Assembly: GCA_937864235.1 (NCBI GenBank)
Contig: CALMJI010000014.1
Span: 5,769 to 69,768, forward strand
Reading direction: 5' to 3'
From: an uncultured bacterium
GTDB taxonomy: Bacteria > Patescibacteriota > Minisyncoccia > SW-4-49-11
Length of the DNA: 64,000 nucleotides
In this document: piece by piece, positions 1-64,000 of the stretch
Layout: the number at the start of each line of letters is the position of its first letter
Numbering within the stretch: the first letter of the stretch is position 1
Translations under genes and position numbers: made by a program
The notes under the pieces: generated by a model
Told to the model about the DNA's origin: nothing
The model's database searches: none
The model's input: only the letters and a program-made list of their open reading frames with translations

Positions 1-189
1 TATGTCTTAGAATTGTCTAGATTGTCTATATCTTGCATAATAGTTGGGCTACTGATGTCAAAATTAATAGCTCCAGCTATATGTCCTTGCTGATATTCTA
101 CTTCTGTCCTAACATCTAGCAAGACTTCATCTAATGTTAGATACTTAACGCTTTGTTGTAACTCCTCTATAGTTTGGATTGATTTCATA
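1..189 (-). CDS. Rhodanese-like (sulfurtransferase) domain protein, partial at window edge (MKSIQTIEELQQ...LLDVRTEVEYQQGHIAGAINFD)
   Basis: Manual reverse-complement translation from ATG at 187-189; rhodanese-like motif 'DVR..EY..GHI.GA.N'. Not in the ORF track because it is truncated. Confidence 0.4.
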
Positions 190-346
190 CCTTAATGTTG
201 ACTACTTGTATTATAATATGAATGGCTTATTGTTTCAAATAAACCTACTATTATACCGCTTAAATATTGACTTATTTTGATTTTATTGCTACTGTGCTAA
301 TAGGTATCCTTATCTGGGTACTGTCCTTTCACAATCAGAGGAAACC

Positions 347-1540
347 ATGCCTTCAAGATTCAAGGTGGAACAATTTCTGGAAAAAGCAGGGGTAAGACCT
401 AATATATTCTCTGCCGAACCTAGTTTCTATACTGGTTTTAACCATCTATTTACTCTTGGGTGGGGTGATGCTTATATCCAGGAAAAATTCTGTATTGATG
501 ATGAAGATTTGATACATATGTTTACACATGTCTTCCGAGCTTTTAGCGCTTGTATACAGGGCAATGACTATGCTGGGTTCAAAATTTTGAACTTTCATCG
601 TCTTTACAAGCTAATCAATGCCACCCAGATTATCAACTGGCAACGCATCAGAGCCAAGTACTTTGCAGATATTCACTATGAATTGCCACATCAGCTTTAC
701 GTGGCGATGCTTGGTGAGTCTAGGGCTTATAGCTCTGGATACTGGCCCAAAGGGATTACTACATTGGATGAATCCCAAGATGCCAAATTTGACTTAATCA
801 TCCGAAAACTTGATCTCAAAGCCGGAGACACTATCCTGGACTTTGGGTGTGGCGCAGGATCACTAGGTAGATATGCTGGAGAGCTTGGGATTAAAGTTGT
901 TGGCCTTAATATCTGCAAAGAACAGCTTGAATACGCTCGTAAACATAACGATCAAGAAGTGCCTGCAATATATCTGGACTTCAATCTAGTAACTCAGAGT
1001 GTAGCTGAGCTCAGGGATAAACTTAAGCCATATGGAATTACAGAGTTTGATGCTGTGACATTTGTTGGCTCAATTGAGCATGTAGGCTGGAAAAACTATG
1101 AAGACCTATTCAAGAAGCTCAATACTTTGCTTAAACCAGATGGGAGAATTCTTTGCCATACTATTGGCTCATATCAGCCTCTACCAGTGGCAGACCCCTA
1201 TATCATGACCAAGATATTCCCTGACTCACAGCTTGTAGTGACAAGTGAAATTACTCGGGCAACTGAAATATCTGGATTCAAACTGATGGATTGGCACAAT
1301 ATGGAAACAGATATTCATTCATATGCCAAGACACTGAGATGCTGGCTTCATAATTTTCAACAAAACTGGCCAAGTATCAAGCCATATATGCCTCATAAAG
1401 ACAAGGAGGCTTTTTACAGAGAGTGGGTATTTTACTTGATGCTCTGTATCGGTGGATTTGAAGCAGACAACTTCATTAATGTCGGACACTATCTGCTGCA
1501 AAAAATCAACAACACCAGTGGCATTAATATTATTAGGTAA
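347..1540 (+). CDS. cfa: Cyclopropane-fatty-acyl-phospholipid synthase family SAM-dependent methyltransferase
   Basis: 397 aa; SAM-binding motif 'ILDFGCGAGSLGRYAGELG' and overall length and architecture typical of CFA/mycolic-acid cyclopropane synthases. Confidence 0.6.
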   Translation: MPSRFKVEQFLEKAGVRPNIFSAEPSFYTGFNHLFTLGWGDAYIQEKFCIDDEDLIHMFTHVFRAFSACIQGNDYAGFKILNFHRLYKLINATQIINWQRIRAKYFADIHYELPHQLYVAMLGESRAYSSGYWPKGITTLDESQDAKFDLIIRKLDLKAGDTILDFGCGAGSLGRYAGELGIKVVGLNICKEQLEYARKHNDQEVPAIYLDFNLVTQSVAELRDKLKPYGITEFDAVTFVGSIEHVGWKNYEDLFKKLNTLLKPDGRILCHTIGSYQPLPVADPYIMTKIFPDSQLVVTSEITRATEISGFKLMDWHNMETDIHSYAKTLRCWLHNFQQNWPSIKPYMPHKDKEAFYREWVFYLMLCIGGFEADNFINVGHYLLQKINNTSGINIIR

Positions 1541-1557
1541 TTAAACCTATATTTCAA

Positions 1558-1590
1558 GGGGAGACTTCAAAGCTCCCCTTTTCATTTTAT
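1558..1590 (+). terminator. Rho-independent terminator after cfa-like gene
   Basis: GGGGAG/CTCCCC stem with a 9-nt loop followed by a T-tract (ggggagacttcaaagctcccctttt cattttat). Confidence 0.5.
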
Positions 1591-1658
1591 TATATTGTAA
1601 ATATACACAAAATATATTATAATATAGCGGTTGTTAAAAATTAAATACACTAAATTAT

Positions 1659-2018
1659 ATGAAAAATTTGGGTATAGAGATTGTGGGTGATCTCAAGGGT
1701 ATTGATAAGGGTTTTTTGGCTAATCTACAAACTGAGGAGCTAAAAATTCAAATTTCTGCTTTGATCAAAAAGCACGGTTTCAATGAACTTGGAGATTATT
1801 ATCATTCTTTTGAACCTGGTATTACCGGAGCGGTGGTCTTAGCTGAATCCCATATTGCTTTTCATACTTGGCCTGAATTTGGTTATGTGAGTTTGAATGT
1901 TTTTACCTGTAATTATACTAAGGATAATGATGAGAATGCCAAAAGTCTATTTGATGAAATAGCTAAAATATTCCAAGCTACTGAAATTGACAAACAAATT
2001 GTAATTAGAAATCATTAG
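1659..2018 (+). CDS. speH: S-adenosylmethionine decarboxylase proenzyme (small, pyruvoyl-dependent SpeH type)
   Basis: 119 aa; self-processing motif 'LAESHIAFHTWPE' characteristic of class 1 AdoMetDC. Confidence 0.7.
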   Translation: MKNLGIEIVGDLKGIDKGFLANLQTEELKIQISALIKKHGFNELGDYYHSFEPGITGAVVLAESHIAFHTWPEFGYVSLNVFTCNYTKDNDENAKSLFDEIAKIFQATEIDKQIVIRNH

Positions 2019-2021
2019 AAA

Positions 2022-2440
2022 AATTAAAATCCCCCCGAGCATAGCTGGGGGGATGAGTGTTGGGGGGGGGCTCAGATGATGTCTCCAGACACCTGAGCTG
2101 GTGAGGAGGGAATTTTGGGGGATGTTGGATCAGCCCCCATAAGGGCTGATAAAGACATCGCCATGATAGCGACGGACATACCTCCGACAAGGAGGTTTCC
2201 CCAAAAACTGGAAGGGGGGCGAGAGGGGCGTGACCCGATGGCCACTATCTGGCCATTGGGTTTTTTTACTTGACCCCGTCCCTGTACCTTTCTCCTAGAG
2301 GATGAGTTAGACGGGAGCCGAGGCTCCGTCTGGACTCGGAGCACATGCTCTGGGTCACTCACACTTGTGAGGAAAGGGGGAAGTTGGACTTGATCCCTAG
2401 AAGGGGGAATGGTGAAAGAAATGCCTTCTGACATCAGTGT
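2022..2440. other. About 420-bp GC-rich, hairpin-dense non-coding element between speH and alr; possible structured ncRNA, or a large member or relative of the GC-rich repeat class
   Basis: Sharp compositional island in an AT-rich genome. It contains many short GC stems (ccccccgagcat/agctgggggg; cagccc..gggctg; tggcca..tggcca; gacgggagcc..ggctccgtc; cccctagaaggggg). The only ORF is a P/S/R-rich antisense reading frame (2072..2434). Confidence 0.45.
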
Positions 2441-2575
2441 AAAAAGAGCAAATTACCATTATCATATATACCACAAAATTATAATTTTGTCAAGTTATGA
2501 TAACACAAAGTTTATGCTTTTATTGCATATTTTATTAAAAAGTTTATACTAATACTATATATATTAATAATTGTT

Positions 2576-3721
2576 ATGAATTTTGGGGCAATAATTCGCA
2601 AAGTTAAATCTAGGGTTTTACCGCTTAATCTCCCCTCTTTGATTACTATTTATGTTGATAAAAGTGCTATTTTGGATAATCTAGCAGCTTATAGACAGGC
2701 TTATCCTGAGCTAGAATTTGCCCCTGTACTCAAAAGTAATACCTATGGTCATAGTTTGGTGCCTGTAGCGAGGATTTTAAACTCTCAGCGACTTCCCTTT
2801 TTAATTGTAGATTCTTATTATGAGGCGAGGTTGTTGCGTGATAATAATATTAAGACCCCGATTCTGATTATTGGGTATGTAGAGCCTCAGATTATGCTAA
2901 GGTCTAGATTAGCTAAAATTAGCTTCTGTATTACTAGCCTAGAGCAATTACAGCAAATTGCTGGGTCTAGTAGAAAGCTAAATCTTCACCTCAAAATTGA
3001 TACAGGTATGCATAGACAGGGAGTGTTAATCTCTCAATTGGAGCAGGTGATTCAAATTCTCAAAGATAATAACAATCTAAATCTAGAAGGGATCTCCTCT
3101 CATCTGTCTGATGCGGATAATATTGAGAGCAAATCTGTATCCAAGCAACTCAAAAATTGGACTAAAGCTCGGGATATAATGCAACAAAATTTCCCAACTA
3201 TCACCTACTCTCATATCTCAGCTACAGCTGGAGTTTTGCATACTGATGATAATATTCATAATTTAGCTAGATTGGGATTGGGTTTATATGGTATTAGCCC
3301 AGCTGACAATACTAAAATAAATCTCAAGCCCGCTCTATCTATGCAGACTATAATCAGCGGGGTTAAAAAGATTTCTAAAGGTGATACTGTTGGCTATAAT
3401 AATACTTTTGTCGCTCCCCGAGATATGCTAATCGCTATCATCCCAGCTGGTTATGCCGAAGGTGTAGATAGACGACTGTCTAACAGAGGTCAAGTAGAGG
3501 TCAATGGTATTCTCTGCCCTATTATTGGCAGAGTTAGTATGAATATTACCACCATAGATGTCTCGGCTGTACCAGCAGTCAAACTAGGAGACACCGTCAC
3601 CATAATTAGTGATGACAATGCCTCCCCGATTTCAATTAGCAATATTGCCACAACCTGCCAGACTATCCCCTATGAAATTCTAGTCCATATTCCCGCCCAT
3701 CTCCGGCGAGTGATTAGGTAG
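2576..3721 (+). CDS. alr: Alanine racemase
   Basis: PLP-lysine region 'VLKSNTYGHSL', C-terminal 'GRVSMNITTIDVS'; 381 aa. Confidence 0.75.
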   Translation: MNFGAIIRKVKSRVLPLNLPSLITIYVDKSAILDNLAAYRQAYPELEFAPVLKSNTYGHSLVPVARILNSQRLPFLIVDSYYEARLLRDNNIKTPILIIGYVEPQIMLRSRLAKISFCITSLEQLQQIAGSSRKLNLHLKIDTGMHRQGVLISQLEQVIQILKDNNNLNLEGISSHLSDADNIESKSVSKQLKNWTKARDIMQQNFPTITYSHISATAGVLHTDDNIHNLARLGLGLYGISPADNTKINLKPALSMQTIISGVKKISKGDTVGYNNTFVAPRDMLIAIIPAGYAEGVDRRLSNRGQVEVNGILCPIIGRVSMNITTIDVSAVPAVKLGDTVTIISDDNASPISISNIATTCQTIPYEILVHIPAHLRRVIR

Positions 3722-3730
3722 TATTTGAGA

Positions 3731-4111
3731 TTATTTAGATAAATTGAGTTCTAGCTCTTTGAGCATTAGTGGATTTAGAATTGATTCTTTGATGCATTTT
3801 GCAATAAATTCTTCTAGCAAATTAGTTCCTCTGCTGGTGAGGCTATATATTTTCCAATTTGGTCCTGAGGGATTATGTTTGTCCTCATAAGTGACAAGAC
3901 CAGATTCATATAATTTTCTCAGGGCTCTATATAGACTCATTCTATCTATTTGGAAGTTTTGCTGACTGTATCTGACCATAAACTCTTCCATCTCCTCTAC
4001 TTTTTTTGGCTTAGATTTTAGGCTAAATAATATCCAAAAAGTGGACATACTTTTCATAAAAACTTGTTTCCAACCATTGAATAATTGTTGCTCTTGTTTT
4101 GATAATTCCAT
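3731..4111 (-). CDS. PadR family transcriptional regulator
   Basis: Winged-HTH signature 'SLYRALRKLYESGLVTYEDK...KIYSLTSRGTNLL'. Confidence 0.55.
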   Translation of the reverse strand: MELSKQEQQLFNGWKQVFMKSMSTFWILFSLKSKPKKVEEMEEFMVRYSQQNFQIDRMSLYRALRKLYESGLVTYEDKHNPSGPNWKIYSLTSRGTNLLEEFIAKCIKESILNPLMLKELELNLSK

Positions 4112-4123
4112 ATTATAGTTAAT

Positions 4124-5023
4124 TTATTTGAAGAACACTTCTGATTTTTTGGACTCTAAAGCTCTTTCTAAGAAAACTTTTTGGAATTCTGCTGGATTAT
4201 TTCCCTTTTTGTACCAGACATACAGTGAACAAGAGACTATAATAGAAGCTAAAACTCTATAGAATAATACTGCCACTATTGCTAACATAAAGGATAATAT
4301 ACCAAATATCATATAATTATTCCAAAGTGTAATAATCCAATTACCCTCGAGTCCTGGAGTGTTGATAATAGCTGTATTAACATCTAAAGCATAGAATATT
4401 ATAAACCCTCCTGCTAATAAAATAATCAAATAAAGTAATAAGACTGCTATTGAAGCTATGGTTAAATAGGCTTGAGAGAATACAGCATAACCTGCAGTTT
4501 TATTAAACATATCTTTATTGTCTTGCAAAGTTTGTTTGAGAGATTTATCTGGATTATCTAGTACAGTGGCTGGGATAAGTGAAGTAATAGCTGGGACAGT
4601 CATACCATATACCCCACCCAATACTCCTGGTAGCAAGTTTGCCAATGTATCTAACCCGAAGCTAAGCCCTGTATATGTCATAACTTTTGGGAATATATTA
4701 CTTTTTTGAGATTTATGATTATAATACTTTAATAAAGTTCTAGTAATTATAAATTCAAAATAGTGACTAATAAAAGTTCCCCAGATAATGGATATGATCA
4801 AAGCGATAATAGTAATGATGGAAAAACTTCCATTCCAATTACCAGCAAAAAATGCATCTATATCTGCACTAGAATATTGAGATATAATCCAACCCCATAA
4901 AGCTATGATTGGGACTAACATCAGAGTAAAGAAAAATATTGCTTGTAGTATAATACGAGGATTATCTTTGATAGTTTGTAAAGTGGCTTTACTAATTAGA
5001 CTAACCTTGGTGAAGTTGTTCAT
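4124..5023 (-). CDS. Polytopic membrane protein of unknown function (likely co-transcribed with PadR)
   Basis: 299 aa with multiple hydrophobic helices; 12 nt downstream of the PadR gene on the same strand. Confidence 0.4.
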   Translation of the reverse strand: MNNFTKVSLISKATLQTIKDNPRIILQAIFFFTLMLVPIIALWGWIISQYSSADIDAFFAGNWNGSFSIITIIALIISIIWGTFISHYFEFIITRTLLKYYNHKSQKSNIFPKVMTYTGLSFGLDTLANLLPGVLGGVYGMTVPAITSLIPATVLDNPDKSLKQTLQDNKDMFNKTAGYAVFSQAYLTIASIAVLLLYLIILLAGGFIIFYALDVNTAIINTPGLEGNWIITLWNNYMIFGILSFMLAIVAVLFYRVLASIIVSCSLYVWYKKGNNPAEFQKVFLERALESKKSEVFFK

Positions 5024-5103
5024 AATAGATAAACTTAATTATTATACATATAGTATAATACATCTGGTAAATTTTGTCAAGGGGATCTCAAAAGGATTGA
5101 GTT

Positions 5104-5325
5104 GTGAGTGGATTTATGGTATTGTGTAAGGGTTGTAAATTCCTTCTAAACATGGATGATTCTAATTTTGTTTTACTTGGTGAATTTACCCCTGAAGAAG
5201 CTCAGGATATAGCTATTACTTGGGATTCTTTCAAGCAAGATCCTCCTATAAATGGTTTAGTTGCAATATATGTATGCCCAGAAGAAAAAGCTTGGAGAGA
5301 AACCCAGCGTTCATCTGACATCTAA
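5104..5325 (+). CDS. Hypothetical small protein
   Basis: 73-aa ORF followed by a GC hairpin plus T-tract; no recognisable motif. Confidence 0.2.
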   Translation: MSGFMVLCKGCKFLLNMDDSNFVLLGEFTPEEAQDIAITWDSFKQDPPINGLVAIYVCPEEKAWRETQRSSDI

Positions 5326-5355
5326 AAATCTTTACCAAATCAAATTCGCCCAACC

Positions 5356-5392
5356 CAGCCCCGGAGCAAATTCGGGGTTGCTAACTTTTTAT
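5356..5392 (+). terminator. Putative intrinsic terminator
   Basis: ccccgg/tcgggg stem with a 7-nt loop, followed by ttgctaacttttta. Confidence 0.35.
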
Positions 5393-5455
5393 TAGACAAA
5401 AGTTTATAGGTTATGATATATTATTTATATGTGAAATTAATAAATAATTAAATTT

Positions 5456-6283
5456 ATGAATGATAATAAAAAAACTTCTAAGTCTAATAATACTCCTATA
5501 GTTCTTGCTTTAATTATAATACCTATCCTATTTATATTCGGGACAATGATGATTATAGCTATTGTAATGACTACTAATAGACCTACTCTAAAATTAACAT
5601 TATCTGAGCCTACTAATATTACAGATGCTTCTGCTGACTTTAGTGTAAGTATTGAGGGAGATAAAGATAAAATTCAGAAAAAAGGTTTTGCCTATGGAAC
5701 ATCTAGTAATCCTGAGGTAAAAGCTTCTTCTGGACAAACTAATCCATTTTATGACTTTTTTAATGGTTATAGTTATTCTAACTTAACAGGAACCTATGTG
5801 GAGACTTTTGAAAATCAAAATAATACTACAGCTACTGATTTAATCCCTGAGACTAAATACTATGTAAGAGCCTATGCTGTGACTGGTTCTGGAATTACTT
5901 ATAGTAATGAATTATCTTTTACGACTAAGAAAAGGGTATCTTCAGCAAATGACGATATAAGAAGAAGTGATGTGAGCTTTATTTTAGATTTAGTAATAAA
6001 TTTAAAAAGAGATAGGCCTGATATTTTTAATAATAGAAATGGGTTAGTAAAAAATATAAGAACTAGTGGTTATGGAGATTGCTATTCTTCTACAATAAGA
6101 GATGCTGATTCTTTATTATATTTTGAATTAGTAGAAAGATTGGGATACTCATTACCTAGCGATCCTAACGCAAAGTCGAGTGGATGTTCAGATTACGGGA
6201 TAACTGTAAGCTCCAACAATATTACTATAACGGCTCCTAATGCAGAATATGGACCTATATCTGTATCATCTGATAGAAGATAA
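5456..6283 (+). CDS. Hypothetical membrane-anchored or secreted protein with FN3-like beta-sandwich segment
   Basis: N-terminal TM helix; segment 'TKYYVRAYAVTGSGITYSNELSFTT' resembles fibronectin-III-like domain ends. Confidence 0.3.
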   Translation: MNDNKKTSKSNNTPIVLALIIIPILFIFGTMMIIAIVMTTNRPTLKLTLSEPTNITDASADFSVSIEGDKDKIQKKGFAYGTSSNPEVKASSGQTNPFYDFFNGYSYSNLTGTYVETFENQNNTTATDLIPETKYYVRAYAVTGSGITYSNELSFTTKKRVSSANDDIRRSDVSFILDLVINLKRDRPDIFNNRNGLVKNIRTSGYGDCYSSTIRDADSLLYFELVERLGYSLPSDPNAKSSGCSDYGITVSSNNITITAPNAEYGPISVSSDRR

Positions 6284-6359
6284 ATTATCCACATTGACTT
6301 TTTTATAAATATTTCTTATACTTAATTTAGTACTATTATAAAAAATTAATATTAAACTT

Positions 6360-6899
6360 ATGTTTGAAGAATTTAGTCCAAGATTTGAATCAGCTTTCAG
6401 AACCTTTTTAATGATTTGGGTTGTAGGCTGGGCAGCTGTAAATGGATTTAGTGCACTTGGTAGTTATGCTCAGTTTAGTGTATCTAATTATTCTGGTGAT
6501 GCACAATTATTGGAATGGTGGTTCAAAATTATAGTTTCTATTTTAGCCTTAACTTTGGGTATAGTCTTATTATTCTGGTCATCTAATGTTCCTAATAGAA
6601 TTAAAAAATTAAGGCCAATTAATAATATTTCTCTATTTATTGGATTAACTATAGTGTACTATCTATTTCCTACAGTTGCCAATATCTTAGTTGATCTTGC
6701 TTTTAATACAGATAGCACTTCTGCTTTACAGTTATTCGTATTTCAGACAGCTTGGTTATTTCCTAGTATTATTGTCTTAGTTTTTCATATGTTGTATTAT
6801 GTGAACATAAACAAATATAATGAAATGTTGGAAGAGTCTCAAAATCAAACACAAAATCAAAACTCTAATCCTATTCAAGATAATATTGCAGTAGAATAA
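6360..6899 (+). CDS. Hypothetical integral membrane protein
   Basis: 179 aa, four or more hydrophobic helices, Q/N-rich C-terminal tail. Confidence 0.3.
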   Translation: MFEEFSPRFESAFRTFLMIWVVGWAAVNGFSALGSYAQFSVSNYSGDAQLLEWWFKIIVSILALTLGIVLLFWSSNVPNRIKKLRPINNISLFIGLTIVYYLFPTVANILVDLAFNTDSTSALQLFVFQTAWLFPSIIVLVFHMLYYVNINKYNEMLEESQNQTQNQNSNPIQDNIAVE

Positions 6900-6916
6900 T
6901 ATTATAAAAAATTAAT

Positions 6917-7717
6917 ATGAGCAAATTAGTATCCGGTAAGTTAAAGTTTGTACTTGGTATTCCTGTAGCACTTATAGTATTATGGTTGTTAGCATCTCTT
7001 TATTTAACAAGCCAATCTACTGTATTGATCTTTAATAATACAGTAAGTTGGGCTCCTGTTCCTAACTTTGGTTATAAATTAGAGTTTTTGAGAGATTCTA
7101 AAGATAGAGCTATATCTGTCTGGACATTTGATAACCCTCAATCTAATAAAACTATACTTTATTTACACGGAAATTCTGGTAGAATTAATGACTTTTTTGT
7201 TGATTTAAAAAAATATGGGAATGTAGTCTCTCCTGCTTACCCTGGATATCATGAATCAGAGGGTACTCCTGATACTGAGGGAGTGTATGAGGCTGCTTTA
7301 TTAGCCTACGATGATTTGGTCAAAAATAAAGGTGTTAGCCCAAAAAGTATAGTTATTATGGGACATTCTATGGGAGGATCTCCTGCTGTATATGTAGCCA
7401 GCCAAAGGCCAGAAGCTAAAAAATTAATTTTGATCAATACCTTTAGTAGTATAAAAAGTATGTGTGAGAGGCAGTATTCTATACTTTGTGGATTTACTGG
7501 TGATATTCTTCCTACTACGACTTATGCTACAAAAGTTACTATCCCTGTAAGACAATTTGTCTATAAAGGAGACCTTAGCGTACCACCAGCAGAAGGTAAA
7601 AAATTATTTGAAAACTTCACCTCAAGTAATGATAAAGTTATTGTGGAGTTAGATAAATATACTCATACTTATCCTGATTTAAATGAAGTTTTTGCTCAAG
7701 CTGGAGAAGCTAATTAA
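6917..7717 (+). CDS. Alpha/beta hydrolase (serine hydrolase)
   Basis: Nucleophile elbow 'IMGHSMGGSPA' (GxSxG); N-terminal TM anchor. Confidence 0.55.
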   Translation: MSKLVSGKLKFVLGIPVALIVLWLLASLYLTSQSTVLIFNNTVSWAPVPNFGYKLEFLRDSKDRAISVWTFDNPQSNKTILYLHGNSGRINDFFVDLKKYGNVVSPAYPGYHESEGTPDTEGVYEAALLAYDDLVKNKGVSPKSIVIMGHSMGGSPAVYVASQRPEAKKLILINTFSSIKSMCERQYSILCGFTGDILPTTTYATKVTIPVRQFVYKGDLSVPPAEGKKLFENFTSSNDKVIVELDKYTHTYPDLNEVFAQAGEAN

Positions 7718-7719
7718 AC

Positions 7720-8385
7720 TTACTTTCCTAACAATTTTTGTTCACTGAGTTTGCGATATGTTCCTTCGGGCATATCGTTTAACTCTATATTACCTATTCT
7801 AATTCTGAGTAAATCTATTACATTATATTTGAGAGACTTCGCCATTCTTCTAATTTGTCTGTTTTTGCCTTCTATTAGAGTGATTTTGACAATATCCTCA
7901 GCTAGTCTTTTGACTCGGCAAGGTTTTGTATAATAGCCTGTATCTAATTTGACCCCATCTCTTAATTTAGCTATATCATTATTGGATATTGATCTATTTA
8001 AGGTAACTATATATTCTTTTTCTAATCTAAGCTCTGGATTTAGGATTTTTTTGGTAATTCTACCATCATTGGTGAGTATGATGAGACCTCGAGAATCTTT
8101 ATCTAATCTTCCGACTGGGAATACATCTGAGTCAAAATTTGTAATATTTTGTATAGACTGCTCACCTGCTTGTGGACTGTGGGTGACTATTCCCATTGGT
8201 TTGTGATAAGCATAATATACATAGTTTTTATGATAACCCACTACTTCTACCTTGTCCTCATCACTGACATCTAAACCTAGTGTAGCTATTTTGCCATTAA
8301 CTAAAATTTTGCCTTCTTGAATTAATTTATCTGCTTCTCGTCTTGAGCAGATGTCTTGGCTTGCTAAATACTTATTGATCCTCAT
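7720..8385 (-). CDS. rRNA pseudouridine synthase, RsuA/RluB family
   Basis: N-terminal S4 domain 'MRINKYLASQDICSRREADKLIQEGKILVNG' and catalytic 'VGRLDKDSRGLIILTNDG'. Confidence 0.7.
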   Translation of the reverse strand: MRINKYLASQDICSRREADKLIQEGKILVNGKIATLGLDVSDEDKVEVVGYHKNYVYYAYHKPMGIVTHSPQAGEQSIQNITNFDSDVFPVGRLDKDSRGLIILTNDGRITKKILNPELRLEKEYIVTLNRSISNNDIAKLRDGVKLDTGYYTKPCRVKRLAEDIVKITLIEGKNRQIRRMAKSLKYNVIDLLRIRIGNIELNDMPEGTYRKLSEQKLLGK

Positions 8386-8448
8386 AAAAATACTGCTTAT
8401 ATGCCCAATACTAGCATATTTTGTGATTTATAGTAAGGGTATATACTA

Positions 8449-8645
8449 GATGAGGTAATTGTCGACAAAAGGGATTATATACATTACTATACTAATAACA
8501 GTAAATTGGGTGGTAATTGTCCTCCTTTGCCTGCCTGCGGTAGGCAGTGAGGAGGTGGCACAGAGTGCCGGAGGTGGATAGATTTCTAGTTTATGTTTTA
8601 TCCACCCCCGCCTTTCAGGCTTCCCCCTCCGAAGGGGGACAAAAC
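8449..8645. repeat. GC-rich modular hairpin repeat, copy R1 (carries the AT-rich 5' leader 'gatgaggtaatYgtcgacaaaagRgat')
   Basis: Shares the leader and the modules gtcctcc..aggaggtggcac, ggcacagagtgccgg, ggaggtggat..atccaccc and cccctccgaagggggac with the copies at 44676 and 48925. Confidence 0.6.
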
Positions 8646-8774
8646 TAATATTTTTTTGTCACAACCACTCAAGCAAATATAATGTCCACTTACGTAACTC
8701 GTAAATTGTCTACGATCCTTCTTATCTTATTCAGGGTATGATATAATATAAAAGTTATAAATAAACATAAATCT

Positions 8775-9614
8775 ATGCAGATTGAACCTGGAACTTCTCC
8801 AAAACATCGTTATGAGTTAATAAAATCTACTCTACTGGTCATTATTGGGGCTCTGATTACTATTACTGTAATCTATGGGATTGACTATTTTAGCCCGAAA
8901 GCAGAACCTGATCCTATAGCAGTAGTGGAACCAGTATCTCAAACAGAGCCTGTTGTGGAAGAAAAATCTACTCCTACTACCACCCCTACTCCAGAAGCTC
9001 CTAAAGAAAAAGTTTATTCTCAAGATGAACTGAATAAAATATTCGAGATGGATAAGAAAAAACCTGGTACTAAATTATTCTATTCTGATAAACTTGGGGT
9101 TGGGTTTACTTATGCTCCAAGAAAAGATTTTCCCGAACTAACTCCTGATACTGTAACAGAAATAGACAATATAATTTATTTATCTGAAAAGGAATCCGCT
9201 ACCCCTTCTAAATTAAAAGAAGGTTATGGGTTAAGTTTAGAAGTATTTACAAAAGACCCTAAAGATACTCTTGATCAGGCTGTTACCAAAGAGTTCTTAG
9301 CTGGAGCTGATTCTAAAAATTGTTTTATTGTTTCACAAAAAGACTCTAAGATTCCTTATGCTAAGAATGGTCCATTTGTTATTTCTGAGATTGGTTATCC
9401 ACCATCAGAGGACAGTGCTATTGTTGGAGATAAGTGTCCCCTCAAAGCTCAGCCGTACGCTCAAACAAATGCTGCTCAATTTTTCTTTGCTGAGAAAAAA
9501 GATTCATCTCAATATGGATTTTTAGGTCTAGGACAAGGAGCTTTTACTGCTGATTCCGGAATTAATGGAGATAATGTTGGGTCTTGGACCGACACTATCC
9601 GCTTCTTAAAATAA
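8775..9614 (+). CDS. Hypothetical secreted or membrane-anchored protein
   Basis: N-terminal TM helix, then a P/T/E-rich linker; no recognisable catalytic motif. Confidence 0.3.
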   Translation: MQIEPGTSPKHRYELIKSTLLVIIGALITITVIYGIDYFSPKAEPDPIAVVEPVSQTEPVVEEKSTPTTTPTPEAPKEKVYSQDELNKIFEMDKKKPGTKLFYSDKLGVGFTYAPRKDFPELTPDTVTEIDNIIYLSEKESATPSKLKEGYGLSLEVFTKDPKDTLDQAVTKEFLAGADSKNCFIVSQKDSKIPYAKNGPFVISEIGYPPSEDSAIVGDKCPLKAQPYAQTNAAQFFFAEKKDSSQYGFLGLGQGAFTADSGINGDNVGSWTDTIRFLK

Positions 9615-9626
9615 ATCTTGCCTAAT

Positions 9627-9660
9627 AAAAAGAGGGAGCGAACCACTCCCCTTTTTTATT
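9627..9660. terminator. Bidirectional intrinsic terminator between convergent genes
   Basis: A-tract, then gggag..ctccc hairpin, then T-tract (aaaaagagggagcgaaccactcccctttttt). Confidence 0.45.
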
Positions 9661-9682
9661 TTGATTTATAAAGTTAAATTTT

Positions 9683-11485
9683 CTAACTCTCCCCGTCTTT
9701 GGTTTTGATAAGATTTAGGGCATGTTGGAAGTCTTCGGCTGGGGTAAGTATTCCTTGATTAATAAAGAATATCTGGTCGGCTTTTTTGATAGTATTAAGC
9801 CTATGAGCGATTATGACTTTGGTGGTGGTATCTGGTAATTGATTGATTATATCTTGTAGATTTTGCTCGGTGACCGTATCTATATTGGCGGTAGCTTCGT
9901 CTAAAATCAATAATTGTGGGCGCCTTAGTAAAACTCTAATAAAAGAAATAATTTGTTTTTGACCTATACTGATAGCGTTATTTTCTATATTAGTGGCTAC
10001 TCCATATTCAAAATCAGATATTAAATCTAATAGATTATTGTCTTTGAGTATTTCGATTAGTTCAGCATTACTTTTATTAGCTAAATCTGGATTTCCATAT
10101 CTAATATTATCACCTATAGTACCTGAGAATAGGAATGGCTCCTGTAAAATAAAACCTATGGCTTTGGTTCTATCCTCTGCAGTATGAGTCCTGATATCTT
10201 TATTATATAATTTAACTAGACCTTTTTGTGGATCATAAAGACGTGCCATCAGGGAAGCAGTGGTACTTTTACCTCCTCCGGTTGGTCCAACTAGGGCATA
10301 AGTTTTTCCTTGTTCTAGATTGAAATTCATATTTTTGAGAATTTGTTTTTCATCATATCCAAAACTAACATTTTCAAATTCTAAAATATGTTTAGTTTTT
10401 CTCTTTTTTAAGCCTGATTTATCTTCTTCTAAAATTAAATTAGATTCTAAGCTAATAATTTCCTGAACTCTAGTCCAGGCGGCTAGAGCTCCCTGTAGAC
10501 TGCCTACTATGGAACCTAAAATTCTCAATGGCTCAAAGAATTTTTGAGCATAAGCTAAGAACCCTATCAATAAACCAATTGTAATACTACCTGATAAGAT
10601 AAAACTAACTCCTATTGCGAGCAGGATAATTTGTGATAAGTTAGCTACAAAGGTATATAATGGAGCTATACTGTCATTGAGAATATTGGTTTGAATTTTT
10701 GAGCTATATACAGCTTGGCTAATCTTATTGAAATTATTTTGATAATAATCTTGAATCTGAAAAGCTACTATGGCATTAAAATTAAGTAAGCCCTCTTGTA
10801 CTTCTGAAGATAATGCTCCCTGATTTTCTAAACCAACTTTATTGACTCCTTCTATAAATGGAGTAGCAATTCTAGTAATAATCAAAATTATAGCTGTTAA
10901 AATAAAGACTATACTTGCTAATTGCCAATTTAGATAAAGCATCATAGCAGCTATTCCTATTAAAGAAAAGAAAAGTGAGGTAAATCTCAAGACTCCCTCT
11001 GATAAAAATTGATTGATTTTATTGGTGTCATTGTTAATTCTAGAAATTAAATCACCTGCTTTATTACGGTTAAAGAAGTCTATTGGTAAACTCTGTAGAG
11101 AAGAAAAGACTTTGGCTCTTAGTCTAAACAAAACTCTTTGTGAAACATAGCCCATAATTCTAGCTTGGCCATAAGCTGCAATAGCTGAGATAATATACAA
11201 TATTACTAATCCTAGAGACATTATGGCTAAAGTTTGTATATCTTTATTGGCAATAGGACCATCTATGGCTCTAGTAATGATATATGGGGTTATAACTCCT
11301 GTTCCAATATTTATAAGTACAGTGATTATAATAATAATTAAATTCCTAGTCTCTCCTACAAAAAGCGGTAAAATTGTAGCCAAAGACTCCTCAAAAGAGG
11401 GTGGTTGATTGTGATTTTGTGATAATTTATAGGGGTTTTTCATACTAGGTGGTTTGTTGACTTTGCCATATTTGAGCATATTCAA
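9683..11485 (-). CDS. ABC transporter ATP-binding/permease protein (exporter half-transporter)
   Basis: Six-helix TMD plus NBD with Walker A 'GPTGGGKST', signature 'ISIGQKQ', Walker B 'LILDEAT'. The annotated 5' end overlaps the upstream gene by 41 nt, so the real start is probably internal. Confidence 0.7.
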   Translation of the reverse strand: MNMLKYGKVNKPPSMKNPYKLSQNHNQPPSFEESLATILPLFVGETRNLIIIIITVLINIGTGVITPYIITRAIDGPIANKDIQTLAIMSLGLVILYIISAIAAYGQARIMGYVSQRVLFRLRAKVFSSLQSLPIDFFNRNKAGDLISRINNDTNKINQFLSEGVLRFTSLFFSLIGIAAMMLYLNWQLASIVFILTAIILIITRIATPFIEGVNKVGLENQGALSSEVQEGLLNFNAIVAFQIQDYYQNNFNKISQAVYSSKIQTNILNDSIAPLYTFVANLSQIILLAIGVSFILSGSITIGLLIGFLAYAQKFFEPLRILGSIVGSLQGALAAWTRVQEIISLESNLILEEDKSGLKKRKTKHILEFENVSFGYDEKQILKNMNFNLEQGKTYALVGPTGGGKSTTASLMARLYDPQKGLVKLYNKDIRTHTAEDRTKAIGFILQEPFLFSGTIGDNIRYGNPDLANKSNAELIEILKDNNLLDLISDFEYGVATNIENNAISIGQKQIISFIRVLLRRPQLLILDEATANIDTVTEQNLQDIINQLPDTTTKVIIAHRLNTIKKADQIFFINQGILTPAEDFQHALNLIKTKDGES

Positions 11486-13172
11486 TAGAGCTATGTAAAA
11501 GCTTTTTATGTTTCCCGGTGGCTAATAACTCTCCTTCCATAATTACTATGATTTGATCATAATCTTGGATTGGTTCAATTTTTTGAGTAATTGAGATTAA
11601 AGTTAAATCCGGATAATTCTGTGCTAATGATGATATTATTTCTTTTTCAGTTCTAATATCTACTCTGGCTGTAAAATCATCTAGGAGCAATATATTTGGG
11701 TTCCTAACTAGGGCGCGAGCTAACATTATTCTTTGTTTTTGCCCTCCTGATAGATTGGTCCCTCTTTCACTTATTTTAGTTTCTATACCTTCTGGTAAAG
11801 ATTGGATTATTTCTGTCACATTGGAGGTTTTGAGTGCTTTTGTATAATATTCTTCTGAGACTTCATTATTAAAGACTATATTCTCTCTAAGAGAGGTATT
11901 AAACAAAATACTTTCTTGAAATACAAGCCCCATATTTTTAAAAATATAGTCTGGATCCCATTGGCTAAGAGGGATATCGTCGATTAAAATTTGTCCTGAA
12001 GTGGGTTGAATTAAGCCTGTAATTAGTGACAGGATAAGGCTTTTACCAGAACCAGTTGGGCCTATAATAGCATTTTTACTCTGTGGGTTAATACTAAAGG
12101 ATATGTCTTTTAATAAAGTTTTACCCTTAATTTCATAAGAGACTTGCTCAAAGGTAATTTTGCCTTTGACTGGATTTCTGATTAGATTTTTTTTAGCTTT
12201 CTTTTGTATTTCTGGTGAATTTAGAACTGTTTGTATTCTGGATAAAGAGACAAGTCCTCTGGAGATAAAATTACTTACAAAACCAAGAATAAAAATTGGG
12301 GTAATCAACAGATTAAAATAAGAGATAAAAGCACTAAATTCTCCTAAAGTTAAATCTTCTACCATAACTTGTCTTCCTCCAAACCAGATAATAGTGACAA
12401 TTGCAAAGTTAGAGACTAGATTGATAGTCGGGATAAGGCTTGCAAAAACATTTATAATTTGAAGTCCTACATCTCTTCCTTCTTTATTTACATTATCAAA
12501 TTTTATATTCTCATAATTTTGGGAATTCAGTACTCTGATTAGCATAGATCCCATTACACTCTCATTAATAACTTTATTGATTTTAGATAATATTTCTTGA
12601 GAAGAGCGGAATAATTTGAATATATTCTTAAAAATAAAAGCAAAAACTGCTATTATAATTGGTAAAGAAATAATAGCAATCAAAGCTAATCTGACATTGA
12701 TGGTAAACAACAAGACTACACTACCAATTAAAATTATTAAGGCGGAGAATATACTAGCAAAACCCTGCGATATTATATCCTTAACCTGTTCTACATCTGA
12801 TGTAATATTGGTAAATAATTCAGAAGAATCTTTCTCTTCAATAAAACTAATTGGTTGGGCTAGAATTTTTTTAATTAAAGAATCTCTCAAATCCTTGGCT
12901 ACTCTCTCGGCTATATAGACACTAATTACTGTCTGTACTAAACTTATTAAAACTACAGAGATTGCAATTATAGACAATAGCCATATATCTGGAGATAATT
13001 TGTATAAATCTCTATTTTGGCTAAAGTTGTCTATGCTATCTCCTAATATTCTTGGGATAAGTAAATTAGCTCCGTTAGAGATGAAAATAAGCAAAGTTAA
13101 AAAAATTGTCCAACCTATATAGGGCTTTAAAAATCTTAAATCTATTTTTGATTTATTAGTATTTTTTGACAT
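11445..13172 (-). CDS. ABC transporter ATP-binding/permease protein (partner half-transporter)
   Basis: TMD plus NBD with Walker A 'GPTGSGKS', signature 'LSGGQKQR', 'LLLDDFTA'; adjacent to a paralogous half-transporter, suggesting a heterodimeric exporter. Confidence 0.7.
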   Translation of the reverse strand: MSKNTNKSKIDLRFLKPYIGWTIFLTLLIFISNGANLLIPRILGDSIDNFSQNRDLYKLSPDIWLLSIIAISVVLISLVQTVISVYIAERVAKDLRDSLIKKILAQPISFIEEKDSSELFTNITSDVEQVKDIISQGFASIFSALIILIGSVVLLFTINVRLALIAIISLPIIIAVFAFIFKNIFKLFRSSQEILSKINKVINESVMGSMLIRVLNSQNYENIKFDNVNKEGRDVGLQIINVFASLIPTINLVSNFAIVTIIWFGGRQVMVEDLTLGEFSAFISYFNLLITPIFILGFVSNFISRGLVSLSRIQTVLNSPEIQKKAKKNLIRNPVKGKITFEQVSYEIKGKTLLKDISFSINPQSKNAIIGPTGSGKSLILSLITGLIQPTSGQILIDDIPLSQWDPDYIFKNMGLVFQESILFNTSLRENIVFNNEVSEEYYTKALKTSNVTEIIQSLPEGIETKISERGTNLSGGQKQRIMLARALVRNPNILLLDDFTARVDIRTEKEIISSLAQNYPDLTLISITQKIEPIQDYDQIIVIMEGELLATGKHKKLLHSSIEYAQIWQSQQTT

Positions 13173-13202
13173 ATAATATTAGAAAGCTAAATATATTGTA
13201 GC

Positions 13203-14858
13203 TTAGCTTCGGTCTATAAATTCCTCTCGGGAGCAGGGATCTGGCTTGATCAGATGTTGTGGAATCATAGCTTGTAATAATGATTCACTATTAGCTCCTA
13301 ATTTGGCTATATCATAAGCTAATTGTCTATAATTAATATGTCCTCCCGGTCTGACTCTAAGTTGTGTCATATAGCTAATTTCCTTAGGGGAAGCATGGAA
13401 AAATGAAGTAAAAATATGAGCAAATGGGAGTAGTTGAGTATAAATATATTGAGGGAACCAATCATATTGTGAACTTAAATCTACAAATTCTTGTAATTTG
13501 GTATAGTATTGTTGCAAATCCTGCTCAAATTCTTGTCTAATCTCTTTGAGAGCTGGGTTTTTGGTCAAATATAACGGTAAAGTATACCCTGTATAGAGAC
13601 TTGCTTTATAATTACTAGTGTTCAAAATTGGAATGTATCTACCCCAAGCTCGATGCCGATTCAAGTCTCTTAATTCAGAGTTAGAGCAAGTGAGTACAAA
13701 ACTATGGGTATTGACTCGAAATAAATTACCCATTTGTTTGTGATGATTGAAGTCTTTGAACAAAATTTTAGAAATATATGCCTTTTGTTCTATATTCAAA
13801 TTATCTATGAATTGTAAAATTGAATGAATATTGGCATTGGGATATATAGTTATAATATGTTGTAATAAAATTATAGTTCCCGCACTTAAACTCATATCTA
13901 ATAAGTCTGCTTTGAGTTTATGGCAAGTAATAGTATTTGCAAACTCTAAAGATTGGGTGATTTTTAGATGTTCTTCTAGATACTGCTGTAGTATATTCAA
14001 GTTTTGATTGGTAATAGTATCTGCCTCAGTATGCCTGATTAAATCTGGAGCTTCTGGAGTGTATTTTAGCTCTTGAGCTACACTTTCTTCTGGGGCAAAA
14101 AGTACTTCTAATTGCTCAGCAAGACAGACTAAATTATATTCATTGGAAGCCTTGAAAACTGAGATCAATCTAGCCCATTCTCTGGCTGAGGTTATATAGG
14201 CTAATGAAGTCTTATTCATCAGACCAGAGGGTAAAAAGTATCTAGTAGAGTCAAAAACTCTGGCTGTCAGAGCTCCTGCTTCTGACTTATTATTTTCATC
14301 TATGTTATATACTCTTGTGTATTCTGAGGTTAATTTGTCTTGGTAGTATTTATACTTTTCTAGAGAATATTGCTGTAAATCTAATAATTTCTGGTTAATT
14401 GTATCAAAGTTTTCTGAAGTTGTATCTACTCCTAGGCTATCAAGTCCCAGAGGCTTACTACTGCCAAAATCCTGATACCTAGTAGATCTTTGTTGCCCTC
14501 CTCCGACACTACTTTCATTAAAAAATATAGTAGAATAATGGTCTGGAATTTGCTCTATATAGGCAAAAAGTTGTGCCATATCTGCTACTGAGGAGTGGCC
14601 ATAATTACGAAAAATATTGGCTAGCTTTTCATTAGCATTACTGCCTGCTTTTCTAATTTCTTGGAATAACTCCTCTGCTGATAGGGCTGACCTTGAAAAT
14701 CTAGCCCCTGCAAAAGCCATAATAGATGCAGTTTGTTTGCCTGAATTTGGCAAAGCGGTTCTGACTGTATAGCCGGTACGAGAATCAGTAACCGAGACTA
14801 TAACTAAATCTGTTTTATCCTTGTCCGAGATACTAAATTTAAAGTTTGATTTATTCAT
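13203..14858 (-). CDS. thyX: Flavin-dependent thymidylate synthase ThyX-like protein (long, probably duplicated-domain form)
   Basis: 'QQRSTRY' in the N-terminal half and 'NRHRAWGRY' in the C-terminal half, matching the ThyX RHR...SxRY signature; immediately followed by dcd on the same strand. Confidence 0.45.
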   Translation of the reverse strand: MNKSNFKFSISDKDKTDLVIVSVTDSRTGYTVRTALPNSGKQTASIMAFAGARFSRSALSAEELFQEIRKAGSNANEKLANIFRNYGHSSVADMAQLFAYIEQIPDHYSTIFFNESSVGGGQQRSTRYQDFGSSKPLGLDSLGVDTTSENFDTINQKLLDLQQYSLEKYKYYQDKLTSEYTRVYNIDENNKSEAGALTARVFDSTRYFLPSGLMNKTSLAYITSAREWARLISVFKASNEYNLVCLAEQLEVLFAPEESVAQELKYTPEAPDLIRHTEADTITNQNLNILQQYLEEHLKITQSLEFANTITCHKLKADLLDMSLSAGTIILLQHIITIYPNANIHSILQFIDNLNIEQKAYISKILFKDFNHHKQMGNLFRVNTHSFVLTCSNSELRDLNRHRAWGRYIPILNTSNYKASLYTGYTLPLYLTKNPALKEIRQEFEQDLQQYYTKLQEFVDLSSQYDWFPQYIYTQLLPFAHIFTSFFHASPKEISYMTQLRVRPGGHINYRQLAYDIAKLGANSESLLQAMIPQHLIKPDPCSREEFIDRS

Positions 14859-14865
14859 AATATTT

Positions 14866-15444
14866 TTAATCTTTTATTTTCTCAAAATTTTTATGCATAT
14901 CACTAGCTTGCACTCCTCTGGAATCATAATATTTACTACCAAGAGATGATGTTCCGTAAGGTTTTTGAGCTGGGGTTTTGAGTTCATAAAACGCAATTTG
15001 AGCAATTTTCATCTCTGGATACAGCCTAATTGGGACGGTATTGGTATTTACAAATTCCAAAGTAGCATTAAGCTTATTGCCTGGATCAATAAATCCTGCC
15101 GTAGTATGCACGATTAAACCATACCTGGCTAGCGAACTTTTGCCCATAATTTGACAGGCATACTTTTCATTACAACCAAAATAATCTTTGGTTACTCCTA
15201 ATATAAATTGCCCTGGATGAATTACAAAATACTCATCTGGACTAGATAATACAACTTTTTCCATAAAGTTATGTATTGGTTTTTTGGGATCTATACATTC
15301 AAATTTATGATTATTGAATATCATAAACTCATATCCCAAAAGCACATCATAGCTAGCTGGTTGTAATCTATTCTCATCAAAATCATTAATTATAATATCT
15401 CCTACTTCTAGTGCTTGCTTTATATCTATATCTGATAATTGCAT
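14866..15444 (-). CDS. dcd: dCTP deaminase
   Basis: 192 aa; N-terminal 'ASYDVLLG' and dUTPase-like fold motifs. Confidence 0.7.
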   Translation of the reverse strand: MQLSDIDIKQALEVGDIIINDFDENRLQPASYDVLLGYEFMIFNNHKFECIDPKKPIHNFMEKVVLSSPDEYFVIHPGQFILGVTKDYFGCNEKYACQIMGKSSLARYGLIVHTTAGFIDPGNKLNATLEFVNTNTVPIRLYPEMKIAQIAFYELKTPAQKPYGTSSLGSKYYDSRGVQASDMHKNFEKIKD

Positions 15445-15456
15445 ATCTCTTTTGAC

Positions 15457-16386
15457 CTAAACTTTAAGATATCTATTAATTGCAATAAGACTACTTCCAA
15501 CTCCTAGAATAATACCAACGACTAATTGTATACCAATAATTAGGAAGGATTTATTCAATACATATTCACTTGGTGATTGAGCTCCTGAGATAAAACTAGT
15601 AATAGTCTGTGAAATCAATAATACCACCACGAATAATATCAAAAAGCTAATAAATGTTCCAAAAACTCCGAACAAAACTCCTTCTACAAAAAACGGGCCT
15701 TTAATTTGTGAATCACTAGCTCCCACTAGTCTCATAATTTCAATTTCTTGGCGATAAGAGTATAATGTCAAACGAATAGTATTATAGGTAATAAGCACAG
15801 CAATAGTAGCTAATACCACAATCACACTAATCCCCACATTGCGAGTAACCCTAATAACATTATTTAATCTATCAATAATTTCTTTAGAGGTGCTTTTTTG
15901 GTAATCTGTTTCTTGAATAGTCGATTCTTTATACTCTGAGGCTAATAAAGTATCATTAATGCTTTGATAAAAATCACTACTTTCAGCTTTAATGGTCAAG
16001 GTTACAGGAAGCGGATTTTCATCTAGAACTTGTAGGGATTGTATAATGGAAGGATTATCCTTATAGGTTTCTTTAAACTTTTCTAAAGCCATTTCTTTGG
16101 TAATCAAATTTGTCTCTCTAACTCCCTCTATTGATTTTACATAGCTTATAAAATCATTAACTTGTGATTCCTCAAGGCCTTCTTTCAAATATACACTGAT
16201 ATCAACTCTGTCCTGTATCCCACTCAAAGCATCACTACTAATCTGATTAATTACCATAAAAAATCCAAGCCCAAACAAAGTCAAGACCATTATACTGGTA
16301 GTAGCAATAGATAAGAAAATATTGCGTCCAAAGTTTTGAAATCCGTATTTTATACTGCGAATAATAGTAGAGAAGAATAAGTCCAT
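15457..16386 (-). CDS. ftsX: Cell division permease FtsX
   Basis: N-terminal TM, a large extracytoplasmic domain and three C-terminal TM helices; directly downstream of ftsE. Confidence 0.65.
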   Translation of the reverse strand: MDLFFSTIIRSIKYGFQNFGRNIFLSIATTSIMVLTLFGLGFFMVINQISSDALSGIQDRVDISVYLKEGLEESQVNDFISYVKSIEGVRETNLITKEMALEKFKETYKDNPSIIQSLQVLDENPLPVTLTIKAESSDFYQSINDTLLASEYKESTIQETDYQKSTSKEIIDRLNNVIRVTRNVGISVIVVLATIAVLITYNTIRLTLYSYRQEIEIMRLVGASDSQIKGPFFVEGVLFGVFGTFISFLILFVVVLLISQTITSFISGAQSPSEYVLNKSFLIIGIQLVVGIILGVGSSLIAINRYLKV

Positions 16387-16403
16387 ATAATTAATGTTTA
16401 TCT

Positions 16404-17090
16404 TTATATAATATATTTACCATCAAGACTATCTCGAATAATCTTACCTTTATCAAGGCTAATAACTCTTTTATTAATACTATTTACAACCTCTTTGTTA
16501 TGTGTAGCAAAGATAATAGTAGTTTTGAGCTGTTCATTGATTTTAAGTAATAAATTTACAATATCCCAACTATTAAATACATCTAAGTTACCAGTTGGCT
16601 CATCAGCTAATAATACTTTTGGCTCATTGATTAAGGCTCGGGCAATAGCTATTCTTTGCCTTTCTCCTCCAGACATTTGACTAGGAAATTTATTGGCCTT
16701 CGCCCCCATACCAACAATATTCAAGAATCTAGGAACTTTTCTACTAATTTCTAAATTATCCTTCCCTAATATCTCCATAGCAAAAGCAATATTTTCAAAG
16801 GCTGTTTTACTTGGTAAAAGTTTAAAATCTTGAAATATAATACCTAAAGACTGTCTATGTCTTGGCATATCTCCATACCTTAGATCATTAACTCTGGTTT
16901 TACCCAAGAAAACTTCTCCCTTATCTGGCTTTTGCTCTCCTGTAATTAATTTCATCAAAGTAGACTTTCCAGCCCCGCTCTGCCCTACCAGAACTACAAA
17001 TTCACCATCTTCAATCTTTAAGTTTATATTTTCTATAGCAAAAGATTCCTCTTCGCCGTATTTTTTGGTTACATTTTTAAATAAAATCAT
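16404..17090 (-). CDS. ftsE: Cell division ATP-binding protein FtsE
   Basis: Walker A 'GQSGAGKST', signature 'MSGGERQR', Walker B 'LLADEPTGNLD'; 228 aa. Confidence 0.7.
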   Translation of the reverse strand: MILFKNVTKKYGEEESFAIENINLKIEDGEFVVLVGQSGAGKSTLMKLITGEQKPDKGEVFLGKTRVNDLRYGDMPRHRQSLGIIFQDFKLLPSKTAFENIAFAMEILGKDNLEISRKVPRFLNIVGMGAKANKFPSQMSGGERQRIAIARALINEPKVLLADEPTGNLDVFNSWDIVNLLLKINEQLKTTIIFATHNKEVVNSINKRVISLDKGKIIRDSLDGKYII

Positions 17091-17098
17091 ATTTCTAA

Positions 17099-18181
17099 TT
17101 AATGTTTATCTTTTTTGATAAGTACTGAGGTGATAATTTCATCCAAATCACCAGACAAAATCTTATCTACATCAGTTGTCTCAAAACCACTTCGCTGGTC
17201 TTTTACCAATTTATATGGATTCATTACATAAGATCGAATATGATTACCCCATGAAATAGAGACATCCTCCGTATGAGATTGCAGCTCCTGTTTATGCTCG
17301 GATTGCCTCAACTCCCATAGCTTTGATTTCAAGATATTCATAGCCAATGCTTTATTCTGCAACTGCGACCTCTCGGTCTGAATAGCCACCACAATACCAG
17401 TCGGAATATGAGTGATTCTGACCGCTGAGTCAGTGGTATTAACACTTTGTCCCCCAGCACCCTGAGAGCGATAGACATCCACCTTGATATCATTAGGATT
17501 AACAACAATATCACTAGAGCTAATTTCATCTATTTCGGGCAAAACCTGCACCATCACGAAGGAGGTATGCCTTAGTCCAGCTGCATTAAATGGAGAAACT
17601 CTCACTAATCTATGCACTCCTCGCTCTTGGCGAAAAATCCCATAAGCATATTGACCTTTGATCTGTAATAAGGATCTTTTTATACCAGCCTCTTGGCCTT
17701 GTATATATTCTATCACATCTATTTCAAAATTTCGAGACTTTCCGTAGGCAATATACATTTTAGTGATTATTTCAGCGAAATCTTGAGCATCTACTCCACC
17801 AGCTCCGGCCTGTATAAACACAAGAGCATTACCCTCATCGTATTTCTCATCAAAGAACATCTCCTGCCAATAGGTATTAATTTGTTTTTCTAAATTTTTT
17901 AATTCTGACTCAAAATCAGTATCTGGCTCTAAAATTAACTGCTCCGTAAATTCAATACTCTCAGGAATGTTCTCCAAATCCTGTAGTTTTTTTTGAGTAT
18001 GAGAGAGTTTTTTTAAGATAATTTGAGCCTGCTCTGGGTTATCCCAAAGACTTGGATTTTCCGACTCTTTGACATATAAATTTAAGTCTTGTTTTAGCTT
18101 ATCAAAGTCAATACCAAGCTCAATTTGTTGCCATTTCTCTTTTATTTCACTTAAAATGTGCTGAGCTTGATCGAGGGTCAT
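17099..18181 (-). CDS. prfB: Peptide chain release factor 2
   Basis: 'SPF' tripeptide (RVSPFNAAG) and GGQ motif (SQGAGGQSVN). It is a single 360-aa ORF with no internal programmed +1 frameshift site. Confidence 0.75.
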   Translation of the reverse strand: MTLDQAQHILSEIKEKWQQIELGIDFDKLKQDLNLYVKESENPSLWDNPEQAQIILKKLSHTQKKLQDLENIPESIEFTEQLILEPDTDFESELKNLEKQINTYWQEMFFDEKYDEGNALVFIQAGAGGVDAQDFAEIITKMYIAYGKSRNFEIDVIEYIQGQEAGIKRSLLQIKGQYAYGIFRQERGVHRLVRVSPFNAAGLRHTSFVMVQVLPEIDEISSSDIVVNPNDIKVDVYRSQGAGGQSVNTTDSAVRITHIPTGIVVAIQTERSQLQNKALAMNILKSKLWELRQSEHKQELQSHTEDVSISWGNHIRSYVMNPYKLVKDQRSGFETTDVDKILSGDLDEIITSVLIKKDKH

Positions 18182-18204
18182 TATTTTAGATTACGAATCA
18201 CTTC

Positions 18205-18423
18205 TCATACATGTCTTACAGCCCTATTGGCAGTGGCGGAGTCGTGAGAATATAGATTTTGCTCTATTTGTCTTCCGTATCGCATAGTACTCGCCTTGGT
18301 GACCATCTTATATTCAGATCCATAGACGCTAGTCACAGCGTGGTGAACAGCATCAGCCTCTCTACTTCCTCTTACAAATCCTCCAGCTTCACAAATTTGT
18401 TTAATAACATCTTTTACCACCAT
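18205..18423 (-). CDS. Hypothetical small protein
   Basis: 72-aa ORF with moderately elevated GC; no motif recognised. Confidence 0.2.
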   Translation of the reverse strand: MVVKDVIKQICEAGGFVRGSREADAVHHAVTSVYGSEYKMVTKASTMRYGRQIEQNLYSHDSATANRAVRHV

Positions 18424-18433
18424 ATAATTATAT

Positions 18434-18709
18434 TTAATCTAACTCTCTTTCTATAGCTTTAGATAAGACTTCTATATCTTGCTCAGTTAGAATGTCTTTT
18501 TTATTAGATAATAGATTGTCTTTAATCTCTTGCCATTCTTCAATAGTAGCTAATTCTCTAGCATCCCCATAATTATCAAAAGCATCATCAAAAATAACTT
18601 TTATATACTCTTTCTTTTGCTCATTAGTAGCTCCAGAAGTGAACATTCCTGGTCCTTTAAAATAAAGTCTCTTTAATATGATATCAAATCTTGATTTGGA
18701 TATAGTCAT
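18434..18709 (-). CDS. Hypothetical protein
   Basis: 91-aa acidic protein; no motif recognised. Confidence 0.25.
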   Translation of the reverse strand: MTISKSRFDIILKRLYFKGPGMFTSGATNEQKKEYIKVIFDDAFDNYGDARELATIEEWQEIKDNLLSNKKDILTEQDIEVLSKAIERELD

Positions 18710-18778
18710 AAATTTATAATTTATATTATATTTATTATACCATAGATTTAGGAAATTGTGAATTGTAAATTATTAATA

Positions 18779-19045
18779 GTGGATCTCGTGAATCGCAGGG
18801 GCAACCTTGCAGTCACCTGTGTTTTTGTATTATGACCTTTTGAATTTCTGTCCTCCTTCGGAGGAGGTGGCACAGAGTGCCGGAGGTGAATTGAGCTAAA
18901 AATTAAATTCTATCCACCCTCCCCCTTACGGGTACTCCCTCCAAAGGGAGGCAAAAGCTCCGGTACAAAAATACCTCGGGCGACATAAGGTCGCATCTAC
19001 GAACACAAAACTCAATGGAGGGATAACCTCTCCACTACGACTCTC
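18779..19045. repeat. GC-rich modular hairpin repeat, copy R2 (abuts ychF stop codon)
   Basis: Modules gtcctccttcggaggaggtggcacagagtgccggaggtg, ccctccaaagggagg and gggcgacataaggtcgcatctacgaa. Confidence 0.6.
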
Positions 19046-20113
19046 CTACACATTAAACTTAAAGTGACAGACATCTCCATCTTGGATAATGTAAGACTTA
19101 CCTTCTTGTCTCAACTTACCGTTTTGCCTGGCCCCTACCTCGCTACCGCAATCGACAAAATCTTGATATGAGATTATATCTGCCATTATGAAGCCTCGCT
19201 CTATATCTGAATGTATAACTCCTCCAGCTTGTGGGGCTAAGGTTCCTTGTTTGACTGTCCAAGCTTTGGTCTCCTGTACTCCAGTGGTAAGAAAAGATAT
19301 TAAGTCTAATAATTTATATCCCTCTTGAATTAGGGTGTCTAGCCCACTCATTTCTCGTCCTAGCATTGTTAGATATTCGGTTTGCTCCTCTGCTTCCATC
19401 AGACAGATTTCAGATTCGATTTTGATAGATAGTGGGATTATATTAGTAAATTTATCTTGTAATTCTGGGCTAAGCTGATATGTCTCATCGGTATTAGCTA
19501 CATACATCATTGGCTTAGCGGTTAGAAAATTATAGGATTTTATAATTTCTAGCTCCTCTGGGGCTAGTTCAGCATCTCTAATTGGGGTACCAGCTTCTAT
19601 GCGTGGTAATATTTTTTGTAAAATTGGGAGAGTTTCTAAGGCTAATTTGTCTTTGGACTTAGCTTTTTTTTCTACCTGTGGTAGAGCTTTGGTGATCTGA
19701 TCTAAATCAGCTAATAGTAATTCAGTATTGATAATATCAGCATCTTCAATCGGGTTAATTCTATTCTCAACATGAGTAATATCATCATTATGAAATACTC
19801 TAATCACATGACAAATAGCATCTACTTGCCTAATATTAGCAAGAAATGCGTTTCCCAAACCTTCACCTTTGGAAGCACCTTTGACTAATCCAGCTATGTC
19901 TATGAATTCTATGGTAGTGGGGATTACTTTGGCAGATTTGGAAATTTGAGCCAGTACATCTAGTCTTTGGTCCGGTACTGGAACACCTCCAACATTAGGC
20001 TCAATAGTACAAAAGGGGTAATTCTCCGCTGATACTTGCTTTTTGGTAAGAATTTGAAATAGAGTAGATTTACCAACATTAGGTAGACCAACAATACCAA
20101 TGGATAAGGACAT
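19046..20113 (-). CDS. ychF: Ribosome-binding ATPase YchF (Obg-family GTPase)
   Basis: G1 'GLPNVGKST', TGS-like C-terminus, 355 aa. Confidence 0.8.
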   Translation of the reverse strand: MSLSIGIVGLPNVGKSTLFQILTKKQVSAENYPFCTIEPNVGGVPVPDQRLDVLAQISKSAKVIPTTIEFIDIAGLVKGASKGEGLGNAFLANIRQVDAICHVIRVFHNDDITHVENRINPIEDADIINTELLLADLDQITKALPQVEKKAKSKDKLALETLPILQKILPRIEAGTPIRDAELAPEELEIIKSYNFLTAKPMMYVANTDETYQLSPELQDKFTNIIPLSIKIESEICLMEAEEQTEYLTMLGREMSGLDTLIQEGYKLLDLISFLTTGVQETKAWTVKQGTLAPQAGGVIHSDIERGFIMADIISYQDFVDCGSEVGARQNGKLRQEGKSYIIQDGDVCHFKFNV

Positions 20114-20175
20114 ATTCTGATCACTTATATAATATTTGCTAGTATTATACTATAAAATTACTGATTCGGCTAGAT

Positions 20176-20440
20176 TGGGGAGGGTGGATGTATTTTTGTA
20201 ATTTAAGATTTTGCTCTGTAATTTAATAGGGGCGACTTTTCAGTCGCCCCTATTGTCCTCCTCCGTCACCTACGGTGACACCTCCCCCAAGGGAGGGAAA
20301 AAACTGTCCCTCGCCGGCGAGGGGGGACCGCGTAGAGGTGGGTGTGGACAGTCGACTTACAGGTCGCCCCTACGAATACATAAAACAATGGAGGGATAAA
20401 CCCCATCACAAATAAAGTATGTGATGACCTCAAACCCTCC
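20176..20440. repeat. GC-rich modular hairpin repeat, copy R3 (in the ychF / rpsF divergent region)
   Basis: Modules ggggcgacttttcagtcgcccc, gtcctcctccgtcacctacggtgacacctcc, gtccctcgccggcgaggg and ggtcgcccctacgaa. Confidence 0.6.
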
Positions 20441-20499
20441 GCTACGATATTTCATAATTTACCATTCATAATTTATAATTGATGATTTTATACATACCC

Positions 20500-20528
20500 T
20501 TGCTAAAAGCTTTATTTTATGCTATAAT
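20500..20528 (+). promoter_or_regulatory. Sigma-70-like promoter upstream of the rpsF operon
   Basis: TTGCTA, a 17-nt spacer, then TATAAT. Confidence 0.4.
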
Positions 20529-20609
20529 GTATTTAATCTTTCGCCAGTTCTTTATTGATTACTTCACCTAAATCTGAGTATCTACAGATTTAATGCCCAT
20601 TTATTATTA

Positions 20610-21029
20610 TTGTACAGAATAATGTTATACGAAATCACCTATATCCTAAAACCAGAGTTAACTAATGAAGAACAAGCTGCAGTTAACTCAAAAGTGGCTG
20701 GTTTAATCCAGTCATTAGAAGGAACTGCTAATCCTGCTGAGAGAACTTTTTCAGTAGAAAGAGGTGGGACTGATGAGAATAATCTTCGTAAATTTGCTTA
20801 TCCTATTAAGCATTATAGACAAGGTTATTATTACACTTCTACCTTCGAATTAGCTCCGGCTAAATTAAAAGAACTTGAGTCTATTCTGCAAAGAGAAGCT
20901 GATATTCTAAGGTTTTTGATAGTCAAAGACTTTATTAATCTAAGTGAAATACCTGTAGAATCTAAACCTGAAGAGTCAGAGCCTACCAAGTCAGAGGAAA
21001 AACCAGCTAAGTCTAGTAAAAAAGATTAA
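20610..21029 (+). CDS. rpsF: 30S ribosomal protein S6
   Basis: N-terminal 'YEITYILKP' S6 fold with a charged C-terminal tail; gene order rpsF-ssb-rpsR. Confidence 0.65.
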   Translation: MYRIMLYEITYILKPELTNEEQAAVNSKVAGLIQSLEGTANPAERTFSVERGGTDENNLRKFAYPIKHYRQGYYYTSTFELAPAKLKELESILQREADILRFLIVKDFINLSEIPVESKPEESEPTKSEEKPAKSSKKD

Positions 21030-21047
21030 TCAATAACACCAAACTAT

Positions 21048-21527
21048 ATGTATCTTAACAAAGTCTATCTTATCGGTAATCTTACCCAAGACCCAGAATT
21101 CAAGGCTCTACCTAGCGGCTCATCTGTAGCTAGTTTTAGCCTAGCCACTAATAGAACTTGGACTGATAAACAAGGTCAAAGACAAGAAACCGCTGAGTAT
21201 CACAATATTGTAGCTTATGGTAAACAAGCCGAAACTATTAGCCAATATTTGAGAAAAGGGTCTCTTCTATTCGTAGAGGGTAGATTACAAACCAGATCTT
21301 GGGAAGCTCAAGACGGTCAGAAAAAATATAGAACTGAGATTATTGTAGATACATTTCAATTTGGACCAAAAGGCTCAGGTACAGGTAGTGTAGCTAGTCA
21401 ACCTAGACCAGCAGCTAGTACTCCAAACTCTAGTCCTAAATCTACTCCATCTAGTATGCCTCAGGAGGAATTACCAACTGTCAATCTAGATGAAGACGAG
21501 ATTGATTTAGAAGAAATCCCATTTTAA
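21048..21527 (+). CDS. ssb: Single-stranded DNA-binding protein
   Basis: OB-fold 'VYLIGNLTQDPEFK', low-complexity linker, acidic C-terminal 'DLEEIPF' tip. Confidence 0.8.
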   Translation: MYLNKVYLIGNLTQDPEFKALPSGSSVASFSLATNRTWTDKQGQRQETAEYHNIVAYGKQAETISQYLRKGSLLFVEGRLQTRSWEAQDGQKKYRTEIIVDTFQFGPKGSGTGSVASQPRPAASTPNSSPKSTPSSMPQEELPTVNLDEDEIDLEEIPF

Positions 21528-21545
21528 TTAGTTAATTATATATTT

Positions 21546-21767
21546 ATGCGAAATAATAAGAAGAAAGCTCCTAAAGTCTGCTACTTCAGCACAAATAATG
21601 TAGCTATAGACTATAAAGATGCTATCACCTTAAAGATGTTCATCACTCCACAGGCTAAAATAGTACCATCCCGAAGAACTGGAACTCGAGCTAATCACCA
21701 GAGAAATCTATCTAAAGCTATGAAAAGAGCTAGATTTCTATCTATTATTCCTTATGTAACTAGATAA
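21546..21767 (+). CDS. rpsR: 30S ribosomal protein S18
   Basis: '[23 protein letters not shown]...[29 protein letters not shown]'. Confidence 0.8.
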
Positions 21768-21771
21768 ATAT

Positions 21772-22041
21772 ATGCCTATTACACAATCTGCTATCAAAGC
21801 CCACAGACAATCTCTCAAGAAAAATGCTGAGAATAATATTGTCAAAAAGAGACTCAAAGCTACTGTCAAAGAATTTGTAGGTTACCTATCTACTGACATT
21901 GAGAAAGCTAAAGAGTTAATCCCTAGACTATACAAAGCTATTGATAAAACCGCCAAAAGAGGAATCTTGAAAAAGAACTCTGCTGGCCGTAAGAAATCTC
22001 GTCTAATGGCTAAGTTAAATCAAGCTGTAGCTGGGAAATAG
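21772..22041 (+). CDS. rpsT: 30S ribosomal protein S20
   Basis: 'SAIKAHRQSLKKNAENNIVKKRLKATVKEF' typical S20 helical protein. It occupies the position where rplI (L9) usually follows rpsR. Confidence 0.65.
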   Translation: MPITQSAIKAHRQSLKKNAENNIVKKRLKATVKEFVGYLSTDIEKAKELIPRLYKAIDKTAKRGILKKNSAGRKKSRLMAKLNQAVAGK

Positions 22042-22101
22042 AGATATTCTGCAACCCTGTATTGGCCAAGACACCTCCAGATTTGTGGGAGGTTTTTTGG
22101 T

Positions 22102-23124
22102 TTATGGTAATAATATCCCCAACTCTCTCAATTTATCATAAGGGCTTTGACCTTGGAATTTGATGGCAGAGTCGCCGTCGATGAGGTTTAGATATATTTT
22201 TTTGAGGTCTTGAGAGTTCCAAGTGCGGATATTTTGAGCAGTGATTTGGAGTACATAGGGATGTCCTTTGGTATAATTTGAATATTGTAATCCCTTTTCT
22301 TGAGCTAATTTTATAATTAAAGCATTTTTTATTTGGCTAATTATTAAACCATAAAGGGCAATACCTTCTATACCACTTTTTTCTATATATTTAAGAGCTG
22401 TTAAGTATTTTCCATAATTATGGCTATAAATATACTCTGTAAGAGAGAATATACTATATGTATCTAAATTTGGAAAAATCAACTCTAGCATTGATTTACT
22501 TATATTATGCTTCTCCCCATAATAATTATATATTTGGTTAAACATAGATTCTATTTTATAAAAATCTATTCTAAATGGTGATTTTTTGGCTTTATTAGTT
22601 TCTTTTTCTTGAGTTTGTTTATGCTCTTGTTTTTGTAAGTCTATTAAATACATTATTCCCTCTCTATTTATATCCAAACCTTGCTCTAAACTCATTTGTT
22701 GTATATAGACTATAGCTTTAGGTTCTGGCAAGTAATCATACTGAGTTTGTTTGGCTTGTAAATCGATTAAAGTTTTAGCTAATGGGTGAGTTTTAGGTAT
22801 ATTATTGGTATTATAAAATACAATTATAATTTCACTATTATCTTTGAGAGTCTGTAATGTTTTTTTAACTTTTGGATATAATGCTTTAGGTAGAAGTACT
22901 AAATCTTTAATAATAATTAGTCTTTTTTCGCTGAATAATGAGCTAGTGTTGAAGCTTTGTTTTAATTTGGCTAATAAAGTATCTTCTGTATCTGGTAATT
23001 CTATATCTTCAAAGTGAAATATCTCTTGTTTAGCTTGTTTTTGTAAGCCAAGTTGTTGAATGGATTTTAACTTTTGACGAGAGCGATAAGTATCTGGTCC
23101 TGCAATTGATATAATCATATTCAC
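22102..23124 (-). CDS. holA: DNA polymerase III subunit delta (HolA)-like
   Basis: N-terminus 'MIISIAGPDTYRSRQKL' is typical of small-genome HolA; 340 aa. Confidence 0.45.
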   Translation of the reverse strand: MNMIISIAGPDTYRSRQKLKSIQQLGLQKQAKQEIFHFEDIELPDTEDTLLAKLKQSFNTSSLFSEKRLIIIKDLVLLPKALYPKVKKTLQTLKDNSEIIIVFYNTNNIPKTHPLAKTLIDLQAKQTQYDYLPEPKAIVYIQQMSLEQGLDINREGIMYLIDLQKQEHKQTQEKETNKAKKSPFRIDFYKIESMFNQIYNYYGEKHNISKSMLELIFPNLDTYSIFSLTEYIYSHNYGKYLTALKYIEKSGIEGIALYGLIISQIKNALIIKLAQEKGLQYSNYTKGHPYVLQITAQNIRTWNSQDLKKIYLNLIDGDSAIKFQGQSPYDKLRELGILLP

Positions 23125-23147
23125 TTATCTATCGTGAAAAATTCTTT

Positions 23148-24287
23148 TTAATTTAACTCCCATTTTAGATTTTGTCCTGGTTCTATTACTTGAATAAATG
23201 TCTGCCCCGGTACCAATAAAATCTCTTTCCCATCTTCTCCATAAAATCTCAAAGTATCTTTGAATCCTTCTTTTTTCCAAGTGATATTTTTCTCTTGTCC
23301 ATTATGATAAATTTTACCTTCTCCTTTACCATAAATTGTAACTTCATTATACTGTCCTTCAATTTGTCTTGATGAAGCTCTCATTACTACTATATTTTTG
23401 GCCTTAATTTCAGCATCATTATTACCTCTATCTACATCTTTTTGTCCTGCCCAATATCTAGTATAGGTATTATCTTCCTTATTATACTCCCAACTGGTGG
23501 CAAATACTCCTGCAAAACCTACATATAATTTACCCTCTTTAGCATCTTTTTTCTCAGCTTCAATAGTTTTTTGGCTTTTGAATTTATACCCATCTAGATT
23601 AGTTTCTAAAGTATATTCTCTTTTCTTTGCCAAATCAATAACTTTTGGTAATGATACAAAACCATTATGTGGGGCTGGGACTGTACTTTTTCTAAAGAAT
23701 TGACCACTTGATGAAATAGCATCAATATCTGGCACTTTACCTAAATCCTCACCAGTATATCTTTTTCCTGTTTTAAGCTCATCTAGAGCGAAGTGAGACC
23801 CTCCCCAGTGCACATAAATTGCATCCCAACCTCTTACTAAACTAATATAATCGTGTCTAGCACTACGAATTGAACCAACTTCATCTGGAAGGTTACAAAC
23901 ATAAACTCCCATCAATCTAGTAACACTTCCAGTAATAACAGGCATTTCTACTACTATTTCTGCTTGGCTCAAACCTGATAGAGGTCTTGCTACGGCATCT
24001 CCTGCCATCATTACCGCTATTGGTCTTTGTTTATAGTTATCACATTGAACTCCTGTCAATGGACTAGCATTGGTTAGTTTCTCCTCACTAGGCTCTAGCA
24101 TTCCTTCGGCTTCATCAGTTTCTTTTTTGTCTTCTTTAGTCTCTTTATTTGTGTCTGTATTATTACCAACTCCACTAAAAGCATATACTCCCACTCCTAT
24201 AATTCCAATAATAAGAAATAATGAAAATATTACTATATATTTTTCTTTTTTAGTTAAGGTAGACCATCTTTTTAGAAATGTTTTCAT
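23148..24287 (-). CDS. DUF3048-like secreted or lipoprotein
   Basis: N-terminal TM or signal segment, then 'RPIAVMMAGDAVARPLSGLSQAEIVVEMPV' resembling the DUF3048 (YerB-like) core. Confidence 0.4.
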   Translation of the reverse strand: MKTFLKRWSTLTKKEKYIVIFSLFLIIGIIGVGVYAFSGVGNNTDTNKETKEDKKETDEAEGMLEPSEEKLTNASPLTGVQCDNYKQRPIAVMMAGDAVARPLSGLSQAEIVVEMPVITGSVTRLMGVYVCNLPDEVGSIRSARHDYISLVRGWDAIYVHWGGSHFALDELKTGKRYTGEDLGKVPDIDAISSSGQFFRKSTVPAPHNGFVSLPKVIDLAKKREYTLETNLDGYKFKSQKTIEAEKKDAKEGKLYVGFAGVFATSWEYNKEDNTYTRYWAGQKDVDRGNNDAEIKAKNIVVMRASSRQIEGQYNEVTIYGKGEGKIYHNGQEKNITWKKEGFKDTLRFYGEDGKEILLVPGQTFIQVIEPGQNLKWELN

Positions 24288-24292
24288 ATAAT

Positions 24293-24727
24293 TTAAGTTA
24301 ACTTATTAATTTTAGCTACTATTTCAGTAGGAGAATAATGTGATTTGACTATATAGTCGACTGCTCCGAGTTTGAGGCATTCTGTAATTTTATCTTGCTC
24401 GCTAAGATTACTCATTACTATAATTTTGGGTTGATAATTAGCAGATTTTTTGGCATTAAATTCAGATAAAATTTCTAGTCCAGTTTTATTTGGGACCATT
24501 AAATCTAGTAGAACAATATTATAGTTCTCTGTTAATAGTTTCTGAATACCGTCCTCTCCATCTGAGGATTCTGTAACTTTATATTTAACCTCTCTTAGCT
24601 TCATACTCACTAATTCTCTTACAAAAATATCATCTTCTATAATTAATAAGGTTTTTTTATTGTTTTCTAGCATAGTATATTGATTTATCATATGATTAAT
24701 TATAGGATATTTTATAGTTTTTAGCAA
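24293..24727 (-). CDS. Stand-alone response regulator receiver domain protein
   Basis: 'LLIIEDD...VLLDLMVPNKTGLEIL' and a conserved Lys region; no output domain. The true start is probably the internal Met 'MLENNKK'. Confidence 0.6.
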   Translation of the reverse strand: MLKTIKYPIINHMINQYTMLENNKKTLLIIEDDIFVRELVSMKLREVKYKVTESSDGEDGIQKLLTENYNIVLLDLMVPNKTGLEILSEFNAKKSANYQPKIIVMSNLSEQDKITECLKLGAVDYIVKSHYSPTEIVAKINKLT

Positions 24728-24795
24728 ACTTAAATATCTTTAATTTATAATATTTTGAATTGTAATACTGTGATTTAATGTTATAATAATAGGAT

Positions 24796-26829
24796 ATGAA
24801 GTTCAAAATCTCTTCTCACTATCAGCCCAAAGGAGACCAACCACAAGCTATCGCTAAACTAAGTGACGGCTTATCTCAAGGTAAACAACATCAAACCCTA
24901 CTAGGAGTAACTGGTTCTGGAAAAACGTTCACTATGGCTCATTTGATTGAAAAATATCAAAAGCCAACTCTTATTATATCACACAACAAAACTCTAGCAG
25001 CTCAATTATATCAAGAATTTAGAGACTTTTTTCCTGAGAATAATGTACATTATTTTGTATCTTATTACGATTATTATCAGCCAGAGAGTTATTTGCCTTC
25101 TTCGGACACTTATATTGAGAAAGAGTCTATGACTAATGCTCAAGTGGAGAGACTTAGGCATGCAGCGACCCAAAGCCTTCTGTCTAATCCCGACACTATT
25201 ATTATCTCGTCGGTGTCTTGTATTTATGGTATTGGGTCTCCTGAGGATTATGGAAATTTATCTTTAATTATAGAAGTTGGACAAAAGATTCAGAGGGATG
25301 ATTTTATTCGGAGTCTGATTGCAATTCAATATAGTCGTAATGACATAGATTTTAAACCTGGATGTTTTAGAATCAAGGGCGATGTGGTAGAAATTCATGA
25401 ACCTGGAGAAAAAAGATTGATTAAAATTAGTTTTTGGGGTGATACTATTGAGAGTATTTCTTATAATGAATATCAGGATTCAATTTTGGAGCAATTGCCG
25501 GCCAAATATATCGATGATTATAGGATTTTTCCTGCTACTCACTGGATTTCTACAAGAAGCAAAGTAGATAATATGATTCCTTTGATCAGGGAAGAGATGG
25601 TGGATAGAGTGAAATTTTTCAAAAAATATAGCAAATTAGTAGAAGCTCAAAGAATTGAAGAGCGAGTTAATTATGACCTTGAAATGCTATCTGAAGTTGG
25701 GTTTACAAAAGGTATTGAGAATTATTCTAGATATTTGACTGGCCGAGCTCCGGGAGAGCCTCCTTATACTTTGATTGATTACTTTTTAGAGGCTGATGCT
25801 GATTTCTTAACTCTAGTAGATGAATCTCATATTACTTTACCTCAAATTCGTGGTATGCATAATGGTGATGCTGCACGCAAAAAGAATTTGATTGACTTTG
25901 GTTTTAGATTACCCTCAGCCGCTGATAATAGACCGCTAAAATTCTATGAATTTGAAGCTAAAATTCCTCATATTGTGTATGTCTCAGCAACTCCAGGAGA
26001 GTATGAGTTATCTAATTCTAGTGATGATAAAATTCATTCTATACCAGAATTACAAACTTTCAAAGAATTACCAGAGGGTATTGCTGAGCAAATTATTCGT
26101 CCAACTGGACTACTAGAACCAAGTATTGAAATTAGACCTGTCGACAATCAAATTCAAGATGTGATTGACGAGATTGGGAATATTATTCCAAAGGATGAGC
26201 GGGTGCTGATTCTGACTCTCACTAAGAGAATGGCGGAGGATATTGCAGATTTCTTGAAAGAGAAAAATATTAAAACTGAGTATTTGCACTCGGATATTGA
26301 TACTTTAGATAGGCCTGAGATTTTGACTAAGTTAAGGCAAGGAGAATTTGATGTTTTGGTTGGAATTAATTTATTACGAGAAGGTTTGGACTTGCCAGAG
26401 GTGTCTCTAGTAGCTATTTTGGATGCAGATAAAGAAGGATTCTTGAGAAATGAGACTTCACTTATTCAGACTATCGGTCGAGCCGCTAGACATAAAAATG
26501 GGAAGGTTATCTTGTATGCCAATAAAATAACCAGATCTATTGACCGTGCTATATCTGAAACAGACCGTAGACGAGCTATTCAGACAGCTTATAATAAGAA
26601 GAATAATATTGTGCCTGAGGGAATTAAGAAAGACATCAGATCAAGTATAGTTAAAGATAAGAAAAAAGAATTACAAGAGCAAAAAGTAGCTGCTCTAGAT
26701 ATCACTGAGAGAGAGTTTATGATAGAAGAATTAACCAAACAAATGAATCAAGCAGCTCAGGCTCTAGATTTTGAGCGAGCCAAAGATTTAAGGGATGAAA
26801 TTGCTTTGATTAAAAATTTAGACGAATAA
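24796..26829 (+). CDS. uvrB: Excinuclease ABC subunit B
   Basis: Walker A 'GVTGSGKTFTMA', helicase motifs, C-terminal UVR domain 'DFERAKDLRDEIALIKNL'; 677 aa. Confidence 0.9.
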   Translation: MKFKISSHYQPKGDQPQAIAKLSDGLSQGKQHQTLLGVTGSGKTFTMAHLIEKYQKPTLIISHNKTLAAQLYQEFRDFFPENNVHYFVSYYDYYQPESYLPSSDTYIEKESMTNAQVERLRHAATQSLLSNPDTIIISSVSCIYGIGSPEDYGNLSLIIEVGQKIQRDDFIRSLIAIQYSRNDIDFKPGCFRIKGDVVEIHEPGEKRLIKISFWGDTIESISYNEYQDSILEQLPAKYIDDYRIFPATHWISTRSKVDNMIPLIREEMVDRVKFFKKYSKLVEAQRIEERVNYDLEMLSEVGFTKGIENYSRYLTGRAPGEPPYTLIDYFLEADADFLTLVDESHITLPQIRGMHNGDAARKKNLIDFGFRLPSAADNRPLKFYEFEAKIPHIVYVSATPGEYELSNSSDDKIHSIPELQTFKELPEGIAEQIIRPTGLLEPSIEIRPVDNQIQDVIDEIGNIIPKDERVLILTLTKRMAEDIADFLKEKNIKTEYLHSDIDTLDRPEILTKLRQGEFDVLVGINLLREGLDLPEVSLVAILDADKEGFLRNETSLIQTIGRAARHKNGKVILYANKITRSIDRAISETDRRRAIQTAYNKKNNIVPEGIKKDIRSSIVKDKKKELQEQKVAALDITEREFMIEELTKQMNQAAQALDFERAKDLRDEIALIKNLDE

Positions 26830-27963
26830 ACTAATAGCTCCAAATGTAAACATTGTAATCATAATAATTCCAACCCATTTGAAATGCCCCAAACTATAGA
26901 CTGGAGGAATCTCTCCCTCAGATTTAGCCCTCCAAAATGTCAAAATTATCAGAATAGATATTATACTCACTCCTATTCCTCCTGCATATTGTATTATTGT
27001 ATCAAATTGAGCCCAATCAAATACTAGTAATGCCATTGGAGGAAAAGTTGTGAGAATAATAGCAATACTTCTCTTTAGCTTTCCAAAACTCATATATGAC
27101 TCTATCATTGATAGTCCCATAGTTATAAAAGTTGTGATAATAGCAAATAGAGCAAATATTGATATTGTTATAAGAGTTTCATAACCTAATTTATCGCCTA
27201 ATGAAAGAATAGATAGAGGATCAATTAATTTACCAGTAACGCCAATTATTAAAGTTATAAATAGACTATAAAGTAAAATTATCATTGTATTACTCAAAGT
27301 TATAGCTGACTGAATTTGAGCATAATTACTTTTAGAAAATATAGATTTTACTTGTGGAATAGCAATCACTCCAAAATATGAAAACAACACTATTCCATAA
27401 GGTTGTATTGTGTTCTCAAGACTAGAAAATGGTTCTAGTCTAAACTGATTCCAATCAACAGTATTAGTATAAAGTGCTTTCATCCACAAAGTCAAAATAA
27501 TTAATGCCATACCAGATACAAAAATAACTTCCCATTTACTTACAAATTTTAATCCTTTAATTATAAAATAAGTACTAATAGCAAAGAATACTACCGACCA
27601 ATTAAAAGAGGTAGCTGGTATCAAATTATTCATAATATCTCCAGCAGCTCTAAGATAAGCTGTAAGTGCTCCATAAATAATAATAAAAAGTGCTGTTATA
27701 GCTAATAAATAGCCTTTTCTGCCTAAATATAATTTGATAAGCTCCGGAATAGGTAGATTTTTTTTGGTTCTTAGTACAATTTCACCCAACATCAAATTAA
27801 GTATCATCGCCATAATACCAAAGATTGCTAAATACAAAGCTCCAACCCAATAGCCGGCATTATAAACTGCATAAGGTATAGCTAAAACTCCAGCTCCTAT
27901 AGTGGTACCGGTGAGAGTAGCTACTGCTTTTATAAATTGGTATTGTTTAGTTTTGGAGGACAT
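26818..27963 (-). CDS. Amino acid permease (HAAAP / Trp-Tyr permease-like)
   Basis: 381 aa, about 11 TM helices, N-terminal 'TLTGTTIGAGVLAIPYA' typical of aromatic amino acid transporters. Confidence 0.5.
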   Translation of the reverse strand: MSSKTKQYQFIKAVATLTGTTIGAGVLAIPYAVYNAGYWVGALYLAIFGIMAMILNLMLGEIVLRTKKNLPIPELIKLYLGRKGYLLAITALFIIIYGALTAYLRAAGDIMNNLIPATSFNWSVVFFAISTYFIIKGLKFVSKWEVIFVSGMALIILTLWMKALYTNTVDWNQFRLEPFSSLENTIQPYGIVLFSYFGVIAIPQVKSIFSKSNYAQIQSAITLSNTMIILLYSLFITLIIGVTGKLIDPLSILSLGDKLGYETLITISIFALFAIITTFITMGLSMIESYMSFGKLKRSIAIILTTFPPMALLVFDWAQFDTIIQYAGGIGVSIISILIILTFWRAKSEGEIPPVYSLGHFKWVGIIMITMFTFGAISLFV

Positions 27964-27997
27964 TATGTATTTATTATATATTTTATATTATAACAAA

Positions 27998-28666
27998 TTA
28001 TTCCAAATAAGCATAGACTGATATATTAGGGTGATTATATAAATATTCTAATGGCCAGTTTTTGACTCCGGTTAGGTTTTGTAGCTGATTCTGTAGTTGA
28101 GCATATTTGTCTTGCCCTTTGATTAGAATTATAATTTGCTCTGAGTTATAGATATATTCTGGACTCAAACTCAATCTATCTCTAGTGGGGTAATTAGCTG
28201 GAGCTTGAGTAATTATAGCTTTATCTAAGTTAGGGTTATCCCAATATTCTCCCCCGGCAAAAAGTGAGGCAAAATGCCCGTCTAATCCCATACCTAGTAT
28301 AGTAAGACCGAGTTTAGGTGGAAGTTGAGATTGTAGTTGAGATAATGTATTTTGAATTTGGTCTAAATATTCAAATCTAATAATCTGTCTAAAATCTACT
28401 CCCTCAAAACTCTTATATACATTTTGCCAATTAGATTCTGGACTAGATTTTGGGACATATCGCTCATCTACTTGGATTAAATCAATTTGTGAGAAGTTTA
28501 GAACTTGCTGAGCTAATTCCTGATAGATTACAAAAGGAGTAGTGCCCCCTGACACAGCTAAATTAGCCTCACCTTTGGCTTGAATTTGTTCATATAAATT
28601 ATTAGCTATTTCCTCCGTGCTAGCCTGAATCCAATCTGCTTCTTGAGTAAAGGTTTGTATATTCAT
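27998..28666 (-). CDS. pgl: 6-phosphogluconolactonase (NagB/Pgl family)
   Basis: 'LAVSGGTTP' and 'GMGLDGHFASLF' motifs. Confidence 0.6.
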   Translation of the reverse strand: MNIQTFTQEADWIQASTEEIANNLYEQIQAKGEANLAVSGGTTPFVIYQELAQQVLNFSQIDLIQVDERYVPKSSPESNWQNVYKSFEGVDFRQIIRFEYLDQIQNTLSQLQSQLPPKLGLTILGMGLDGHFASLFAGGEYWDNPNLDKAIITQAPANYPTRDRLSLSPEYIYNSEQIIILIKGQDKYAQLQNQLQNLTGVKNWPLEYLYNHPNISVYAYLE

Positions 28667-28704
28667 AGGGTATATATTAATTGTGAATTATGAATTGTTT
28701 TCCT

Positions 28705-28915
28705 AGTGGAGGTTTTTAGTCCATCCCATACCTTGTTTGGGATAGGATTTATCCCTCCAGTTTTTCGTAGGGGCGACCTTTCAGTCGCCTTAAATTCCCC
28801 TCGTTGAGGGGTGCCCGTAGGGCGGGGTGGAGTGTTTTGTTTTTCATATTTATTCCACCCCGTCAGGCAAGCCTGCCACCCCTCAATTTATCTCCCGTAG
28901 GGATGAGAGGGAAAT
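28705..28915. repeat. GC-rich modular hairpin repeat, copy R4 (pgl / dnaE divergent region)
   Basis: Modules ggggcgacctttcagtcgcc, cccctcgttgaggggtg and ccaccccgtcaggcaagcctgccacccctcaa. Confidence 0.6.
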
Positions 28916-29006
28916 TTTTAAGAAGATATCACATAATTCAATTCTCTACCCATTATTATACCACATTATAAATATGCTATAATATATAAAAGGAAATATT
29001 TATTAT

Positions 29007-32000
29007 ATGCAAGAATTTGTCCATCTCAATACTCGCTCTCATTATAGCATTCTAGAAGCCATTGGCTCTATTGGAGATATTATCACCAAAACTCAAGAAT
29101 TGGGCTTTGAGGCTATTGCTCTTACGGATAACAATAATATGTTCGGGGCGATTGAATTTTATGAAAAAGCTTCCAAAGCGAATATCAAGCCAATTTTGGG
29201 AGTTAATTTATCTGTAGCTGGCATAGATGGTGGTACTTCTAAGCCTTATTTTATAACTTTATTGGCTAAATCTTATCAAGGATATACTAACTTGATTGAA
29301 TTAGTGTCTTTAGTTAGACTGAATTCTAATCAGCCGATTTCAATAGAAAATTTAACTAAATATAGTAAGGATTTGATTTGTCTTTCTGGTAATTATCAGA
29401 GTGAATTAAATTATTATCTTTTACATAATTCTAAAGAAGCTCAAAATTGGGTAGATATTTATAGCCAAATTTTTACAGATAATTTATACTTGGAGCTATT
29501 ACCTCTTACTAACACTCCTGAGCAGATTAAAGCGAATAAAAACTTAATCAAATTATCTAAAAAGTCTAATTTGCCTCTGGTTTTGACAGCTCAGAGTATG
29601 TATCTAAACTCTAATCAGAGAACTGCTCATGATATTATGCTAGCTATAAAAAATAAAACTAATATTCAAAATCCTGATCGGATAACGGTAGCACATGAAG
29701 ACTATTCTCTCAAATCTACTGAAGAGATGTATAATTTAGCTCAGCAACTCAATATACCAGAGGAAGCTCTTACTAATACCAAAGTTATTGCTGAGAAATG
29801 TAATGTAGAGATTCCTCTGTACCAAATTCAACTCCCAAAGTTTGAGGTACCTCCTCTAGAATCTGGAGAAATTCTAGATAATGAGAGCTATTTAAGGTTT
29901 TTATGTGAAGAGGGAATTTCAAAAAGATATAAAGACCAAGACCAGACTCAAATTCGAGAAAGGTTAGAATATGAATTTGGAGTTATCAAAAATGCTGGAT
30001 ATATTGATTATTTTCTCATCGTATCTGACTTTATAACTTGGGCTAAAAATAATGGGGTTTTAGTCGGTCCTGGGAGAGGTTCAGCAGCTGGTAGTTTGGT
30101 AGCCTATTTATTAGCTATTACGGATATTGATCCTCTTGCCTATCAGCTTCTTTTTGAGAGATTCTTGAACCCAGCTCGAGTCTCTATGCCCGATATTGAT
30201 ATTGACTTTCAAGATAATAAAAGAGAATTGGTGTTAAATTATGTTGCCCAAAAATATGGACAAGACCATGTTGCTCAGATTTGTACTTTTGGAACAATGG
30301 CGGCCAAAGCAGCAATTCGAGACACTGGTAGGGCTCTTGGGTATTCTTATGGATTATGTGATTCTATTGCTAAATTAATTGACCAAAAAACCATAGCTAA
30401 GTCTCTTGCTAACTCTAGGGAACTCAGAAGTCGCTATGAACAAGAAGAAAAAGTTACTACTTTGATTGACACTGCCCAGCAATTAGAGGGCTCCATAAGA
30501 CACACCTCTACCCATGCTTGTGCAGTGGTGATATCTCCGCAGAAACTCACTAATTATACTCCCCTACAAGTCTCTGAATCTGGAGGTAAAACATCTATCA
30601 CCACTCAATATGAAATGCATGCCATTGAAGATTTGGGACTACTTAAAATGGACTTTTTGGGATTGTCTAACCTCTCTACTATTGAGTCAACTTTGAATTT
30701 GATTGAGTCTCAGACTGGAACCAAAATAGATATAGATAATCTAGAGACCGATGATAAATTAACTTATAAATTATTTCAAAAAGGGCAGACCACTGGAGTA
30801 TTCCAATTTGAATCTCAAGGAATGAAAAAAGCCTTAATCGGACTGAAGCCTTCTGAATTTGACGATTTGATTGCGATGGTATCACTATATAGACCAGGGC
30901 CGATGGAACTAATCCCAACTTACATTGCCCGTAAACACAAAAAAGAAAAGGTTGAATATTTACACCCCAATTTAGAAGCTATTCTAAAGCCAACTTATGG
31001 GATTATGATTTACCAGGAACAGCTGATGCAAGCCTCACAGGCAGTAGCTGGATTTTCTTTACCAGAAGCTGATACCCTGCGAAAAGCCGTCGGTAAAAAA
31101 ATCAAAGAATTAATGGAAGAGCAAAAAATCAATATTATTGAAGGTACGGTCAAACAAGGAATACCAAAAGAAATTGGAGAAAAACTCTGGGAGCTAATAG
31201 AACCTTTTGGAGATTATGGATTCAATAAATCTCATGCTGCTTGTTATGCTATGATAGCCTATCAGACGGCTTATCTCAAAGCTCATTATCCTCTACAATT
31301 TATGGTAGCCCTACTCAATAGCGATGCTAAAGATATGGCAAGAATTGCAATAGATATCACTGAGGCTAGACAACTAGGATTAGAAATAAAACCACCAAGT
31401 ATTAATATTAGTCAAGCTAATTTTACAGGTAGTAACAAGACTATATTTTATGGGCTTGGAAGTATCAAGAATATGAGTAGTAATTTAGCTGAATATATAG
31501 AGCAGGAGAGAAAAGAAAATGGACAGTTCAAGTCATTAGAAGATTTCCTAACTAGAATTCCAGCAAAAGAACTGAATAAAAAGAATCTAGAAGCCCTTGT
31601 AAAAGCCGGAGCTTTAGATGAATTTGAGCCAAGATATATTCTGATTCATAATTTAGATAATATTTTAGCCTTTATAAAAACCCTAGCCAATCAAAATACT
31701 GCCAATATACCTCAAAATTCACTTTTTGGAGCTACGGTTAGCATTAAGCCAAGTTTAGAATTGGAGAATATAGAAGCCAGTCCTACTGAAAACTTGAATC
31801 AAATCTTAGAATTAGAGAATATATATTTAGGGCTTTGGATATCTACTCACCCAATTGATGAATATAAAGATATCTTAGAAGAACTAAAATTACCTAATAT
31901 CAAAGAAATCAAAGAAGCTAAGAGAAAATCTAATCTAATACTCACCGGTGTAATCAAAGATATGAAGACAATCTCCACCAAAAGTGGGGCTAAGATGGCT

Positions 32001-32531
32001 TTTTTGAATGTGGAGGATATGGTAGATAATATTGAGGTTATAATTTTCCCTAGTATATATAGGAGTGTTGGTGATAATTTAATAGCAGGAGCTGGTTTTG
32101 CTATTAAAGGCAAGCGACAAGACAAAGATGGAGTGACTCAATTCATAGCCTCAGAGGTCAAGGAACTCAAAGACGAAGATATTATAAAATGGACAAATAC
32201 CAAAACTTCACCTAGTCTCAATAATTCAGTAGAGGAAATCGGATTAGATATACCCGAGAATCCAGACACAGACTATAGCCCACAAGTTCCAACCACACAA
32301 GATGGAGTAGAAATAGTCGGAATCAATATAATAATCCCCCCTCACACTACTCCTGAAGCTTTAATTAAAGTCAAAGAAATACTAACCCGTGAAGCCCGTG
32401 GTAAATGCCCCGTCTACCTAATCGCCAATTATAATACTCCCAAAATGCAAGTCAAAGCGACCAACTTCTCTGTCCACTATTCCGATGAATTAGTGGCTAG
32501 AATCAAATATATTCTCAGTAATCCAGAATAA
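29007..32531 (+). CDS. dnaE: DNA polymerase III subunit alpha
   Basis: 1174 aa; PHP domain, polymerase core 'GLLKMDFLGL' and 'PDIDIDF', OB-fold C-terminus. Preceded by an extended -10 'tgctataat'. Confidence 0.9.
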   Translation: MQEFVHLNTRSHYSILEAIGSIGDIITKTQELGFEAIALTDNNNMFGAIEFYEKASKANIKPILGVNLSVAGIDGGTSKPYFITLLAKSYQGYTNLIELVSLVRLNSNQPISIENLTKYSKDLICLSGNYQSELNYYLLHNSKEAQNWVDIYSQIFTDNLYLELLPLTNTPEQIKANKNLIKLSKKSNLPLVLTAQSMYLNSNQRTAHDIMLAIKNKTNIQNPDRITVAHEDYSLKSTEEMYNLAQQLNIPEEALTNTKVIAEKCNVEIPLYQIQLPKFEVPPLESGEILDNESYLRFLCEEGISKRYKDQDQTQIRERLEYEFGVIKNAGYIDYFLIVSDFITWAKNNGVLVGPGRGSAAGSLVAYLLAITDIDPLAYQLLFERFLNPARVSMPDIDIDFQDNKRELVLNYVAQKYGQDHVAQICTFGTMAAKAAIRDTGRALGYSYGLCDSIAKLIDQKTIAKSLANSRELRSRYEQEEKVTTLIDTAQQLEGSIRHTSTHACAVVISPQKLTNYTPLQVSESGGKTSITTQYEMHAIEDLGLLKMDFLGLSNLSTIESTLNLIESQTGTKIDIDNLETDDKLTYKLFQKGQTTGVFQFESQGMKKALIGLKPSEFDDLIAMVSLYRPGPMELIPTYIARKHKKEKVEYLHPNLEAILKPTYGIMIYQEQLMQASQAVAGFSLPEADTLRKAVGKKIKELMEEQKINIIEGTVKQGIPKEIGEKLWELIEPFGDYGFNKSHAACYAMIAYQTAYLKAHYPLQFMVALLNSDAKDMARIAIDITEARQLGLEIKPPSINISQANFTGSNKTIFYGLGSIKNMSSNLAEYIEQERKENGQFKSLEDFLTRIPAKELNKKNLEALVKAGALDEFEPRYILIHNLDNILAFIKTLANQNTANIPQNSLFGATVSIKPSLELENIEASPTENLNQILELENIYLGLWISTHPIDEYKDILEELKLPNIKEIKEAKRKSNLILTGVIKDMKTISTKSGAKMAFLNVEDMVDNIEVIIFPSIYRSVGDNLIAGAGFAIKGKRQDKDGVTQFIASEVKELKDEDIIKWTNTKTSPSLNNSVEEIGLDIPENPDTDYSPQVPTTQDGVEIVGINIIIPPHTTPEALIKVKEILTREARGKCPVYLIANYNTPKMQVKATNFSVHYSDELVARIKYILSNPE

Positions 32532-33308
32532 TTACTCCTCCAGTTGAGCTTTGCCAGCTTGGAGGTCTCTATAATATTGTGAGACTGTCATCAAATCATC
32601 TTTAGTATAAAATTTTAGTTCTGGGTAAGTTGAGATAAGGGAAGTATCTAGTATCCCTACAGCTTGATCTAGAGTTTTTAGTCTATGAGCTACTACAAAA
32701 GTGACTGATTTTTGGGATAATTCATCTATCATTTGAGTAATTGCCAGCTCACTAATTTCATCTAGTGAGGAAGTCGGCTCATCAATCAGGATTAAACTTG
32801 GTTTATAATGTTTAGCCCTGAGGTAAAGTCCTGCAAAGTTCAATCTTTGTCTCTGCCCTCCAGATAAATTCACCCCTCCTTCTCCGATTAGTGTATTAAG
32901 ACCATCTTTTGGCTCAAACAGACTCCAGAGCCCAACTTTTTTTAAGATATCAATCAGGTTTTTATCACTACATAATTTCTCATCACTAATAATCCCGAAT
33001 ACCAAATTCTCTCGCAAAGTCCCACGAAGGGCGGTAGCTGTCTGCATTTGAACTGAAATTATATCTCTTCTAGTTTTATCTCCAACTTTATAAATATTCA
33101 CTTTATCAATCAAAACCGTACCTGTTTTAGGATTTAATTGCCCCCCCAAGATAGATAAAAGAGTTGTCTTACCTGTACCAGATGGACCAATAATACCATA
33201 GAGTTTATTAGCCTGATTTTTGGGAATTTCTAAGTTTAGGAAGTTATTATTGAATACTTCTATACTGTCATAAGAGTGATTGAGGTTTTGGATTTGAATA
33301 GAATACAT
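32532..33308 (-). CDS. ABC transporter ATP-binding protein
   Basis: Walker A 'GPSGTGKTT', signature 'LSGGQRQR', Walker B 'ILIDEPTS'. Confidence 0.7.
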   Translation of the reverse strand: MYSIQIQNLNHSYDSIEVFNNNFLNLEIPKNQANKLYGIIGPSGTGKTTLLSILGGQLNPKTGTVLIDKVNIYKVGDKTRRDIISVQMQTATALRGTLRENLVFGIISDEKLCSDKNLIDILKKVGLWSLFEPKDGLNTLIGEGGVNLSGGQRQRLNFAGLYLRAKHYKPSLILIDEPTSSLDEISELAITQMIDELSQKSVTFVVAHRLKTLDQAVGILDTSLISTYPELKFYTKDDLMTVSQYYRDLQAGKAQLEE

Positions 33309-33317
33309 ATTTTTAAG

Positions 33318-34337
33318 CTAAACTGGATAACTAGAGTCTCCGTACTCTCGAATATAGGTGTATAGGTTTTTGATTTTTTCTATATTAGAAACTAATCTTT
33401 CAACATCTCGACCCGCTAATACAATACTATAAGTTGAGATATACATAGTAATTAGAGCAATAGCTGTAATTAAATCTAAGTCTCCTATTTTAACCAGATT
33501 TACGATAAGTAAAGCTATGCTCATAAAGAAAATCCCATATAAAATTCTTGGGATAAAAGCTGTTGAAATAAAACTCATCCAAACCGTAGCTTGTACTTCT
33601 CCAGTTCTAATATTAGTCTTTCGGATTTTCTTGATATGTTCTGGAGTAGCGAAGCTAGACCTGATTAAAGCTACTTGTTGCAAACTTTCTACCTCTACTT
33701 GCTGTTGTATATCACCTTGATCATTGTCTTTATTAATCACATTTTTAGCTATAAAAATCTGGCTTATTGTAGATATAGTTAACATTATTATTAAGCTAAC
33801 AGCAGCTATCATACCTATTGTAAAGTCATAGTATACAAATGAGACTAGAATTACAATAATTTGAATTATAAATTGCAATATATTAAATGTTATTATATCT
33901 GTAGTGTTTTCATAAGCCCCTACAGCTCTATTAATTTTGGAAATAACCTTACCCGACTCTCTAGTGCTATGGTGAACTGGGTCAACTTTGACAAAAAATT
34001 TATAGGCTGAATTGGAGACACTACCCATAATACCAACCTCTGCCAAAACATAGTTTCTCATATGAGTTTGCACTATTATAGATAACATCATAAAAACAAT
34101 TCCCAAAGATACGACTAAAGTTATATTTTGGGTTTTAATCGCATAGTTTATAATCAAAGGTAGGGTAGTAAAAAACACCCAAACTATAATCTCTGCTATC
34201 AAAGACACTACCAATCTCAACCAATATCTCTTATAAATACTATACCAAGGCAAATTAAAATCTACTGGATGGATTTCGATATTCCCCACCATTCCAAATA
34301 ATTTCTCTAGAAAGTTATAGACTTTCAAATCTTGCAT
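33318..34337 (-). CDS. ABC transporter transmembrane domain protein (partner of the downstream NBD)
   Basis: 339 aa, six hydrophobic helices, exporter-type TMD; gene immediately upstream of the NBD gene. Confidence 0.5.
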   Translation of the reverse strand: MQDLKVYNFLEKLFGMVGNIEIHPVDFNLPWYSIYKRYWLRLVVSLIAEIIVWVFFTTLPLIINYAIKTQNITLVVSLGIVFMMLSIIVQTHMRNYVLAEVGIMGSVSNSAYKFFVKVDPVHHSTRESGKVISKINRAVGAYENTTDIITFNILQFIIQIIVILVSFVYYDFTIGMIAAVSLIIMLTISTISQIFIAKNVINKDNDQGDIQQQVEVESLQQVALIRSSFATPEHIKKIRKTNIRTGEVQATVWMSFISTAFIPRILYGIFFMSIALLIVNLVKIGDLDLITAIALITMYISTYSIVLAGRDVERLVSNIEKIKNLYTYIREYGDSSYPV

Positions 34338-34497
34338 AGCTTAAAATATATTATATATAAGCTCATTATAGACTATATTTAGATTTTTGTAAAATTTTAT
34401 TTGCAAAAAATTTAATTTTAATTTATAATACGATATAGTCTTAAATTAGACCTTATTTGTTATAGTTAACTATAAACCCTGTTTTATTTTTTATTTT

Positions 34498-35520
34498 ATG
34501 TCAAGAAATGCTTATCTAAGTTCAGTCATTAATCTAACGTCTAAAATTTTATCCAATAAGGACAAGGTTGCCTCTCATACCTCTTGTGATTCTTATCGTA
34601 GTGTAGAGTGGGCAAAATATGCTCAAACTTATCATAATCTGTTATATAGCAACCCTGTATCTGAAGTTTTAGGGGTAAAAGAGTTTTTGCATCTTGATGG
34701 TACAAAATATAGGTCAGAGTATAAATATAACTTAAATCTAGATAAAATTCTCAAAGACAGCCTTGTAAAAAGACCAAAAATGATTTGGCTACCTTGTATT
34801 GATGAGAGAATACAATATTTGACCGCTTCTCATCATGCTTTATCCCTTGGAATTCCTGGTTGTGAATGCTTGATGTCAGCAGAGGAAAAATTACAAATGG
34901 CAGATAATATAATCGCTGTGTGTGAAGATAATCCAACTATTGAGGAAATTGTAGTCTCATCTCACTCTAAATGCGGAGCTGTAGCTCATACTCTAGCTAA
35001 TAAAAGTTCTAAGCCAGTTTTGAATAAAATTTTAGATAAATTTCAAAATCAAGATAAAGTCCTAGATTCAGCCAGTGAGCGATATGCTTCTGGCTTTGCT
35101 AGTATTCTAGCCACTAGATTACAAGAGCAAAATTCTGCAGTCTCTGTGAGAACCCATCACTTCCATTTTCAAGAATTACATTCCAAGCATTTACATCATG
35201 CCTTTGGAGTAATTGTAAACTTTAACCCCCTACTCAATGGAGCTGAATTAGAAGAAAATTTGGAAGTTCCAATGTTTAATATTTATGCCGGTGGGCAAAC
35301 TGCCAACCAAATTATGCAAAATATTGAATTAGCAATAGATATAGCTTCTAGCTCTGAAGGATTTAGCTGTGAATATATTAATCAAGACAATCCATTTATA
35401 TTATTATTCACTATACCAAAAGAGAATAGCTCTATTATGTCCAAAATCCAAGCTGTAATAGACCAAATTCAAGATAAACATTATCCTTTGGAATTAGTTT
35501 ACACTGTTTTAGAGGGGTAA
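34498..35520 (+). CDS. Hypothetical protein with beta-carbonic-anhydrase-like Cys/Asp/Arg...His/Cys motif pair
   Basis: 'LPCIDERIQY' and, about 57 aa later, 'SSHSKCGAVAH' match the spacing of the beta-CA zinc ligands (CxDxR ... HxxCG). The rest is unrecognised; 340 aa. Confidence 0.3.
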   Translation: MSRNAYLSSVINLTSKILSNKDKVASHTSCDSYRSVEWAKYAQTYHNLLYSNPVSEVLGVKEFLHLDGTKYRSEYKYNLNLDKILKDSLVKRPKMIWLPCIDERIQYLTASHHALSLGIPGCECLMSAEEKLQMADNIIAVCEDNPTIEEIVVSSHSKCGAVAHTLANKSSKPVLNKILDKFQNQDKVLDSASERYASGFASILATRLQEQNSAVSVRTHHFHFQELHSKHLHHAFGVIVNFNPLLNGAELEENLEVPMFNIYAGGQTANQIMQNIELAIDIASSSEGFSCEYINQDNPFILLFTIPKENSSIMSKIQAVIDQIQDKHYPLELVYTVLEG

Positions 35521-35810
35521 GTTTCCGTAGGTGCGACCTTCTTAGTCGCCCGTAAATCCACCCCGTCTCTATACTATAAAAATATAGTATAGATCACCCC
35601 TCAAGAGGGGAATTTAGCTCAGTCCACACCCGGCACTCCGTGCCACCCTCGCCGGCGAGGGACAAAATTACTGTCCTCCCTTGCCTGCCTGCGGTAGGCA
35701 GGGGGGAGCTTTCAGTCCCTCCTATATTTATATAGGAGGGGGTGGCCATCAGGCAGGAGGAGGACAAGTGGACGACTGAAAGGTCGCCCCTACGAAAGAA
35801 ATTATCCCGT
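35521..35810. repeat. GC-rich modular hairpin repeat, composite copy R5
   Basis: Modules gtgcgaccttcttagtcgccc, ccaccccgtc, cccctcaagagggg, ggcactccgtgcc, ccctcgccggcgaggg, gtcctccc..cctgcctgcggtaggcagg and ggacgactgaaaggtcgcccctacgaa. Confidence 0.6.
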
Positions 35811-35876
35811 CATACAACTTTTTATAATTTCTCCATTTATATGCTATAATAGGATTAGTTATAAATTGATAAAAAT

Positions 35877-37064
35877 ATGCAAAAGTCTAAACTAAAACCC
35901 AAAAAGCTAATTATTTTCTCAGTTTTTGGGGTGATTATAGTTGTTATTGTAGTTTTCCTTATTAATTACACTGCTATTCTACAGTCTCCTCAAATTGAAA
36001 CTGGGGCTAAGTTGGAAGTAGATAGTAATAGTATTTCTAAAAGTGTCGATTATAAATATACTGCTGTAGCTTCTAATCTTTATGTTCCTTGGAGTATTGT
36101 ATTCCCGACTGAGAATAGTATGTATATTGCTCAGAGATCGGGGGAGATATTATATTATAAAAACTCTCAACCTCAAGCTAATTTTTATAAATTTTCTGAG
36201 ATTAGTGCAACCAATGAAGAGGGGCTGATGGGTATGGTACTGGATCCTGATTATCCCAATTCACCGTATATCTATACTTCTCTAGCCTATGAGGAGAATA
36301 ATCAGATGTTTGTAAAGGTAGTGAGATTGACTGATGTTAATAATCAGACTACAGAGACTAAAATATTATTAGATAAAATTCCAGCAGCTAAATTTCACGC
36401 GGGATCTAGACTTAGATTTGGACCAGACCAAAAATTATATATAACTACCGGAGATGCTACCAAAAAAGAAATTGCTCAAGACCTAAATTCACTAGGTGGC
36501 AAAATTCTAAGAATGAATAAAGATGGTAGTATTCCAGAAGATAATCCTTTTGATAATTCTTATGTATATTCTTATGGGCATCGAAATCCTCAAGGGATAG
36601 ATTTTGACCCAGTTTCTGGAGTTTTATTCTCTACTGAGCATGGCCCCTCATTATTCGATGGAGCAGCTGGAGGAGATGAGGTTAATCGTATTCTCGCTGG
36701 TAAAGAATACGGTTGGCCAAAAGTATCTCATACAGAATCTACACCTGAGGCTATTGATCCCCTTCTAGTATTCACCCCTGCGGTAGCCCCAGCCTCTGGA
36801 GTATTCTATACTGGAGATAAATATCCAAGTCTCAAAAATGCTTTTTTATTCGGAGGACTGAGAGGAGAGGGAATATTTGCAATTTATTTAGATGAATCCA
36901 GACAAAAAGTAAAGTCTTATGAGAAATTAAATATAGCTGAAGGTAGAATCCGAGAAATAGCCGTCTCACCTGATGGATATATTTATTTTAGCACTTCTAA
37001 TCGAGATGGTAGGGGAAATACTAATGATAAAAGTGATCAGATTTTTAGGTTAGAGCCTAAATAA
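35877..37064 (+). CDS. PQQ-dependent sugar dehydrogenase (glucose/sorbosone dehydrogenase family beta-propeller)
   Basis: 'HGPSLFDGAAGGDEVNRILAGKEYGWP' and 'GLMGMVLDPDY' motifs; N-terminal TM anchor. Confidence 0.65.
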   Translation: MQKSKLKPKKLIIFSVFGVIIVVIVVFLINYTAILQSPQIETGAKLEVDSNSISKSVDYKYTAVASNLYVPWSIVFPTENSMYIAQRSGEILYYKNSQPQANFYKFSEISATNEEGLMGMVLDPDYPNSPYIYTSLAYEENNQMFVKVVRLTDVNNQTTETKILLDKIPAAKFHAGSRLRFGPDQKLYITTGDATKKEIAQDLNSLGGKILRMNKDGSIPEDNPFDNSYVYSYGHRNPQGIDFDPVSGVLFSTEHGPSLFDGAAGGDEVNRILAGKEYGWPKVSHTESTPEAIDPLLVFTPAVAPASGVFYTGDKYPSLKNAFLFGGLRGEGIFAIYLDESRQKVKSYEKLNIAEGRIREIAVSPDGYIYFSTSNRDGRGNTNDKSDQIFRLEPK

Positions 37065-37112
37065 AAACACGAGCCAGAATTTGACTCGTGGTGATAGGTG
37101 AAAGATGTAATT

Positions 37113-37367
37113 TTAATCATCTTTATATTCTCTACTATTTAAAAACTCTATATTTTTAATATTTTTTCCTACAATGCTATAAGGTAGTCCTTCTATAGAA
37201 TTAATATCTATACACTCATATAGTTCTGCAGGGTTAATTTCATCTGTGTAGCAGTCAAACCTTACATTAATATTTTGACCTTTATGAAAAATAATTCCTT
37301 GAAATATTTTAACAACTTTTTGAGAATTCTTTTGAATAGAAACTGTCATGATGCTAGTAAAAAACAC
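37113..37367 (-). CDS. Hypothetical protein
   Basis: 84-aa ORF, no motif recognised. Confidence 0.2.
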   Translation of the reverse strand: MFFTSIMTVSIQKNSQKVVKIFQGIIFHKGQNINVRFDCYTDEINPAELYECIDINSIEGLPYSIVGKNIKNIEFLNSREYKDD

Positions 37368-37448
37368 CTAAACTAAAATACACTAATTCACAAAATTTGT
37401 AAAGTATTGCATACTTTGTTAAAATATAAATAATTAAAATTATATACT

Positions 37449-37724
37449 ATGAATAAATTAAATTCTAATGAAATACTAGCCCAAATCAGCTCTAATTGGA
37501 AGTTATCCGAGAATAATGATCTTATATCTCGAAGTTTTGAACTTAATAACTTCGCTGAAGCTCTGGAGCTCGTCAATAAAATTGGAGAATTAGCAGACTC
37601 CGAGCAGCATCATCCAGACATTAACTTAGGTTGGGGTTATGTGGAAGTTTATCTTAGCACCCATGATATAGGAGGAATATCAGATAAAGACATTACTCTA
37701 GCTCAAGCTATAGATAAGATTTAA
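37449..37724 (+). CDS. Pterin-4-alpha-carbinolamine dehydratase (PCD/DCoH)
   Basis: 'W.L..N.LISRSFEL.NF.EAL.LVNKIGELAD...HHPD' core. Confidence 0.7.
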   Translation: MNKLNSNEILAQISSNWKLSENNDLISRSFELNNFAEALELVNKIGELADSEQHHPDINLGWGYVEVYLSTHDIGGISDKDITLAQAIDKI

Positions 37725-37739
37725 TATTAATATTTTTAT

Positions 37740-38033
37740 CTAAATTACATCAACTAAAAACGTAATAAATAATACTATACTTAATAATAAAAATATTATA
37801 GAAGATATAATCATAATATAATAAGAATAGCCTAAATTAGAAAGTATACTATTTAAAATTATTAAATATATTATAGATAGTATATATATTGATAAATATT
37901 TGAATAATAATTTGAAAACATTTTTTTTAGGTTTAATAAAGTCATTTAATATCTTATCTTTATAAAAATCCTTAACTTCTTGTAAGTTATTGTTGTTTAA
38001 ATTCTGATCTTGATTTAGATTTATTTTATTCAT
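37740..38033 (-). CDS. Hypothetical small membrane protein
   Basis: 97 aa, N/K-rich N-terminus and two hydrophobic helices; very AT-rich, so weak. Confidence 0.2.
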   Translation of the reverse strand: MNKINLNQDQNLNNNNLQEVKDFYKDKILNDFIKPKKNVFKLLFKYLSIYILSIIYLIILNSILSNLGYSYYIMIISSIIFLLLSIVLFITFLVDVI

Positions 38034-38337
38034 ATAGTATATAATATAGTTATATAAAAATATTATATACTATATTTATAATAGTGTAAAATTGTGAGAA
38101 TATTTTATTTATTTTTGCTATTAATTTTTGTCAAAAGTAAACAAAAGTTTTATATATACTTATTTTACTAAGTGTGAATTATTTCAGAGCATATATTTAT
38201 GCTATATTTTACTTAAGATTAAAATTTTATCAGTATTAGATTAAAGCAATACTGTCAAGTTATACACATTTAGACTTATTTAGTACTTTTATAATACCTA
38301 TAAAAACTTATGTTTAAGCCATATTTTGGTATTTTTC

Positions 38338-38366
38338 TTGACAAGTTTTAGCATATAGTATATAAT
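38338..38366 (+). promoter_or_regulatory. Consensus sigma-70 promoter upstream of the LysM/M23 peptidase gene
   Basis: Perfect TTGACA, a 17-nt spacer, then TATAAT. Confidence 0.45.
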
Positions 38367-38449
38367 ATTTTTGAATCTAAAATCATTAGACAAGGTTGAT
38401 TTTGAGTCAAGACTTATGTCTGTTTGTTCCGTTTTGAAGTTCGAATTCC

Positions 38450-39580
38450 TTGTATTTAGTTAAGAATCCTATTAGTACCGTTGTTTTTAAATTATCCAAA
38501 AACCAGGTGACACGATTCATAAAAAGTGCTACTAAGCACACACAAGATAAAATTAGTTGGTTTATTCTTACCATTGTGGTAGGTCTAGTTGTGTTCAGTA
38601 ATATAGCTTATGCTGGAAGACTTCCAATTAGTTCAACTCTTCTAAATAATAGTAATTTAGGAGGTCCATTAGATGCTTCTCTAGCTTCTGCTGGGGTATT
38701 GCAAGCTAATGGAATATTAGGTCTTCCAAGTGATGAAGAATTAAATTCTAATATCAATACCACAGACTCCAATATTATAAATGGTATTAATGCCCTTGAA
38801 GGGTATATTGAATATTCCTCAAACCCAATAATTAGAGAATATATTGTACAAGAAGGAGATACTCTAGAAAGTATTGCTCAGAAGTTTAGTATTTCGGTAG
38901 AGACTATAGCTATTGCTAATAATATCAAAGATTTGAAGCAAAATCCTGCAGCTAACTCTACACTTTCTATTTTACCTAAAAATGGAGTTCAAACTAATAT
39001 TACTGAGGATCAATCTCTTGCTCAAATTGCTTCTAAATATAGTGTTTCTGAGCAAGCTATTAGAGATTATAATAATCTTCAAGCTGATATAGCTGTGGGA
39101 ACCAATATTATTGTACCTGATGCTGTAGTTCCAAATGAAGATAAACCTTTCCCTACAGAACCAGTAGCAAAACCTAAACCTAGACTATTACCTAGAAGAA
39201 ATAATGTTGCTAGAGCTAGTAATTTACCAGCTAATGACGGGTACTTTGCCTTCCCTACTACTGGTAACAATTATGGAAGAATTCACTCTAATAATGGTGT
39301 AGATATTAGTAACTCTTGTGGTACTCCTATTTATGCCTCTGCTGATGGTGTGGTCACAACTTCTCAAAATGGATGGAATGGCGGATATGGAAACTATATT
39401 AAAATAACTCATCCAAATGGAGTTGTTACTTTATATGCTCATCTTAGTTCTCGTGATGTTCAGGTAGGTGCTAATGTTAAAAAGGGTCAATATCTTGGAG
39501 CTATGGGAACTACAGGAAATTCTAGTGGATGTCATTTACATTTTGAAGTAAGAGGAGCTAGAAATCCTCTGGCTAGATAA
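38450..39580 (+). CDS. LysM-domain M23 family metallopeptidase (peptidoglycan hydrolase)
   Basis: Two LysM repeats ('YIVQEGDTLESIAQKF', 'TNITEDQSLAQIASKY') and C-terminal M23 'GTTGNSSGCHLHFEV'. The annotated start is TTG; GTG at about 38506 is an alternative. Confidence 0.75.
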   Translation: MYLVKNPISTVVFKLSKNQVTRFIKSATKHTQDKISWFILTIVVGLVVFSNIAYAGRLPISSTLLNNSNLGGPLDASLASAGVLQANGILGLPSDEELNSNINTTDSNIINGINALEGYIEYSSNPIIREYIVQEGDTLESIAQKFSISVETIAIANNIKDLKQNPAANSTLSILPKNGVQTNITEDQSLAQIASKYSVSEQAIRDYNNLQADIAVGTNIIVPDAVVPNEDKPFPTEPVAKPKPRLLPRRNNVARASNLPANDGYFAFPTTGNNYGRIHSNNGVDISNSCGTPIYASADGVVTTSQNGWNGGYGNYIKITHPNGVVTLYAHLSSRDVQVGANVKKGQYLGAMGTTGNSSGCHLHFEVRGARNPLAR

Positions 39581-39603
39581 TATAAATTTCGTACGTTTAT
39601 AGA

Positions 39604-39632
39604 AAGAGGTGTCAAAACCTCTTTTTTATTTT
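39604..39632. terminator. Bidirectional intrinsic terminator between peptidase and yifB
   Basis: aagaggt/acctctt 7-bp stem, 6-nt loop, T-tract. Confidence 0.5.
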
Positions 39633-41154
39633 AAGATGTCTTTTCTCTATATTGTAAAGCTTCGGCAATATGATTGATTGTGATTGAGCTTGAATTAGAT
39701 AAATCAGCTATAGTACGGGAAATTTTTAGTATTCTATTATAGGCTCGGGCGGATAAATTCATCTTATTGACTGCTTGAGATAATAATTGCTGTGATGGTT
39801 TATCCAAAATACAAATTTCTTGGATTTGTTTGATATTCATTGAACTATTGGTTTTGATATTCCAATCTTTAAATCTTTGTCTTTGAACTTCTCTTGCCTT
39901 TTCTACTCTTTTTCGAATTTCCTTTGAGGATTCTTCTAAAACTTCGGATGACTGAATTAGCTCTTCAGTTTTGACTTTTTCTATATTAATAATCATATCT
40001 ATTCTATCTAAAAGTGGGCCTGAGATTTTTTGCTGATATCTTACAATTTGAGCTTGGGAGCAAATACATTCTCTATCATTATCCGTAAGATAACCACAAG
40101 GACAGGGGTTTTGACTAGCAATAAGCATAAAATCTGCTGGGAAAGTGAGCGAACCTTGAGCTCGTGAAATTGTAATAATTCTATCTTCCAAAGGTTGTCT
40201 CAAACTTTCTAAAACTAATCTTGGAAATTCTGGAAATTCATCCATATATAAGACACCTCGGTGAGATAGACTAATTTCTCCCGGTTTTGGAAAACTCCCT
40301 CCACCGATTAAAGAAATTGAAGATGCTGTATGATGTGGTGCTCTAAATGGTCGGCTAGTTATAAGTGGTTGTTCAGAATTTAAATTACCAGCAATACTAT
40401 AAAGCTGAGATACTTCCAAAACCTCTTCTCTATCCATCATTGGTAAAATAGTTGGGATTGTCCTAGATAATAAAGTTTTACCGGCTCCCGGAGGACCTGT
40501 CATCAAAACATTATGTCCACCAGCCGCCGCAATTTCCAAAGCTCTTTTGGCTAATTTTTGACCACGAATATATGCCATATCTATATCACTAATATGAGCG
40601 GTAGGGATATAGTCATATTTGGGAGTGGATTGTATTGTTGTTTGCACTTTTGGGTCAAAATGGTCAATAATTTCTTGAATATGCTTAATAGCCAGAATAT
40701 TAACTCCCTCCACTAGAGAAGCTTCTTTAGCATTATTAGCTGGGATAATTAAATTAGGGATATTATTTTCTTTAGCATAAACCGTAATTGGTAAAATTCC
40801 CTGTACGGCTCTAATAGATCCATCTAAGCCTAATTCTCCTAGTATAATATAATCTTTTTCTGGAAATTGTATTAATTCTAAAGCTTTGAGAATTGCAATA
40901 GCCATTGGCAAATCATAGGCTGTACCAATTTTTTTGACTTCAGCTGGAGCAAGATTCAAAACAAATCTTTTCTGTGGCAAAATAATACCACTATTTTTAA
41001 GTCCTAATCTAATTCTCTCTTTAGCCTCATTGATAGCTGTATCTGGAAGTCCAACAATAGTAATTCCAGGTAAACCCTGAGTCATATCTACCTCAATCTC
41101 TATTTTCTGACCATTCAGACCAAGAGTTGAAGCTGACTGTACTCTGGATAACAT
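39631..41154 (-). CDS. YifB/ComM family Mg-chelatase-like AAA+ ATPase
   Basis: Lon-like N-domain, Walker A 'GPPGAGKT', 'LLDRIDMIINIEKV', C-terminal ChlI region; 507 aa. Confidence 0.75.
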   Translation of the reverse strand: MLSRVQSASTLGLNGQKIEIEVDMTQGLPGITIVGLPDTAINEAKERIRLGLKNSGIILPQKRFVLNLAPAEVKKIGTAYDLPMAIAILKALELIQFPEKDYIILGELGLDGSIRAVQGILPITVYAKENNIPNLIIPANNAKEASLVEGVNILAIKHIQEIIDHFDPKVQTTIQSTPKYDYIPTAHISDIDMAYIRGQKLAKRALEIAAAGGHNVLMTGPPGAGKTLLSRTIPTILPMMDREEVLEVSQLYSIAGNLNSEQPLITSRPFRAPHHTASSISLIGGGSFPKPGEISLSHRGVLYMDEFPEFPRLVLESLRQPLEDRIITISRAQGSLTFPADFMLIASQNPCPCGYLTDNDRECICSQAQIVRYQQKISGPLLDRIDMIINIEKVKTEELIQSSEVLEESSKEIRKRVEKAREVQRQRFKDWNIKTNSSMNIKQIQEICILDKPSQQLLSQAVNKMNLSARAYNRILKISRTIADLSNSSSITINHIAEALQYREKTS

Positions 41155-41158
41155 ATTT

Positions 41159-42268
41159 TTAATCCCGAATAGGCATTATAAGATAATAGAAGTCGGGAGT
41201 CTCGGAGCTTTTGATAATAACCGGAGAATCAGTATCATTGAGATGGAATTGTATAGCACCTTCTTTGAATAACTGAATACCATCTAAGAGATAATTATAG
41301 TTAAAAGTAATTGTGAGTCCAGTGTCTCCTGTACTATGAACAGGGATTTTGGTTTTATTAGATCCTGTTTGAGAATCTGAAGAGCTTACATTTAGATTTT
41401 TGTCGTCTTGCAAGTTTAATTTCACATCATTGACGGCATTTTGAGAAAAAACAGATGCTAATTTGATAGCTTGTACCAATTCTTGACTATCACAATCAAA
41501 AGTTGTTCTAAAAGATTGTGGAATTAATCCCTCATATTGTGGAAAATTACCGTCAATTAATTTGGATATAATCTCGACAGTATCAGCCAATAATTTAATT
41601 TGGGATGAACCAAATTGAAAAGTAACTTCAGTTTCCTCAATAGTATCCAAAACTCTAATCATCTCAGCTACAGTTTTGCTAGGAATAATTACTGAAAAAT
41701 CACTGCCTTCTAAATTATTTAGATTGAATTTTTTTTCACTCAATCGAAATCCATCAGTTCCCACAAAGACTAATTGATTTCCTTTTTTGGCTAGATAAAC
41801 ACCAGAAATTTCAGGACGAAACTCATTTCTTGGTAACGATCCATATACAGTTTTCAACCCTTGTTTCAAATCATTACTATTAATAGATATTTGATTCTCT
41901 ACTTCTATTTCTGGTAAATTAGGAAAGTCCTCAGCAATAATTCCTTTGAATTGAGCTGAGATATCATCACCTTGCTCTACAGTTAATTCATCATTCACAA
42001 CACTCAAATTAAGTTTATCCTGTGGCAAGTTCCTAATATAGGCTAATAATGTATCTTGAGGGATACAAATTGCCCCCTCTGAATCTTCTTTACCCCGAAT
42101 ATGGACTCTGATACCAATTTCAAGATTAGTAGAGGTTATAGTTAGAGATCCTTGCTTTCCTTGTAATAAAAAGGTTTGTAAAATTGGTAAAGTTGTAGCT
42201 CGAGAAGAACTTTGACGAGCAATATTTAATCCTTTTAAAAGATTTTCTTGCAAACAGGTAAATTTCAT
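41159..42268 (-). CDS. dnaN: DNA polymerase III subunit beta (sliding clamp)
   Basis: 369 aa, three-domain clamp architecture, located immediately downstream of dnaA. Confidence 0.8.
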   Translation of the reverse strand: MKFTCLQENLLKGLNIARQSSSRATTLPILQTFLLQGKQGSLTITSTNLEIGIRVHIRGKEDSEGAICIPQDTLLAYIRNLPQDKLNLSVVNDELTVEQGDDISAQFKGIIAEDFPNLPEIEVENQISINSNDLKQGLKTVYGSLPRNEFRPEISGVYLAKKGNQLVFVGTDGFRLSEKKFNLNNLEGSDFSVIIPSKTVAEMIRVLDTIEETEVTFQFGSSQIKLLADTVEIISKLIDGNFPQYEGLIPQSFRTTFDCDSQELVQAIKLASVFSQNAVNDVKLNLQDDKNLNVSSSDSQTGSNKTKIPVHSTGDTGLTITFNYNYLLDGIQLFKEGAIQFHLNDTDSPVIIKSSETPDFYYLIMPIRD

Positions 42269-42429
42269 ATCTTATCTATCTTAAACTATACTATAATTAT
42301 ACCTTGAATAAACTTTTTTTACTAGATTTGTATTTTTGTTCTTTTTTTATTATATATATAATAGTAGATAATAGTGTCTGTGGAAAAGCTGAAAACTACT
42401 TTTTAGTAGCATAAATACACGATGTCAAG

Positions 42430-42574
42430 TGTGGATAATATTTGGGATAAGTGTTTGTAAAGTTTGGGGATAAATAAACTTGATATTGAAGTCTGTGGAT
42501 TACTTTGAATTTATACACAATTTTATTCACATAAAAAGTGTAATTTTGGATAACTTATACACAGGTTATACACA
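42430..42574. promoter_or_regulatory. DnaA-box cluster in the dnaA-dnaN intergenic region (candidate oriC)
   Basis: Perfect TGTGGATAA (42430..42438). One-mismatch boxes tgtggatta (42494..42502) and ttatacaca at 42511, 42555 and 42566, within a 400-bp AT-rich spacer. Confidence 0.5.
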
Positions 42575-42668
42575 ATGGGTGTTTTAAAATTATTATGAGT
42601 TATAAAATATTATCCTCCAAAGGGAGACAAAAACACAAATCAAAATTTATTAAAAAACAACTCTATCC

Positions 42669-44108
42669 CTAAGAATTTTTAGGGTTTTCTTCATTATACA
42701 GTTTATTTTTAATCATCGCTATATCTTGTTCTAGAGTATAATTGGAGACTAAATCTTTTTTGATCTTATTCCAAGCATGCATAACTGTGCTGTGATCTTT
42801 GCCACCCAAAGCTTCTCCAATATTAGGAAAGGTTAATTTTAATTCTTCTCGAATCAAATACATAGTAATTTGTCTTGGTACCGCAATATCTTTTTTACGG
42901 CTTTTGGATAAAATATCTTCTTTTTTAATATGAAAATGTTCAGCTACAATATTCAAAATTGTATCAGTATTGACAATTCTCTGAGAGTGAATTTGTCCTC
43001 CTTCAATCAATTTATCTACTAATTCAGGAGTAATTTGAGTATTTAATAATTGCACTCTAGCAATAATTTTATTCAAAGCACCTTCTAATTCACGGACATT
43101 GCTTTTGATTCTCTCGGCAATAACATAAATAATCTCATCGTCTAAATCAAAATGTTTTTGAATACATTTACTTTTCAAAATAGCTACTCTAGTCTCAAAT
43201 TCAGGAATAGCTACATCCACAATCATCCCTCCTTCAAAACGAGATTTCAATCTATCATTAAGAGTCTTAATAGCACTAGGAGGTCTATCGCTAGTAAATA
43301 CAATTTGTTTATTATGAGCATATAATTCATTAAAAGTATTAAATACTTCATATTGAGTAGCTTCTTTCCCACCAATAAATTGAATATCGTCAATTATAAG
43401 CAAATCTACAGCTCTATGGCGAGCTTTAAAATCATCCATTTTCCCATTTTTGAGAGAATTCATCAAATCTGAGATAAAGATATCCGAAGTCACATATAGT
43501 ATATTTTTATTATTTTTAGCTAATTTATTAGCAATAGCTTGAATCAAATGAGTTTTACCCAAACCAACTCCACCATAGATAAACAGAGGATTATATCTAG
43601 TTCCAGGTTCATTAGCTACCGACTGAGCAGCCGCATGAGCCAGCTCATTGGAAGATCCCACAATAAAGTTTTCAAAAGTGTAATTTTCTTTCAAAAGAGA
43701 AGTTCCATTTGGTCTTTGAGGCTGTACAAAATTATTCCCAGACTCAGAATTAAAGCCACCATTAGATATAGATGTGGCAGATAAAGCTTCTTTTTGAGAC
43801 TGTAACTCTTGATCCTTTAGATTAATAACTGATTTTATAGATTTGGAATTAGTCTTTTGATTATTCTGAACTACATATCTAACCCTTTTAACAGAGCCAG
43901 TAATTTTTTGAATAGAATTAAGAATAGTAAGATTGAATTTATTCTCTAGCCAATTACGAGTAAAAGCACTAGGTACGCAAATTACAATCTCAATCTCATC
44001 CATACTAATAGGATAAGTATTTTTGATCCAAGTATTGAATTGAGGCTTACTAATATTAAGCTCTATCTCTCCTAATACTGAATTCCAAACTCTTTGTTTC
44101 TCGTCCAT
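42669..44108 (-). CDS. dnaA: Chromosomal replication initiator protein DnaA
   Basis: AAA+ Walker A 'GGVGLGKTHL' and C-terminal DNA-binding domain 'IAMIKNKL'; 479 aa. Confidence 0.9.
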   Translation of the reverse strand: MDEKQRVWNSVLGEIELNISKPQFNTWIKNTYPISMDEIEIVICVPSAFTRNWLENKFNLTILNSIQKITGSVKRVRYVVQNNQKTNSKSIKSVINLKDQELQSQKEALSATSISNGGFNSESGNNFVQPQRPNGTSLLKENYTFENFIVGSSNELAHAAAQSVANEPGTRYNPLFIYGGVGLGKTHLIQAIANKLAKNNKNILYVTSDIFISDLMNSLKNGKMDDFKARHRAVDLLIIDDIQFIGGKEATQYEVFNTFNELYAHNKQIVFTSDRPPSAIKTLNDRLKSRFEGGMIVDVAIPEFETRVAILKSKCIQKHFDLDDEIIYVIAERIKSNVRELEGALNKIIARVQLLNTQITPELVDKLIEGGQIHSQRIVNTDTILNIVAEHFHIKKEDILSKSRKKDIAVPRQITMYLIREELKLTFPNIGEALGGKDHSTVMHAWNKIKKDLVSNYTLEQDIAMIKNKLYNEENPKNS

Positions 44109-44139
44109 TGCAATCGTCTAATTGATGATGTTTATAAAC

Positions 44140-44148
44140 TGTGGATAA
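44140..44148. promoter_or_regulatory. DnaA box in the dnaA promoter region
   Basis: Perfect TGTGGATAA 32 nt upstream of the dnaA start. Confidence 0.4.
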
Positions 44149-44286
44149 GTTAATTCCATTATACTCTATTAGAGAATTTTTGCAATAATATAACAAAACA
44201 TATAGCATAAATATAACAAAAAACACACTTTTCACTTTTATTTCACTTTTGAGCATTAAAGAAAAAACCCCATCCGAAGATGGGTG

Positions 44287-44616
44287 TTAGTAGTTAAAGT
44301 ACATGATTTTTCCATAAATCATAATATATCTCGAATTTCTACCTATGTGTAAAGGCACACAAACCGTACCACTCTCAGAAACCTGTATATGATTTTTATT
44401 TACATTATCATAACCCAGAGCTTCTAGTTTTGAGTATAACTCTTCTATTGTTAGGGATGTCCTAATAAGAAGTTCTATAATTTTTTCATCATTATCATAC
44501 TCAACTTGATTGAGAGCAAATCTTTTTGCAAGTTTAGGCATGGGAAAATTTATTATAGCTGATAGAACTTGAAACTCTTGATCTGGAGAAGGTTTTTTAG
44601 AAAGAACTGATGACAT
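44287..44616 (-). CDS. Hypothetical protein
   Basis: 109-aa ORF upstream of dnaA; no motif recognised. Confidence 0.25.
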   Translation of the reverse strand: MSSVLSKKPSPDQEFQVLSAIINFPMPKLAKRFALNQVEYDNDEKIIELLIRTSLTIEELYSKLEALGYDNVNKNHIQVSESGTVCVPLHIGRNSRYIMIYGKIMYFNY

Positions 44617-44675
44617 AGTTACCTCAAACTTGCAAACTCAACCATAACACAAAAACAAGAATTTAGCAAGTTGGT

Positions 44676-44900
44676 GTACGAGATGAGGTAATCGTCGACA
44701 AAAGAGATTGTATACATTACTAGTCTACTAACATTAAGTTCCGATAGTAGTTGTCCTCCTTTGGAGGAGGTGGCACCGTAGGTGACGGAGGAGGACAAGA
44801 TATCAAGATTATATTTAATATAATAGAATAATATTAATCTTTAAAATATATAGTCCACACCCACCACCTCGTGGTCCCCCCTCGCCAGCGAGGGACATAA
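44676..44900. repeat. GC-rich modular hairpin repeat, copy R6 (with AT-rich 5' leader)
   Basis: gtacgagatgaggtaatcgtcgacaaaagagat leader, then gtcctcctttggaggaggtggcaccgtaggtgacggaggaggacaag, then cccctcgccagcgagggac. Confidence 0.6.
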
Positions 44901-45012
44901 TATAATAGTTACTCAATTCCAAATATTTTCTATGATATCCTAATCTCGTACAAAACCTTGACTTTATATCTAATATGAGGTATAATGTTGTTTAATTATG
45001 TATTTATAGATT

Positions 45013-45147
45013 ATGGTAAAAGGAGCTGCAAGTAAGAATCGTAAAAGAAATCGCCGTCACGGATTTTTATCTCGTATGGCTACCAAAGCAGGTAGAGCTG
45101 TGATAAATCGCCGAAGAGCTAGAGGAAGAGCTAAACTTTCTGTTTAA
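45013..45147 (+). CDS. rpmH: 50S ribosomal protein L34
   Basis: Manual translation [44 protein letters not shown] (44 aa). It is below the ORF-track length cutoff; the classic rpmH-rnpA-yidC arrangement lies divergent from dnaA. Confidence 0.8.
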
Positions 45148-45177
45148 TTTTTATAGGATTTAAAATTAATATTTTTA

Positions 45178-45495
45178 ATGCAAAGGCTTCATCAGTCATC
45201 AGACATAGCCGCAATGTTTGCTCAGATAAAACCTCAATATCTGGATAACTTTCAGATATATTGTATAAAAAATAATTTACTAGATCATAGAGTGGGAGTA
45301 ATTATTGCCAAAAAACATATTCCCTTAGCCGTGGATAGAAATTGTCTCAAAAGACAAATTCGAGAACTATGTCGACGAAATTTGATTACAAAAAGCAATA
45401 AATATGATATACTAGTACTAGTTAGGACTAAAATTACCACTAGTAAAGCTAATTTTTTATCTCAACTTAATAATTATATTAATAATTTAACTTAA
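45178..45495 (+). CDS. rnpA: Ribonuclease P protein component
   Basis: 'AVDRNCLKRQIRE' RnpA motif; follows rpmH. Confidence 0.7.
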   Translation: MQRLHQSSDIAAMFAQIKPQYLDNFQIYCIKNNLLDHRVGVIIAKKHIPLAVDRNCLKRQIRELCRRNLITKSNKYDILVLVRTKITTSKANFLSQLNNYINNLT

Positions 45496-45505
45496 AAAAT
45501 CTGTT

Positions 45506-46270
45506 ATGGGATGGCTATTCAATGAATTACTATATCGACCATTATTTAATTCTATGGTGTTTTTTTATAACACTATTCCGGGAGCTAATATTGGTTTAGC
45601 AGTCATTCTAACTACACTAGTAGTTAGAATACTTATGATACCTCTATATAGGGCTAGTATCAAAAGTCAAAGAGAAATGACAATAATTCAACCAATTGTT
45701 AAGGAATTGCAGACCAAATATAAAGATGATAGACAAAAACTATCCGAGGAAATGCTAAAAGCTTACAAAGAGCATAATGTTAATCCTTTTGCTGGAATTT
45801 TATTGTTATTTGTACAAATTCCAGTTTTAATAGCTATTTATCAGGTGTCTTTGAATATTTTTAAACCAGAAACTTACCCTGCTTTATACTCTTTTATAAC
45901 CCTACCAGAGAATTTTGATCCTAATTTTTTTGGATTATTGAATGTCGCAGATGCTAGAAATATTATCTTAGCTCTTATTGTTGGAATATCTCAGTATTAT
46001 CAGATTAAGCTTATAATGAAGCGAAATCAACCTGCTAAGCCAAAAGATACTAAGAAATCTAAAAATAAAAAATCAAAGCAACCAGAAGAGCCAGATTTTG
46101 CTACCACTCTTAATAAACAAATGTTATTCTTGATGCCAATTTTGGTAACTATTTTTGCCTATTCTTTCCCAGCCGCTATGAGTTTATATTGGATTACTAC
46201 AACTTTATTTACCATAGGACAGGAATTTATCTTAATCAAACAAGTAGATAAGGCTGAGGGAATCAAATAA
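45506..46270 (+). CDS. yidC: Membrane protein insertase YidC (short form)
   Basis: 254 aa, five TM helices; 'LVVRILMIPL' and conserved C-terminal helices; follows rnpA. Confidence 0.7.
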   Translation: MGWLFNELLYRPLFNSMVFFYNTIPGANIGLAVILTTLVVRILMIPLYRASIKSQREMTIIQPIVKELQTKYKDDRQKLSEEMLKAYKEHNVNPFAGILLLFVQIPVLIAIYQVSLNIFKPETYPALYSFITLPENFDPNFFGLLNVADARNIILALIVGISQYYQIKLIMKRNQPAKPKDTKKSKNKKSKQPEEPDFATTLNKQMLFLMPILVTIFAYSFPAAMSLYWITTTLFTIGQEFILIKQVDKAEGIK

Positions 46271-46279
46271 TTCTCGCTT

Positions 46280-47707
46280 ATGACTTTGAATAAAAAATTA
46301 GCTCTGAATAGTGTTATCCAGATTTTGGGTAAATTTGTGATGATTGGAGTTGGTTTTGTGTCTATTTTTATCTTAACTTATTTTTTAGGAGTTGAGGGTT
46401 TTGGAGCTTATACTACGATTACAAATTATCTAATTATAGCTACAGTCTTGGCTGAATTTGGTTTTAATGCTCTATTAACTACCGAAATTGCAGGTAAAAA
46501 TGAAAAGCAAATATCTCATATAGTTAATAATTTATTCACCTTTAGATTGGTGATGGCGATTTTGGTAATTGGTATGATTGCCTCTACTTCGGTTTGGTTA
46601 ATCCCAGCTTATACAGTAGAAATTAAGACTTTAGTGGCTTTGGGAGCGATTGGATCGATTGGGGCTTCTTTGTCTCAAGTAGTGATTGGAGTTTTTCAGA
46701 CCAAACTTCGTACAGATAGAATCACAATTGGAGATTTTTTGGCTAGAATTACCTTGATGTTGGGAGTTTTAGCTTTGGCTCTAATTGGGCAGGTGAATTT
46801 GTTTTGGGTTATGGTCTGGTATAGTGTGTCTGGCATTGTACAAGCTATATTTATGATTTCAGCTACTTATAAATATTATCCAATTAGATTAAGTATAGAC
46901 TGGACTTATTGGAAAAGTATTATAAAAAAAGCTTTACCCCTATTTGTAATTATTACCTTTAATCTAATTTATTATCGCATAGATACCGTGATGTTGTCAG
47001 TGATGAAAGATCAGACCGCAGTCGGACTTTATGGTATATCTTATAAAATCTTAGAGATACTGATTGCTATTCCAGGGATGTTTATGGGCTTATTATTACC
47101 ACTATTTACTAAATATTATCTACAAGATAAGGCTAGATTTCAGCATATTTTTCAACAAGCCTTTAATATTCTAGTTAGTGTGGCTGTACCTTTGGCGGTA
47201 GCAGGGATATTGCTATCTACTCAAATTCTAGCACTTTTTGGACAAGATTTTACACCAGCTACTAGTACCTTACAAGTTTTATTCATCGGGATTGGGTTTA
47301 TATTCCTTGGTAATCTTATGGGACATATTCTAATAAGTGCGGAATTACAAAGTAAAAGTATGTATATTGCAATTATGGGAGCTTTATTCAATGTATGCCT
47401 AAACCTTTATCTAATCCCAAAATATTCTTATTTAGGAGCAGCTACAGCTACAGCGATCACAGAAGGTTTGGTATTATTAAGTTATATTTATCTTGTTCGC
47501 AAACATATAAAATATTTCCCAAAATTACAATTTATACATTTAATTACTATCTTAGCAACTACTTTGATGGGACTTGCTATATACTTTAGCTCAAGCTGGA
47601 ATGTATTCTTGCAGACAATTTTGGCAATAGTGGTATTTGGGTTAGTTATATTACCTCTAGGAGTCAAGAGATTAAAACAATATTATGCCATCAATATTCA
47701 AGAATAA
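46280..47707 (+). CDS. Polysaccharide biosynthesis protein / oligosaccharide flippase (MOP/Wzx-like)
   Basis: 475 aa, about 12-14 TM helices, N-terminal 'LNSVIQILGKFVMIGVGFVSIFILTYFLGVEGFGAY' typical of Wzx/MurJ-like flippases. Confidence 0.6.
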   Translation: MTLNKKLALNSVIQILGKFVMIGVGFVSIFILTYFLGVEGFGAYTTITNYLIIATVLAEFGFNALLTTEIAGKNEKQISHIVNNLFTFRLVMAILVIGMIASTSVWLIPAYTVEIKTLVALGAIGSIGASLSQVVIGVFQTKLRTDRITIGDFLARITLMLGVLALALIGQVNLFWVMVWYSVSGIVQAIFMISATYKYYPIRLSIDWTYWKSIIKKALPLFVIITFNLIYYRIDTVMLSVMKDQTAVGLYGISYKILEILIAIPGMFMGLLLPLFTKYYLQDKARFQHIFQQAFNILVSVAVPLAVAGILLSTQILALFGQDFTPATSTLQVLFIGIGFIFLGNLMGHILISAELQSKSMYIAIMGALFNVCLNLYLIPKYSYLGAATATAITEGLVLLSYIYLVRKHIKYFPKLQFIHLITILATTLMGLAIYFSSSWNVFLQTILAIVVFGLVILPLGVKRLKQYYAINIQE

Positions 47708-48473
47708 AAAAATATCTTTTATAATAGTTTCTTATAAAAGTAAAAAATTCTTAACAGATTGTGTGAATTCAATTATTAAATATACCTCTGGAGAGTATGA
47801 AATTGTTATTGTAGACAATAATTCAGGGGAAAATTTAGATGAAATTCAAAACTTATCCACATCTAAAATTAAAATTATATATTCTCAAAAAAATGCCGGA
47901 TTTGGCTCTGGGGTGAATCTAGGAGCTACTCAAGCTACAGGAGATTGGCTATGTATAATTAACCCAGACACACGAATACAAGGAGATATCCACACATTAT
48001 CCACAATTGACAAAAACACTAAGCTGATTGGTCTGGCTCTAGTCAATCAAGAAAATCAAATTCAGGCTTATCAGTATGGAGACTTCCCTACTCCCAAGAG
48101 TATAATTAGTAATAGGGCTAAAAAACAATGGCAAAACCCAACACAAGAGACAATATCCACTGATTGGATTAGTGGAGGCTCAATTTGTATAGAGGCAAAA
48201 CTTTTCCAAGAGCTCGGAGGATTTGATGAGAGATTTTTTATGTATTATGAGGATATAGACTTATGCTATCGAGCTAAACAAGCCGGACATCAAGCTTATT
48301 GGACACAACAGGTTACAATTTGGCATTATGAAGGCGGCTCCGAGAGTAGAATTATAAATACCAAAAAAAGATATTACAAATCCCAAAGACAATACATAGC
48401 TAAGTGGTATGGTCAAATCTGGACAATATTGCTGTACCCCTTGCATTTGATACAGTTGGTGAGACTAAAATAA
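47685..48473 (+). CDS. Family 2 glycosyltransferase
   Basis: 'ISFIIVSYKS...YEIVIVDNNSGEN' GT-A N-terminus and DxD-type 'YYEDIDLCYRA'. Confidence 0.65.
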   Translation: MPSIFKNKKISFIIVSYKSKKFLTDCVNSIIKYTSGEYEIVIVDNNSGENLDEIQNLSTSKIKIIYSQKNAGFGSGVNLGATQATGDWLCIINPDTRIQGDIHTLSTIDKNTKLIGLALVNQENQIQAYQYGDFPTPKSIISNRAKKQWQNPTQETISTDWISGGSICIEAKLFQELGGFDERFFMYYEDIDLCYRAKQAGHQAYWTQQVTIWHYEGGSESRIINTKKRYYKSQRQYIAKWYGQIWTILLYPLHLIQLVRLK

Positions 48474-48475
48474 AT

Positions 48476-48640
48476 TGTCCTCCTTTACCTGCCTACCGCA
48501 GGCAGGCGAAGGGGGACAAAATAAACTGTCCTCCCTTGGGGGAGCTTTAAGTCCCTCCTATATTTATTTAGGAGGTGGGTGGCACCGCAAGGTGACGGAG
48601 GAGGACAAGCTGGAGACCTTTTAGGAGTCCCTCCTAAAAT
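48476..48640. repeat. GC-rich modular hairpin repeat, copy R7
   Basis: gtcctcctttacctgcctaccgcaggcagg..gtcctcccttggggg..ggagg..ggcaccgcaaggtgacggaggaggacaag. An inverted, near-identical copy lies at 58353..58495. Confidence 0.6.
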
Positions 48641-48721
48641 ATTCACAAAACCCTTTACAAAAAAACTTAAGTAATGATAAAATAAAAAAGTAGTCTTTAT
48701 GAGTACTACAATTCATATTTT

Positions 48722-48768
48722 GTTTGGGAACTGAGTGTTTAATTGAAGCCTTTACACTCAGTTCTTTT
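48722..48768 (+). terminator. Intrinsic terminator downstream of flippase/GT2 genes
   Basis: aactgagtgt/acactcagtt 10-bp stem followed by ctttttttg. Confidence 0.45.
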
Positions 48769-48924
48769 TTTGTTCAAGATAATAATGATTTTGCTAAGGT
48801 AAAGAAAAAGCTCGAGTCATTGCTCGAGCTTTCACAATGATCACCAGAGTTAGACTCTGGATCGGTGGGTAACTCCAAAAGCAATATAATAATATAAGAA
48901 TATTTTGCTTTTGTCGATACAATG

Positions 48925-49105
48925 TACGAGATGAGGTAATCGTCGACAAAAGGGATAGATACATTACTAAACTAATAACAGTAAATTGGATAGTAATTGT
49001 CCTCCTTTGGAGGAGGTGGCACGGAGTGCTGGAGGTGGATTGAGTTCTAGTTTATGTTTTATCCACCCTCCCCCTACGGGTACTCCCTCCTAAGGGAGAC
49101 AAAAT
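48925..49105. repeat. GC-rich modular hairpin repeat, copy R8 (with AT-rich 5' leader), upstream of mod
   Basis: gtacgagatgaggtaatcgtcgacaaaagggatagatacattactaaactaataacagtaaattgg leader, then gtcctcctttggaggaggtggcacggagtgctggaggtggat..atccaccc and cgggtactccctcctaagggag. Confidence 0.6.
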
Positions 49106-49256
49106 TAAGAACTCTTTTTATAACCATATAAACTACTTTCATGTGTCACCTATAAAAGTAACAACTTATATACGATGTATCTCATCTTATTCATACAACC
49201 CCTATTTTTTTATCTAAAAAATTGATATAATTTAGCTAAAGATATATATTAGTTTT

Positions 49257-51581
49257 ATGAATAATACAGTCAAAAATTTGAAAAGTTTAATCAAAAGCAC
49301 TTTGAAGGGTGATGAGAGATTATGGTTTGTCAATCAAGATAATGAACAGGAATTCAATCAAACTTTGCTTTTGGATTTGGTAGAAAAAGTAGATAATAAA
49401 ATTATTAGTCTATTATTACAAGAGGAAGTATTAAGAGAGAAGTTTTTTGTCAAAATTGTTCCACCCCGTCCAGCAAAGCTGTCCACCCCTCAAGAGGGGA
49501 ATTTTTCCTATGTCTTCAAAACTAATGAATTTAGATTCTTTATGGAGGAGAACAAAGTAGATAATTCATATACTAGTTTCAAAAATCGCATCGGGCTTAC
49601 TGATGGTAAAAAATTCCTCAAAGATAGTGGCGATATTGTATTAGATTGGCCGTATAAAGACTGTGTGCTAGAAGGTGGGCAAAGTACGGAGGAAGGATCA
49701 GATATTTATTTTGAATATGACACTAAATCCACCCCGTCAGGCAAGCCTGCCACCCCTCAAGAGGGGAATTATATCAAGAAGCAAGGTAAGAGAAAAGAAA
49801 TATTTTTCAATCAAGTTCTAGCTCAAGATGAGATAGATAGATTGCTAGATCCAAAGGCTTTGGTTAATTGGAAAAGATTTGATAAAAATGGTAAAACTCC
49901 CCTCTTGAGTGGTGGCGACGAAGTCGACGGGGTGGATGCTCTCAAAAGAAATGAAGACGGCACTATTGCTGAGAATTTGATTATAAAAGGCAATAATCTC
50001 TTAGCTCTACACTCTCTCAAAAAACAATTCCGAGGCAAAGTCAAGCTGATTTATATTGACCCACCTTATAATACTGGTAATGATGGCTTCAAATATAATG
50101 ATAACTTCAATCACTCCACTTGGCTGACTTTTATGAAAAATAGATTGGAAGTGGCAAGAGAGCTATTGCGGGAGGATGGGGTGATCTTTGTGCAATGTGA
50201 TGATAATGAGCAAGCATATTTGAAGGTTTTAATGGATGAGGTGTTTGGGAATAATTTTTTGAATACTATATCTGTAAAAGCAAAAGTTAGTGCAGGAGCA
50301 AGCGGAGGAGGTGAGGATAAAAGACTTAAAAAGAATATAGAGTATATACATTGTTACTTTAAGAAAGATTTTATTGTTTTTAACGATTTATACAAAGAAA
50401 CAGAAATAGTTTCATATATACAACAGATGAAAAATGAAGGGAAAAGTTTTAAATATACTCAGGTTTTAATTTCTACTGGTGAAAAAGAAATATTAAGAGT
50501 TATTAAAGATGGTTCTGGAGAAGATATTACAATCTATAAACACTCAGGAGTTGTAATTAAAACAATCTCTCAATTAATAAAAGAAGAGAATCTTTCTGTA
50601 AAGGAGGTATATAAAAAATATTTCAATAAAATTTTCACAACAACGAATGCACAAAGTTCAATTCGCCAAAGAGTTTGGGATGCAACTGGTAAAAACAATG
50701 ATTTTTTTAGTATTGAATATATTCCAAAATCAGGAAGAAATAAAGATAAATTAACCACACAATTTTATACAGGAAATAAAAAGGTTCTTCTAATATGGTT
50801 TAGCGATACAGCTATAATTGATAGTAAAGGAAATGTAATTAAAAAAGAAAAATACGGTACATTTTGGGATGGAATTGACTATAATAACTTAAATAAAGAG
50901 GGCGATAATATTTTTTCTTCTGGTAAAAAACCAGAAAAACTTATTCAAAGGATAGTTGAAATGAGTACAGAAAAAGGCGACATTGTGCTTGACTATCATC
51001 TTGGCTCTGGGACTACTTGTGCAGTGGCTCATAAAATGGGTCGGCAGTATATTGGAATTGAGCAAATGGATTATATTGAGACTATCGCTGTGGAGAGGTT
51101 AAAGAAAGTAATTAGGCAATCCACCTCCCCCGCTAAAGCGGGTACTCCTCAAGATGAGAATATTCCCCTCGTTGAGGGGTGGACTGCGAAGCAGGACGGG
51201 GTGGATTCTTTTGACACAGGAGGAATATCCAAAGCTATAAATTGGCAAGGTGGTGGCGATTTTATCTATTTTGAACTAGCTAAATGGAATCAGCAGGCTA
51301 AAGAAATAATTCAAGCAGCTGAGAGTTTGGAGGAGATGATTGGATGTTTGGATGAATTATCTGATAAATATTTCCTCAATTATAATCTCAAAATGCAAGA
51401 ATTTCGAGAAAAGGTAATCTTGGAGGCTGAGTTCCAAACTTTATCTCTAGAGAGCCAAAAAGCTATATTTATGGCTATGCTGGATAATAATCAGATGTAT
51501 GTCAATAAAAGTGAAATGGCTGATGAGAAATTTGGTATTAGTGAAGAGGAGCAGAAATTGACAGAGGAGTTCTATAAGTAA
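49257..51581 (+). CDS. mod: Type III restriction-modification system methyltransferase (Mod; beta-class N6-adenine/N4-cytosine MTase)
   Basis: Motif IV 'IYIDPPYN' upstream of motif I 'VLDYHLGSGTT' (beta-class order); 774 aa; a res gene lies downstream. It carries four in-frame GC-rich repeat modules. Confidence 0.8.
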   Translation: MNNTVKNLKSLIKSTLKGDERLWFVNQDNEQEFNQTLLLDLVEKVDNKIISLLLQEEVLREKFFVKIVPPRPAKLSTPQEGNFSYVFKTNEFRFFMEENKVDNSYTSFKNRIGLTDGKKFLKDSGDIVLDWPYKDCVLEGGQSTEEGSDIYFEYDTKSTPSGKPATPQEGNYIKKQGKRKEIFFNQVLAQDEIDRLLDPKALVNWKRFDKNGKTPLLSGGDEVDGVDALKRNEDGTIAENLIIKGNNLLALHSLKKQFRGKVKLIYIDPPYNTGNDGFKYNDNFNHSTWLTFMKNRLEVARELLREDGVIFVQCDDNEQAYLKVLMDEVFGNNFLNTISVKAKVSAGASGGGEDKRLKKNIEYIHCYFKKDFIVFNDLYKETEIVSYIQQMKNEGKSFKYTQVLISTGEKEILRVIKDGSGEDITIYKHSGVVIKTISQLIKEENLSVKEVYKKYFNKIFTTTNAQSSIRQRVWDATGKNNDFFSIEYIPKSGRNKDKLTTQFYTGNKKVLLIWFSDTAIIDSKGNVIKKEKYGTFWDGIDYNNLNKEGDNIFSSGKKPEKLIQRIVEMSTEKGDIVLDYHLGSGTTCAVAHKMGRQYIGIEQMDYIETIAVERLKKVIRQSTSPAKAGTPQDENIPLVEGWTAKQDGVDSFDTGGISKAINWQGGGDFIYFELAKWNQQAKEIIQAAESLEEMIGCLDELSDKYFLNYNLKMQEFREKVILEAEFQTLSLESQKAIFMAMLDNNQMYVNKSEMADEKFGISEEEQKLTEEFYK
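49460..49505 (+). repeat. In-frame GC-rich repeat module inside mod (encodes PPRPAKLSTPQEGN)
   Basis: ccaccccgtccagcaaagctgtccacccctcaagaggggaat, the same module as intergenic copies R4, R5 and R14. Confidence 0.55.
49729..49770 (+). repeat. In-frame GC-rich repeat module inside mod (encodes STPSGKPATPQEGN)
   Basis: ccaccccgtcaggcaagcctgccacccctcaagaggggaat, nearly identical to R4 at 28856..28885. Confidence 0.55.
49897..49940 (+). repeat. In-frame GC-rich repeat module inside mod, inverted orientation (encodes PLLSGGDEVDGVD)
   Basis: cccctcttgagtggtggcgacgaagtcgacggggtggat. It contains the reverse complement of the ccaccccgtc and cccctcaaga modules. Confidence 0.45.
51121..51200 (+). repeat. 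In-frame GC-rich repeat module inside mod C-terminal region (encodes STSPAKAGTPQDENIPLVEGWTAKQDGVD)
   Basis: ccacctcccccgctaaagcgggtactcctcaag..cccctcgttgaggggtgg..gacggggtggat. It shares gggtactcc, cccctcgttgagggg and ccaccccgtc motifs with R2, R4 and R8. Confidence 0.5.
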
Positions 51582-51590
51582 TTATGAATT

Positions 51591-52628
51591 ATGAAAAAAG
51601 AGAAAAAACAATTATCTCAAATCATACAATCAAGTACAGCTCAGTATTTGACTTTTGTGTCGGCCAATGGTGATGATTCGTCTAGTATAGAAGTAAGATA
51701 TGAGGATGAGAATATTTGGATGACTCAAAAAATGCTGGCGGAACTGTATGATGTATCTGTGTCGGCCATCAATCAGCATATTAAGAAATTAACAGAAGAT
51801 AATGAGATAAACGATTCAGTTATTAAGCAATACTTAATAACTGCTAGTGATGGTAAGAAATATAATACGGCTCACTACAATCTTCAAACAATTATTTCTA
51901 TTGGATTTAAAATAGAAAATGAAAGAGCGGTACAATTTCGTAAATGGGCAAGAGAAATAGTAAAAGAGTATACTATTAAGGGTTTTGTAATGGATGATGA
52001 GAGGCTCAAAAATGGAGGTACCACTTTAACTAAAGAGTTTTTTGAACAACTTCTTGAAAGAATTAGAGAAATAAGGCTATCGGAGAGAAAGTTTTATCAA
52101 AAAATTACTGATATTTATGCAACAGCGATTGATTATGATTCTAGTGCAGAGACGACAAAAAAGTTTTTTGCTATGGTACAAAACAAGCTTCACTGGGCAA
52201 TTCATGGACAAACAGCCTCTGAATTGATCTATACTCGGGCAAATTCAGAAAAAGAAAATATGGGGCTTACTTCTTGGAAAGATGCACCAAAAGGGAAAAT
52301 TCAAAAATTTGATGTGAGTATTGCCAAAAATTATCTTACTGACAAAGAACTTGCAAGTTTACAAAGAATAGTATCGGCATATCTGGATATCGCAGAAGAT
52401 ATGGCAGAGAGAAATATCCCAATGACAATGCAAGATTGGGCAAAAAGACTCAATACCTTTATAGAGGCAGCAGATAGAAAAGTGCTTCAAGATGCTGGGA
52501 AGATTACCGCACAAATAGCAAAGGACTTTGCAGAAAGTGAATTTGAAAAATATAGAATTGTGCAAGATAGATTGTTTGAATCAGATTTTGACCGTGAGAT
52601 AAAAAAACTTTTAGAAAACAATTTATAA
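51591..52628 (+). CDS. RhuM-family (virulence-protein RhuM-like) HTH protein embedded between mod and res
   Basis: N-terminal 'TQKMLAELYDVSVSAINQHIKKL' HTH and conserved RhuM-like core 'RAVQFRKWAREIVKEY'; 345 aa. Confidence 0.5.
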   Translation: MKKEKKQLSQIIQSSTAQYLTFVSANGDDSSSIEVRYEDENIWMTQKMLAELYDVSVSAINQHIKKLTEDNEINDSVIKQYLITASDGKKYNTAHYNLQTIISIGFKIENERAVQFRKWAREIVKEYTIKGFVMDDERLKNGGTTLTKEFFEQLLERIREIRLSERKFYQKITDIYATAIDYDSSAETTKKFFAMVQNKLHWAIHGQTASELIYTRANSEKENMGLTSWKDAPKGKIQKFDVSIAKNYLTDKELASLQRIVSAYLDIAEDMAERNIPMTMQDWAKRLNTFIEAADRKVLQDAGKITAQIAKDFAESEFEKYRIVQDRLFESDFDREIKKLLENNL

Positions 52629-52631
52629 TAT

Positions 52632-53474
52632 ATGAAAACACAATTAATTCACCAACTTACGGCCAATTTCGAAGATTTATCACATCAGACAAATTATGGA
52701 GTAGAGTTTTGGTTGGCAAGAGACTTACAACATCTTTTGGGCTATGATAAATGGGATAATTTTAAGAATATTATTAGTAAAGCAAAAACAGCTTGTGAAA
52801 TTTCTGGGCAGAAAGTTACAGACCATTTTGCCGACGTCGGGAAAATGGTCTCTATAGGTTCAGGTGCTGAAAAAGAAATAGAAGACTTAATGTTAACTCG
52901 CTATGCTTGTTATCTCATTGCTCAAAATGGAGACTCAAGAAAACAGGAAATTGCCTTTGCTCAGACTTATTTTGCAGTACAAACCAGAAAAGCTGAAATT
53001 ATAGAACAAAAAATCCTTGAATATGAAAGAGTTCAGGCTAGAAATAAACTTGCAGAAACTGAAAAAGAGCTATCTCAAGTAATATTTGAACAAACAGGAA
53101 GTGATCAAAACTTTGCACTAATTAGAAGTAAAGGTGATCAAGCTTTATTTAATCAAACTACTCAACAAATGAAGGGTAAATGGGGAATTAAGAATAAGCC
53201 TCTTGCTGATTTTATGCCAACCATATTACTGAAAGCTAAAGATTTTGCTACTGAAATTACTATTTTTAATGCCAAAGAAAAAAAGATGCAAACAGAGCAT
53301 CAAATTTCAAATGAGCATATTACTAACAATAAATCTGTGAGACATACTCTTATTACTCGTGGTATTACTCCAGAAAATTTACCACCTGAAGAAGATGTCA
53401 AAAAAATTGCCAGAAAACTAAAAAAAGAGGAGAAAAAAACTATTAAAACAGATGATACCTTTGGTAATTCATAA
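52632..53474 (+). CDS. dinD: DNA-damage-inducible protein D (DinD)-like protein
   Basis: 'GVEFWLARDLQHLLGYDKWDNFKNIISKAKTACEISGQKVTDHFADVGKMV...LTRYACYLIAQNGDSRKQEIAFAQTYFAVQTRKAE' aligns closely with the E. coli DinD N-terminal domain. Confidence 0.6.
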   Translation: MKTQLIHQLTANFEDLSHQTNYGVEFWLARDLQHLLGYDKWDNFKNIISKAKTACEISGQKVTDHFADVGKMVSIGSGAEKEIEDLMLTRYACYLIAQNGDSRKQEIAFAQTYFAVQTRKAEIIEQKILEYERVQARNKLAETEKELSQVIFEQTGSDQNFALIRSKGDQALFNQTTQQMKGKWGIKNKPLADFMPTILLKAKDFATEITIFNAKEKKMQTEHQISNEHITNNKSVRHTLITRGITPENLPPEEDVKKIARKLKKEEKKTIKTDDTFGNS

Positions 53475-53489
53475 CTTATAATTAACACT

Positions 53490-56261
53490 ATGTCAGAGAT
53501 CAAAAATCTATATGAAATCATCGGAGAAAAGGCTTATAGGCTAAGATTGCCTTATCCTGAAATTCCAGATTATATTACTGATAATCTGAAATATAGTTTT
53601 TTTGATTGGCAAAAGTCGGCTTTTGAGAATTTTTTGACTTATCAGGCGATTAAGGACATTGAAACTCCTAATGAGCCGACTCATCTGATGTTTAATATGG
53701 CCACAGGTACTGGTAAAACTATGCTGATGGCAGCTACTATTTTGTATTATTATAAGCAGGGGTATCGGCATTTTTTGTTTTTTGTGAATCAAAATAATAT
53801 TGTAGATAAGACGGAGAATAATTTTATAGATAATGCTCATAATAAGTATTTGTTTCAGGATAAAATTGTTATTGACAGAGAAACGGTGGAATTAAAGAAA
53901 GTTGAGGTGTTTAGTGATAATCCGACTGGAATTGAGATTAAGTTTACTTCGATTCAAAAATTGTATAATGATATTCATTTGCAAAAAGAGAATCAGACTA
54001 CCTTGGATGATTTGATGTCTCGTGATTTGGTGATGTTGGCAGATGAGGCTCATCATTTTAACACTGATACCAAAAAAGCTAAATTGCAGACTAATTTGAT
54101 TGAGGCGGAATTAAATAATAAATCTAGTGAAAATTTGATTGAAAAGTTGGGTTGGGAGCATACGGTTATAGAGTTGATTTTGAAAAGAAATAATTCACAA
54201 GATCATCTGCGGGCGAATAAAAATGTGCTTTTGGAATTCACGGCGACTATTCCAGCTACGGCGAGTGTGGCTAAAAAATATGAGGATAAAATCATTTATA
54301 AATTTGGCTTAAAGGAGTTTTTACAAGCAGGTTATACTAAGCAAATTAATCTTATTTCGTCGAATTTGGAGAAAAAGGATAGAATTTTGCAGGCTTTGCT
54401 TTTCCATTGGTATCGGCATAAAGTAGCTCTAGATGCTGGTATTCCTAATTTTAAGCCAGTGATTTTGTTTAGAAGCAAGACTATTGAGGAGTCTAAACAG
54501 GATTATGAGGAATTTGTGGATATGGTATCTAATTTGTCTTTGGAGGATTTGAAATTCTTGGATTATATTTTGGAGAATTTTAAGTTTGCTAATCATAGTC
54601 TGTATGAGCAAGGTAAGAATAGAACGGAGCAATTGGTGGATTATATACAGGTGAATAAAATTAGCCGTAGTGAGATTATAGATTTTATTAAGCATAATTT
54701 TCAAGAGAAAAATATAATTATTACTAATTCCAAAAGTAATAAAACCAAAAAAGAGAAAACTGATGCTGAGGTGGAGCGATTATTGAATAATCTAGAGGAT
54801 AAGAATAATCATATTCGGGCTATTTTTACGGTGGAGCGATTGACTGAAGGTTGGGATGTCTTGAATTTGTATGATATTGTCCGGCTGTATGAAGGGCAAA
54901 ATACGGGTGGCTCAAACTTTAAATCTAATAAAACTCCAGAGTCAACTACAAAGGAAAAACAGCTGATTGGGCGAGGGGTGAGATATTATCCTTTTGATTA
55001 CCCAGAAAAGGATAGGCATAAGCGAAAATTTGATAATGATACTCAAAAGCGAGAGCGAATTTTGGAGGAGCTATTCTTTTATAGTGTGAATGAAAGTAGA
55101 TATATTTCAGAGCTAAAAACCGAGTTAAAAAGGGAGGGGTTTATTGATGAGAATCGGAATATTAGAACTTTTGAATTAAAAGAAAATTTCAAAAAGACAG
55201 ATTTTTATAAGCAATTCAGAGTCTGGCAAAATAAAAAAATCCCTAATCCTAATCGGCGAAAAAACACTTTAGCTGACTTGAAGCAGGACAAGAATTATTT
55301 TATTGCTCCTTTTCAAGTGCAAAATTATAGTGTCAAAGAGTACGGAGTGGATTTTAATAACCCTGAAAAGGAAATTAGGCAGAATCAGATGGCAAATCCT
55401 AATGCTAATTATACGATTAAATTAACTAAAGTGGAGAGGCATATTTTTTATAAGGCGATTCATATTCTGGCTAAGCAAGAAAATTCTCTGTATAGATTCG
55501 ATAAATTGAGTCAGGAATTGGCTATCAATAGTATTGATGACTTGTTAAAACCAGAATTTTTGGGGGATATGGAGGTGGCTTTCAAGCTCCCAGCAAAGAT
55601 GAGTTATCTGGATTTGGATAATAAGCATAAATTGAATGCGGTGATTTTGTTTTTGGCAGATATTGAGAGTAGATTAACTGAGTCTATTAGTGAATATATA
55701 GGTAGTCGGGAGTTTTATCCTAAGAGTCTGGATAGTATTTTTGGAGCTCCTAAAGCTAAAGTTATTGATGAGCTAAATGAAAATACCGAATTTGCTGAGC
55801 AAAATGATTGGTATGTATTGAATAATTTTGTGGGCACAGATCAGGAGCGATATTTGGTGGAATTTATCAAAGACTCTATGTCGCAGTTGGAGCAGCAATA
55901 TAAAGAGATTTATCTTTTGCGAAACGAGGAGATTTATGGGATTTATGATTTTGATAAGGGTAGAACTTTTATGCCAGATTTCTTGCTGTTTTTGAAGACT
56001 AAAGATAAAAAGAGTGTCGGAGTGGCAAATACAGAATTATATTATCAGGTATTTATCGAGCCAAAAGGTGAGCAATTATTATCTTTGGATGCTTGGAAAA
56101 ATGATTTTCTGAATAAAATTCAAAAAGATTATGGTCCTGAGAATATTATTCAAGCTGAGAATCCTAATTATAGGTTAATTGGATTGCCTTTATTTAATCA
56201 ACAACTGAGTGCTGAATTTAGAGATAAATTTTCAAAATTAATGGAAACTAATAACAGCTAA
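53490..56261 (+). CDS. res: Type III restriction enzyme, Res subunit (SF2 helicase plus PD-ExK nuclease)
   Basis: Walker A 'MATGTGKT', DEAH box 'MLADEAHH', helicase motif VI region, and C-terminal PD-(D/E)xK-like 'MPDFLLFL...VFIEPKG'; 923 aa. Confidence 0.8.
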   Translation: MSEIKNLYEIIGEKAYRLRLPYPEIPDYITDNLKYSFFDWQKSAFENFLTYQAIKDIETPNEPTHLMFNMATGTGKTMLMAATILYYYKQGYRHFLFFVNQNNIVDKTENNFIDNAHNKYLFQDKIVIDRETVELKKVEVFSDNPTGIEIKFTSIQKLYNDIHLQKENQTTLDDLMSRDLVMLADEAHHFNTDTKKAKLQTNLIEAELNNKSSENLIEKLGWEHTVIELILKRNNSQDHLRANKNVLLEFTATIPATASVAKKYEDKIIYKFGLKEFLQAGYTKQINLISSNLEKKDRILQALLFHWYRHKVALDAGIPNFKPVILFRSKTIEESKQDYEEFVDMVSNLSLEDLKFLDYILENFKFANHSLYEQGKNRTEQLVDYIQVNKISRSEIIDFIKHNFQEKNIIITNSKSNKTKKEKTDAEVERLLNNLEDKNNHIRAIFTVERLTEGWDVLNLYDIVRLYEGQNTGGSNFKSNKTPESTTKEKQLIGRGVRYYPFDYPEKDRHKRKFDNDTQKRERILEELFFYSVNESRYISELKTELKREGFIDENRNIRTFELKENFKKTDFYKQFRVWQNKKIPNPNRRKNTLADLKQDKNYFIAPFQVQNYSVKEYGVDFNNPEKEIRQNQMANPNANYTIKLTKVERHIFYKAIHILAKQENSLYRFDKLSQELAINSIDDLLKPEFLGDMEVAFKLPAKMSYLDLDNKHKLNAVILFLADIESRLTESISEYIGSREFYPKSLDSIFGAPKAKVIDELNENTEFAEQNDWYVLNNFVGTDQERYLVEFIKDSMSQLEQQYKEIYLLRNEEIYGIYDFDKGRTFMPDFLLFLKTKDKKSVGVANTELYYQVFIEPKGEQLLSLDAWKNDFLNKIQKDYGPENIIQAENPNYRLIGLPLFNQQLSAEFRDKFSKLMETNNS

Positions 56262-56264
56262 TTT

Positions 56265-57272
56265 ATGGCCTATATATTCACCCTTTTATTCTTAATCTCT
56301 TGTGTCTGTCTAGTGGTGGGTCTGATTAGGCCGAGGGTTTTTGCGGGATTATTCCAGGGTAAGTCTACCAGAAAGCAGATTGGGATTATGTTTGGGATGC
56401 TGATTTTTGTCTCATTTGTTTTGGTGGCTGCTAGTCCTCTTCCAGAGGGTTATGAAGAACAGTCTAATGAGCCAAAAGCAGAGGAAGTGGTAATTCCAGA
56501 GACTGAGGTTGCTAACTCTGAGCCAGAAGAGGTGAAACCTGAGGAAGTACAAGAGGAAAACACCCCTGTAGAGGCAAATTTGCCTGCTCCAGTGGCAGTT
56601 CAAGACAACACTAGTATTACAGAGGCAGAAGTAAAACCTGAGCCAAAAGAGGAGCAAAACCAGGTTAAGGATTTATTCCAAGTGACGGAGGTAGTGGATG
56701 GAGATACGATTAAAGTTAGTCTTCTTGGAACTTTACGGCTAATTGGGATAGACACTCCAGAGACTAGAGACCCAAGGAAGCCAGTGCAGTGTTTTGGAAG
56801 AGAAGCTAGTAATAAAGCAAAAGAATTATTGAGTGGTAGAAAAGTGTATTTGGAATATGATCCTGCTAACAAAAAAGATAAGTATGGGCGGACTTTGGCT
56901 TATGTCTATCGGGAAGATGGGTTGTTTTATAATGCTGAGATGATAAAACAGGGTTATGCCCACTCTTATGTACAATTCCCACATCCTAGATTAGATGAGT
57001 TTAATATTTATCAGCGAGAGGCTAGAGAAAATGAACGAGGCTTTTGGGCGACTAATACTTGTAATGGAGATACAACTAAGGCTGCTTCTGGATCAAAGCC
57101 TAAATCTACTACTCCCCTACCAATTAGTCCAGAATTCAATAAAGATGGATTTATAGCAGGAACTTGTGCTAGTCTCAAAAAATTGGGTTTGGGTAATTTT
57201 AGAGAGGGTGACCCGAATTATACTAAATCAAGGGACGGGGACGGAGATGGGGTCGCTTGTGAGATGAATTAA
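56265..57272 (+). CDS. Membrane-anchored staphylococcal-nuclease (SNase/thermonuclease) domain protein with C-terminal Excalibur Ca-binding domain
   Basis: Two N-terminal TM helices, E/P-rich linker, SNase core 'VVDGDTIKV...LRLIGIDTPE...GRTLAYVY', C-terminal 'DGDGDGVACE' Excalibur motif. Confidence 0.75.
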   Translation: MAYIFTLLFLISCVCLVVGLIRPRVFAGLFQGKSTRKQIGIMFGMLIFVSFVLVAASPLPEGYEEQSNEPKAEEVVIPETEVANSEPEEVKPEEVQEENTPVEANLPAPVAVQDNTSITEAEVKPEPKEEQNQVKDLFQVTEVVDGDTIKVSLLGTLRLIGIDTPETRDPRKPVQCFGREASNKAKELLSGRKVYLEYDPANKKDKYGRTLAYVYREDGLFYNAEMIKQGYAHSYVQFPHPRLDEFNIYQREARENERGFWATNTCNGDTTKAASGSKPKSTTPLPISPEFNKDGFIAGTCASLKKLGLGNFREGDPNYTKSRDGDGDGVACEMN

Positions 57273-57328
57273 GAAAAAACCCCTACAAAATAGGGATTTG
57301 GGTTGTTATTGAGTTGTTGGATCGGGAC

Positions 57329-58033
57329 TCAGCCAACGAGTGCGGCTGCTGCCATTCGAGCTATTTCACGGTTTTCAAATCCGATATCCATCAGAGCTTC
57401 CTGATAGGAACTGAGGAAATCAGCCATCAGGTCTTCCTTGTCCATGTGAAGCGCTTTAGCATCCACAGCCACCTGGTCGAGCATTTTGCGAACCAAGGGC
57501 AGATTGTCCCGGTTAGCCTGCTTCAATTCCTCCCGACTGGCATTGAGATTGGCCTTCAGCCATTCCTGTCCGTAGTTGAGATGAGTGTATTCATCTTTGA
57601 CCACCCGTTCTGTGATCTTGCGGGCAAATGGATCGGCCACTGGGATATAAATGTGGTAGGCGGAAATCGCAAAGGCTTCGATCAAGATTGCCTGAATCAA
57701 CATGCAGGTCACCACTTTGCCATCAGTGATGGCCTTCTGAAAATTGCCATGCAATGGAGCGAAGAACTCCTTTGCAAACGGCATATCTGCTGTCACACCG
57801 AGGTTGTTGGCACAGGCGGTGAAACCTTTCATATGCTTGAGCTCCATGCGGGCCAGCTTGACAAGCTCCTCCACCTGGTCTGGCATCAGGGTGCCAATAG
57901 CGATGTAGTTGTCATGAGCCTCCTGTTCACCCTTGATTACGATGGCATTGATGCGACTGTAGGCATCTTTGTAGGTGTCACTTGTGAAGTCTGGGAGATC
58001 AGATTGTTCACCGGTAATTGATACTGCTGTCAA
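57329..58033 (-). CDS. ado: Aldehyde-deformylating oxygenase (ADO, cyanobacterial-type ferritin-like di-iron enzyme), N-terminally truncated, apparent TTG start
   Basis: Near full-length match to the cyanobacterial ADO family signature blocks 'DFTSDTYKDAYSRINAIVIKGEQEAHDNYI', 'KGFTACANNLGV', 'CMLIQAILIEAFAISAYHIYIPVADPFARKITERVVKDEYTHLNYGQEWLKAN'. The ORF sits in a ~770-bp block of about 50% GC, against about 30% background. Confidence 0.8.
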   Translation of the reverse strand: MTAVSITGEQSDLPDFTSDTYKDAYSRINAIVIKGEQEAHDNYIAIGTLMPDQVEELVKLARMELKHMKGFTACANNLGVTADMPFAKEFFAPLHGNFQKAITDGKVVTCMLIQAILIEAFAISAYHIYIPVADPFARKITERVVKDEYTHLNYGQEWLKANLNASREELKQANRDNLPLVRKMLDQVAVDAKALHMDKEDLMADFLSSYQEALMDIGFENREIARMAAAALVG

Positions 58034-58352
58034 GGTGCTAGCTGGGAGTTTAACCCAGGCTATAGGACATTTTTATACTATACCTTTTTGATAGTTTTGT
58101 ATATAGTATAAAATAAAAGGAGGGTTTTTATACCCTCATATGAATAAATAGCATTTTGATAAAAATTGTAAGTGCGTAAAATGAAAGAATTACAGCGGCG
58201 GTGGCAGATAAGAATCTTATAAGTCTAAAGTCCATATATCAAAACTTCATAGGTCAATTCTAAACCAGCATTTTTTATAAGATAATTCAAGATTGGGTGA
58301 ATTTAAAATATGTGGAGATGGATATCCACCTCAGAATGGTAACATAATATAA

Positions 58353-58495
58353 GTCCTCCTCCGTCACCTACGGTGCCACCCACCTCCTAAATAAATATAG
58401 GAGGGACTTAAAGCTCCCCCAAGGGAGGACAGTAATTTTGTCCCTCGCCAGCGAGGGACAAAATACAACAGGCGACTGAAAGGTCGCCCATACAA
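58353..58495. repeat. GC-rich modular hairpin repeat, copy R13 (inverted orientation relative to R7)
   Basis: gtcctcctccgtcacctacggtgccacccacctcctaaataaatataggagggacttaaagctcccccaagggaggac is the reverse complement of 48530..48610. It is followed by gtccctcgccagcgagggac and ggcgactgaaaggtcgccc. Confidence 0.6.
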
Positions 58496-58499
58496 AAAA

Positions 58500-58820
58500 C
58501 TACTCCGCCTCTGACTCCTCTCCTCCACCAATAGTGAAAGCTGAGATTAGCTGTTCCCGAACGGCCTCAATATTAGCTTGGATAATTTCTGAGACTATAT
58601 TACTAGCTTCTTGTTGTCCTTGTTCTATTCCTTCTTGAACAATTTTCTCCCCTTCAGCTACGATTGGTTGGGATATTTCGGCTACTGGTTGAGTTACGGT
58701 AGCTAGATTTGGTTTTATAAAAGTATTAAATACAATTACACCTCCAACAATTGAGAGTATTAGAAAGACTCCAATTCCAGCAATGATGAAAGTGAAGATT
58801 TTAGGCATCATTTTAGGCAT
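58500..58820 (-). CDS. Hypothetical small membrane-anchored protein
   Basis: 106 aa; N-terminal TM helix, E/Q-rich C-terminal region. Confidence 0.3.
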   Translation of the reverse strand: MPKMMPKIFTFIIAGIGVFLILSIVGGVIVFNTFIKPNLATVTQPVAEISQPIVAEGEKIVQEGIEQGQQEASNIVSEIIQANIEAVREQLISAFTIGGGEESEAE

Positions 58821-58902
58821 AATATTATTGTTTATTGATACCTTTTTATTATAATATAGATTATTTATTTAGAAAAGAGTATAATAATGGTATAAATTTA
58901 GA

Positions 58903-60087
58903 TTGAATATGTTTGGGTATTGGGTTTTGATTGTTAGTGTAATTACGGGTCAAATTACTAGAATTGGTGATTTTGGGGTTTTGACTGATTTTTTGATTCC
59001 TATTTATTTGGGTTTTTGGTGGTTGACTAGGGATAAACATAAGCCCTTACCTTATTCCTCAAATATTATTTTAGTTGTAATTTGGCTATTGTATTTATTA
59101 GGGAATCTCTTTATAAATTTGAATTTTATACCTGCCACTGGAGGAGAGATAGGCTCTATTCTTTATTGGGTAAGGTTAGCCGCCTATATGTCTCTTTTAC
59201 TACCCTTGATAGATTATAGGTCTCAAAACCCAGAAAAAGTTGACAATCAGTTATGGTATATGGTCTTTGTGTCGTCAGTGACTTTGTCTGTCTTGGGATT
59301 TGTGCAACTAATTTTATTTCCGGATTTCTCTTTTATGGCTCAATATGGTTGGGACCCACATCAGGGGAGACTATTATCCACTTGGTATGACCCGAATTTC
59401 TTGGGTGGATTTTTGGGGTTGGCTGCAGTAATTATTTTGAGTAGGATTTTGGTTTTTTTGAGAGAAAATAAGCTTTGGAATAATAAAAATATAATTTTAT
59501 TGTCTAGTTGGATAATTGGGCTTGGTATTGTAGTAGGAGCCTTGATGCTTACCTATTCTAGAAGTGCTCTATTATCTTTCTTGATTGGAGTTACTATCGT
59601 TACAATTCTAATCTCAAGGCAAACTTTTATCTTGGTGATGATAATTTTATCTCTGATTGTAATCTCTAATCCTAGACTGCAAAACCGTATTCAAGGTGCA
59701 ATTCAAGTTGATGTGACAGCTTCACTTAGAATTCAATCTTGGCTGGAGACTTTGGATGATATTGATAAAAATCCAATTTGGGGTATTGGTTATAATACTA
59801 TTAAGTATCAGACTATTGTCCCATCTGAGCTAAACTCAGCTTCTGGACGAGATAGTAGCCTCTTAACTCTCTGGCTGACGGGAGGGATTATTGGGCTTGG
59901 ATTATTTATACTAATTATAATCAATTCTCTATTAATATCTTGGCAAAAAGTCTCTAAGTCAGGTCTAGAAAGAGTTTGGGGGGTATCGATTATTGCTGGC
60001 TGGGCTTTGATTCTAGTGCATTCGATGTTTGTAAATAGTATTTTCTTCCCACATATTCTTATATTTATTTTATTTTTATTATTATGA
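58903..60087 (+). CDS. O-antigen ligase/polymerase-like (Wzy_C family) membrane protein
   Basis: 394 aa, about 10-12 TM helices with a Wzy_C-like loop 'YSRSALLSFLIG'. Confidence 0.45.
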   Translation: MNMFGYWVLIVSVITGQITRIGDFGVLTDFLIPIYLGFWWLTRDKHKPLPYSSNIILVVIWLLYLLGNLFINLNFIPATGGEIGSILYWVRLAAYMSLLLPLIDYRSQNPEKVDNQLWYMVFVSSVTLSVLGFVQLILFPDFSFMAQYGWDPHQGRLLSTWYDPNFLGGFLGLAAVIILSRILVFLRENKLWNNKNIILLSSWIIGLGIVVGALMLTYSRSALLSFLIGVTIVTILISRQTFILVMIILSLIVISNPRLQNRIQGAIQVDVTASLRIQSWLETLDDIDKNPIWGIGYNTIKYQTIVPSELNSASGRDSSLLTLWLTGGIIGLGLFILIIINSLLISWQKVSKSGLERVWGVSIIAGWALILVHSMFVNSIFFPHILIFILFLLL

Positions 60088-61319
60088 GTAGAATATTCTT
60101 TGGACTTGGTTTGATTATTCCGCTATATGTGATTAGATTTACAGTTTTTGGTATTCCGACTAATGTTTTGGAAGTTGGGATTGGATTTGTATTACTAATA
60201 TTTTTGATACAATTTAGAGATTATAAAAATTTATTCCATATTTCTAATTATTGGAATCCAAAGACTCTAATTTTTGGTAGTTTATTAATTTTGGCTAGCA
60301 TAGGGGTGTTTGTAAGTGAGGAATTGAGGTCAAGTCTAGGAATTTGGAAAGCATATTTTGTCTTGCCAATTTTGCTTTTATTAATATTGTCTCAAATGGG
60401 GTCAAAATATTATTTCTCGCTAATTAGGGGAATTATTGGCAGTGGTTTGGTGGTATCTATTATAACTATTGCACAAGTGGTGGTATTGGGACTGGATGGA
60501 GGGTTTAGACCGACGGCTTTATATGCTCTGGGGCTTGATCCAGCTGTGGCACAAGGAGGTTTTGCTAATTATATTGCGATGTATTTGGTGCCAATTTTTG
60601 TCTTGAGTTTGTCTCGTCGAAATATCCCAGTAGAGTTAAGATGGTTTGTAATAGCTGTGTTATTCACAGGTATTATGACAACTCAATCCTACGCGGGCAT
60701 TTTTGCCCTTATAGGGGTATTAGGAATATGGATATTGACTAGAATATCTATTGGCCAAAAAAATAGACAAAATATAATTACTAATCCAATATTAAAACAA
60801 TACCTATTGCCAATTCTGGGAGTGATTATAATTAGCTTAATAGGATTTGGAATATGGCAATTTAATACTCCAAAATTTCAGAGTTTGCTCGATATGAATA
60901 ATCGCAATTCTATAACTACTAGAATCCAAATTTGGGACACTTCAATTTCAATAATTAAAGATAATCCAGTGCTAGGAATAGGTCTTGCCGACTTTCAGAG
61001 AGTCTATGCTGATACTATTCCTTATAAATACTTCCCTCCTTATGAATGGTTAGTACCAGAGCCTCATAACTTATACTTTGCTTTTTGGCTACATCTAGGG
61101 TTGGCAGGTATAATTTGGCTTATTTATGTGCTAAAATATATAATCTTAAGGTTAATTAAATCTATAAAGTCCAACCAATGGGAGATATATTGGCTTAGTC
61201 TAAGTCTCTTGTCTATATTCCTTTACGGGATATTAGATACTCCTTTTTGGAAAAATGATTTATCTCTAGTATTCCTCGTGATCCTATATGGAGTTATGGG
61301 GAAAAGGAAAAAGCCGTAG
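60084..61319 (+). CDS. O-antigen ligase/polymerase-like (Wzy_C family) membrane protein, paralogue
   Basis: 411 aa polytopic membrane protein; start overlaps the preceding gene by 4 nt (translational coupling). Confidence 0.45.
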   Translation: MSRIFFGLGLIIPLYVIRFTVFGIPTNVLEVGIGFVLLIFLIQFRDYKNLFHISNYWNPKTLIFGSLLILASIGVFVSEELRSSLGIWKAYFVLPILLLLILSQMGSKYYFSLIRGIIGSGLVVSIITIAQVVVLGLDGGFRPTALYALGLDPAVAQGGFANYIAMYLVPIFVLSLSRRNIPVELRWFVIAVLFTGIMTTQSYAGIFALIGVLGIWILTRISIGQKNRQNIITNPILKQYLLPILGVIIISLIGFGIWQFNTPKFQSLLDMNNRNSITTRIQIWDTSISIIKDNPVLGIGLADFQRVYADTIPYKYFPPYEWLVPEPHNLYFAFWLHLGLAGIIWLIYVLKYIILRLIKSIKSNQWEIYWLSLSLLSIFLYGILDTPFWKNDLSLVFLVILYGVMGKRKKP

Positions 61320-61337
61320 GGTAGCTACGGCTTTTGT
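61313..61337 (+). terminator. Intrinsic terminator after the O-antigen-ligase-like gene pair
   Basis: gccgtag/ctacggc stem, 5-nt loop, then ttttg. Confidence 0.5.
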
Positions 61338-61351
61338 GGGTTGAGCTAAGT

Positions 61352-61735
61352 CTAGCTCATAGGGGGATTTGGTGTATGAAAGAGACCCCATAATAGTGTG
61401 ATATATTCTTCCATTTTTTCCTCATCACTACATATTGTTAGAGAATAATTCTCGCTCAACTTTCTCAAGCTCTGAGCTTGAAAGGAGTATTTAAAATGTT
61501 CTAGATCTAACAGGAGTAATGATATATTGGAGTCAGGTTTAAAGTCTAAAGTCAGATATGAGATGAAATCTCGGTTTTCTAGAAAACCTGGAACACACTT
61601 CATACCTTTACTCAAGGCAATTGCCAGCATCCTGGCAGTGCTTTTGTAGTGATGGAAACGGAATCTTACTAATTCTTTCTCCCTCTTCTTTTTGCCAGTA
61701 ATTTTGTCAAAAAGACGGGTGATGGAGTTAGCCAT
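61352..61735 (-). CDS. Hypothetical protein (possible mobile-element remnant)
   Basis: 127-aa basic protein 'KITGKKKREKELVRFRFHHYKSTARMLAIALSKG'; no confident family assignment. Confidence 0.2.
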   Translation of the reverse strand: MANSITRLFDKITGKKKREKELVRFRFHHYKSTARMLAIALSKGMKCVPGFLENRDFISYLTLDFKPDSNISLLLLDLEHFKYSFQAQSLRKLSENYSLTICSDEEKMEEYITLLWGLFHTPNPPMS

Positions 61736-61842
61736 AACGGTGCTCTGTGAGCAGGGAACGAAAAAACTATATCATAAAAACTATAAAATGTCAATAGCTA
61801 TAGACAATATACTTTAATATAGATATTCTTTTATAACAATCT

Positions 61843-61870
61843 AAAAGAAAAAAGTAGCTCAGGGAGCTAC
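61843..61870 (-). terminator. Putative intrinsic terminator (minus strand)
   Basis: gtagctc/gagctac stem followed on the minus strand by ttttttctttt. Confidence 0.4.
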
Positions 61871-62349
61871 TTAGGTTTATCTTTTCTATTTCTTGAGGAT
61901 CTAGGGTATATTATTAGTATAATACCTATACAGATCAGAAATATACTTAGATATAAATTGATATTTTGATGGTTAAATTTATTTTGAAATATATTTTTTA
62001 CTCCAAAAAATCCAGTATATATACCTAGTAAAATCCCCAACTGATATTTATTATATTGTTTAATGAAATTTTGAAACAGTTTTTTCATTGTTTTAACAAA
62101 GAAGCCAATATAATATACTATAAATTTAGCTAATTGATAAGAGTGTGTGTTGGGATTGAAAATTGAGGGATAGTTTTTTTTGTCCTCCTTTCTACCTACG
62201 GCAGATAAATGGAGGAGGTGGTCTTTAGGTCGGAGGTGGATTTGAGCTAAATTCCCCTCTTGAGGGGTGGACAGCTTTGCTGGACGGGGTGTAAAATAAA
62301 ATATATTCAAATTATAAAAATACTCCACCCCACCGCCTAAAGACGGCAC
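61867..62349 (-). CDS. Small membrane protein; the annotated N-terminal about 50 aa are encoded by repeat R14 (true start probably an internal Met, e.g. MKKLFQNF)
   Basis: The C-terminal two-thirds is AT-rich with two TM helices. The N-terminus 'FTPRPAKLSTPQEGN' is the same peptide encoded by the in-frame repeat at 49460 in mod. Confidence 0.3.
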   Translation of the reverse strand: MPSLGGGVEYFYNLNIFYFTPRPAKLSTPQEGNLAQIHLRPKDHLLHLSAVGRKEDKKNYPSIFNPNTHSYQLAKFIVYYIGFFVKTMKKLFQNFIKQYNKYQLGILLGIYTGFFGVKNIFQNKFNHQNINLYLSIFLICIGIILIIYPRSSRNRKDKPK

Positions 62350-62455
62350 CCCTCAAGAGGGGAATTTTTTAGAGCAAACAGGCGACTGAAAGGTCACCCC
62401 CTCCTAAACTAATAAAGTATGGGAGGGACAAAAGCCTACTAAGGGAGACAAAATT
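62181..62455. repeat. GC-rich modular hairpin repeat, composite copy R14
   Basis: gtcctcctttctacctacggcag..ggaggaggtgg, ggaggtggat, cccctcttgaggggtggacagctttgctggacggggtg (inverted module), ccaccccacc, cccctcaagaggggaat and ggcgactgaaaggtcacccc. Confidence 0.6.
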
Positions 62456-62474
62456 ACAGGAAAAAAAGGCACCT

Positions 62475-63581
62475 CTACCTCAACGGGACTTTGTATAAAT
62501 TATTGTCTCGGCGGTTTATAAAGAATAACTCGGTTCCTGCGGAGTTGAGGAATAAATCTCTAGAATCTACACTTCCAATATTACTAGATAATTGACTGGC
62601 TGTAGCTGTATCTATATCTATTTTATATAAACTTTCATTAAATTCTCCTAAATTAGAGGTGTAATAGTCATCAGGTAAAATTTTAGTATTAGCAACTTCT
62701 GGTTTGGTGAAATAAGCGGTTTTACTGTCTGAGCTCCAAACTATTTTCTCAGCAATAGTTCCTACATCTGGAATTTTGGATAATTCAAAACCAGCTTTAT
62801 CCACTATGGATAGGGCTAATTGTCCGCTACCCCTCTCGGTATTATAGGATATAATTCCAATTTCTCCATTAGGTGACCAAGAGATATTCAGCCCATTTTT
62901 CTCATCTAGAACGGAAGTTGCTTGCCCAGTATCTATATTGATGATTCTAAGAGCAGAGGCTCTATAACTACTAGGTACTAGAGTTTGGCTAATACTATTT
63001 TTTAAAGGTATAGTTTTTAGAAATACTGCATTTGAGCTTAGAGTTATAATTTTTGTCCAATTAGATCCATCAGCATTACTAACGGATAAATCTACAGTGC
63101 CATCTTTATTTTGAAAGGTATAAAAAACTCTATTATCTGATAAAAATTGAGCTGAGCTAACATCAATTGGGAAAGCATAAGATATATTCTCAGCATAATT
63201 ATAGCTATAAACTCTATTTTGAATTTTGGTTAAGACATATGGAGAAGTTGGTGCCCAAGAAACTGATGTCAGTCCAGTCAAAACAGTCTCATCTAATATG
63301 GTAGACTCTCCCCCACTGGCAGGAATTCTAAAAGTTTGTCCTTTATCTAATGAATAATATCTAATACTATTTTTATCATCAATAGTAGCATTAACTATGG
63401 TAATATCTACTAATTTTGATGCTGTTAAAGCTGTTGTTTTATTCTCAGTTTCCTCAGATTGGGTCTCTTTAGGTTTAGGGGCTTCTGGAGGACGAGAACT
63501 ATATTGAAATATCAAAAAGCCAACTATACCTAAAGGTATTATTGTAATAGCTAGAATAAGTAATAATTTTGTTTTAGACAT
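62475..63581 (-). CDS. Hypothetical secreted or membrane-anchored protein (beta-rich, possible propeller)
   Basis: N-terminal TM helix, P/E-rich linker, then a long S/T/N-rich region with repeated beta-strand-like segments. Confidence 0.3.
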   Translation of the reverse strand: MSKTKLLLILAITIIPLGIVGFLIFQYSSRPPEAPKPKETQSEETENKTTALTASKLVDITIVNATIDDKNSIRYYSLDKGQTFRIPASGGESTILDETVLTGLTSVSWAPTSPYVLTKIQNRVYSYNYAENISYAFPIDVSSAQFLSDNRVFYTFQNKDGTVDLSVSNADGSNWTKIITLSSNAVFLKTIPLKNSISQTLVPSSYRASALRIINIDTGQATSVLDEKNGLNISWSPNGEIGIISYNTERGSGQLALSIVDKAGFELSKIPDVGTIAEKIVWSSDSKTAYFTKPEVANTKILPDDYYTSNLGEFNESLYKIDIDTATASQLSSNIGSVDSRDLFLNSAGTELFFINRRDNNLYKVPLR

Positions 63582-63585
63582 AAGT

Positions 63586-63990
63586 TTATAAATTTAGGGT
63601 AAATATATCATCGGATACAGCTTCCTCATCCATTTGAGCTTTAGCTGCTTGAATTTTGAGTAATTGTTCAGGGTCTGAAGTTATGATTTGGTCTTCTCCA
63701 TAAGATGCAACTACTTTTATAGCTGCGTGTTTTAATCCAGCAAAGAAAATACCTTCTCCTACATCTGACTCTAGTAATAAGAATTTTTCTTCTTCAGTTA
63801 GATAAAAGGTATCTTTAATAATATCGATTGAGGCTGGTGATTGTTTTAGTAAAATCTGAATGGAAGAATTGGTAAGAATAGCCTTCCCATATTCAGAAGC
63901 TAGGAAATCCGCAATATCCTGAGTAATAGTAGTAAGCCCAAGATAGTATTTACGCGCTCTTTTGGCTAGAGAGAATAGGAAAGATGCCAC
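63586..63990 (-). CDS. C-terminal fragment of a VirB4/TrbE-like conjugative or type IV secretion ATPase (partial at window edge)
   Basis: 'LGLTTITQDIADF...ILLKQSP' resembles the C-terminal region of VirB4-family ATPases; the N-terminus lies beyond the window. Confidence 0.3.
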   Translation of the reverse strand: MASFLFSLAKRARKYYLGLTTITQDIADFLASEYGKAILTNSSIQILLKQSPASIDIIKDTFYLTEEEKFLLLESDVGEGIFFAGLKHAAIKVVASYGEDQIITSDPEQLLKIQAAKAQMDEEAVSDDIFTLNL

Positions 63991-64000
63991 TGCTTTATCC

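Follow-up and report, generated by a model that had tools for sequence, protein, structure and literature searches.

Introduction

The closest described systems to the repeats reported here are REP, BIME and REPIN palindromes, Rickettsia palindromic elements (RPEs) and bacterial MITEs. REPs are defined with a GTAG placed 5' of the palindrome, as in the group 3 REPs (PMC8266576), and REPIN-RAYT systems are described as vertically inherited (PMC5581495). RPEs insert in frame in unrelated protein genes and add a conserved peptide, with the ORF kept (PMC10969869). Two further sets of short repeats bear comparison. Yeast mtDNA carries GC clusters—short, GC-rich, palindromic and mobile, in a very AT-rich, reduced genome and occasionally in coding sequence—which share all of this with our repeats, but are organellar, unrelated in sequence and without the frame of two hairpins and a variable cassette described below. 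The Nostoc SDR mini-elements (~20-27 nt), on which Elhai et al. are said to have reported in 2008, are reportedly embedded in other repeats and apparently mobile; they are comparable to our smallest hairpins (unit F and other loop-nested mini-hairpins), though their sequences and hosts differ.

We analyzed a 64,000-nt stretch of DNA (the window) from a freshwater member of the Paceibacteria (candidate phyla radiation, CPR), which has a tiny AT-rich genome. A first-pass annotation had proposed one dispersed family of GC-rich hairpin mosaics, at ten or more intergenic sites, with a sequence that it did not recognize. The family is indeed unfamiliar: an Rfam search of the elements returned no family at threshold, and a literature search found no published description of these repeat sequences.

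Two layers of GC-rich repeats

The GC-rich repeats form two layers, a MITE of ~290 bp and hairpin units of 20-50 nt. All ten intervals carry the GC-rich hairpin modules ascribed to them, as mosaics, and the shared modules are present in both orientations; for example, 48525-48587 is an inverted, 100% identical copy of 58371-58433 (63 nt, ~9.8 kb away). Their neighbors include the genes named in the first pass (ychF, rpsF, dnaE, and rpmH), besides rnpA, dnaA, and dnaN. In the window CCACCCCTCAAGAGGGG occurs 6 times at ≤2 mismatches and GTCCTCCTTTGGAGGAGGTGG 3 times at ≤3 mismatches, vs. 0 for either in 100 dinucleotide-preserving shuffles. Together, the ten sites, the in-gene copies and one remnant amount to 2,797 nt (4.4% of the window). 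The elements have 47% GC vs. 33% elsewhere, with GC-rich cores of 50-63%, and the most over-represented 8-mers lie almost wholly within the elements (e.g., 11/12, 12/12, and 7/7). The predicted stacks of short stem-loops are borne out: folded as single-stranded DNA, the elements give z-scores of -1.5 to -7.5, and 9 of 12 pieces are unequalled in any of 200 shuffles.

Two parts of the earlier picture need amending. The ten sites do lie in spacers, but the repeats are not only intergenic, as four insertions lie within ORF 49257-51581; and the set is heterogeneous rather than one family, comprising the MITE and several classes of mini-unit. The first pass had overlooked those four insertions and a remnant at 42614-42635. 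Three of its "copies" are the TIR/TSD-bounded MITE, which reaches past the GC-rich part.

Plan of the hairpin units

Units A, B, and C follow one common plan: a conserved 5' tetranucleotide (TTGT, but AATT in B), a conserved hairpin H1 whose tetraloop joins a pyrimidine arm to a purine arm, a second hairpin H2, and a GGTGGA tail. H2 is free, even hypervariable, in sequence but perfect in pairing, and is flanked by direct repeats of 7-8 nt (GGGGTGG or GGAGGTGG), which could be target duplications and would then point to a DDE-type over an HUH-type mechanism. Unit D is a single palindrome led by TTGT, unit E a palindrome led by GTAG in the classic REP layout, and units F (CCTGCCT-N5-AGGCAGG) and G are simply small hairpins. 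A unit may stand alone, form an inverted doublet with another across an AT linker (28795-28918, 62243-62369, and 51117-51208), nest in the loop of another, or lie in frame in an ORF; F sits in H1 loops in either orientation in some copies, and sister copies are empty.

The hairpins are constrained in structure, without constraint on sequence. The 159 B units contain 101 distinct H2 sequences, yet 78% of units form an H2 stem of ≥4 bp (vs. 6.5% of shuffles), with 353 Watson-Crick pairs vs. 7 G-T pairs, and H1 of unit A exists in three compensated stem versions.

The small units thus bear out the suggested likeness to REP/BIME elements. Like REP/BIME/REPIN sequences, they are multi-copy palindromes of 20-50 nt, GC-rich for their genome, that lie chiefly in spacers and frequently at the 3' ends of genes, and unit E has the canonical GTAG 1-2 nt 5' of a perfect palindrome of 5-6 bp, as in group 3 REPs (PMC8266576). 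However, most units here consist of two hairpins and a purine tail, with TTGT or AATT in place of GTAG (present in unit E only), and they differ further in the hypervariable H2, in the nesting of units in loops and in the presence of B units in ORFs.

Clusters in the window

The cluster at 18779-19045 (+ strand) abuts the ychF stop codon and comprises a hairpin (18779-18820), unit C (18848-18890), unit A (18912-18959), unit E (GGGCGAC..GTCGC-ATCTACGAA; 18976-19003) and a tail hairpin (19017-19036). The divergent ychF/rpsF spacer holds another (20176-20447), with a palindromic E (20226-20253), an inverted C' (20253-20300), D with a GGTGGGTGTGGAC unit (20305-20349), a second E (20350-20377), and a tail hairpin (20383-20447). 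An inverted copy of this last hairpin recurs upstream of dnaE (28701-28918), together with an inverted E with GTAG (28762-28790) and a doublet in which an inverted B (28795-28833) and a forward B (28851-28918; mini-hairpin nested in its H1 loop) are joined by a 22-nt AT spacer. Directly after the stop codon of ORF 34498-35520 begins a fourth cluster (35521-35810): an inverted E with GTAG, a B whose H2 is long and AT-rich (35558-35614), a GGCAC hairpin unit, D in inverted orientation, a C-type H1 with nested F (35672-35708), then G (35709-35744) and, last, E (35768-35797).

The cluster at 48473-48640 begins at a glycosyltransferase gene's stop codon and contains TTGTCC..GGACAA around an inverted, nested F (48475-48520) and a C-H1/G block (48525-48587). 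An inverted copy of that block lies in 58345-58501, which abuts the stop codon of ORF 58500-58820 (- strand) and also contains an inverted C', a palindromic D (58438-58471) and an E (58471-58497). The cluster at 62181-62460 combines a C whose H1 loop contains a mini-hairpin (62181-62239), a doublet of inverted B, 40-nt AT spacer and forward B (62243-62369), and E, G-like, and A-H1 units. In the dnaN-dnaA spacer there is a remnant of a unit A hairpin (42610-42640, + strand; CCTCCAAAGGGAGACAAAA).

A MITE of about 290 bp

The earlier comparison with MITEs proves literal for part of the material, a genuine MITE bounded by TIRs and 5-bp TSDs. Both ends were set by an alignment (A2) of 10 copies. 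The TIRs are imperfect, ~27 nt long (5'-TGTACGAGATGAGGTAATCGTCGACAA ... TTGTCTACGATGCATCTCATCTTATTCA-3') and end in TG..CA; across several genomes copies measure 262-291 bp, with one of 356 bp, and there are three in the window and many in related genomes. Copy 1 (8442-8733, + strand, 292 bp) is flanked by GGGTA at 8437-8441 and 8734-8738, and copy 2 (48923-49193, + strand, 271 bp) by TACAA at 48918-48922 and 49194-49198, both read directly; other loci give GAGTA/GAGTA, CATTG/CATTA, and GATAC/GATAA. The interior of copy 1 holds a unit C (8517-8580) whose H1 loop encloses a mini-hairpin F (8530-8548), then an AT-rich spacer and a unit A (8600-8647), and that of copy 2 an empty-loop unit C and a second version of unit A. 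The third (44675-44952, + strand, 278 bp) is a variant that lies between the ORF on the dnaA side and the rpmH promoter; it has a perfect 10-nt TIR (TGTACGAGAT...ATCTCGTACA), no TSD, and two units inside, a closed C' (44752-44798) and one that contains D (44853-44897).

In its TIRs, its 5-bp TSDs, the lack of a transposase gene, its many copies, and its modular, variable interior, the element matches bacterial MITEs, including pneumococcal BOX. It differs in that no parent insertion sequence was found for it, and in that its GC-rich modules also live outside the MITE. No long autonomous version was found among the copies; given the 5-bp TSDs, its mover is most likely a DDE-type transposase whose gene lies elsewhere.

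In-frame insertions in mod and other ORFs

The gene mod (49257-51581, + strand) encodes Mod, a 774-aa methylase of a type III restriction-modification system (Pfam domains N6_N4_Mtase and TypeIII_RM_meth) that contains, relative to homologues without insertions (alignment A1), four in-frame modules. Site 1 (49457-49503, + strand) is a B unit that encodes VPPRPAKLSTPQEGN and is absent in the L061 and L017 orthologues. Site 2 (49726-49770, + strand; encoding STPSGKPATPQEGN) holds a forward B in the window and an inverted B in L061, and is empty in L017; the L061 unit is a 43-nt exact copy of one ~170 nt downstream. Site 3 (49893-49940, - strand; encoding TPLLSGGDEVDGVD), an inverted and slightly decayed B, is common to all four orthologues and missing in more distant homologues. 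Site 4 (51117-51208) is a head-to-head doublet of an A-like unit and an inverted B; its translation is QSTSPAKAGTPQDENIPLVEGWTAKQDGVDSF, and the whole doublet forms a single long hairpin with ATCCACC/GGTGGAT as the closing stem.

Such insertions are not confined to mod: 22 of 164 B units (13%) lie in ORFs. Forward and inverted copies both occur, and each orientation favors a frame of its own; 9 of the 10 forward copies listed take the TPQEGN reading, though all three frames are open, and a further copy in the same frame lies within a Por_Secre_tail domain in L104. The first pass had judged RPEs the nearest analogy, and unit B does insert in frame as they do: both are palindromic repeats in small AT-rich genomes, with intergenic copies as well as in-frame insertions in unrelated genes that contribute a conserved peptide and leave the ORF intact. 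B units differ from RPEs in size (42-50 nt vs. ~100-150 bp), in the use of both orientations with a preferred frame for each, and in their hosts (Patescibacteria and Bacteroidota, not Rickettsia), and the two have no sequence relationship.

Structured RNAs as an alternative

The units might instead be genes or cis-elements of small structured RNAs related to whalefall-1 (RF01762), merely multi-copy and kept because they act as RNA, for example in protecting 3' ends, in termination, in regulation, or by binding a protein. A known structured RNA had been named in the first pass as a point to check; at threshold Rfam gave nothing, and the strand complementary to unit A has sub-threshold matches (21-22.6 bits) to RF01762. 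The likeness extends to architecture, as whalefall-1 seed sequences have the U-rich lead, the pyrimidine/purine H1 stem with a UYGG loop, the variable H2, and the purine-rich tail (AGGGNGAGGAY-type) of the unit A complement, and whalefall-1 is likewise multi-copy on AT-rich metagenome contigs; Weinberg et al. judged it an RNA on its covariation and tetraloops. In our units, too, stems covary between invariant flanks, and UUCG-type loops are commoner on the forward strand of B (TTC 13 vs. GAA 5), a preference that could reflect RNA-level selection. Several clusters adjoin stop codons (19046, 35520, 48473, and 58500), and REPs stabilize mRNA at such 3' positions.

Against this, B units between co-directional genes show no orientation bias relative to transcription (16 sense vs. 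20 antisense), both orientations occur within one ORF (mod), and G-U pairs are nearly absent (7/360), which is unusual for an RNA family so covarying. Units are, moreover, nested in each other and in the MITE, and orthologous sites differ in their presence or absence. The whalefall-1 scores fall far under the gathering score of 37 bits, RF01762 has no match at threshold in 129 kb of further loci, and whalefall-1, interpreted as an sRNA, has no reported ORF copies or nested clusters. We consider an RNA role of this kind unlikely to account for the units.

Turnover at orthologous sites

In related genomes, some orthologous sites are vacant, others occupied, and others occupied in reverse orientation, and the comparison with relatives advised earlier did yield sites without elements (58345-58501 in L073; mod site 2 in L017). 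L073 is a close relative, with aligned segments 90-96% identical to the window; it lacks the 58345-58501 cluster at that site, and in the 62181-62460 cluster it differs by at least four module-level changes, including an H2 swap. The dnaN-dnaA and rpmH-upstream spacers contain different, inverted or no modules when the window, L020, and L040 are compared: two related genomes have large, different clusters in the dnaN-dnaA spacer vs. the remnant in the window, and at the MITE-variant site (44675-44952) L020 has no GC-rich module and L040 traces only. For a mini-unit, no clean empty-vs.-filled pair with alignable flanks was obtained.

Swaps of this sort also fit a scheme without transposition, in which each hairpin originates and changes where it stands, through template switching during replication at quasi-palindromes and through slippage at short direct repeats, and is then carried to other sites and genomes by homologous recombination after DNA uptake. 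H2 stems are nearly always perfect Watson-Crick palindromes of unrelated sequence between 7-8-nt direct repeats, a form with neither H2 nor repeat exists (L020, ATTCCACTCTTGAGGGGTGGAGT), orthologous clusters differ by hairpin swaps rather than whole-element gain, and the new copy in L061 mod is identical to one 170 nt away. The scheme nevertheless leaves unexplained how identical units of 40-50 nt came to occupy dozens of unrelated positions, within ORFs and in two phyla, why their flanks stay invariant over long divergence, and how the TIR/TSD-bounded MITE arose, and we hold it to be improbable as the main source of the collages.

Less probable still is that the units are host binding or signal sequences acting at the DNA level (uptake sequences, Chi-like sequences, nucleoid or gyrase sites). 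Their G-rich cores (GGAGGTGG, GGGGTGG) resemble Chi-type octamers, their conservation across species exceeds that of genes, and the REP/BIMEs of Escherichia coli reportedly bind gyrase and IHF. But the over-represented 8-mers are confined to clusters rather than spread through the genome, units in either orientation are found on each side of the dnaA/rpmH origin region, and close relatives lack the units at orthologous sites without apparent ill effect.

Spread across species and phyla

The units are not limited to this genome or phylum and occur also in Bacteroidota. A 24-mer of unit C was found at 72 loci in nine genome assemblies (seven labeled as CPR lineages, one Bacteroidetes MAG, and one complete Sphingobacteriales chromosome), and the B core in at least 120 metagenome stretches, of 25-57% GC among the matches listed. 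Identity between species is 90-100% for some units, and 93-100% for units of 42-45 nt, against 79-86% for the orthologous genes of the genomes compared, although the high identity of short BLAST matches is partly an ascertainment effect. The same unit in two phyla sets these repeats apart from the vertical inheritance described for REPIN-RAYT systems.

An assembly or binning artefact, which a metagenome-derived source and GC-rich islands in AT-rich contigs (a possible sign of chimeras) might suggest, and fragments of a known structured RNA, both listed in the first pass as grounds for rejecting the family, are already refuted, because the window sequence is that of three independent assemblies (L074-L076, 99.99-100% identical), and the elements occur in the complete chromosome CP096135.1, ORFs read through the insertions, Rfam has nothing at threshold and no tRNAs or tmRNA were found.

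Probable mobility and a candidate enzyme

We favor, with moderate confidence, the view that the collages are accumulated non-autonomous mobile DNA of two kinds, the MITE and the hairpin mini-elements, a view that draws together their observed anatomy, the TIRs and TSDs, polymorphism, nesting, in-frame insertion, and spread, and under which they would be selfish rather than functional. A trans-acting enzyme would copy the units as folded single-stranded DNA, recognizing the invariant frame and the hairpin shape, as for REP/REPIN with RAYT or for IS200/IS605. Units would insert in AT-rich spacers, beside each other, in each other's loops, in the MITE, and sometimes in ORFs, where a copy would survive only if it preserved the reading frame and added no more than an innocuous hydrophilic loop to the protein. 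Exchange between copies, by recombination or template switching, may then reshuffle the modules while keeping the stems perfectly paired.

By analogy, then, the units behave like REP/BIME and Rickettsia palindromic elements, and the mobilizing enzyme is a candidate only. No transposase of any kind adjoins the elements among the 22 window ORFs scanned, nor is there one in the ORF families that recur across ~1.4 Mb of loci with elements. RAYT-like ORFs do occur in two B-seeded loci, L149 (Pfam Y1_Tnp 22.7 bits, NCBIfam REP_Tyr_transpos 61.9 bits) and L153 (25.5 and 29.9 bits, respectively), scores that are under the NCBIfam cut-off for both and, for one, also just under the Pfam cut-off. As in REP-RAYT systems, some carrier genomes have a single-copy, syntenic RAYT-like gene; unlike in those systems, it has no flanking units and scores under the NCBIfam cut-off. 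Homologues of the L149 protein keep a conserved position in loci L206-L211, in the order CCA-adding enzyme (where the locus extends there), RAYT-like gene, 88-aa ORF, and V-ATPase subunit I, and in this the gene resembles single-copy domesticated RAYTs (PMC5581495). In L209, a cluster of E, A, and D units lies 2 kb from the RAYT-like gene.

Reality and Setting of the Repeats

All ten sites at which the first-pass annotation had reported GC-rich hairpin repeats bear the modules it described, in both orientations (10/10), and the gene neighbours that it named are correct. Its expectation of stem-loop stacks is also borne out, in that elements folded as single-stranded DNA give short hairpins (z −1.5 to −7.5). 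Dinucleotide-preserving shuffles yielded 0 module matches vs 3–6 observed, and three independent assemblies are 99.99–100% identical to the window. The elements total 2,797 nt (4.4%) of a sequence with 33.9% GC, whose gene content includes dnaA, dnaN, rpmH, rnpA, yidC, dnaE, ychF, rpsF and prfA as well as a type III restriction-modification operon; several clusters start within a few bases of the stop codons at 19046, 35520, 48473 and 58500. Although CPR/Patescibacteria genomes count as streamlined, hairpin DNA of selfish appearance takes up 4.4% of this window; it adjoins the replication origin and core genes and also lies inside coding sequence.

The most enriched 8-mers of the window fall almost entirely within elements. 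As a side observation, the enriched 8-mers TGGAGGAG, AGCTGGAG, GCTGTAGC, GCTTCTGG and CTGGAGGA (window-wide count) fall outside them and may originate in a repetitive coding region.

Anatomy of the Mini-Units

Each cluster holds 3–7 mini-units (units A–G, hairpin elements of 20–50 nt). With A and B taken as complements, units A, B and C share a common layout on a single strand: a T-rich lead with TTGT or AATT, a conserved hairpin (H1; pyrimidine arm, tetraloop, purine arm), a hypervariable hairpin (H2) and a purine tail ending in GGTGGA, a repeat of the H1 3′ arm. Because the tail repeats this arm, H2 is bounded by direct repeats (GGGGTGG or GGAGGTGG). Unit B has the form CCACCCCGTC-H2-CCACCCCTCAAGAGGGGAATT, and its 21-nt core matches at least 120 metagenome stretches. 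As H2 length is too variable for a single alignment, pairing was gauged by direct stem counting against shuffles. Specifically, the 159 B units in unique contexts among all loci compared carry 101 different H2 sequences and 37 different stems, and a stem of at least 4 bp is present in 78% of them vs 6.5% of shuffles (maximum 12.6%), with 353 Watson-Crick pairs and 7 G-T pairs. For unit A, three versions of H1 with compensated stems occur, and a form without H2 and without the repeat was found in L020, a Lake Mendota locus (JBIKVS). This combination of an invariant frame and a hypervariable, perfectly paired hairpin offers a clean system for studying substrate recognition by structure-specific single-strand transposases.

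Unit E consists of GTAG, 1–2 nt and a 5–6-bp palindrome with a 6-nt loop (GTAG-GG-GCGAC-N6-GTCGC at 28766, on the complement at 35773, 20353 and 18978, and also at 35527). The tetranucleotide in place of GTAG is TTGT in units A, C and D and AATT in unit B. Inverted doublets with AT-rich linkers occur at 28795–28918, 62243–62369 and 51117–51208, and in the interior of the larger element described below.

A MITE Within the Family

On every structural test, part of the repeat family qualifies as a MITE. Window positions 8444–8734 and 48916–49193 match stretches of ~270–335 nt in other genomes at 72–91% identity (BLAST of loci), and an alignment of 10 copies has sharp ends (5′-TGTACGAGATGAGGTAATCGTCGACAA … TTGTCTACGATGCATCTCATCTTATTCA-3′) with imperfect terminal inverted repeats (TIRs) of ~27 nt and TG..CA termini. 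Two window copies are framed by 5-bp target-site duplications (TSDs): GGGTA (8437–8441 and 8734–8738) around the copy at 8442–8733, and TACAA (48918–48922 and 49194–49198) around that at 48923–49193. Flanks elsewhere read GAGTA/GAGTA (perfect), CATTG/CATTA and GATAC/GATAA, while a third, rearranged copy (44675–44952) has a perfect 10-nt TIR and no TSD. Copies measure 262–291 bp (one is 356 bp) in several genomes, are multi-copy and transposase-free, and their ends are present in ~25 loci from several assemblies. The features are those of DDE-type transposition in trans, its most likely mode of movement. No long, transposase-bearing copy was found in the loci searched, and ~1.5 Mb of them held no left/right end pair at the spacing of a parent insertion sequence.

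The GC-rich modules C and A sit within the MITE, and module-level events distinguish its copies: a 19-nt hairpin (unit F) in the loop of C is present in some and absent from others, another hairpin takes the place of the GGCAC one in the copy of locus L001b, and unit A occurs in two alternative versions, each internally compensated.

Gain, Loss and Reshuffling

Two loci, L020 and L040 (JBEDBC), are syntenic with the window across dnaN-dnaA-rnpA-yidC at 79–86% DNA identity, which places the window in a freshwater Paceibacteria genome. Their spacers differ in element content. The dnaN–dnaA spacer retains only a remnant in the window and holds large, differing clusters of opposite orientation in L020 and L040. 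Upstream of rpmH the flanks are conserved, and between them lie the MITE variant (window), module-free AT-rich DNA (L020) or traces only (L040). Individual units of 42–45 nt are 93–100% identical between the window and genomes whose genes are 79–86% identical, a comparison in which short BLAST hits favour high identity. At closer range, locus L073 aligns with the window in segments that are 90–96% identical; it has no element at the site of window 58345–58501, and its counterpart of 62181–62460 is set apart by four or more changes at module level, one of them another H2 in an otherwise identical B. Within the window, two sites ~9.8 kb apart share an identical 63-nt block.

A duplicated block of ~650 nt adjoins the hairpin cluster in the dnaN–dnaA spacer of L040 (1500–2900), each copy bearing a promoter-like region and a small ORF.

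Insertions Inside Genes

The first-pass annotation took the copies to be intergenic, which does not hold for the family as a whole: of 164 B units, 22 are located within ORFs of 200 aa or more, four of them in the window's type III methylase gene (mod, 49257–51581, + strand). The 774-aa product exceeds its homologues by 40–80 aa owing to four insertions, which coincide with modules. Four orthologues provide a natural experiment: every one of them (4/4) has an inverted B at site 3, and site 1 carries a B in the window and L073 alone. Site 2 has a forward B in the window and L073 and an inverted B in L061—a 43-nt exact copy of the unit at site 3 of the same gene—and is empty in L017. At site 1 (window 49457–49503), L061 and L017 encode SPDTTEKHS in place of the B unit; their DNA agrees with the H1 half of B at 13/23 positions and may be what is left of an older insertion after decay and a shift towards AT.

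Although all three frames of a forward B are open, the in-ORF copies listed are read in the frame …TPQEGN in 9 of 10 cases, other frames read in ORFs being IPLLRG and NSPLEGW. Counting orthologues once, 8/9 independent insertions use the TPQEGN frame (binomial p ~0.001, by our own arithmetic). In L104, a 1,030-aa protein has a further copy, again in this frame, within its Por_Secre_tail domain. Reverse B copies in ORFs use the two stop-free frames, and a single ORF in L160 holds four units. Through such added loops the units remodel proteins, e.g., the methylase and a type IX secretion sorting domain.

Spread Across Lineages

In a scan of one genome per species, the module GTCCTCCTTYGGAGGAGGTGGCAC was found at 72 loci, drawn from seven CPR-labelled assemblies (Paceibacteria/Parcubacteria, Minisyncoccia, “Saccharibacteria”) and two Bacteroidota. 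The C unit, accompanied in one case by the A unit, was found in a complete Sphingobacteriales chromosome (CP096135.1) and in a Bacteroidetes MAG of 55% GC. B units lie on contigs of 44–57% GC, and also on contigs with Bacteroidota-typical proteins (type IX secretion sorting domain, Reg_prop/Y_Y_Y histidine kinase). A phage origin was rejected, as viral contigs contained no match to a 24-mer of unit C. The repeats provide a sequence-level marker common to Patescibacteria and Bacteroidota, which could expose gene flow between an epibiont and its possible host. For the many carrier MAGs there are consequences for annotation: units break assemblies, create spurious ORFs and can pass for sRNA genes.

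In Bacteroidota, tandem 6–8-nt repeats (GAAGTCG/GAAATCG, GTGTAAAG) flank the C and B units, and at other loci the B unit belongs to a tandem array whose unit is ~75 nt; these observations come from L003, L011, L035 and L051 (Bacteroidetes MAG PZPC01) and from L133 and L083.

Relation to Known Repeat Families

The likenesses drawn by the first-pass annotation to REP/BIME and to Rickettsia palindromic elements (RPEs) were both upheld in behaviour. Units behave like REP/BIME, with inverted pairs joined by a linker and arrays. A REP is a palindrome of 20–50 nt with a conserved tetranucleotide, usually GTAG, on its 5′ side (PMC8266576), which unit E fits, whereas units A, C and D (TTGT) and B (AATT) lack GTAG; moreover, REP/BIME are extragenic, unlike the B units that lie within ORFs. 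As with RPEs, whose in-gene insertion is described in PMC10969869, units insert in frame into unrelated ORFs with a conserved peptide, as seen in the Mod alignment and the orthologue comparison. By description the two are set apart: RPEs measure ~100–150 bp and comprise ten Rickettsia families, whereas the present units measure 42–50 nt (doublet 92 nt) in a Paceibacteria host.

Rfam at gathering thresholds returned nothing in the window and tRNAs only in 17 further loci, ARAGORN reported no tRNA or tmRNA, and a permissive search gave only sub-threshold matches to whalefall-1 (RF01762; best scores 22.6, 21.5 and 21.2 bits vs a gathering score of 37). By score the family is not a member of RF01762, though the whalefall-1 seed sequences have the layout of units A/B/C. 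The first-pass annotation did not recognise the family; literature searches on these sequences and on CPR repeats found no publication, and no Rfam family matched at threshold. What sets the family apart is a two-hairpin frame whose H2 resembles a cassette, the nesting of hairpins in loops, a frame preference among its in-frame copies, streamlined CPR hosts and sharing with Bacteroidota.

Mechanism and Candidate Enzyme

For the mini-units we favour REP/REPIN-like copying, in which a structure-specific enzyme would copy folded single strands. This is favoured because of the invariant frame with its free yet perfect hairpin, the GTAG-type unit and the inverted doublets, the absence of an orientation bias with respect to transcription (16 vs 20) and the near-absence of G-T pairs. 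Template switching or recombination may lie behind the H2 direct repeats and the hairpin swaps, and we assign it a secondary role while also counting it as a rival to REP/REPIN-like copying.

RAYT-like ORFs were found in two B-seeded loci (L149 and L153; the 221-kb contig of L149 also bears the collage of L198), with NF047646 scores of 61.9 and 29.9 vs the NCBIfam cut-off of 80. Homologues of the L149 gene (4653–5273) in L206–L211 occupy a conserved, tightly packed site on several CPR contigs, in the order CCA-adding enzyme (where the locus reaches), RAYT-like gene, 88-aa ORF and V-ATPase subunit I. Lying between the CCA-adding enzyme and the V-type ATPase operon, the RAYT-like gene, a Y1 transposase homologue, appears domesticated and single-copy, a pattern described for RAYTs in PMC5581495. 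RAYT-like genes are not flanked by units, as a RAYT typically is by its REPs; units do occur on the contig of L209, where an E/A/D cluster lies 2 kb from the gene. The protein is a candidate enzyme for the units, the link being one of co-occurrence, on some carrier contigs. A broader reading, which we consider improbable as a whole, is that the two-hairpin units of ~40 nt represent an ancient replicator defined by its structure (an invariant recognition frame plus a free cassette hairpin), which would be kept by the domesticated RAYT-like enzyme of a conserved Paceibacteria housekeeping operon and exchanged with Bacteroidota, and that whalefall-1 belongs to the same superfamily, misread as sRNA genes. 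Were this so, a REPIN-RAYT-type partnership would persist in some of the smallest bacterial genomes, and unit exchange with Bacteroidota could mark physical contact between host and epibiont.

Pfam scans of 22 window ORFs (mostly cluster-flanking) and of recurrent ORF families nearby revealed no transposase beside the elements. An NYN-domain nuclease was considered as partner, as all NYN ORFs in element-seeded loci (7/7) are embedded in collages; this was rejected, since a selection of loci by NYN homology gave a collage for the close homologue alone. Three homologues at a greater distance (L203–L205) are collage-free, in restriction-modification or toxin (defence-type) islands, and we read the association as shared residence in accessory islands. 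A role as intrinsic terminators was likewise rejected: between co-directional genes B is sense in 16 cases vs antisense in 20, and the T-run is missing (AATT(T) follows B and ACAAAA follows unit A). A DNA uptake or Chi-like signal, which would show as a short strand-biased motif all over the genome, was dismissed because the enriched 8-mers are confined to clusters that make up 4.4% of the window.

Small NYN (LabA/DUF88) genes within collages were recorded at L039 (334–849 and 2505–3023), L072 (699–1094), L100, L116, L188, L195 and L197–L202, with collages on both sides wherever both flanks are present in the sequence. Three of the encoded proteins come from different assemblies and are almost identical to one another, and several contigs end within ~300 nt of the gene.

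Other Features of the Window

A 340-nt island at 2026–2364 (57% GC) contains ~8 perfect hairpins that bear no relation to the repeat family. Neither an Rfam match nor a similar sequence in any compared locus was found for it, and a 120-aa ORF that overlaps it (2072–2434, − strand) has no Pfam match. The RNA fold of 2020–2420 has z ~−5.5 on both strands, the + strand being more stable (−180 vs −154 kcal/mol). The island could be a structured RNA of a new type or a private hairpin collage.

Within the type III operon, RhuM-family and Bro-N-domain genes (51591–53474) interrupt the interval between mod and res, and a related operon in L203 has a Fic/RhuM gene and an NYN gene at this position, which points to a slot for variable cargo within the operon.

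A 234-aa ORF at 57329–58033 (− strand) matches the cyanobacterial-type long-chain aldehyde decarbonylase/deformylating oxygenase (Pfam Ald_deCOase, E 1.9e-114). Its GC content is ~50% vs 34% for the genome, and it looks like an alkane-synthesis gene that a CPR bacterium has acquired horizontally. The ORF is also present in the independent assemblies L075 and L076 (truncated in the latter where the contig ends), and L073 aligns with this region.

Follow-up and report, generated by a model that had tools for sequence, protein, structure and literature searches.

Insertion sequences (ISs) of the IS3 and IS481 families end in TG(T)...(A)CA tips, generate target-site duplications (TSDs) of 3-5 bp (IS3) or 4-15 bp (IS481), and encode their transposase in a frameshifted orfAB pair (IS3) or in one ORF (IS481). 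We know of no report, for either family, of insertion that is position- and orientation-specific relative to promoters, and our search of the literature found no precedent for promoter-directed insertion in them. Oriented insertion at a fixed distance from a protein-marked site is a feature of Tn7 and of transposons of the Tn5053/Tn402 type, which have TGT tips, a 5-bp TSD, TnsB/TniA, an AAA+ regulator, a TniQ/TnsD selector and several transposase-binding repeats per end. Among eukaryotic retroelements, Ty3, Ty1 and the Dictyostelium TRE integrate beside RNA polymerase III promoters, tethered by TFIIIB or Pol III. The ISAjo2 group of the IS1202 family (the "dif-site hunters") has 5'-TGT...ACA-3' tips, imperfect inverted repeats of 24-26 bp and a 5-bp TSD (3-4 bp in some members), and inserts in a single orientation, with the TSD abutting a protein-binding site 5 bp away (PMC10132070).

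The three related copies found in the 64,000-nt stretch of DNA analysed here (the window) belong to a family of non-autonomous DNA transposons (MITEs), present in a clade within Parcubacteria/Paceibacterota. For the whole account, namely a MITE family that is a deletion derivative of an IS with an rve-type transposase and whose integration is directed at sigma-70-type promoters, we estimate a probability of roughly 0.8. The features concerned are the following.

8408..8436, minus strand: target promoter of copy A, with -35 TTACTA (8436..8431), a 17-nt spacer and -10 TAGTAT (8413..8408), at offset 5
8437..8441, no strand: left TSD of copy A, GGGTA, single in the empty sites L060 and L061
8442..8733, plus strand: MITE copy A, 292 bp, left tip mutated to TATACTAG; the left arm ("leader") is at about 8442-8517, the core of GC hairpins at 8518-8646 and the right arm at 8647-8733
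8734..8738, no strand: right TSD of copy A, GGGTA
42669-44108, minus strand: DnaA gene
44641..44669, minus strand: promoter 5 bp from the left end of copy B, with -35 TTGCTA, a 17-nt spacer and -10 TATGGT
44675..44952, plus strand: copy B, 278 bp, with the leader and first hairpins common to the others, then a different hairpin set
44958..44986, plus strand: rpmH promoter TTGACT-17-TATAAT, 5 bp (AAACC) past the right end of copy B, 11/12 matches
45010-45144, plus strand: rpmH
48889..48917, minus strand: target promoter of copy C, TCGACA-17-TATTAT, 10/12 matches
48918..48922, no strand: left TSD of copy C, TACAA
48923..49193, plus strand: copy C of the MITE, of canonical form and 271 bp long; the left arm is at 48923-48997, the core of hairpins at 48998-49105 and the right arm at 49106-49193
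49194..49198, no strand: right TSD of copy C, TACAA
49257-51581, plus strand: type III mod gene

An earlier note on this sequence had described three plus-strand copies with a common AT-rich leader running into a series of GTCCTCC...GGAGGTGGCAC hairpins. Both observations were borne out: GAGGTAATYGTCGACAAAAG occurs exactly at 8452, 44685 and 48933 (plus strand), with no fourth site in the window even at up to 3 mismatches, and for this 20-mer of the leader three occurrences compare with 0.04 expected, a number reached in none of 100 shuffles. The gene context that it gave (one copy between dnaA-proximal genes and rpmH, another upstream of mod) is also right, as judged by the gene coordinates. 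The defined 5' end that it proposed exists, but the true boundary lies a few bases further upstream, at TGTACGAG in the copies starting at 44675 and 48923 and at the mutated TATACTAG at 8442. Its size estimate of about 200 nt was too small; the copies measure about 270-290 nt and include an unnoticed 3' arm, which is AT-rich, as conserved as the leader, and ends in ...CTCATCTTATTCA (8733, 49193).

The element thus consists of a variable GC-rich hairpin core between two AT-rich arms, which are conserved and each about 95 nt long. Its ends are imperfect inverted repeats, TGTAYGAGATGAG...CTCATCTTATTCA, with arm termini 5'-TGTAYGAGATGAGGTAATCGTCGACAAAAG... and ...CTTGTCTACGATGCATCTCATCTTATTCA-3'. 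The left end TGTAYGAGATGAGGTAATCGTCGAC and the reverse complement of the right end TGAATAAGATGAGATGCATCGTAGAC match at about 21 of the first 28 positions (by eye), the arm-to-arm global alignment score is 53 (shuffles 36.7 +/- 7.3), and some copies have near-perfect tips, TGTACGAG...CTCGTACA. The core differs by whole modules among copies and ranges from about 20 to about 300 nt, within elements of 188-457 bp overall. None of the three window copies contains an ORF of at least 60 aa, and the copies have no ORF in common. Besides the three in the window, there are three copies in one Parcubacteria MAG and 25 in metagenome contigs, plus diverged extras; further copies, which the earlier note had asked to be sought, number at least 30 in related Parcubacteria/Paceibacterota genomes. 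The identity of copy C to copies from other genomes (L010, L026 and L031) exceeds 90%.

The GC-rich palindromic modules, which invaded the core, are also found in many intergenic regions and as an in-frame insertion in the mod gene, where Mod insertions of 31 aa and 11 aa relative to L064/L065 coincide with them. In this hairpin core, and only there, the element resembles REP/BIME sequences and Rickettsia palindromic elements, which are likewise short GC-rich imperfect palindromes, multicopy and modular, nesting in each other's loops. Unlike those, the present modules are far more GC-rich than the genome (33% GC), and no RAYT (Y1) transposase was found among 40 window ORFs scanned, a set that covered the small ORFs in part.

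Insertion is proven by two empty sites in near-identical relatives, one of them for the window copy at 8449. Copy A (8442-8733) is missing from L060 and L061, which have a single TACCC where the window has this sequence duplicated (...ATATCATACCCTTACTATAAAT... in the empty site; ...ATATCATACCC[element]TACCCTTACTATAAAT in the window, reverse complement). The copy at 1745-2016 of L031 is missing from L032, with 98.8% identity across the junction; the TSD defined by this comparison is of 3 bp, not 5 bp. Among 25 distinct full-length copies, the flanking 5-mers are identical in nine and match at four of five positions in six more, while permutation of the flanks (10,000 trials) gave 0.4 perfect matches on average and never more than 5. 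Staggered cuts at insertion would generate such 5-bp duplications (3 bp in one case). About ten full-length copies lack a good TSD, and no promoter adjoins three or four of the true ends; these seem to be copies that are old or have been rearranged. Copy B is an old, rearranged copy: its right terminus is of the inverted TGTAC type (...CCTAATCTCGTACA), its flanks are unmatched (GTTGG versus AAACC) with no TSD, and its orthologous site is variously rearranged, decayed or empty in relatives. The unrelated flanks, the 5-bp TSDs that bracket the element and the empty sites bear out the earlier proposal that the copies descend from one composite element; they likewise show the AT-rich leader to be part of that element and to derive neither from the hairpins nor from duplicated flanks.

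A parent IS is suggested by two fragments, in both of which a transposase C-terminus adjoins a matching terminus. The L065 contig begins within an ORF (...WLIEYLSVRPHTSLNYLTPLEFLDSMSTISSSHTKP) whose reading frame continues across the terminus ...CTCATCTCATACA, and only the 3' 124 nt of the IS were recovered. The 41-aa C-terminal peptide encoded there matches the C-terminal end of Pfam rve_3 (E=1.7e-5, 24.9 bits, below the gathering cut-off of 26.5), the last 25 positions (259-283 of 284) of the NCBIfam IS481 transposase (E=0.018) and the last 25 (344-368 of 369) of an IS3 transposase model (E=0.021); the DDE catalytic region lies outside this fragment. L054 carries a 62-nt remnant in which a leader-type terminus is joined to the same C-terminus (TPLQFLDS...LSTITSS). 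The "leader" end would therefore correspond to the IS end entered by the transposase ORF and, as an rve-type ORF runs out at this end in L065 and L054, the MITE is most simply explained as an internal-deletion derivative of an IS with an rve-type DDE transposase, probably IS481/IS3-like. Of the transposase only the 41-aa fragment is known, no autonomous copy having been recovered in full length, and neither the window nor about 370 kb of related loci contains a transposase gene; the MITE copies would be mobilised in trans. The tips (TGTA... and ...TTCA or ...TACA) and the TSDs (5 bp, in one case 3 bp) fit the IS481/IS3 values. The family is like MITEs derived from these ISs in being small, non-coding and multicopy, with imperfect inverted repeats, TG...CA tips, 3-5 bp TSDs and presence/absence polymorphism; its ends also appear to match those of a transposase-bearing relative. 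It is unlike them in its long arms (about 95 nt), in its variable core of stacked GC-rich palindromic modules, and in inserting position- and orientation-specifically relative to promoters.

This last property is seen in 34 of 43 ends: exactly 5 bp separate a TGTAYGAG terminus from the -35 hexamer of a TTGACA-17-TATAAT promoter that fires outward (best match at offset 5, spacer 17). A logo built from 30 distinct left flanks gives ATTATA.CA-N-TTTTGTCAA-NNNNN|TGTA, or TTGACA-17-TGnTATAAT on the other strand. Promoter scores of at least 9/12 were obtained for 30 of the 43 ends compared with 0.6% of 20,000 control positions, and scores of at least 10/12 for 56% of ends compared with 0.06%. The genes transcribed from these promoters include those of tRNAs, rpmH and the dnaA operon; for 36 distinct promoter-adjacent ends, a tRNA gene begins 11-34 nt past the -10 in seven and an ORF 14-60 nt past it in about 22. 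The spacer is of 17 nt in all 22 strong MITE-adjacent promoters, whereas other strong promoter-like sites in the same DNA, a background set contaminated by chance matches in AT-rich DNA, have spacers of 15, 16, 17, 18 and 19 nt in 8, 15, 28, 15 and 11 cases. The promoter is present in both empty sites (L032; L060/L061), and is therefore the target and not cargo of the element.

In the window, the target promoter of copy A drives a pseudouridine synthase gene (8385..7720; Pfam S4 and PseudoU_synth_2) that starts 22 nt past the -10, and is unchanged in L060/L061. The promoter beside copy B, conserved in the relatives L054-L058, drives a 109-aa ORF (44616..44287, starting 24 nt past the -10 and preceded by GAGG) and dnaA. 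That beside copy C fires leftward into a unit of about 80 nt, ending at an intrinsic terminator (48833..48806; 11 pairs, then a T run). A search for a promoter next to the leader, as the earlier note had advised, thus does reveal a conserved one, but it fires away from the element and not into the leader. In L065, the transposase-bearing IS end itself adjoins the rpmH promoter, 5 bp from the -35 and with the same AAACC. In the mechanism that we propose, the TGTAYGAG-type end would be joined at about -41, so that the five duplicated bases abut the -35 and the 17-nt-spacer promoter points outward from the element. What the transposition complex recognises would most likely be a promoter occupied or distorted by RNA polymerase holoenzyme, with sigma region 4 at the -35.

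This insertion geometry is almost identical to that of the ISAjo2 group, a resemblance in way of working which is not evidence of membership. The target of IS1202 elements is the XerC arm of a dif-like site, and here it is the -35 hexamer of a promoter; the flanks lack a XerC/XerD arm structure with CATAA/TTATG dyad arms and lie upstream of tRNA and protein genes. The TGT tips, 5-bp TSD and oriented, fixed-distance insertion are also shared with Tn7 and Tn5053/Tn402-type transposons, whose TnsB/TniA machinery and repeats were not found here. The window contains no TniQ, TnsC or TnsD genes, and the L065 peptide matched the rve_3, IS481 and IS3 models and no TnsB-type family (a weak test with a 41-aa C-terminal tail). 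No second copy of an inner repeat was detected near the ends, the scores of the best candidates (GTAATYGTC in the left arm, GATRCAT in the right) being reached in 28% and 86% of shuffles.

The suggestion of the earlier note that the copies encode a structured small RNA, its 5' leader unfolded and its body rich in hairpins, appears extremely doubtful. The plus strand of copy C does fold better than shuffles (z = -3.9) with its 5' and 3' ends paired, and all three window copies are co-oriented with the right-hand gene. This pairing, however, is accounted for by the terminal inverted repeats, and the minus strand folds well too (z = -2.4), as DNA palindromes should. Compensatory changes are absent from the terminal helix, which breaks where a terminus differs, and the four pairs with double changes in an alignment of 12 copies are all within swapped GC modules; the RNAalifold covariation term is only -0.5 kcal/mol, a weak negative in so shallow an alignment of close copies. 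Within the 64 kb there is no Rfam match at the gathering threshold (best sub-threshold hit 15.9 bits, cut-off 73.5). The copies have neither a fixed-position inward promoter nor a terminator-like site at the 3' end, the adjacent conserved promoter fires outward, the core is far from constant in length (about 20 to about 300 nt), and the TSDs and empty sites denote mobile insertion.

Accepting a MITE, it might still be argued that insertion is near-random and that, in a compact genome, purifying selection spares only those copies that lie just upstream of promoters. The genomes are indeed gene-dense with short intergenic regions, the insertions are intergenic, as survivors should be, and every observed copy has been through selection, so that the spectrum seen in metagenome-derived copies is not the raw insertion spectrum. 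We nevertheless consider this very unlikely, since a range of positions upstream of the -35 would be tolerated, yet the distance is exactly 5 bp in 34 of 43 ends and it is always the same end that faces the promoter, and since selection on position would not impose a 17-nt spacer on all strong adjacent promoters. Moreover, the insertion at 8449 split the -10 of a neighbouring divergent promoter from its upstream region, and its position is therefore not obviously the least harmful. It is also unlikely that the position reflects co-option of the element as a regulatory cassette (insulating back-to-back promoters, replacing upstream activating DNA or supplying an outward promoter for the right-hand gene). 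The right arm of copy A does contain a strong rightward promoter-like site (TTGTCA-16-TATAAT, 8656-8683), and in L009 the miaA start codon lies within the right-hand TSD, so that miaA must be transcribed from or through the element. The former site is lineage-specific, however, no such site in canonical copies passing the scan; presence varies among close relatives and copies decay (L057), as selfish DNA would, and the TSD abutting the -35 shows that the position was fixed at insertion. Alternatively, targeting might be real and independent of RNA polymerase, if a DNA-binding domain of the transposase itself read the -35 region, given a similar motif in the transposon's own end. This is possible, although we regard it as the less likely mechanism. 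In both arms a hexamer resembling a -35 lies about 20 bp from the tip (TCGACAAAAG in the left, TAGACAAG in the right, TTGACAAAA in targets), A is mildly enriched after the target -35 (mean 1.94 A in 4 nt versus 1.59, p=0.03), and the -10 boxes could merely reflect that intergenic TTGACA motifs are real promoters. However, the -35 hexamers are variable (TACCTA, TTTTTA, TATACA, TTACTA and others), whereas there is very little variation in the -10, the TG extension or the 17-nt spacing, which is the opposite of what recognition of the -35 only would predict; the motif is 20 bp from the tip in the end and 5 bp from the joint in the target, a geometry unlike end-mimicry.

To conclude, the MITE family directed at promoters has its counterparts in working among Ty3, Ty1 and TRE, with which it shares a precise position relative to the promoter, tRNA genes as frequent neighbours (7 of 36 here) and a "safe harbour" in a compact genome. 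It differs from them in being a bacterial DNA transposon that inserts beside sigma-70-type promoters, to which it would be tethered by the polymerase if our reading is correct. It is therefore a known kind of element, a MITE, with an apparently new, promoter-directed target specificity.

The AT-rich repeat reported in an earlier note is real: reading and alignment recover the shared stretch ...GAGATGAGGTAATYGTCGACAAAAGRGAT..ATACATTACTA..CTAATAACAGTAAATTGG..TAATTGTCCTCC in three window copies, where the alignment shows it to be followed by GC-rich hairpins. The 20-mer GAGGTAATYGTCGACAAAAG has exactly three matches in the window (8452, 44685 and 48933, all on the + strand; chance expectation 0.04), and no further one with up to three mismatches. 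The GC content of the window is 33%, its nearest named relatives belong to Candidatus Paceibacterota/Parcubacteria, and its DNA was also found in JGI metagenome contigs. Three true copies were detected in a scan of representative genomes (all in a single Parcubacteria MAG) and 25 in a metagenome scan, to which a relaxed search of fetched related loci (L-numbers) added diverged ones. The copies in the window and the features bound up with them are as follows.

8442-8733 (+): copy A, next to the promoter of a pseudouridine synthase gene
8437-8441 and 8734-8738: GGGTA duplication flanking copy A
8656-8683: strong rightward promoter-like site in the right arm of copy A
44675-44952 (+): copy B, next to the shared promoter of a 109-aa ORF and the dnaA operon on one side and to the rpmH promoter on the other
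48923-49193 (+): copy C, next to the promoter of a terminator-ended unit of about 80 nt
48918-48922 and 49194-49198: TACAA duplication flanking copy C
48474-56264: type III restriction-modification block (mod, RhuM-family, Bro-N, res)

The conserved leader belongs to the element and not to duplicated flanking DNA, since the flanks are unrelated between copies. A common element with a defined 5' end had been proposed, and this holds; the proposed length of about 200 nt does not, as the element typically spans 269-292 bp. It starts with TGTAYGAGATGAGG and ends with ...GTCTACGATGCATCTCATCTTATTCA, and its two conserved arms of about 95 nt each (the left one being the leader) enclose a core in which whole GC-rich palindromic modules differ among otherwise near-identical copies. 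At its shortest this core is practically absent (188-bp elements of L020 and L041); at its longest it reaches about 300 nt (457-bp elements of L017 and L035). Imperfect inverted repeats form the tips, and in some copies (L031 1745-2016; window 44675-44952) these are near-perfect (TGTACGAG...CTCGTACA). None of the three window copies contains an ORF of at least 60 aa, and the copies have no ORF in common.

Identical 5-bp direct repeats border 9 of the 25 distinct full-length copies, with four of five bases matching at six more; when flanks were shuffled among copies, all 10,000 trials gave five perfect matches or fewer. Empty sites were also found. L032, which is 98.8% identical to L031 over the junction, lacks the element of L031 1745-2016, whose insertion duplicated only the three bases AAC. 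The site of copy A is empty in two relatives, L060 and L061 (...ATATCATACCCTTACTATAAAT...), whose neighbouring pseudouridine synthases are 92% and 86% identical to that of the window, which carries the filled allele (...ATATCATACCC, the element, TACCCTTACTATAAAT...). Copy A inserted recently and cleanly, leaving a 5-bp duplication; its left tip is mutated and its right arm is lineage-specific. No usable empty site was found for copy C, since the relatives are too divergent at that locus, with the entire restriction-modification island missing or rearranged. The features that define MITEs, namely duplications, empty sites and non-coding sequence, are present, and this identification is well supported.

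The repeats are selfish DNA and not RNA genes, so an sRNA annotation is inappropriate. The sRNA gene family envisaged in the earlier note finds no support from RNA families, covariation or promoters and terminators on present evidence: searches of the window and of copy C gave no Rfam family, and consensus folding of 12 copies did not support a selected RNA fold, with negligible covariation and no compensatory changes in the terminal helix. Both strands fold well, as expected of DNA palindromes, and no inward promoter or terminator of the element was found. A tRNA or tmRNA origin was rejected, there being none in the window, as was an outward promoter universal to the right arm, which is present in copy A only. 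The initial observation is confirmed, its interpretation being right only in part.

No transposase gene was present among the 40 window ORFs scanned with Pfam, and neither a transposase nor an autonomous copy in about 370 kb of related loci, where an all-against-all comparison of 263 ORFs yielded syntenic orthologues only and no multicopy ORF; viral contigs scanned with either terminus gave only chance matches in coding DNA. Informative IS fragments were found in two relatives (L065 and L054), both at the orthologous rpmH/dnaA intergenic region. The L065 contig starts within an ORF (AILSSWLIEYLSVRPHTSLNYLTPLEFLDSMSTISSSHTKP) that reads straight through the terminus ...TCTACGATCTCCTCATCTCATACA; the encoded peptide matches Pfam rve_3 at its very C-terminal end (E=1.7e-5) and also aligns with the NCBIfam transposase models for IS481 and IS3 over their final 25 positions (E about 0.02). 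L054 has a leader-type terminus (TGTACAAGATGAGGTAATCGTCGACAAA...) fused to the same C-terminus (TPLQFLDS...LSTITSS), and LSTITSS(H/R)T is still encoded by the reverse complement of the leader tip. Contig Ga0480383_0007514 (JGI 3300042966) begins inside the IS. The leader thus appears to correspond to one terminus of an rve-type IS, the one that the transposase ORF enters, and the MITE would then be an internal-deletion derivative of that IS. Its assignment to an IS481/IS3-like family, drawn from one short fragment, is provisional.

Beyond the TGTAYGAG end, the adjoining 45 nt have a non-random sequence. The logo of 30 distinct flanks reads ATTATA.CA...TTTTGTCAA-NNNNN up to the TGTA of the element. 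Read on the other strand, it gives TTGACA, 17 nt and TGnTATAAT, which is a canonical promoter of the sigma-70 type, has an extended -10 and is directed away from the element; the five bases separating the -35 from the element are the target duplication. At 34 of 43 MITE ends (a few of them chance matches) the best promoter match lay at an offset of exactly 5 bp with a spacer of exactly 17. At this register at least 9 of 12 positions matched at 30/43 ends (0.6% of 20,000 control positions), and at least 10 of 12 at 56% of ends (control, 0.06%). Among 36 distinct promoter-adjacent ends, a tRNA gene (Ile, Thr, Glu, Gln) follows 11-34 nt past the -10 in seven, and an ORF start 14-60 nt past it in about 22, a position which suggests that these are working promoters. 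The promoter is the target and not cargo: its inclusion in the element was rejected because spacers are unrelated between copies, the duplication sits between promoter and element, and both empty sites already hold the promoter. The IS fragment of L065 likewise lies 5 bp from the rpmH -35. In elements with one TGTAC-type and one TGAAT-type tip the promoter adjoins the former, and where both tips are TGTAC-type either can adjoin it. A dif-like Xer site, suggested by the resemblance of TTATGnTATAAT to the XerD arm TTATGTTAAAT, was also rejected, because the sites number in the tens and all precede a gene, the XerC-type arm is absent, and TRTGn is a known extended -10 motif.

Two consequences of individual insertions were noted. 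In L009 (about 1883-1890), the right-hand target duplication flanking a MITE copy includes the start codon of a miaA-like gene, whose transcription must now begin in the element or pass through it. In L065 (nt 118-127), the IS-encoded transposase ORF, which has no stop codon within the element, ends at a TGA within the -35 of the target promoter (CTTGAC), so the transposase C-terminus depends on the insertion site.

The geometric rule of insertion relative to promoters is well supported. Integration is staggered by 5 bp (in one case by 3 bp), and both its position, with a joint near -41, and its orientation are fixed relative to the pre-existing promoter. Selection alone might place surviving copies beside promoters, but it cannot produce a register of a single base pair. 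We favour a model in which a DDE transposase supplied in trans would integrate the element at a promoter bound or bent by RNA polymerase holoenzyme, the cue being perhaps sigma region 4 on the -35 or a distortion of the DNA just upstream of it. This reading is favoured because the -35 hexamers beside the copies vary widely, whereas the -10, its TG extension and the 17-nt spacing hardly vary; because the spacer is 17 nt in 22/22 strong adjacent promoters, against 15-19 nt at other strong promoter-like sites in the same DNA; and because highly used promoters (tRNA, rpmH) are frequent targets. The main alternative is that the transposase itself reads the -35 region, to which the -35-like T(C/A)GACA in both arms, about 20 bp from the tip, and the slight A-richness of targets past the -35 (p=0.03) would point; the spacing, however, does not fit end-mimicry. 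Taken as a whole, the proposal that an IS481/IS3-like IS and its MITEs are guided by promoter-bound holoenzyme to integrate at -41 in fixed orientation in CPR bacteria is tentative, with a probability of roughly 0.35.

As a class the element is ordinary, a MITE of what is provisionally IS481/IS3-like ancestry. In the choice of targets it is closest to the IS1202-family "dif-site hunters", whose tips are TGT/ACA and which insert in one orientation, 5 bp from a protein-binding site that their 5-bp duplication adjoins (PMC10132070); the resemblance to Tn7 is looser. Unlike these systems, the MITE arms lack significant extra internal transposase-binding repeats, and the fragment matches rve_3/IS481/IS3 models, the TnsB-type family being absent among the matches; in contrast to the IS1202 family, the target is not a Xer site. 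A precise promoter-directed insertion rule in this uncultivated lineage is apparently undescribed so far: our literature search found no bacterial IS or MITE targeting the -35 box and no report of MITEs in CPR bacteria, absence there being no proof that none exists.

Copy B is old and rearranged, with two TGTAC-type tips, each 5 bp from an outward promoter, and unequal flanking 5-mers. Occupancy of its site differs across relatives: an IS remnant and another copy (L054), a decayed leader (L057), hairpins only (L055, L056, L063), an unrelated gene (L058) or the IS itself (L065). Copy C is canonical and sits close to the left edge of the type III restriction-modification block. This whole block is absent from L063, where only 98 nt separate the glycosyltransferase gene from the SNase gene, which identifies it as an inserted island. 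The unit of about 80 nt beside copy C (48800-48917, - strand) has its own promoter TCGACA-17-TATTAT (48917..48889, the target promoter of copy C), an 11-pair intrinsic terminator (48833..48806) and no plausible start codon seen by eye; a 56-aa minus-strand ORF (48964..48794), starting upstream inside copy C, spans it. We regard this unit as a candidate small RNA. Near copy A, the gap between the ABC-transporter and pseudouridine synthase genes is a variable hot spot (8775-9614 and orthologous sites of L059-L062), holding a 279-aa ORF without a Pfam match in the window, a 164-aa ORF in L060, two small ORFs in L061 and nothing in L059 and L062.

GC-rich palindromic modules with the vocabulary of the MITE core also occur in frame within the methyltransferase gene mod (49257-51581), and in armless arrays in many intergenic regions.

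49458-49501, 49726-49769, 49896-49943, 51115-51209: modules inside the mod ORF
18779-18997, 20227-20374, 28765-28887, 35529-35794, 48479-48619, 58352-58530, 62252-62405: module arrays without MITE arms

Alignment of Mod with L064 and L065 reveals the modules as insertions, 31 aa (RQSTSPAKAGTPQDENIPLVEGWTAKQDGVDS), for example, being missing in L065 and 11 aa in both, and in this they resemble Rickettsia palindromic elements. The armless arrays look like a distinct layer of repeats that spreads on its own; among the 40 window ORFs scanned there was no RAYT-type gene. The variable core and the in-frame insertions in mod indicate that these genomes also harbour a second, active layer of mobile palindromes rich in GC.

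Two other regions of the window stand out. About 430 nt at 2027-2497, with GC far above that of the genome, carry on the minus strand a promoter-like site (TTGACA-17-TATATA, 2497..2466) and, at the far end, a hairpin followed by a T run (2030-2052); Rfam gave no match (best E=0.12) and in relatives the ends alone are conserved. This could be an RNA of a new kind or another mobile insert. At 56000-58100, where GC climbs locally to 43%, two ORFs of about 235 aa overlap on opposite strands: 57314-58021 (+), which has no Pfam match, and 57329-58033 (-). This DNA is possibly foreign.

Ty3 and TRE elements integrate next to Pol III promoters, and the insertion of the MITE beside promoters bears a conceptual resemblance to them. 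If insertion is indeed polymerase-guided, bacteria would have their own counterpart of Ty3/TFIIIB targeting, and the element would be the first "promoter hunter" among prokaryotic transposons.

The repeats also account for contig breaks in assemblies of these organisms. Their insertions are natural promoter tags, the flanks of which yield a set of predicted promoters for uncultivated Parcubacteria (TTGACA, 17-nt spacer, TRTGnTATAAT, with a gene close behind each), those of tRNA genes, rpmH and the dnaA operon included. If the target rule holds, it adds a new way in which bacterial DDE transposons choose their targets. It would suit very small, gene-dense genomes as a safe-harbour strategy and would be a candidate case of integration guided by a protein (RNA polymerase/sigma), which may be exploitable.

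Follow-up and report, generated by a model that had tools for sequence, protein, structure and literature searches.

The question raised by this locus is why a DNA methyltransferase gene contains GC-rich palindromic modules within its coding sequence, and whether these modules are native protein sequence, insertions that the gene tolerates, or devices that switch or tune the enzyme. The locus lies in a window of 64,000 nt (the whole stretch of DNA that was analysed) from an uncultured bacterium of the Patescibacteriota, with a genome of the Paceibacteria type within the Candidate Phyla Radiation (CPR).

The host gene encodes a type III Mod methyltransferase

The gene at 49257-51581 is a type III restriction-modification (R-M) mod gene by its domains, motif order, fold and Res partner. 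In particular, its 774-aa product matches the Pfam domains PF01555 (N6_N4_Mtase; E = 2.6e-48) and PF12564 (TypeIII_RM_meth; E = 7e-07), and its best Foldseek matches are the EcoP15I Mod subunit (4zcf) and the Mod subunits 6k0w and 7dsu. The homologue alignment places the DPPY motif at Mod residues 268-271, where D268-P269-P270 are invariant and Y271 is nearly so, and the GSG of the FxGxG motif at the nearly invariant residues G583-S584-G585; the motif order, DPPY followed by a variable target-recognition domain and then FxGxG, is that of the beta class. Two genes stand between mod and its partner Res gene, and the synteny of the R-M locus is kept in the loci L003-L005 and L124-L127.

49257-51581, + strand: mod, type III restriction-modification methyltransferase gene, 774 aa, host of the inserts (open reading frame and translation)
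51591-52628, + strand: rhuM-family gene (PF13310)
52632-53474, + strand: Bro-N gene (PF02498)
53490-56261, + strand: type III Res helicase-nuclease, ResIII (PF04851)

The dN/dS of mod against its orthologues is 0.07-0.30, with dS up to about 2. Mod is under purifying selection with its catalytic motifs intact, and probably remains functional despite the inserts. Across 12 contigs from several sources, the encoded 774-aa protein is the same.

Five repeat units lie inside mod

The modules were resolved with R1, a covariance model built from 39 repeat units of other genomes and scored on the window.

49460-49502, + strand: unit 1, encodes (V)PPRPAKLSTPQEGN, residues 68-82 (R1 65.5 bits, E = 4.5e-23)
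49728-49769, + strand: unit 2, encodes STPSGKPATPQEGN, residues 158-171 (R1 67.3 bits)
49896-49936, - strand: unit 3, reverse, reads through as (T)PLLSGGDEVDGVD, residues 214-227 (R1 44.4 bits)
51120-51161, + strand: unit 4a, a degenerate variant (TCCACCTCC...), encodes STSPAKAGTPQDEN (R1 34.3 bits)
51162-51205, - strand: unit 4b, reverse, reads through as IPLVEGWTAKQDGVD (R1 55.7 bits)

The earlier note had described four modules, whose locations agree with these to within a few bases; their number is revised to five units, since the model resolves 4a (+) and 4b (-) and the fourth module is thus a head-to-head inverted dimer, which together with its flanks has a folding energy of -44.3 kcal/mol. 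All units keep the reading frame and yield peptides rich in Pro, Thr, Gly and Glu, and the peptides quoted in that note are found exactly in the 774-aa ORF. Its placement of three inserts N-terminal to DPPY follows from the positions of DPPY (268-271) and GSG (583-585). For a Mod protein produced by read-through, the expected insert-junction peptides are FFVKIVPPRPAK, LSTPQEGNFSYVFK and AGTPQDENIPLVEGWTAK.

The note had proposed to confirm that the inserts map to surface loops. The AlphaFold model predicts all of them as low-pLDDT coil between confident elements: unit 1 lies between the strands at 64-67 and 84-87 (mean pLDDT of 54 over residues 71-80), unit 3 has a pLDDT below 50 at residues 218-226, and the 4a/4b dimer has a pLDDT below 50 at residues 625-650, between the helices at 610-619 and 656-658. 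The loop assignment of unit 2, with block means of 54 and 47 for residues 151-170 and a pLDDT below 50 at 163-169, is weak because confidence is low over the whole 101-194 stretch. According to the model, the inserts would lengthen floppy loops and leave the Mod fold intact.

The same repeat is dispersed in the window and in other phyla

Across the window, R1 yields ten strong matches, five in mod and the following five between the main ORFs; related sub-families also occur immediately upstream of mod.

28794-28904: intergenic inverted pair, 28794-28831 (-) and 28854-28904 (+) (R1 43.2 and 35.7 bits)
35557-35613, + strand: intergenic unit with a long AT-rich palindrome as its middle hairpin (R1 44.0 bits)
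62251-62365: inverted pair outside the main genes, 62251-62293 (-) and 62324-62365 (+) (R1 59.4 and 55.7 bits)
48476-49105: GC-rich hairpin modules of related sub-families (arms TCCACCTCC / CCTCCTCC..GGAGGA), intergenic, upstream of mod, recognised from the sequence, with weak R1 matches at 48550-48605 and 48996-49039

The copies in mod closely resemble the intergenic ones. Over 46 nt, unit 1 has 98% complementarity to the copy at 62249-62294, the unit at 62251-62293 (-) is nearly identical to it, and the first 33 nt of unit 2 are identical to the copy starting at 28854. The 62251-62365 pair runs into the start of a 160-aa GTG ORF (61867-62349, - strand) that is doubtful and has no Pfam match. 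A 20-mer core and a gapped unit pattern each have 6 matches in the window, compared to 0.00 expected from shuffles, which rules out a chance resemblance. Weak covariance-model matches in other window ORFs (13220-13263 and 56493-56536) were discarded, as they read unlike units. Moreover, the 2.3 kb of mod hold five of the ten strong copies (p = 1.4e-5 by length), which exceeds what a random passenger model would give, so that mod could be favoured as a target, or the units could act there.

The unit is a double hairpin of about 42 nt in which two constant arms, TCCACCCC and CCACCCCTCAAGAGGGGAAT, enclose a perfect palindrome that is hypervariable; its layout is TCCACCCC-G, then the short palindrome that varies by sub-family, then (C)CACCCCTC-AA-GAGGGG-AAT, where CCCCTC-AA-GAGGGG forms the second, invariant hairpin. 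The middle stems are mostly 4-6 bp long and GC-rich with loops of 3-4 nt, and their three central pairs show all four Watson-Crick types, are paired in about 100% of cases and include no G-U. The middle hairpin is preceded by CCCCGTC in 100 of 149 units (the remainder read GCC, GGC or GCT) and followed by CCA in about two thirds; 25 of the 63 CPR units have an inverted partner upstream. 'Empty' units without a middle hairpin, which would favour a nested-insertion origin of the CCACCCC direct repeat, were looked for and not found; the apparent matches are the second halves of full units.

The family spans several phyla, including the Chlorobi/Ignavibacteria side and MAGs labelled as Thermotogae. 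Rfam contains no family for the units, either across the whole window at the gathering threshold or in the mod region at the E-value threshold. A phmmer search of 1.84 billion representatives with the 33-aa insert-4 peptide gave six matches, all to unrelated repeat proteins, and a synthetic 59-aa concatenation of unit peptides matched three tiny fragments in a word-index protein search. A scan of viral contigs gave only 2 matches and thus no sign that phages carry the repeat. The literature search returned no paper that connects palindromic repeats to CPR lineages, and the core sequence appeared in none. The repeat is best read as a dispersed, non-autonomous double-hairpin DNA element of the REP/RPE kind, abundant in this genome.

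The modules are insertions with a patchy distribution among orthologues

All four inserts are missing from all the more distant Mod homologues listed, at 53-75% identity, and from 20 homologues at 56-75% identity; insert 1 is common to some mod orthologues at 60-65% identity. The syntenic orthologues of related Paceibacteria form a mosaic of presence, absence, decay, orientation switch and hairpin swap. At site 1, L131 is empty, the homologues P0004-P0090 have no insert, L127 has a swapped hairpin, and the unit has decayed in L125 and L128. At site 2, a 21-nt deletion has cut the L124 unit to a remnant, L125 and L127 carry a reverse-oriented unit in the same loop, and L126 and L128 have none. 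Unit 3 is present in the window, L003-L005, L124 and L127, and absent in L125, L126 and L128. The 93-nt insertion at site 4, of which unit 4a is the left half, is absent from L124, L125, L126 and L128, and the mod gene of L127 ends exactly after unit 4a, which is the centre of the dimer. Unit gain, unit loss and this single repeat-centred truncation were seen between species only; in four strains with 97% identity over this region, all units are fixed and almost identical. The patchy distribution, the absence from distant homologues and the intergenic occurrence of the same units bear out the earlier description of the modules as inserted repeats, and the same peptides were not found in Mod homologues from unrelated lineages.

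Comparisons of filled and empty sites 1, 3 and 4 revealed no target-site duplication, and the junctions are ragged. This sets aside a MITE, which would have terminal inverted repeats bounded by such a duplication, and leaves transposition as a candidate mechanism of copying. Further, unit 1 is identical at 42 of 42 positions between the window and L126, while its flanks are 79% identical (p = 5e-5), which points to concerted evolution by gene conversion or to a constraint on the DNA sequence; this identity across diverged orthologues could also reflect a selected function rather than gene conversion.

In CPR genomes the repeat also enters other genes in frame

Units lying in frame within real genes account for 15 of 63 units in CPR genomes and 0 of 63 in others (Fisher p = 2.4e-5); 17 of the 143 units of other genomes lie in long open frames. 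Pfam-confirmed hosts are arginase, KsgA, PurD, PheT, TatD, Tgt, RNase R, a PIF1 helicase, an FAD oxidase and HsdS, and in arginase, TatD and RNase R a single Pfam domain match spans the insert. The type I HsdS gene, from another CPR genome, carries a large repeat cluster. In ORFs elsewhere, the 3' arm is mostly read as TPQEG(N), and in a few cases as APLKRG or in another frame. The frame is preserved in 18 cases against 3 candidate split genes, and plain read-through is the simplest reading of these 21 informative cases. When all ORFs of at least 120 aa were clustered, no neighbour family recurred in more than 6 of the 118 repeat-bearing loci, and no linked transposase is apparent.

The units do not resemble a phase-variation device

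Phasevarions, the type III mod systems of Haemophilus, Neisseria and Helicobacter, switch by simple-sequence tracts, and it had been suggested that the modules could likewise modulate Mod activity or specificity. The mod gene studied here resembles the phase-variable ones in enzyme class and in that the alleles of related strains vary in the central target-recognition domain; it differs in that it has no simple-sequence tract and its repeats are fixed 42-nt palindromic units. Within the mod ORF there is no homopolymer of at least 8 nt (at least 6 for C or G) and no multi-copy short repeat; TRF found only two marginal tandem arrays, of 2.3 and 2.6 copies, and the sole short-repeat run is an (AT)4 upstream of the start codon. 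With no such tracts in the gene or its promoter region, with units fixed among close strains and with an identical protein on those 12 contigs, the phase-variation idea is unsupported; judged from its sequence, the locus does not appear to contain a programmed switch in these units. The suggestion about specificity fared no better, as strains differ in specificity by replacement of the central target-recognition domain. The repeats were also considered as breakpoints of this exchange and rejected, since the breakpoints lie in conserved methyltransferase motifs.

Proposed explanation and alternatives

The explanation that we consider probable is that the mod modules are copies of a dispersed repeat that are kept in frame in tolerant loops of a functional Mod protein, with no phase switch. 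Repeat units would have been copied into mod, and the survivors would be those copies that are in frame, free of stop codons and located in disordered surface loops that tolerate them; these are most likely carried through transcription and translation with mod as loop extensions rich in Pro, Thr, Gly and Glu. Between species, units in genes would be gained, overwritten by other family members and eroded by deletion, with the occasional destruction of a gene at the palindrome centre, while gene conversion or a DNA-level constraint may hold them to the sequence of the genome-wide family much more closely than the coding DNA around them. Candidates for the copying process are transposition of single-strand hairpins, catalysed by an unlinked HUH-type enzyme, and recombination or template switching between copies. 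We infer the translation of the inserts, their near-neutrality and their mechanism of copying from the sequences.

That the modules are instead native Mod sequence or an assembly artefact, resembling intergenic repeats by coincidence, is almost certainly wrong: the sharing of insert 1 by only some orthologues at 60-65% identity is what might be cited for it, but shuffles predict zero matches, distant homologues lack every insert, the DNA of some orthologues shows empty sites, and independent assemblies drawn from several sources contain the identical gene. Comparison with the homologues and with the empty sites refutes this reading. Selection on the peptides themselves, which might serve for example as flexible linkers or as interaction loops and so affect how Mod and Res assemble or how DNA is handled, is quite improbable. 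The strong reading-frame bias, seen in the predominance of TPQEG(N) in the 3' arm, and the hydrophilic, Pro/Gly-rich character of the peptides would agree with it, but a filter for harmless peptides yields the same frame bias; moreover, the inserts are predicted to be disordered and are patchy in orthologues under similar purifying selection, the same peptide occurs in unrelated enzymes, and conservation is at the nucleotide level, synonymous positions included.

A role of the units as nucleic acid at the R-M locus, whether by attenuating transcription, by changing how stable or how well translated the mRNA is, or by forming fragile or recombinogenic palindromes at which the methylase is inactivated and reshuffled more quickly, has more in its favour and is still unlikely. 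A terminator scan flagged the terminal hairpin of unit 1 and its T-run (49486-49499) as terminator-like inside the ORF, and a T-run also follows 15 of 17 units in a termite-gut Bacillota MAG; the hairpin of unit 1 is followed by AATTTTT, but its stem is short, at 5-6 pairs, and is separated from the T-run by two A residues. The strong folding of the 4a/4b dimer, the truncation of the L127 gene at its centre, the concentration of half the strong window copies in mod, the conservation of unit 1 far above its flanks and the repeat cluster in the HsdS gene also speak for such a role. Against this, housekeeping genes unrelated to defence carry the same units, the target-recognition-domain breakpoints do not coincide with units, and units are present, absent or decayed while all orthologues keep a low dN/dS. 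The reading as tolerated in-frame copies of a dispersed repeat is preferred here.

Relation to known repeat systems

Rickettsia palindromic elements (RPEs) reportedly insert in frame into protein-coding genes, as Ogata et al. are said to have found in 2000. Their in-frame gene insertion is also summarised in a later paper (PMC3733652). The RPE-like behaviour proposed for the modules is supported by their nature as inserted repeats, their loop location and their patchy orthologues, and extends to at least 10 other real CPR genes that hold the same family in frame; the likeness drawn here is one of behaviour, and the element is not classed as an RPE. Both are short palindromic repeats within and between genes that keep the frame, are absent from homologues, lie in loops, add 14-31 residues, occur in several copies per gene as single units or dimers, and inhabit the small AT-rich genomes of host-dependent bacteria. 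The present family differs in its hosts (Patescibacteria instead of Rickettsiales, and several other phyla), in its unit length of about 42 nt compared to 100-150 bp for RPE-1, in its constant arms around a hypervariable palindrome, and in that an orthologous in-gene copy is identical while the flanks diverge.

Di Nocera et al. (2013, PMC3733652) described a superfamily of CGTC-tagged REPs that includes Neisseria dRS3 and Rickettsia RPE-4 and RPE-6, with stems of 8-9 bp, A/T pairs at positions 1-2 and loops of 4-5 nt. The units partly resemble these, in the CGTC before the middle hairpin (100 of 149) and the CCA after it (about two thirds), in their frequent inverted dimers, their occurrence in several phyla, their copies inside genes and the absence of an apparent dedicated transposase. 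In contrast, their stems are 4-6 bp long without A/T pairs at positions 1-2, they add the invariant hairpin and a 5' arm, and the peptides listed for intragenic CGTC REPs, such as VIPGLDPGIH...DGRVKPGHD, are unrelated to STP..TPQEGN. Filing the family under the CGTC-tagged REPs was therefore rejected: the tags fit two thirds of units, the stems do not fit, and the peptides differ. GTAG REPs and BIMEs, which RAYT tyrosine transposases mobilise, likewise consist of short extragenic palindromes that are GC-rich and often arranged as inverted pairs; like the present units, they are probably handled as single-strand hairpins. A GTAG REP/RAYT system (REPtron) was rejected, as there is no GTAG tag at the unit ends and no RAYT/Y1 transposase among the 26 window ORFs scanned out of 56. 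Yeast mitochondrial GC clusters and 'byp' inserts are GC-rich palindromic mobile modules in the genes of an AT-rich genome, where byps break the frame and the ribosome hops over them; the present units differ in keeping the frame in 18 of the 21 informative cases.

Implications

A bolder reading, which we hold tentatively and at somewhat less than an even chance, is that this is an undescribed multi-phylum family that colonises coding sequence only in Patescibacteria, where about a quarter of the sampled copies lie in frame in real genes, essential ones among them, with R-M genes as hot spots and with copies actively kept identical. If true, gene conversion or a hairpin-specific machinery would keep in-gene copies identical to the family, and the repeat would go on supplying the proteins of ultra-small genomes with loop insertions. 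The constant arms provide a handle for tracing the machinery that copies the hairpins.

For R-M biology, specificity at this locus varies through target-recognition-domain exchange and not through repeat-driven phase variation. For the CPR at large, differences in protein length and apparent 'insertions' in their proteomes may often be repeat-derived, and gene callers and alignments will be misled by such inserts. Palindromic repeats that colonise genes in frame have mainly been associated with Rickettsia and a small number of other lineages; their occurrence in the CPR, where a different family touches essential enzymes (PheT, KsgA, Tgt and RNase R) and places five copies in one defence gene, suggests that the behaviour recurs in small, AT-rich, host-dependent genomes.

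Repeat units within and around mod

The type III restriction-modification (R-M) methyltransferase gene mod (49257-51581, + strand), encoding the 774-aa protein Mod, contains five in-frame copies of a double-hairpin repeat of about 42 nt. Each unit consists of a 5′ arm (TCCACCCC-G), a short palindrome whose sequence differs from copy to copy, and then (C)CACCCCTC-AA-GAGGGG-AAT, which comprises the second arm and an invariant hairpin. Short GC-rich islands interrupt an otherwise AT-rich window (about 33% GC), and core patterns of the repeat match it six times where shuffles give an expectation of 0.00. A covariance model, built from an alignment of 39 distinct units of other genomes and applied to the window without filters, identifies ten copies, five in mod and five between the main ORFs.

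Repeat copies in the window (covariance model, E<1e-10)
49460-49502, + strand, unit 1, in mod
49728-49769, + strand, unit 2, in mod
49896-49936, - strand, unit 3, in mod
51120-51161, + strand, unit 4a, in mod
51162-51205, - strand, unit 4b, in mod
28794-28831, - strand, intergenic copy
28854-28904, + strand, intergenic copy
35557-35613, + strand, intergenic copy
62251-62293, - strand, copy between main ORFs
62324-62365, + strand, copy between main ORFs

The mod gene occupies 3.6% of the window, yet holds five of the ten strong copies, an excess over the length expectation (p=1.4e-5). Unit 1 matches the copy at 62249-62294 at 98% over 46 nt, and unit 2 shares its first 33 nt, without mismatch, with the copy that starts at 28854. 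An earlier note had described four GC-rich modules inside mod; the ORF translation holds exactly the peptides it quoted, and the covariance model recovers the units. The positions stand and the count does not: the search places two opposed units at 51120-51205, and therefore the fourth module is an inverted dimer (4a/4b), giving five units.

Weaker model matches belong to other sub-families, within clusters of hairpins between genes; the 630-bp region directly 5′ of mod is one of these. Clusters of other GC-rich hairpin modules with the same plan occur between genes at 8431-8650, 18849-19030, 20250-20450, 35620-35800, 44660-44910, 48476-49105, 58350-58500 and 62180-62460, where some 60-96 nt blocks recur at 76-100% identity. 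Their arms include CCTCCTCC..GGAGGA and TCCACCTCC, which we take to resemble the 3′ end of 16S rRNA (anti-Shine-Dalgarno). Further, a 400-nt GC-rich multi-hairpin stretch at 2028-2430 folds far more stably than shuffled sequence on each strand (z=-5.3 and -5.9). Rfam gives no match for the stretch, nor does Pfam for the 120-aa ORF that overlaps it (2072-2434, - strand); a further repeat cluster or a structured RNA that lacks annotation is a possible identity.

Insertion and turnover among Mod orthologues

Judged from sequence comparisons, the in-mod segments are inserted repeats. Mod homologues are typically about 700 aa long and, in a 24-sequence alignment, all four inserts are absent from 20 homologues with 56-75% identity (including proteins source-labelled Rickettsiales, Rikenellaceae and Parcubacteria) and present only in three very close relatives. 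Very close relatives share 97% DNA identity over the N-terminal part of mod, with units 1-3 nearly unchanged. The absence from 20 homologues and a patchy distribution in orthologues bear out the earlier claim that the modules are not native to Mod; the same peptides were not found in unrelated lineages.

Five further mod orthologues, at syntenic loci of more distant Paceibacteria (L124-L128, dS 1-2), form a mosaic. At site 1, L126 carries an identical unit, L128 a degenerate one and L125 one that a 21-nt deletion has eroded; L127 has the middle hairpin of another family member in place of the original (CAGCAAAGCTG to CTGCTTCGCAG, the unit 4b hairpin). Site 1 is empty in L131, from a 25% GC genome. 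Site 2 carries a forward unit in the window, a reverse-oriented unit with a different hairpin in L125 and L127, a remnant after a 21-nt deletion in L124, and nothing in L126 and L128. Site 3 holds a unit in the window clade, L124 and L127, and is empty in L125, L126 and L128. Among the orthologues compared, the 93-nt dimer at site 4 occurs only in the window clade and L127, where mod stops precisely behind unit 4a, in the middle of the inverted dimer, having lost its C-terminal domain. This break looks like a palindrome-centred deletion or rearrangement; at L127:4500-4830, the C-terminal ~125 residues of Mod are replaced by ~30 unrelated codons. No target-site duplication is visible at any insert site.

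Between the window and L126, unit 1 agrees at 42 of 42 positions, against 79% identity over 408 aligned bases of flank (p=5e-5); between the window and L127, unit 3 is identical at 38 of 41 positions, with flanks at 81%. Because the units are more identical than their flanks, and because of the hairpin swap in L127, these comparisons suggest that other copies overwrite those within genes; selection on the unit sequence itself would be the alternative explanation of the conservation.

The host gene and its locus

Pfam assigns Mod an N6_N4_Mtase domain (E=2.6e-48) and a type III Mod N-terminal domain, and its 90% protein cluster includes a member named Candidatus Parcubacteria. The AlphaFold model (mean pLDDT 75.8) best matches EcoP15I Mod (4zcf), 6k0w and 7dsu. 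In this model, all inserts are low-confidence coil between confident secondary-structure elements.

Inserts in the AlphaFold model of Mod
Insert 1, residues 68-82, between strands 64-67 and 84-87
Insert 2, residues 158-171, low-confidence N-terminal stretch, pLDDT <50 at 163-169
Insert 3, residues 218-226, low-confidence coil
Insert 4, residues 625-650, after helix 610-619

The loop placement of unit 2 is weak because confidence is poor across residues 101-194. With its inserts, mod looks functional from its sequence, since the DPPY and FxGxG motifs are conserved in the homologue alignment, dN/dS is 0.07-0.30 (first 325 codons against eight orthologues), and 12 contigs from several sources encode the identical 774-aa protein. 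The central target-recognition domains of the window Mod and very close relatives are unrelated, with exchange breakpoints in conserved methyltransferase motifs, outside the repeats. The swap spans 50240-50930 (residues about 330-556), flanked by N- and C-terminal parts that are 97% identical in those strains; it reads as cassette exchange, and in the homologue P0014 the exchanged segment runs beyond insert site 4.

Related metagenome contigs share the order dnaA - rpmH - rnpA - yidC - flippase - glycosyltransferase - repeats - mod - rhuM - res - nuclease; in the window, Pfam identifies a rhuM-family gene, a Bro-N gene, the type III Res gene and a secreted nuclease 3′ of mod. The rhuM-family and Bro-N genes (51591-53474) separate mod from res, a spacer that differs between orthologous loci: none in L126, rhuM only in the close-strain contig L003, and a 104-aa ORF in L125. 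Just past the R-M/nuclease block, adjoining a hairpin-repeat cluster, a 234-aa ORF (57329-58033, - strand) matches Ald_deCOase (long-chain fatty aldehyde decarbonylase, E=1.9e-114), a family typical of cyanobacteria; it lies in a 47% GC island (genome roughly 33%), in L003 another ORF, of 176 aa, takes its place, and the 234-aa ORF looks like a recent horizontal acquisition. At the window edge, an ORF with a TraG P-loop match (63586-63990, - strand, E=3.4e-07) may belong to a module for conjugation or type IV secretion.

The family in other genomes

A gapped-pattern scan of one genome per species finds at least 118 loci. Among the matches listed, a G comes after the 5′ arm in nearly every unit, 132 of 149 have AAT behind the last hairpin, and 110 of 149 have the AA loop; the matches are homologous, since these positions outside the search pattern are also conserved, and a GC-rich match such as L017 looks like chance. 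CPR (Patescibacteriota) hosts among the matches listed come from many classes (Paceibacteria, Nomurabacteria, Minisyncoccia, and MAGs labelled Saccharibacteria and Gracilibacteria). Outside CPR, the hosts comprise complete chromosomes of Kapabacteria, along with Ignavibacteria and termite-gut Bacillota MAGs, in one of which a T-run follows 15 of 17 units. Other MAGs are labelled Thermotogaceae, Hyphomicrobiales, Simkania and others, where low GC makes some labels doubtful.

The middle segment has 119 distinct sequences in 149 listed units and forms hairpins well above shuffled controls. Across the 39-unit alignment, its three central pairs draw on every one of the four Watson-Crick types and are formed in 38-39 of the 39 sequences, with zero G-U pairs and zero one-sided changes (covariation score 0.375; shuffles give 0.088 and slid controls no more than 0.046). 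The lack of wobble is the expectation for a DNA-level palindrome, because both strands must pair, and hairpin-templated correction or whole-unit copying is a possible source; under selection on an RNA fold, wobble pairs would be expected to remain. That every hairpin variant is present in several copies argues that whole units are propagated. The family looks non-autonomous, because, among the matches listed, neighbour protein families each recur in 6 of 118 loci at most and only two viral contigs carry the pattern in the viral contig scan.

Outside the window, 17 of 143 listed units sit in open frames (at least 60 codons either side). The ten cases examined with Pfam are all real genes (arginase, KsgA, PurD, PheT, TatD, Tgt, RNase R, PIF1 helicase, FAD oxidase and type I HsdS), and in arginase, TatD and RNase R one domain match spans the insert. 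Most in-ORF units are read as ...TPQEG(N). Among the matches listed, 18 cases keep the frame and 3 are candidate split genes, an excess that fits read-through, not excision or bypass; we infer that the inserts are translated. In a MAG labelled Saccharibacteria, the two specificity domains of the type I HsdS (L085:4044-6311, - strand) are separated by ~110 repeat-derived residues and a complete DUF559 endonuclease-like domain.

Relation to known repeats and possible roles

The earlier proposal of Rickettsia palindromic element (RPE)-like behaviour is supported by the in-frame copies, their absence from homologues, their predicted loops and the in-frame units of other CPR genes; the intragenic repetitive extragenic palindromes (REPs) of Di Nocera et al. 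(PMC3733652) behave likewise. Their CGTC-tagged superfamily spans five phyla, includes RPE-4, RPE-6 and Neisseria dRS3, and has no dedicated transposase. CGTC-hairpin-CCA occurs in two thirds of the units listed here; however, CGTC-tagged REPs have stems of 8-9 bp with A/T feet, in contrast to 4-6 bp here, lack the extra invariant hairpin and arm, and encode listed peptides unrelated to those here (PMC3733652), and this assignment was rejected. A GTAG REP/RAYT was rejected, as the tag is absent and the 26 window ORFs scanned include no RAYT, as was a MITE, there being no terminal inverted repeats bounded by a target duplication. Rfam has no match, and the literature covered, which is incomplete, yielded neither palindromic repeats linked to CPR lineages nor the core sequence.

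The suggestion that the repeats could serve phase variation or modulate specificity is not supported: mod and its promoter region contain no homopolymer tract or multi-copy short repeat, Tandem Repeats Finder reports two marginal arrays only (2.3 and 2.6 copies), and units are fixed among close strains, with differences in unit content observed between species only. That the units act on the R-M locus at the nucleic-acid level is improbable; in its favour, unit 1 ends in a hairpin plus AATTTTT, terminator-like in a terminator scan (49486-49510, + strand, about 80 codons into mod), and the 4a/4b dimer, with a folding energy of -44.3 kcal/mol, coincides with the L127 truncation point. The reading we hold to be probable is that REP/RPE-like double-hairpin copies are tolerated in frame within permissive loops of a still-functional Mod, and that they would turn over between species while being homogenised with the family.

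Overall, among the matches listed, 15 of 63 CPR units lie in ORFs, compared to 0 of 63 elsewhere (Kapabacteria/Ignavibacteria, Bacillota, and MAGs labelled Thermotogaceae or Hyphomicrobiales; Fisher p=2.4e-5). A family that occurs across several phyla and, in these matches, invades coding sequences in CPR only is a pattern that deserves follow-up.
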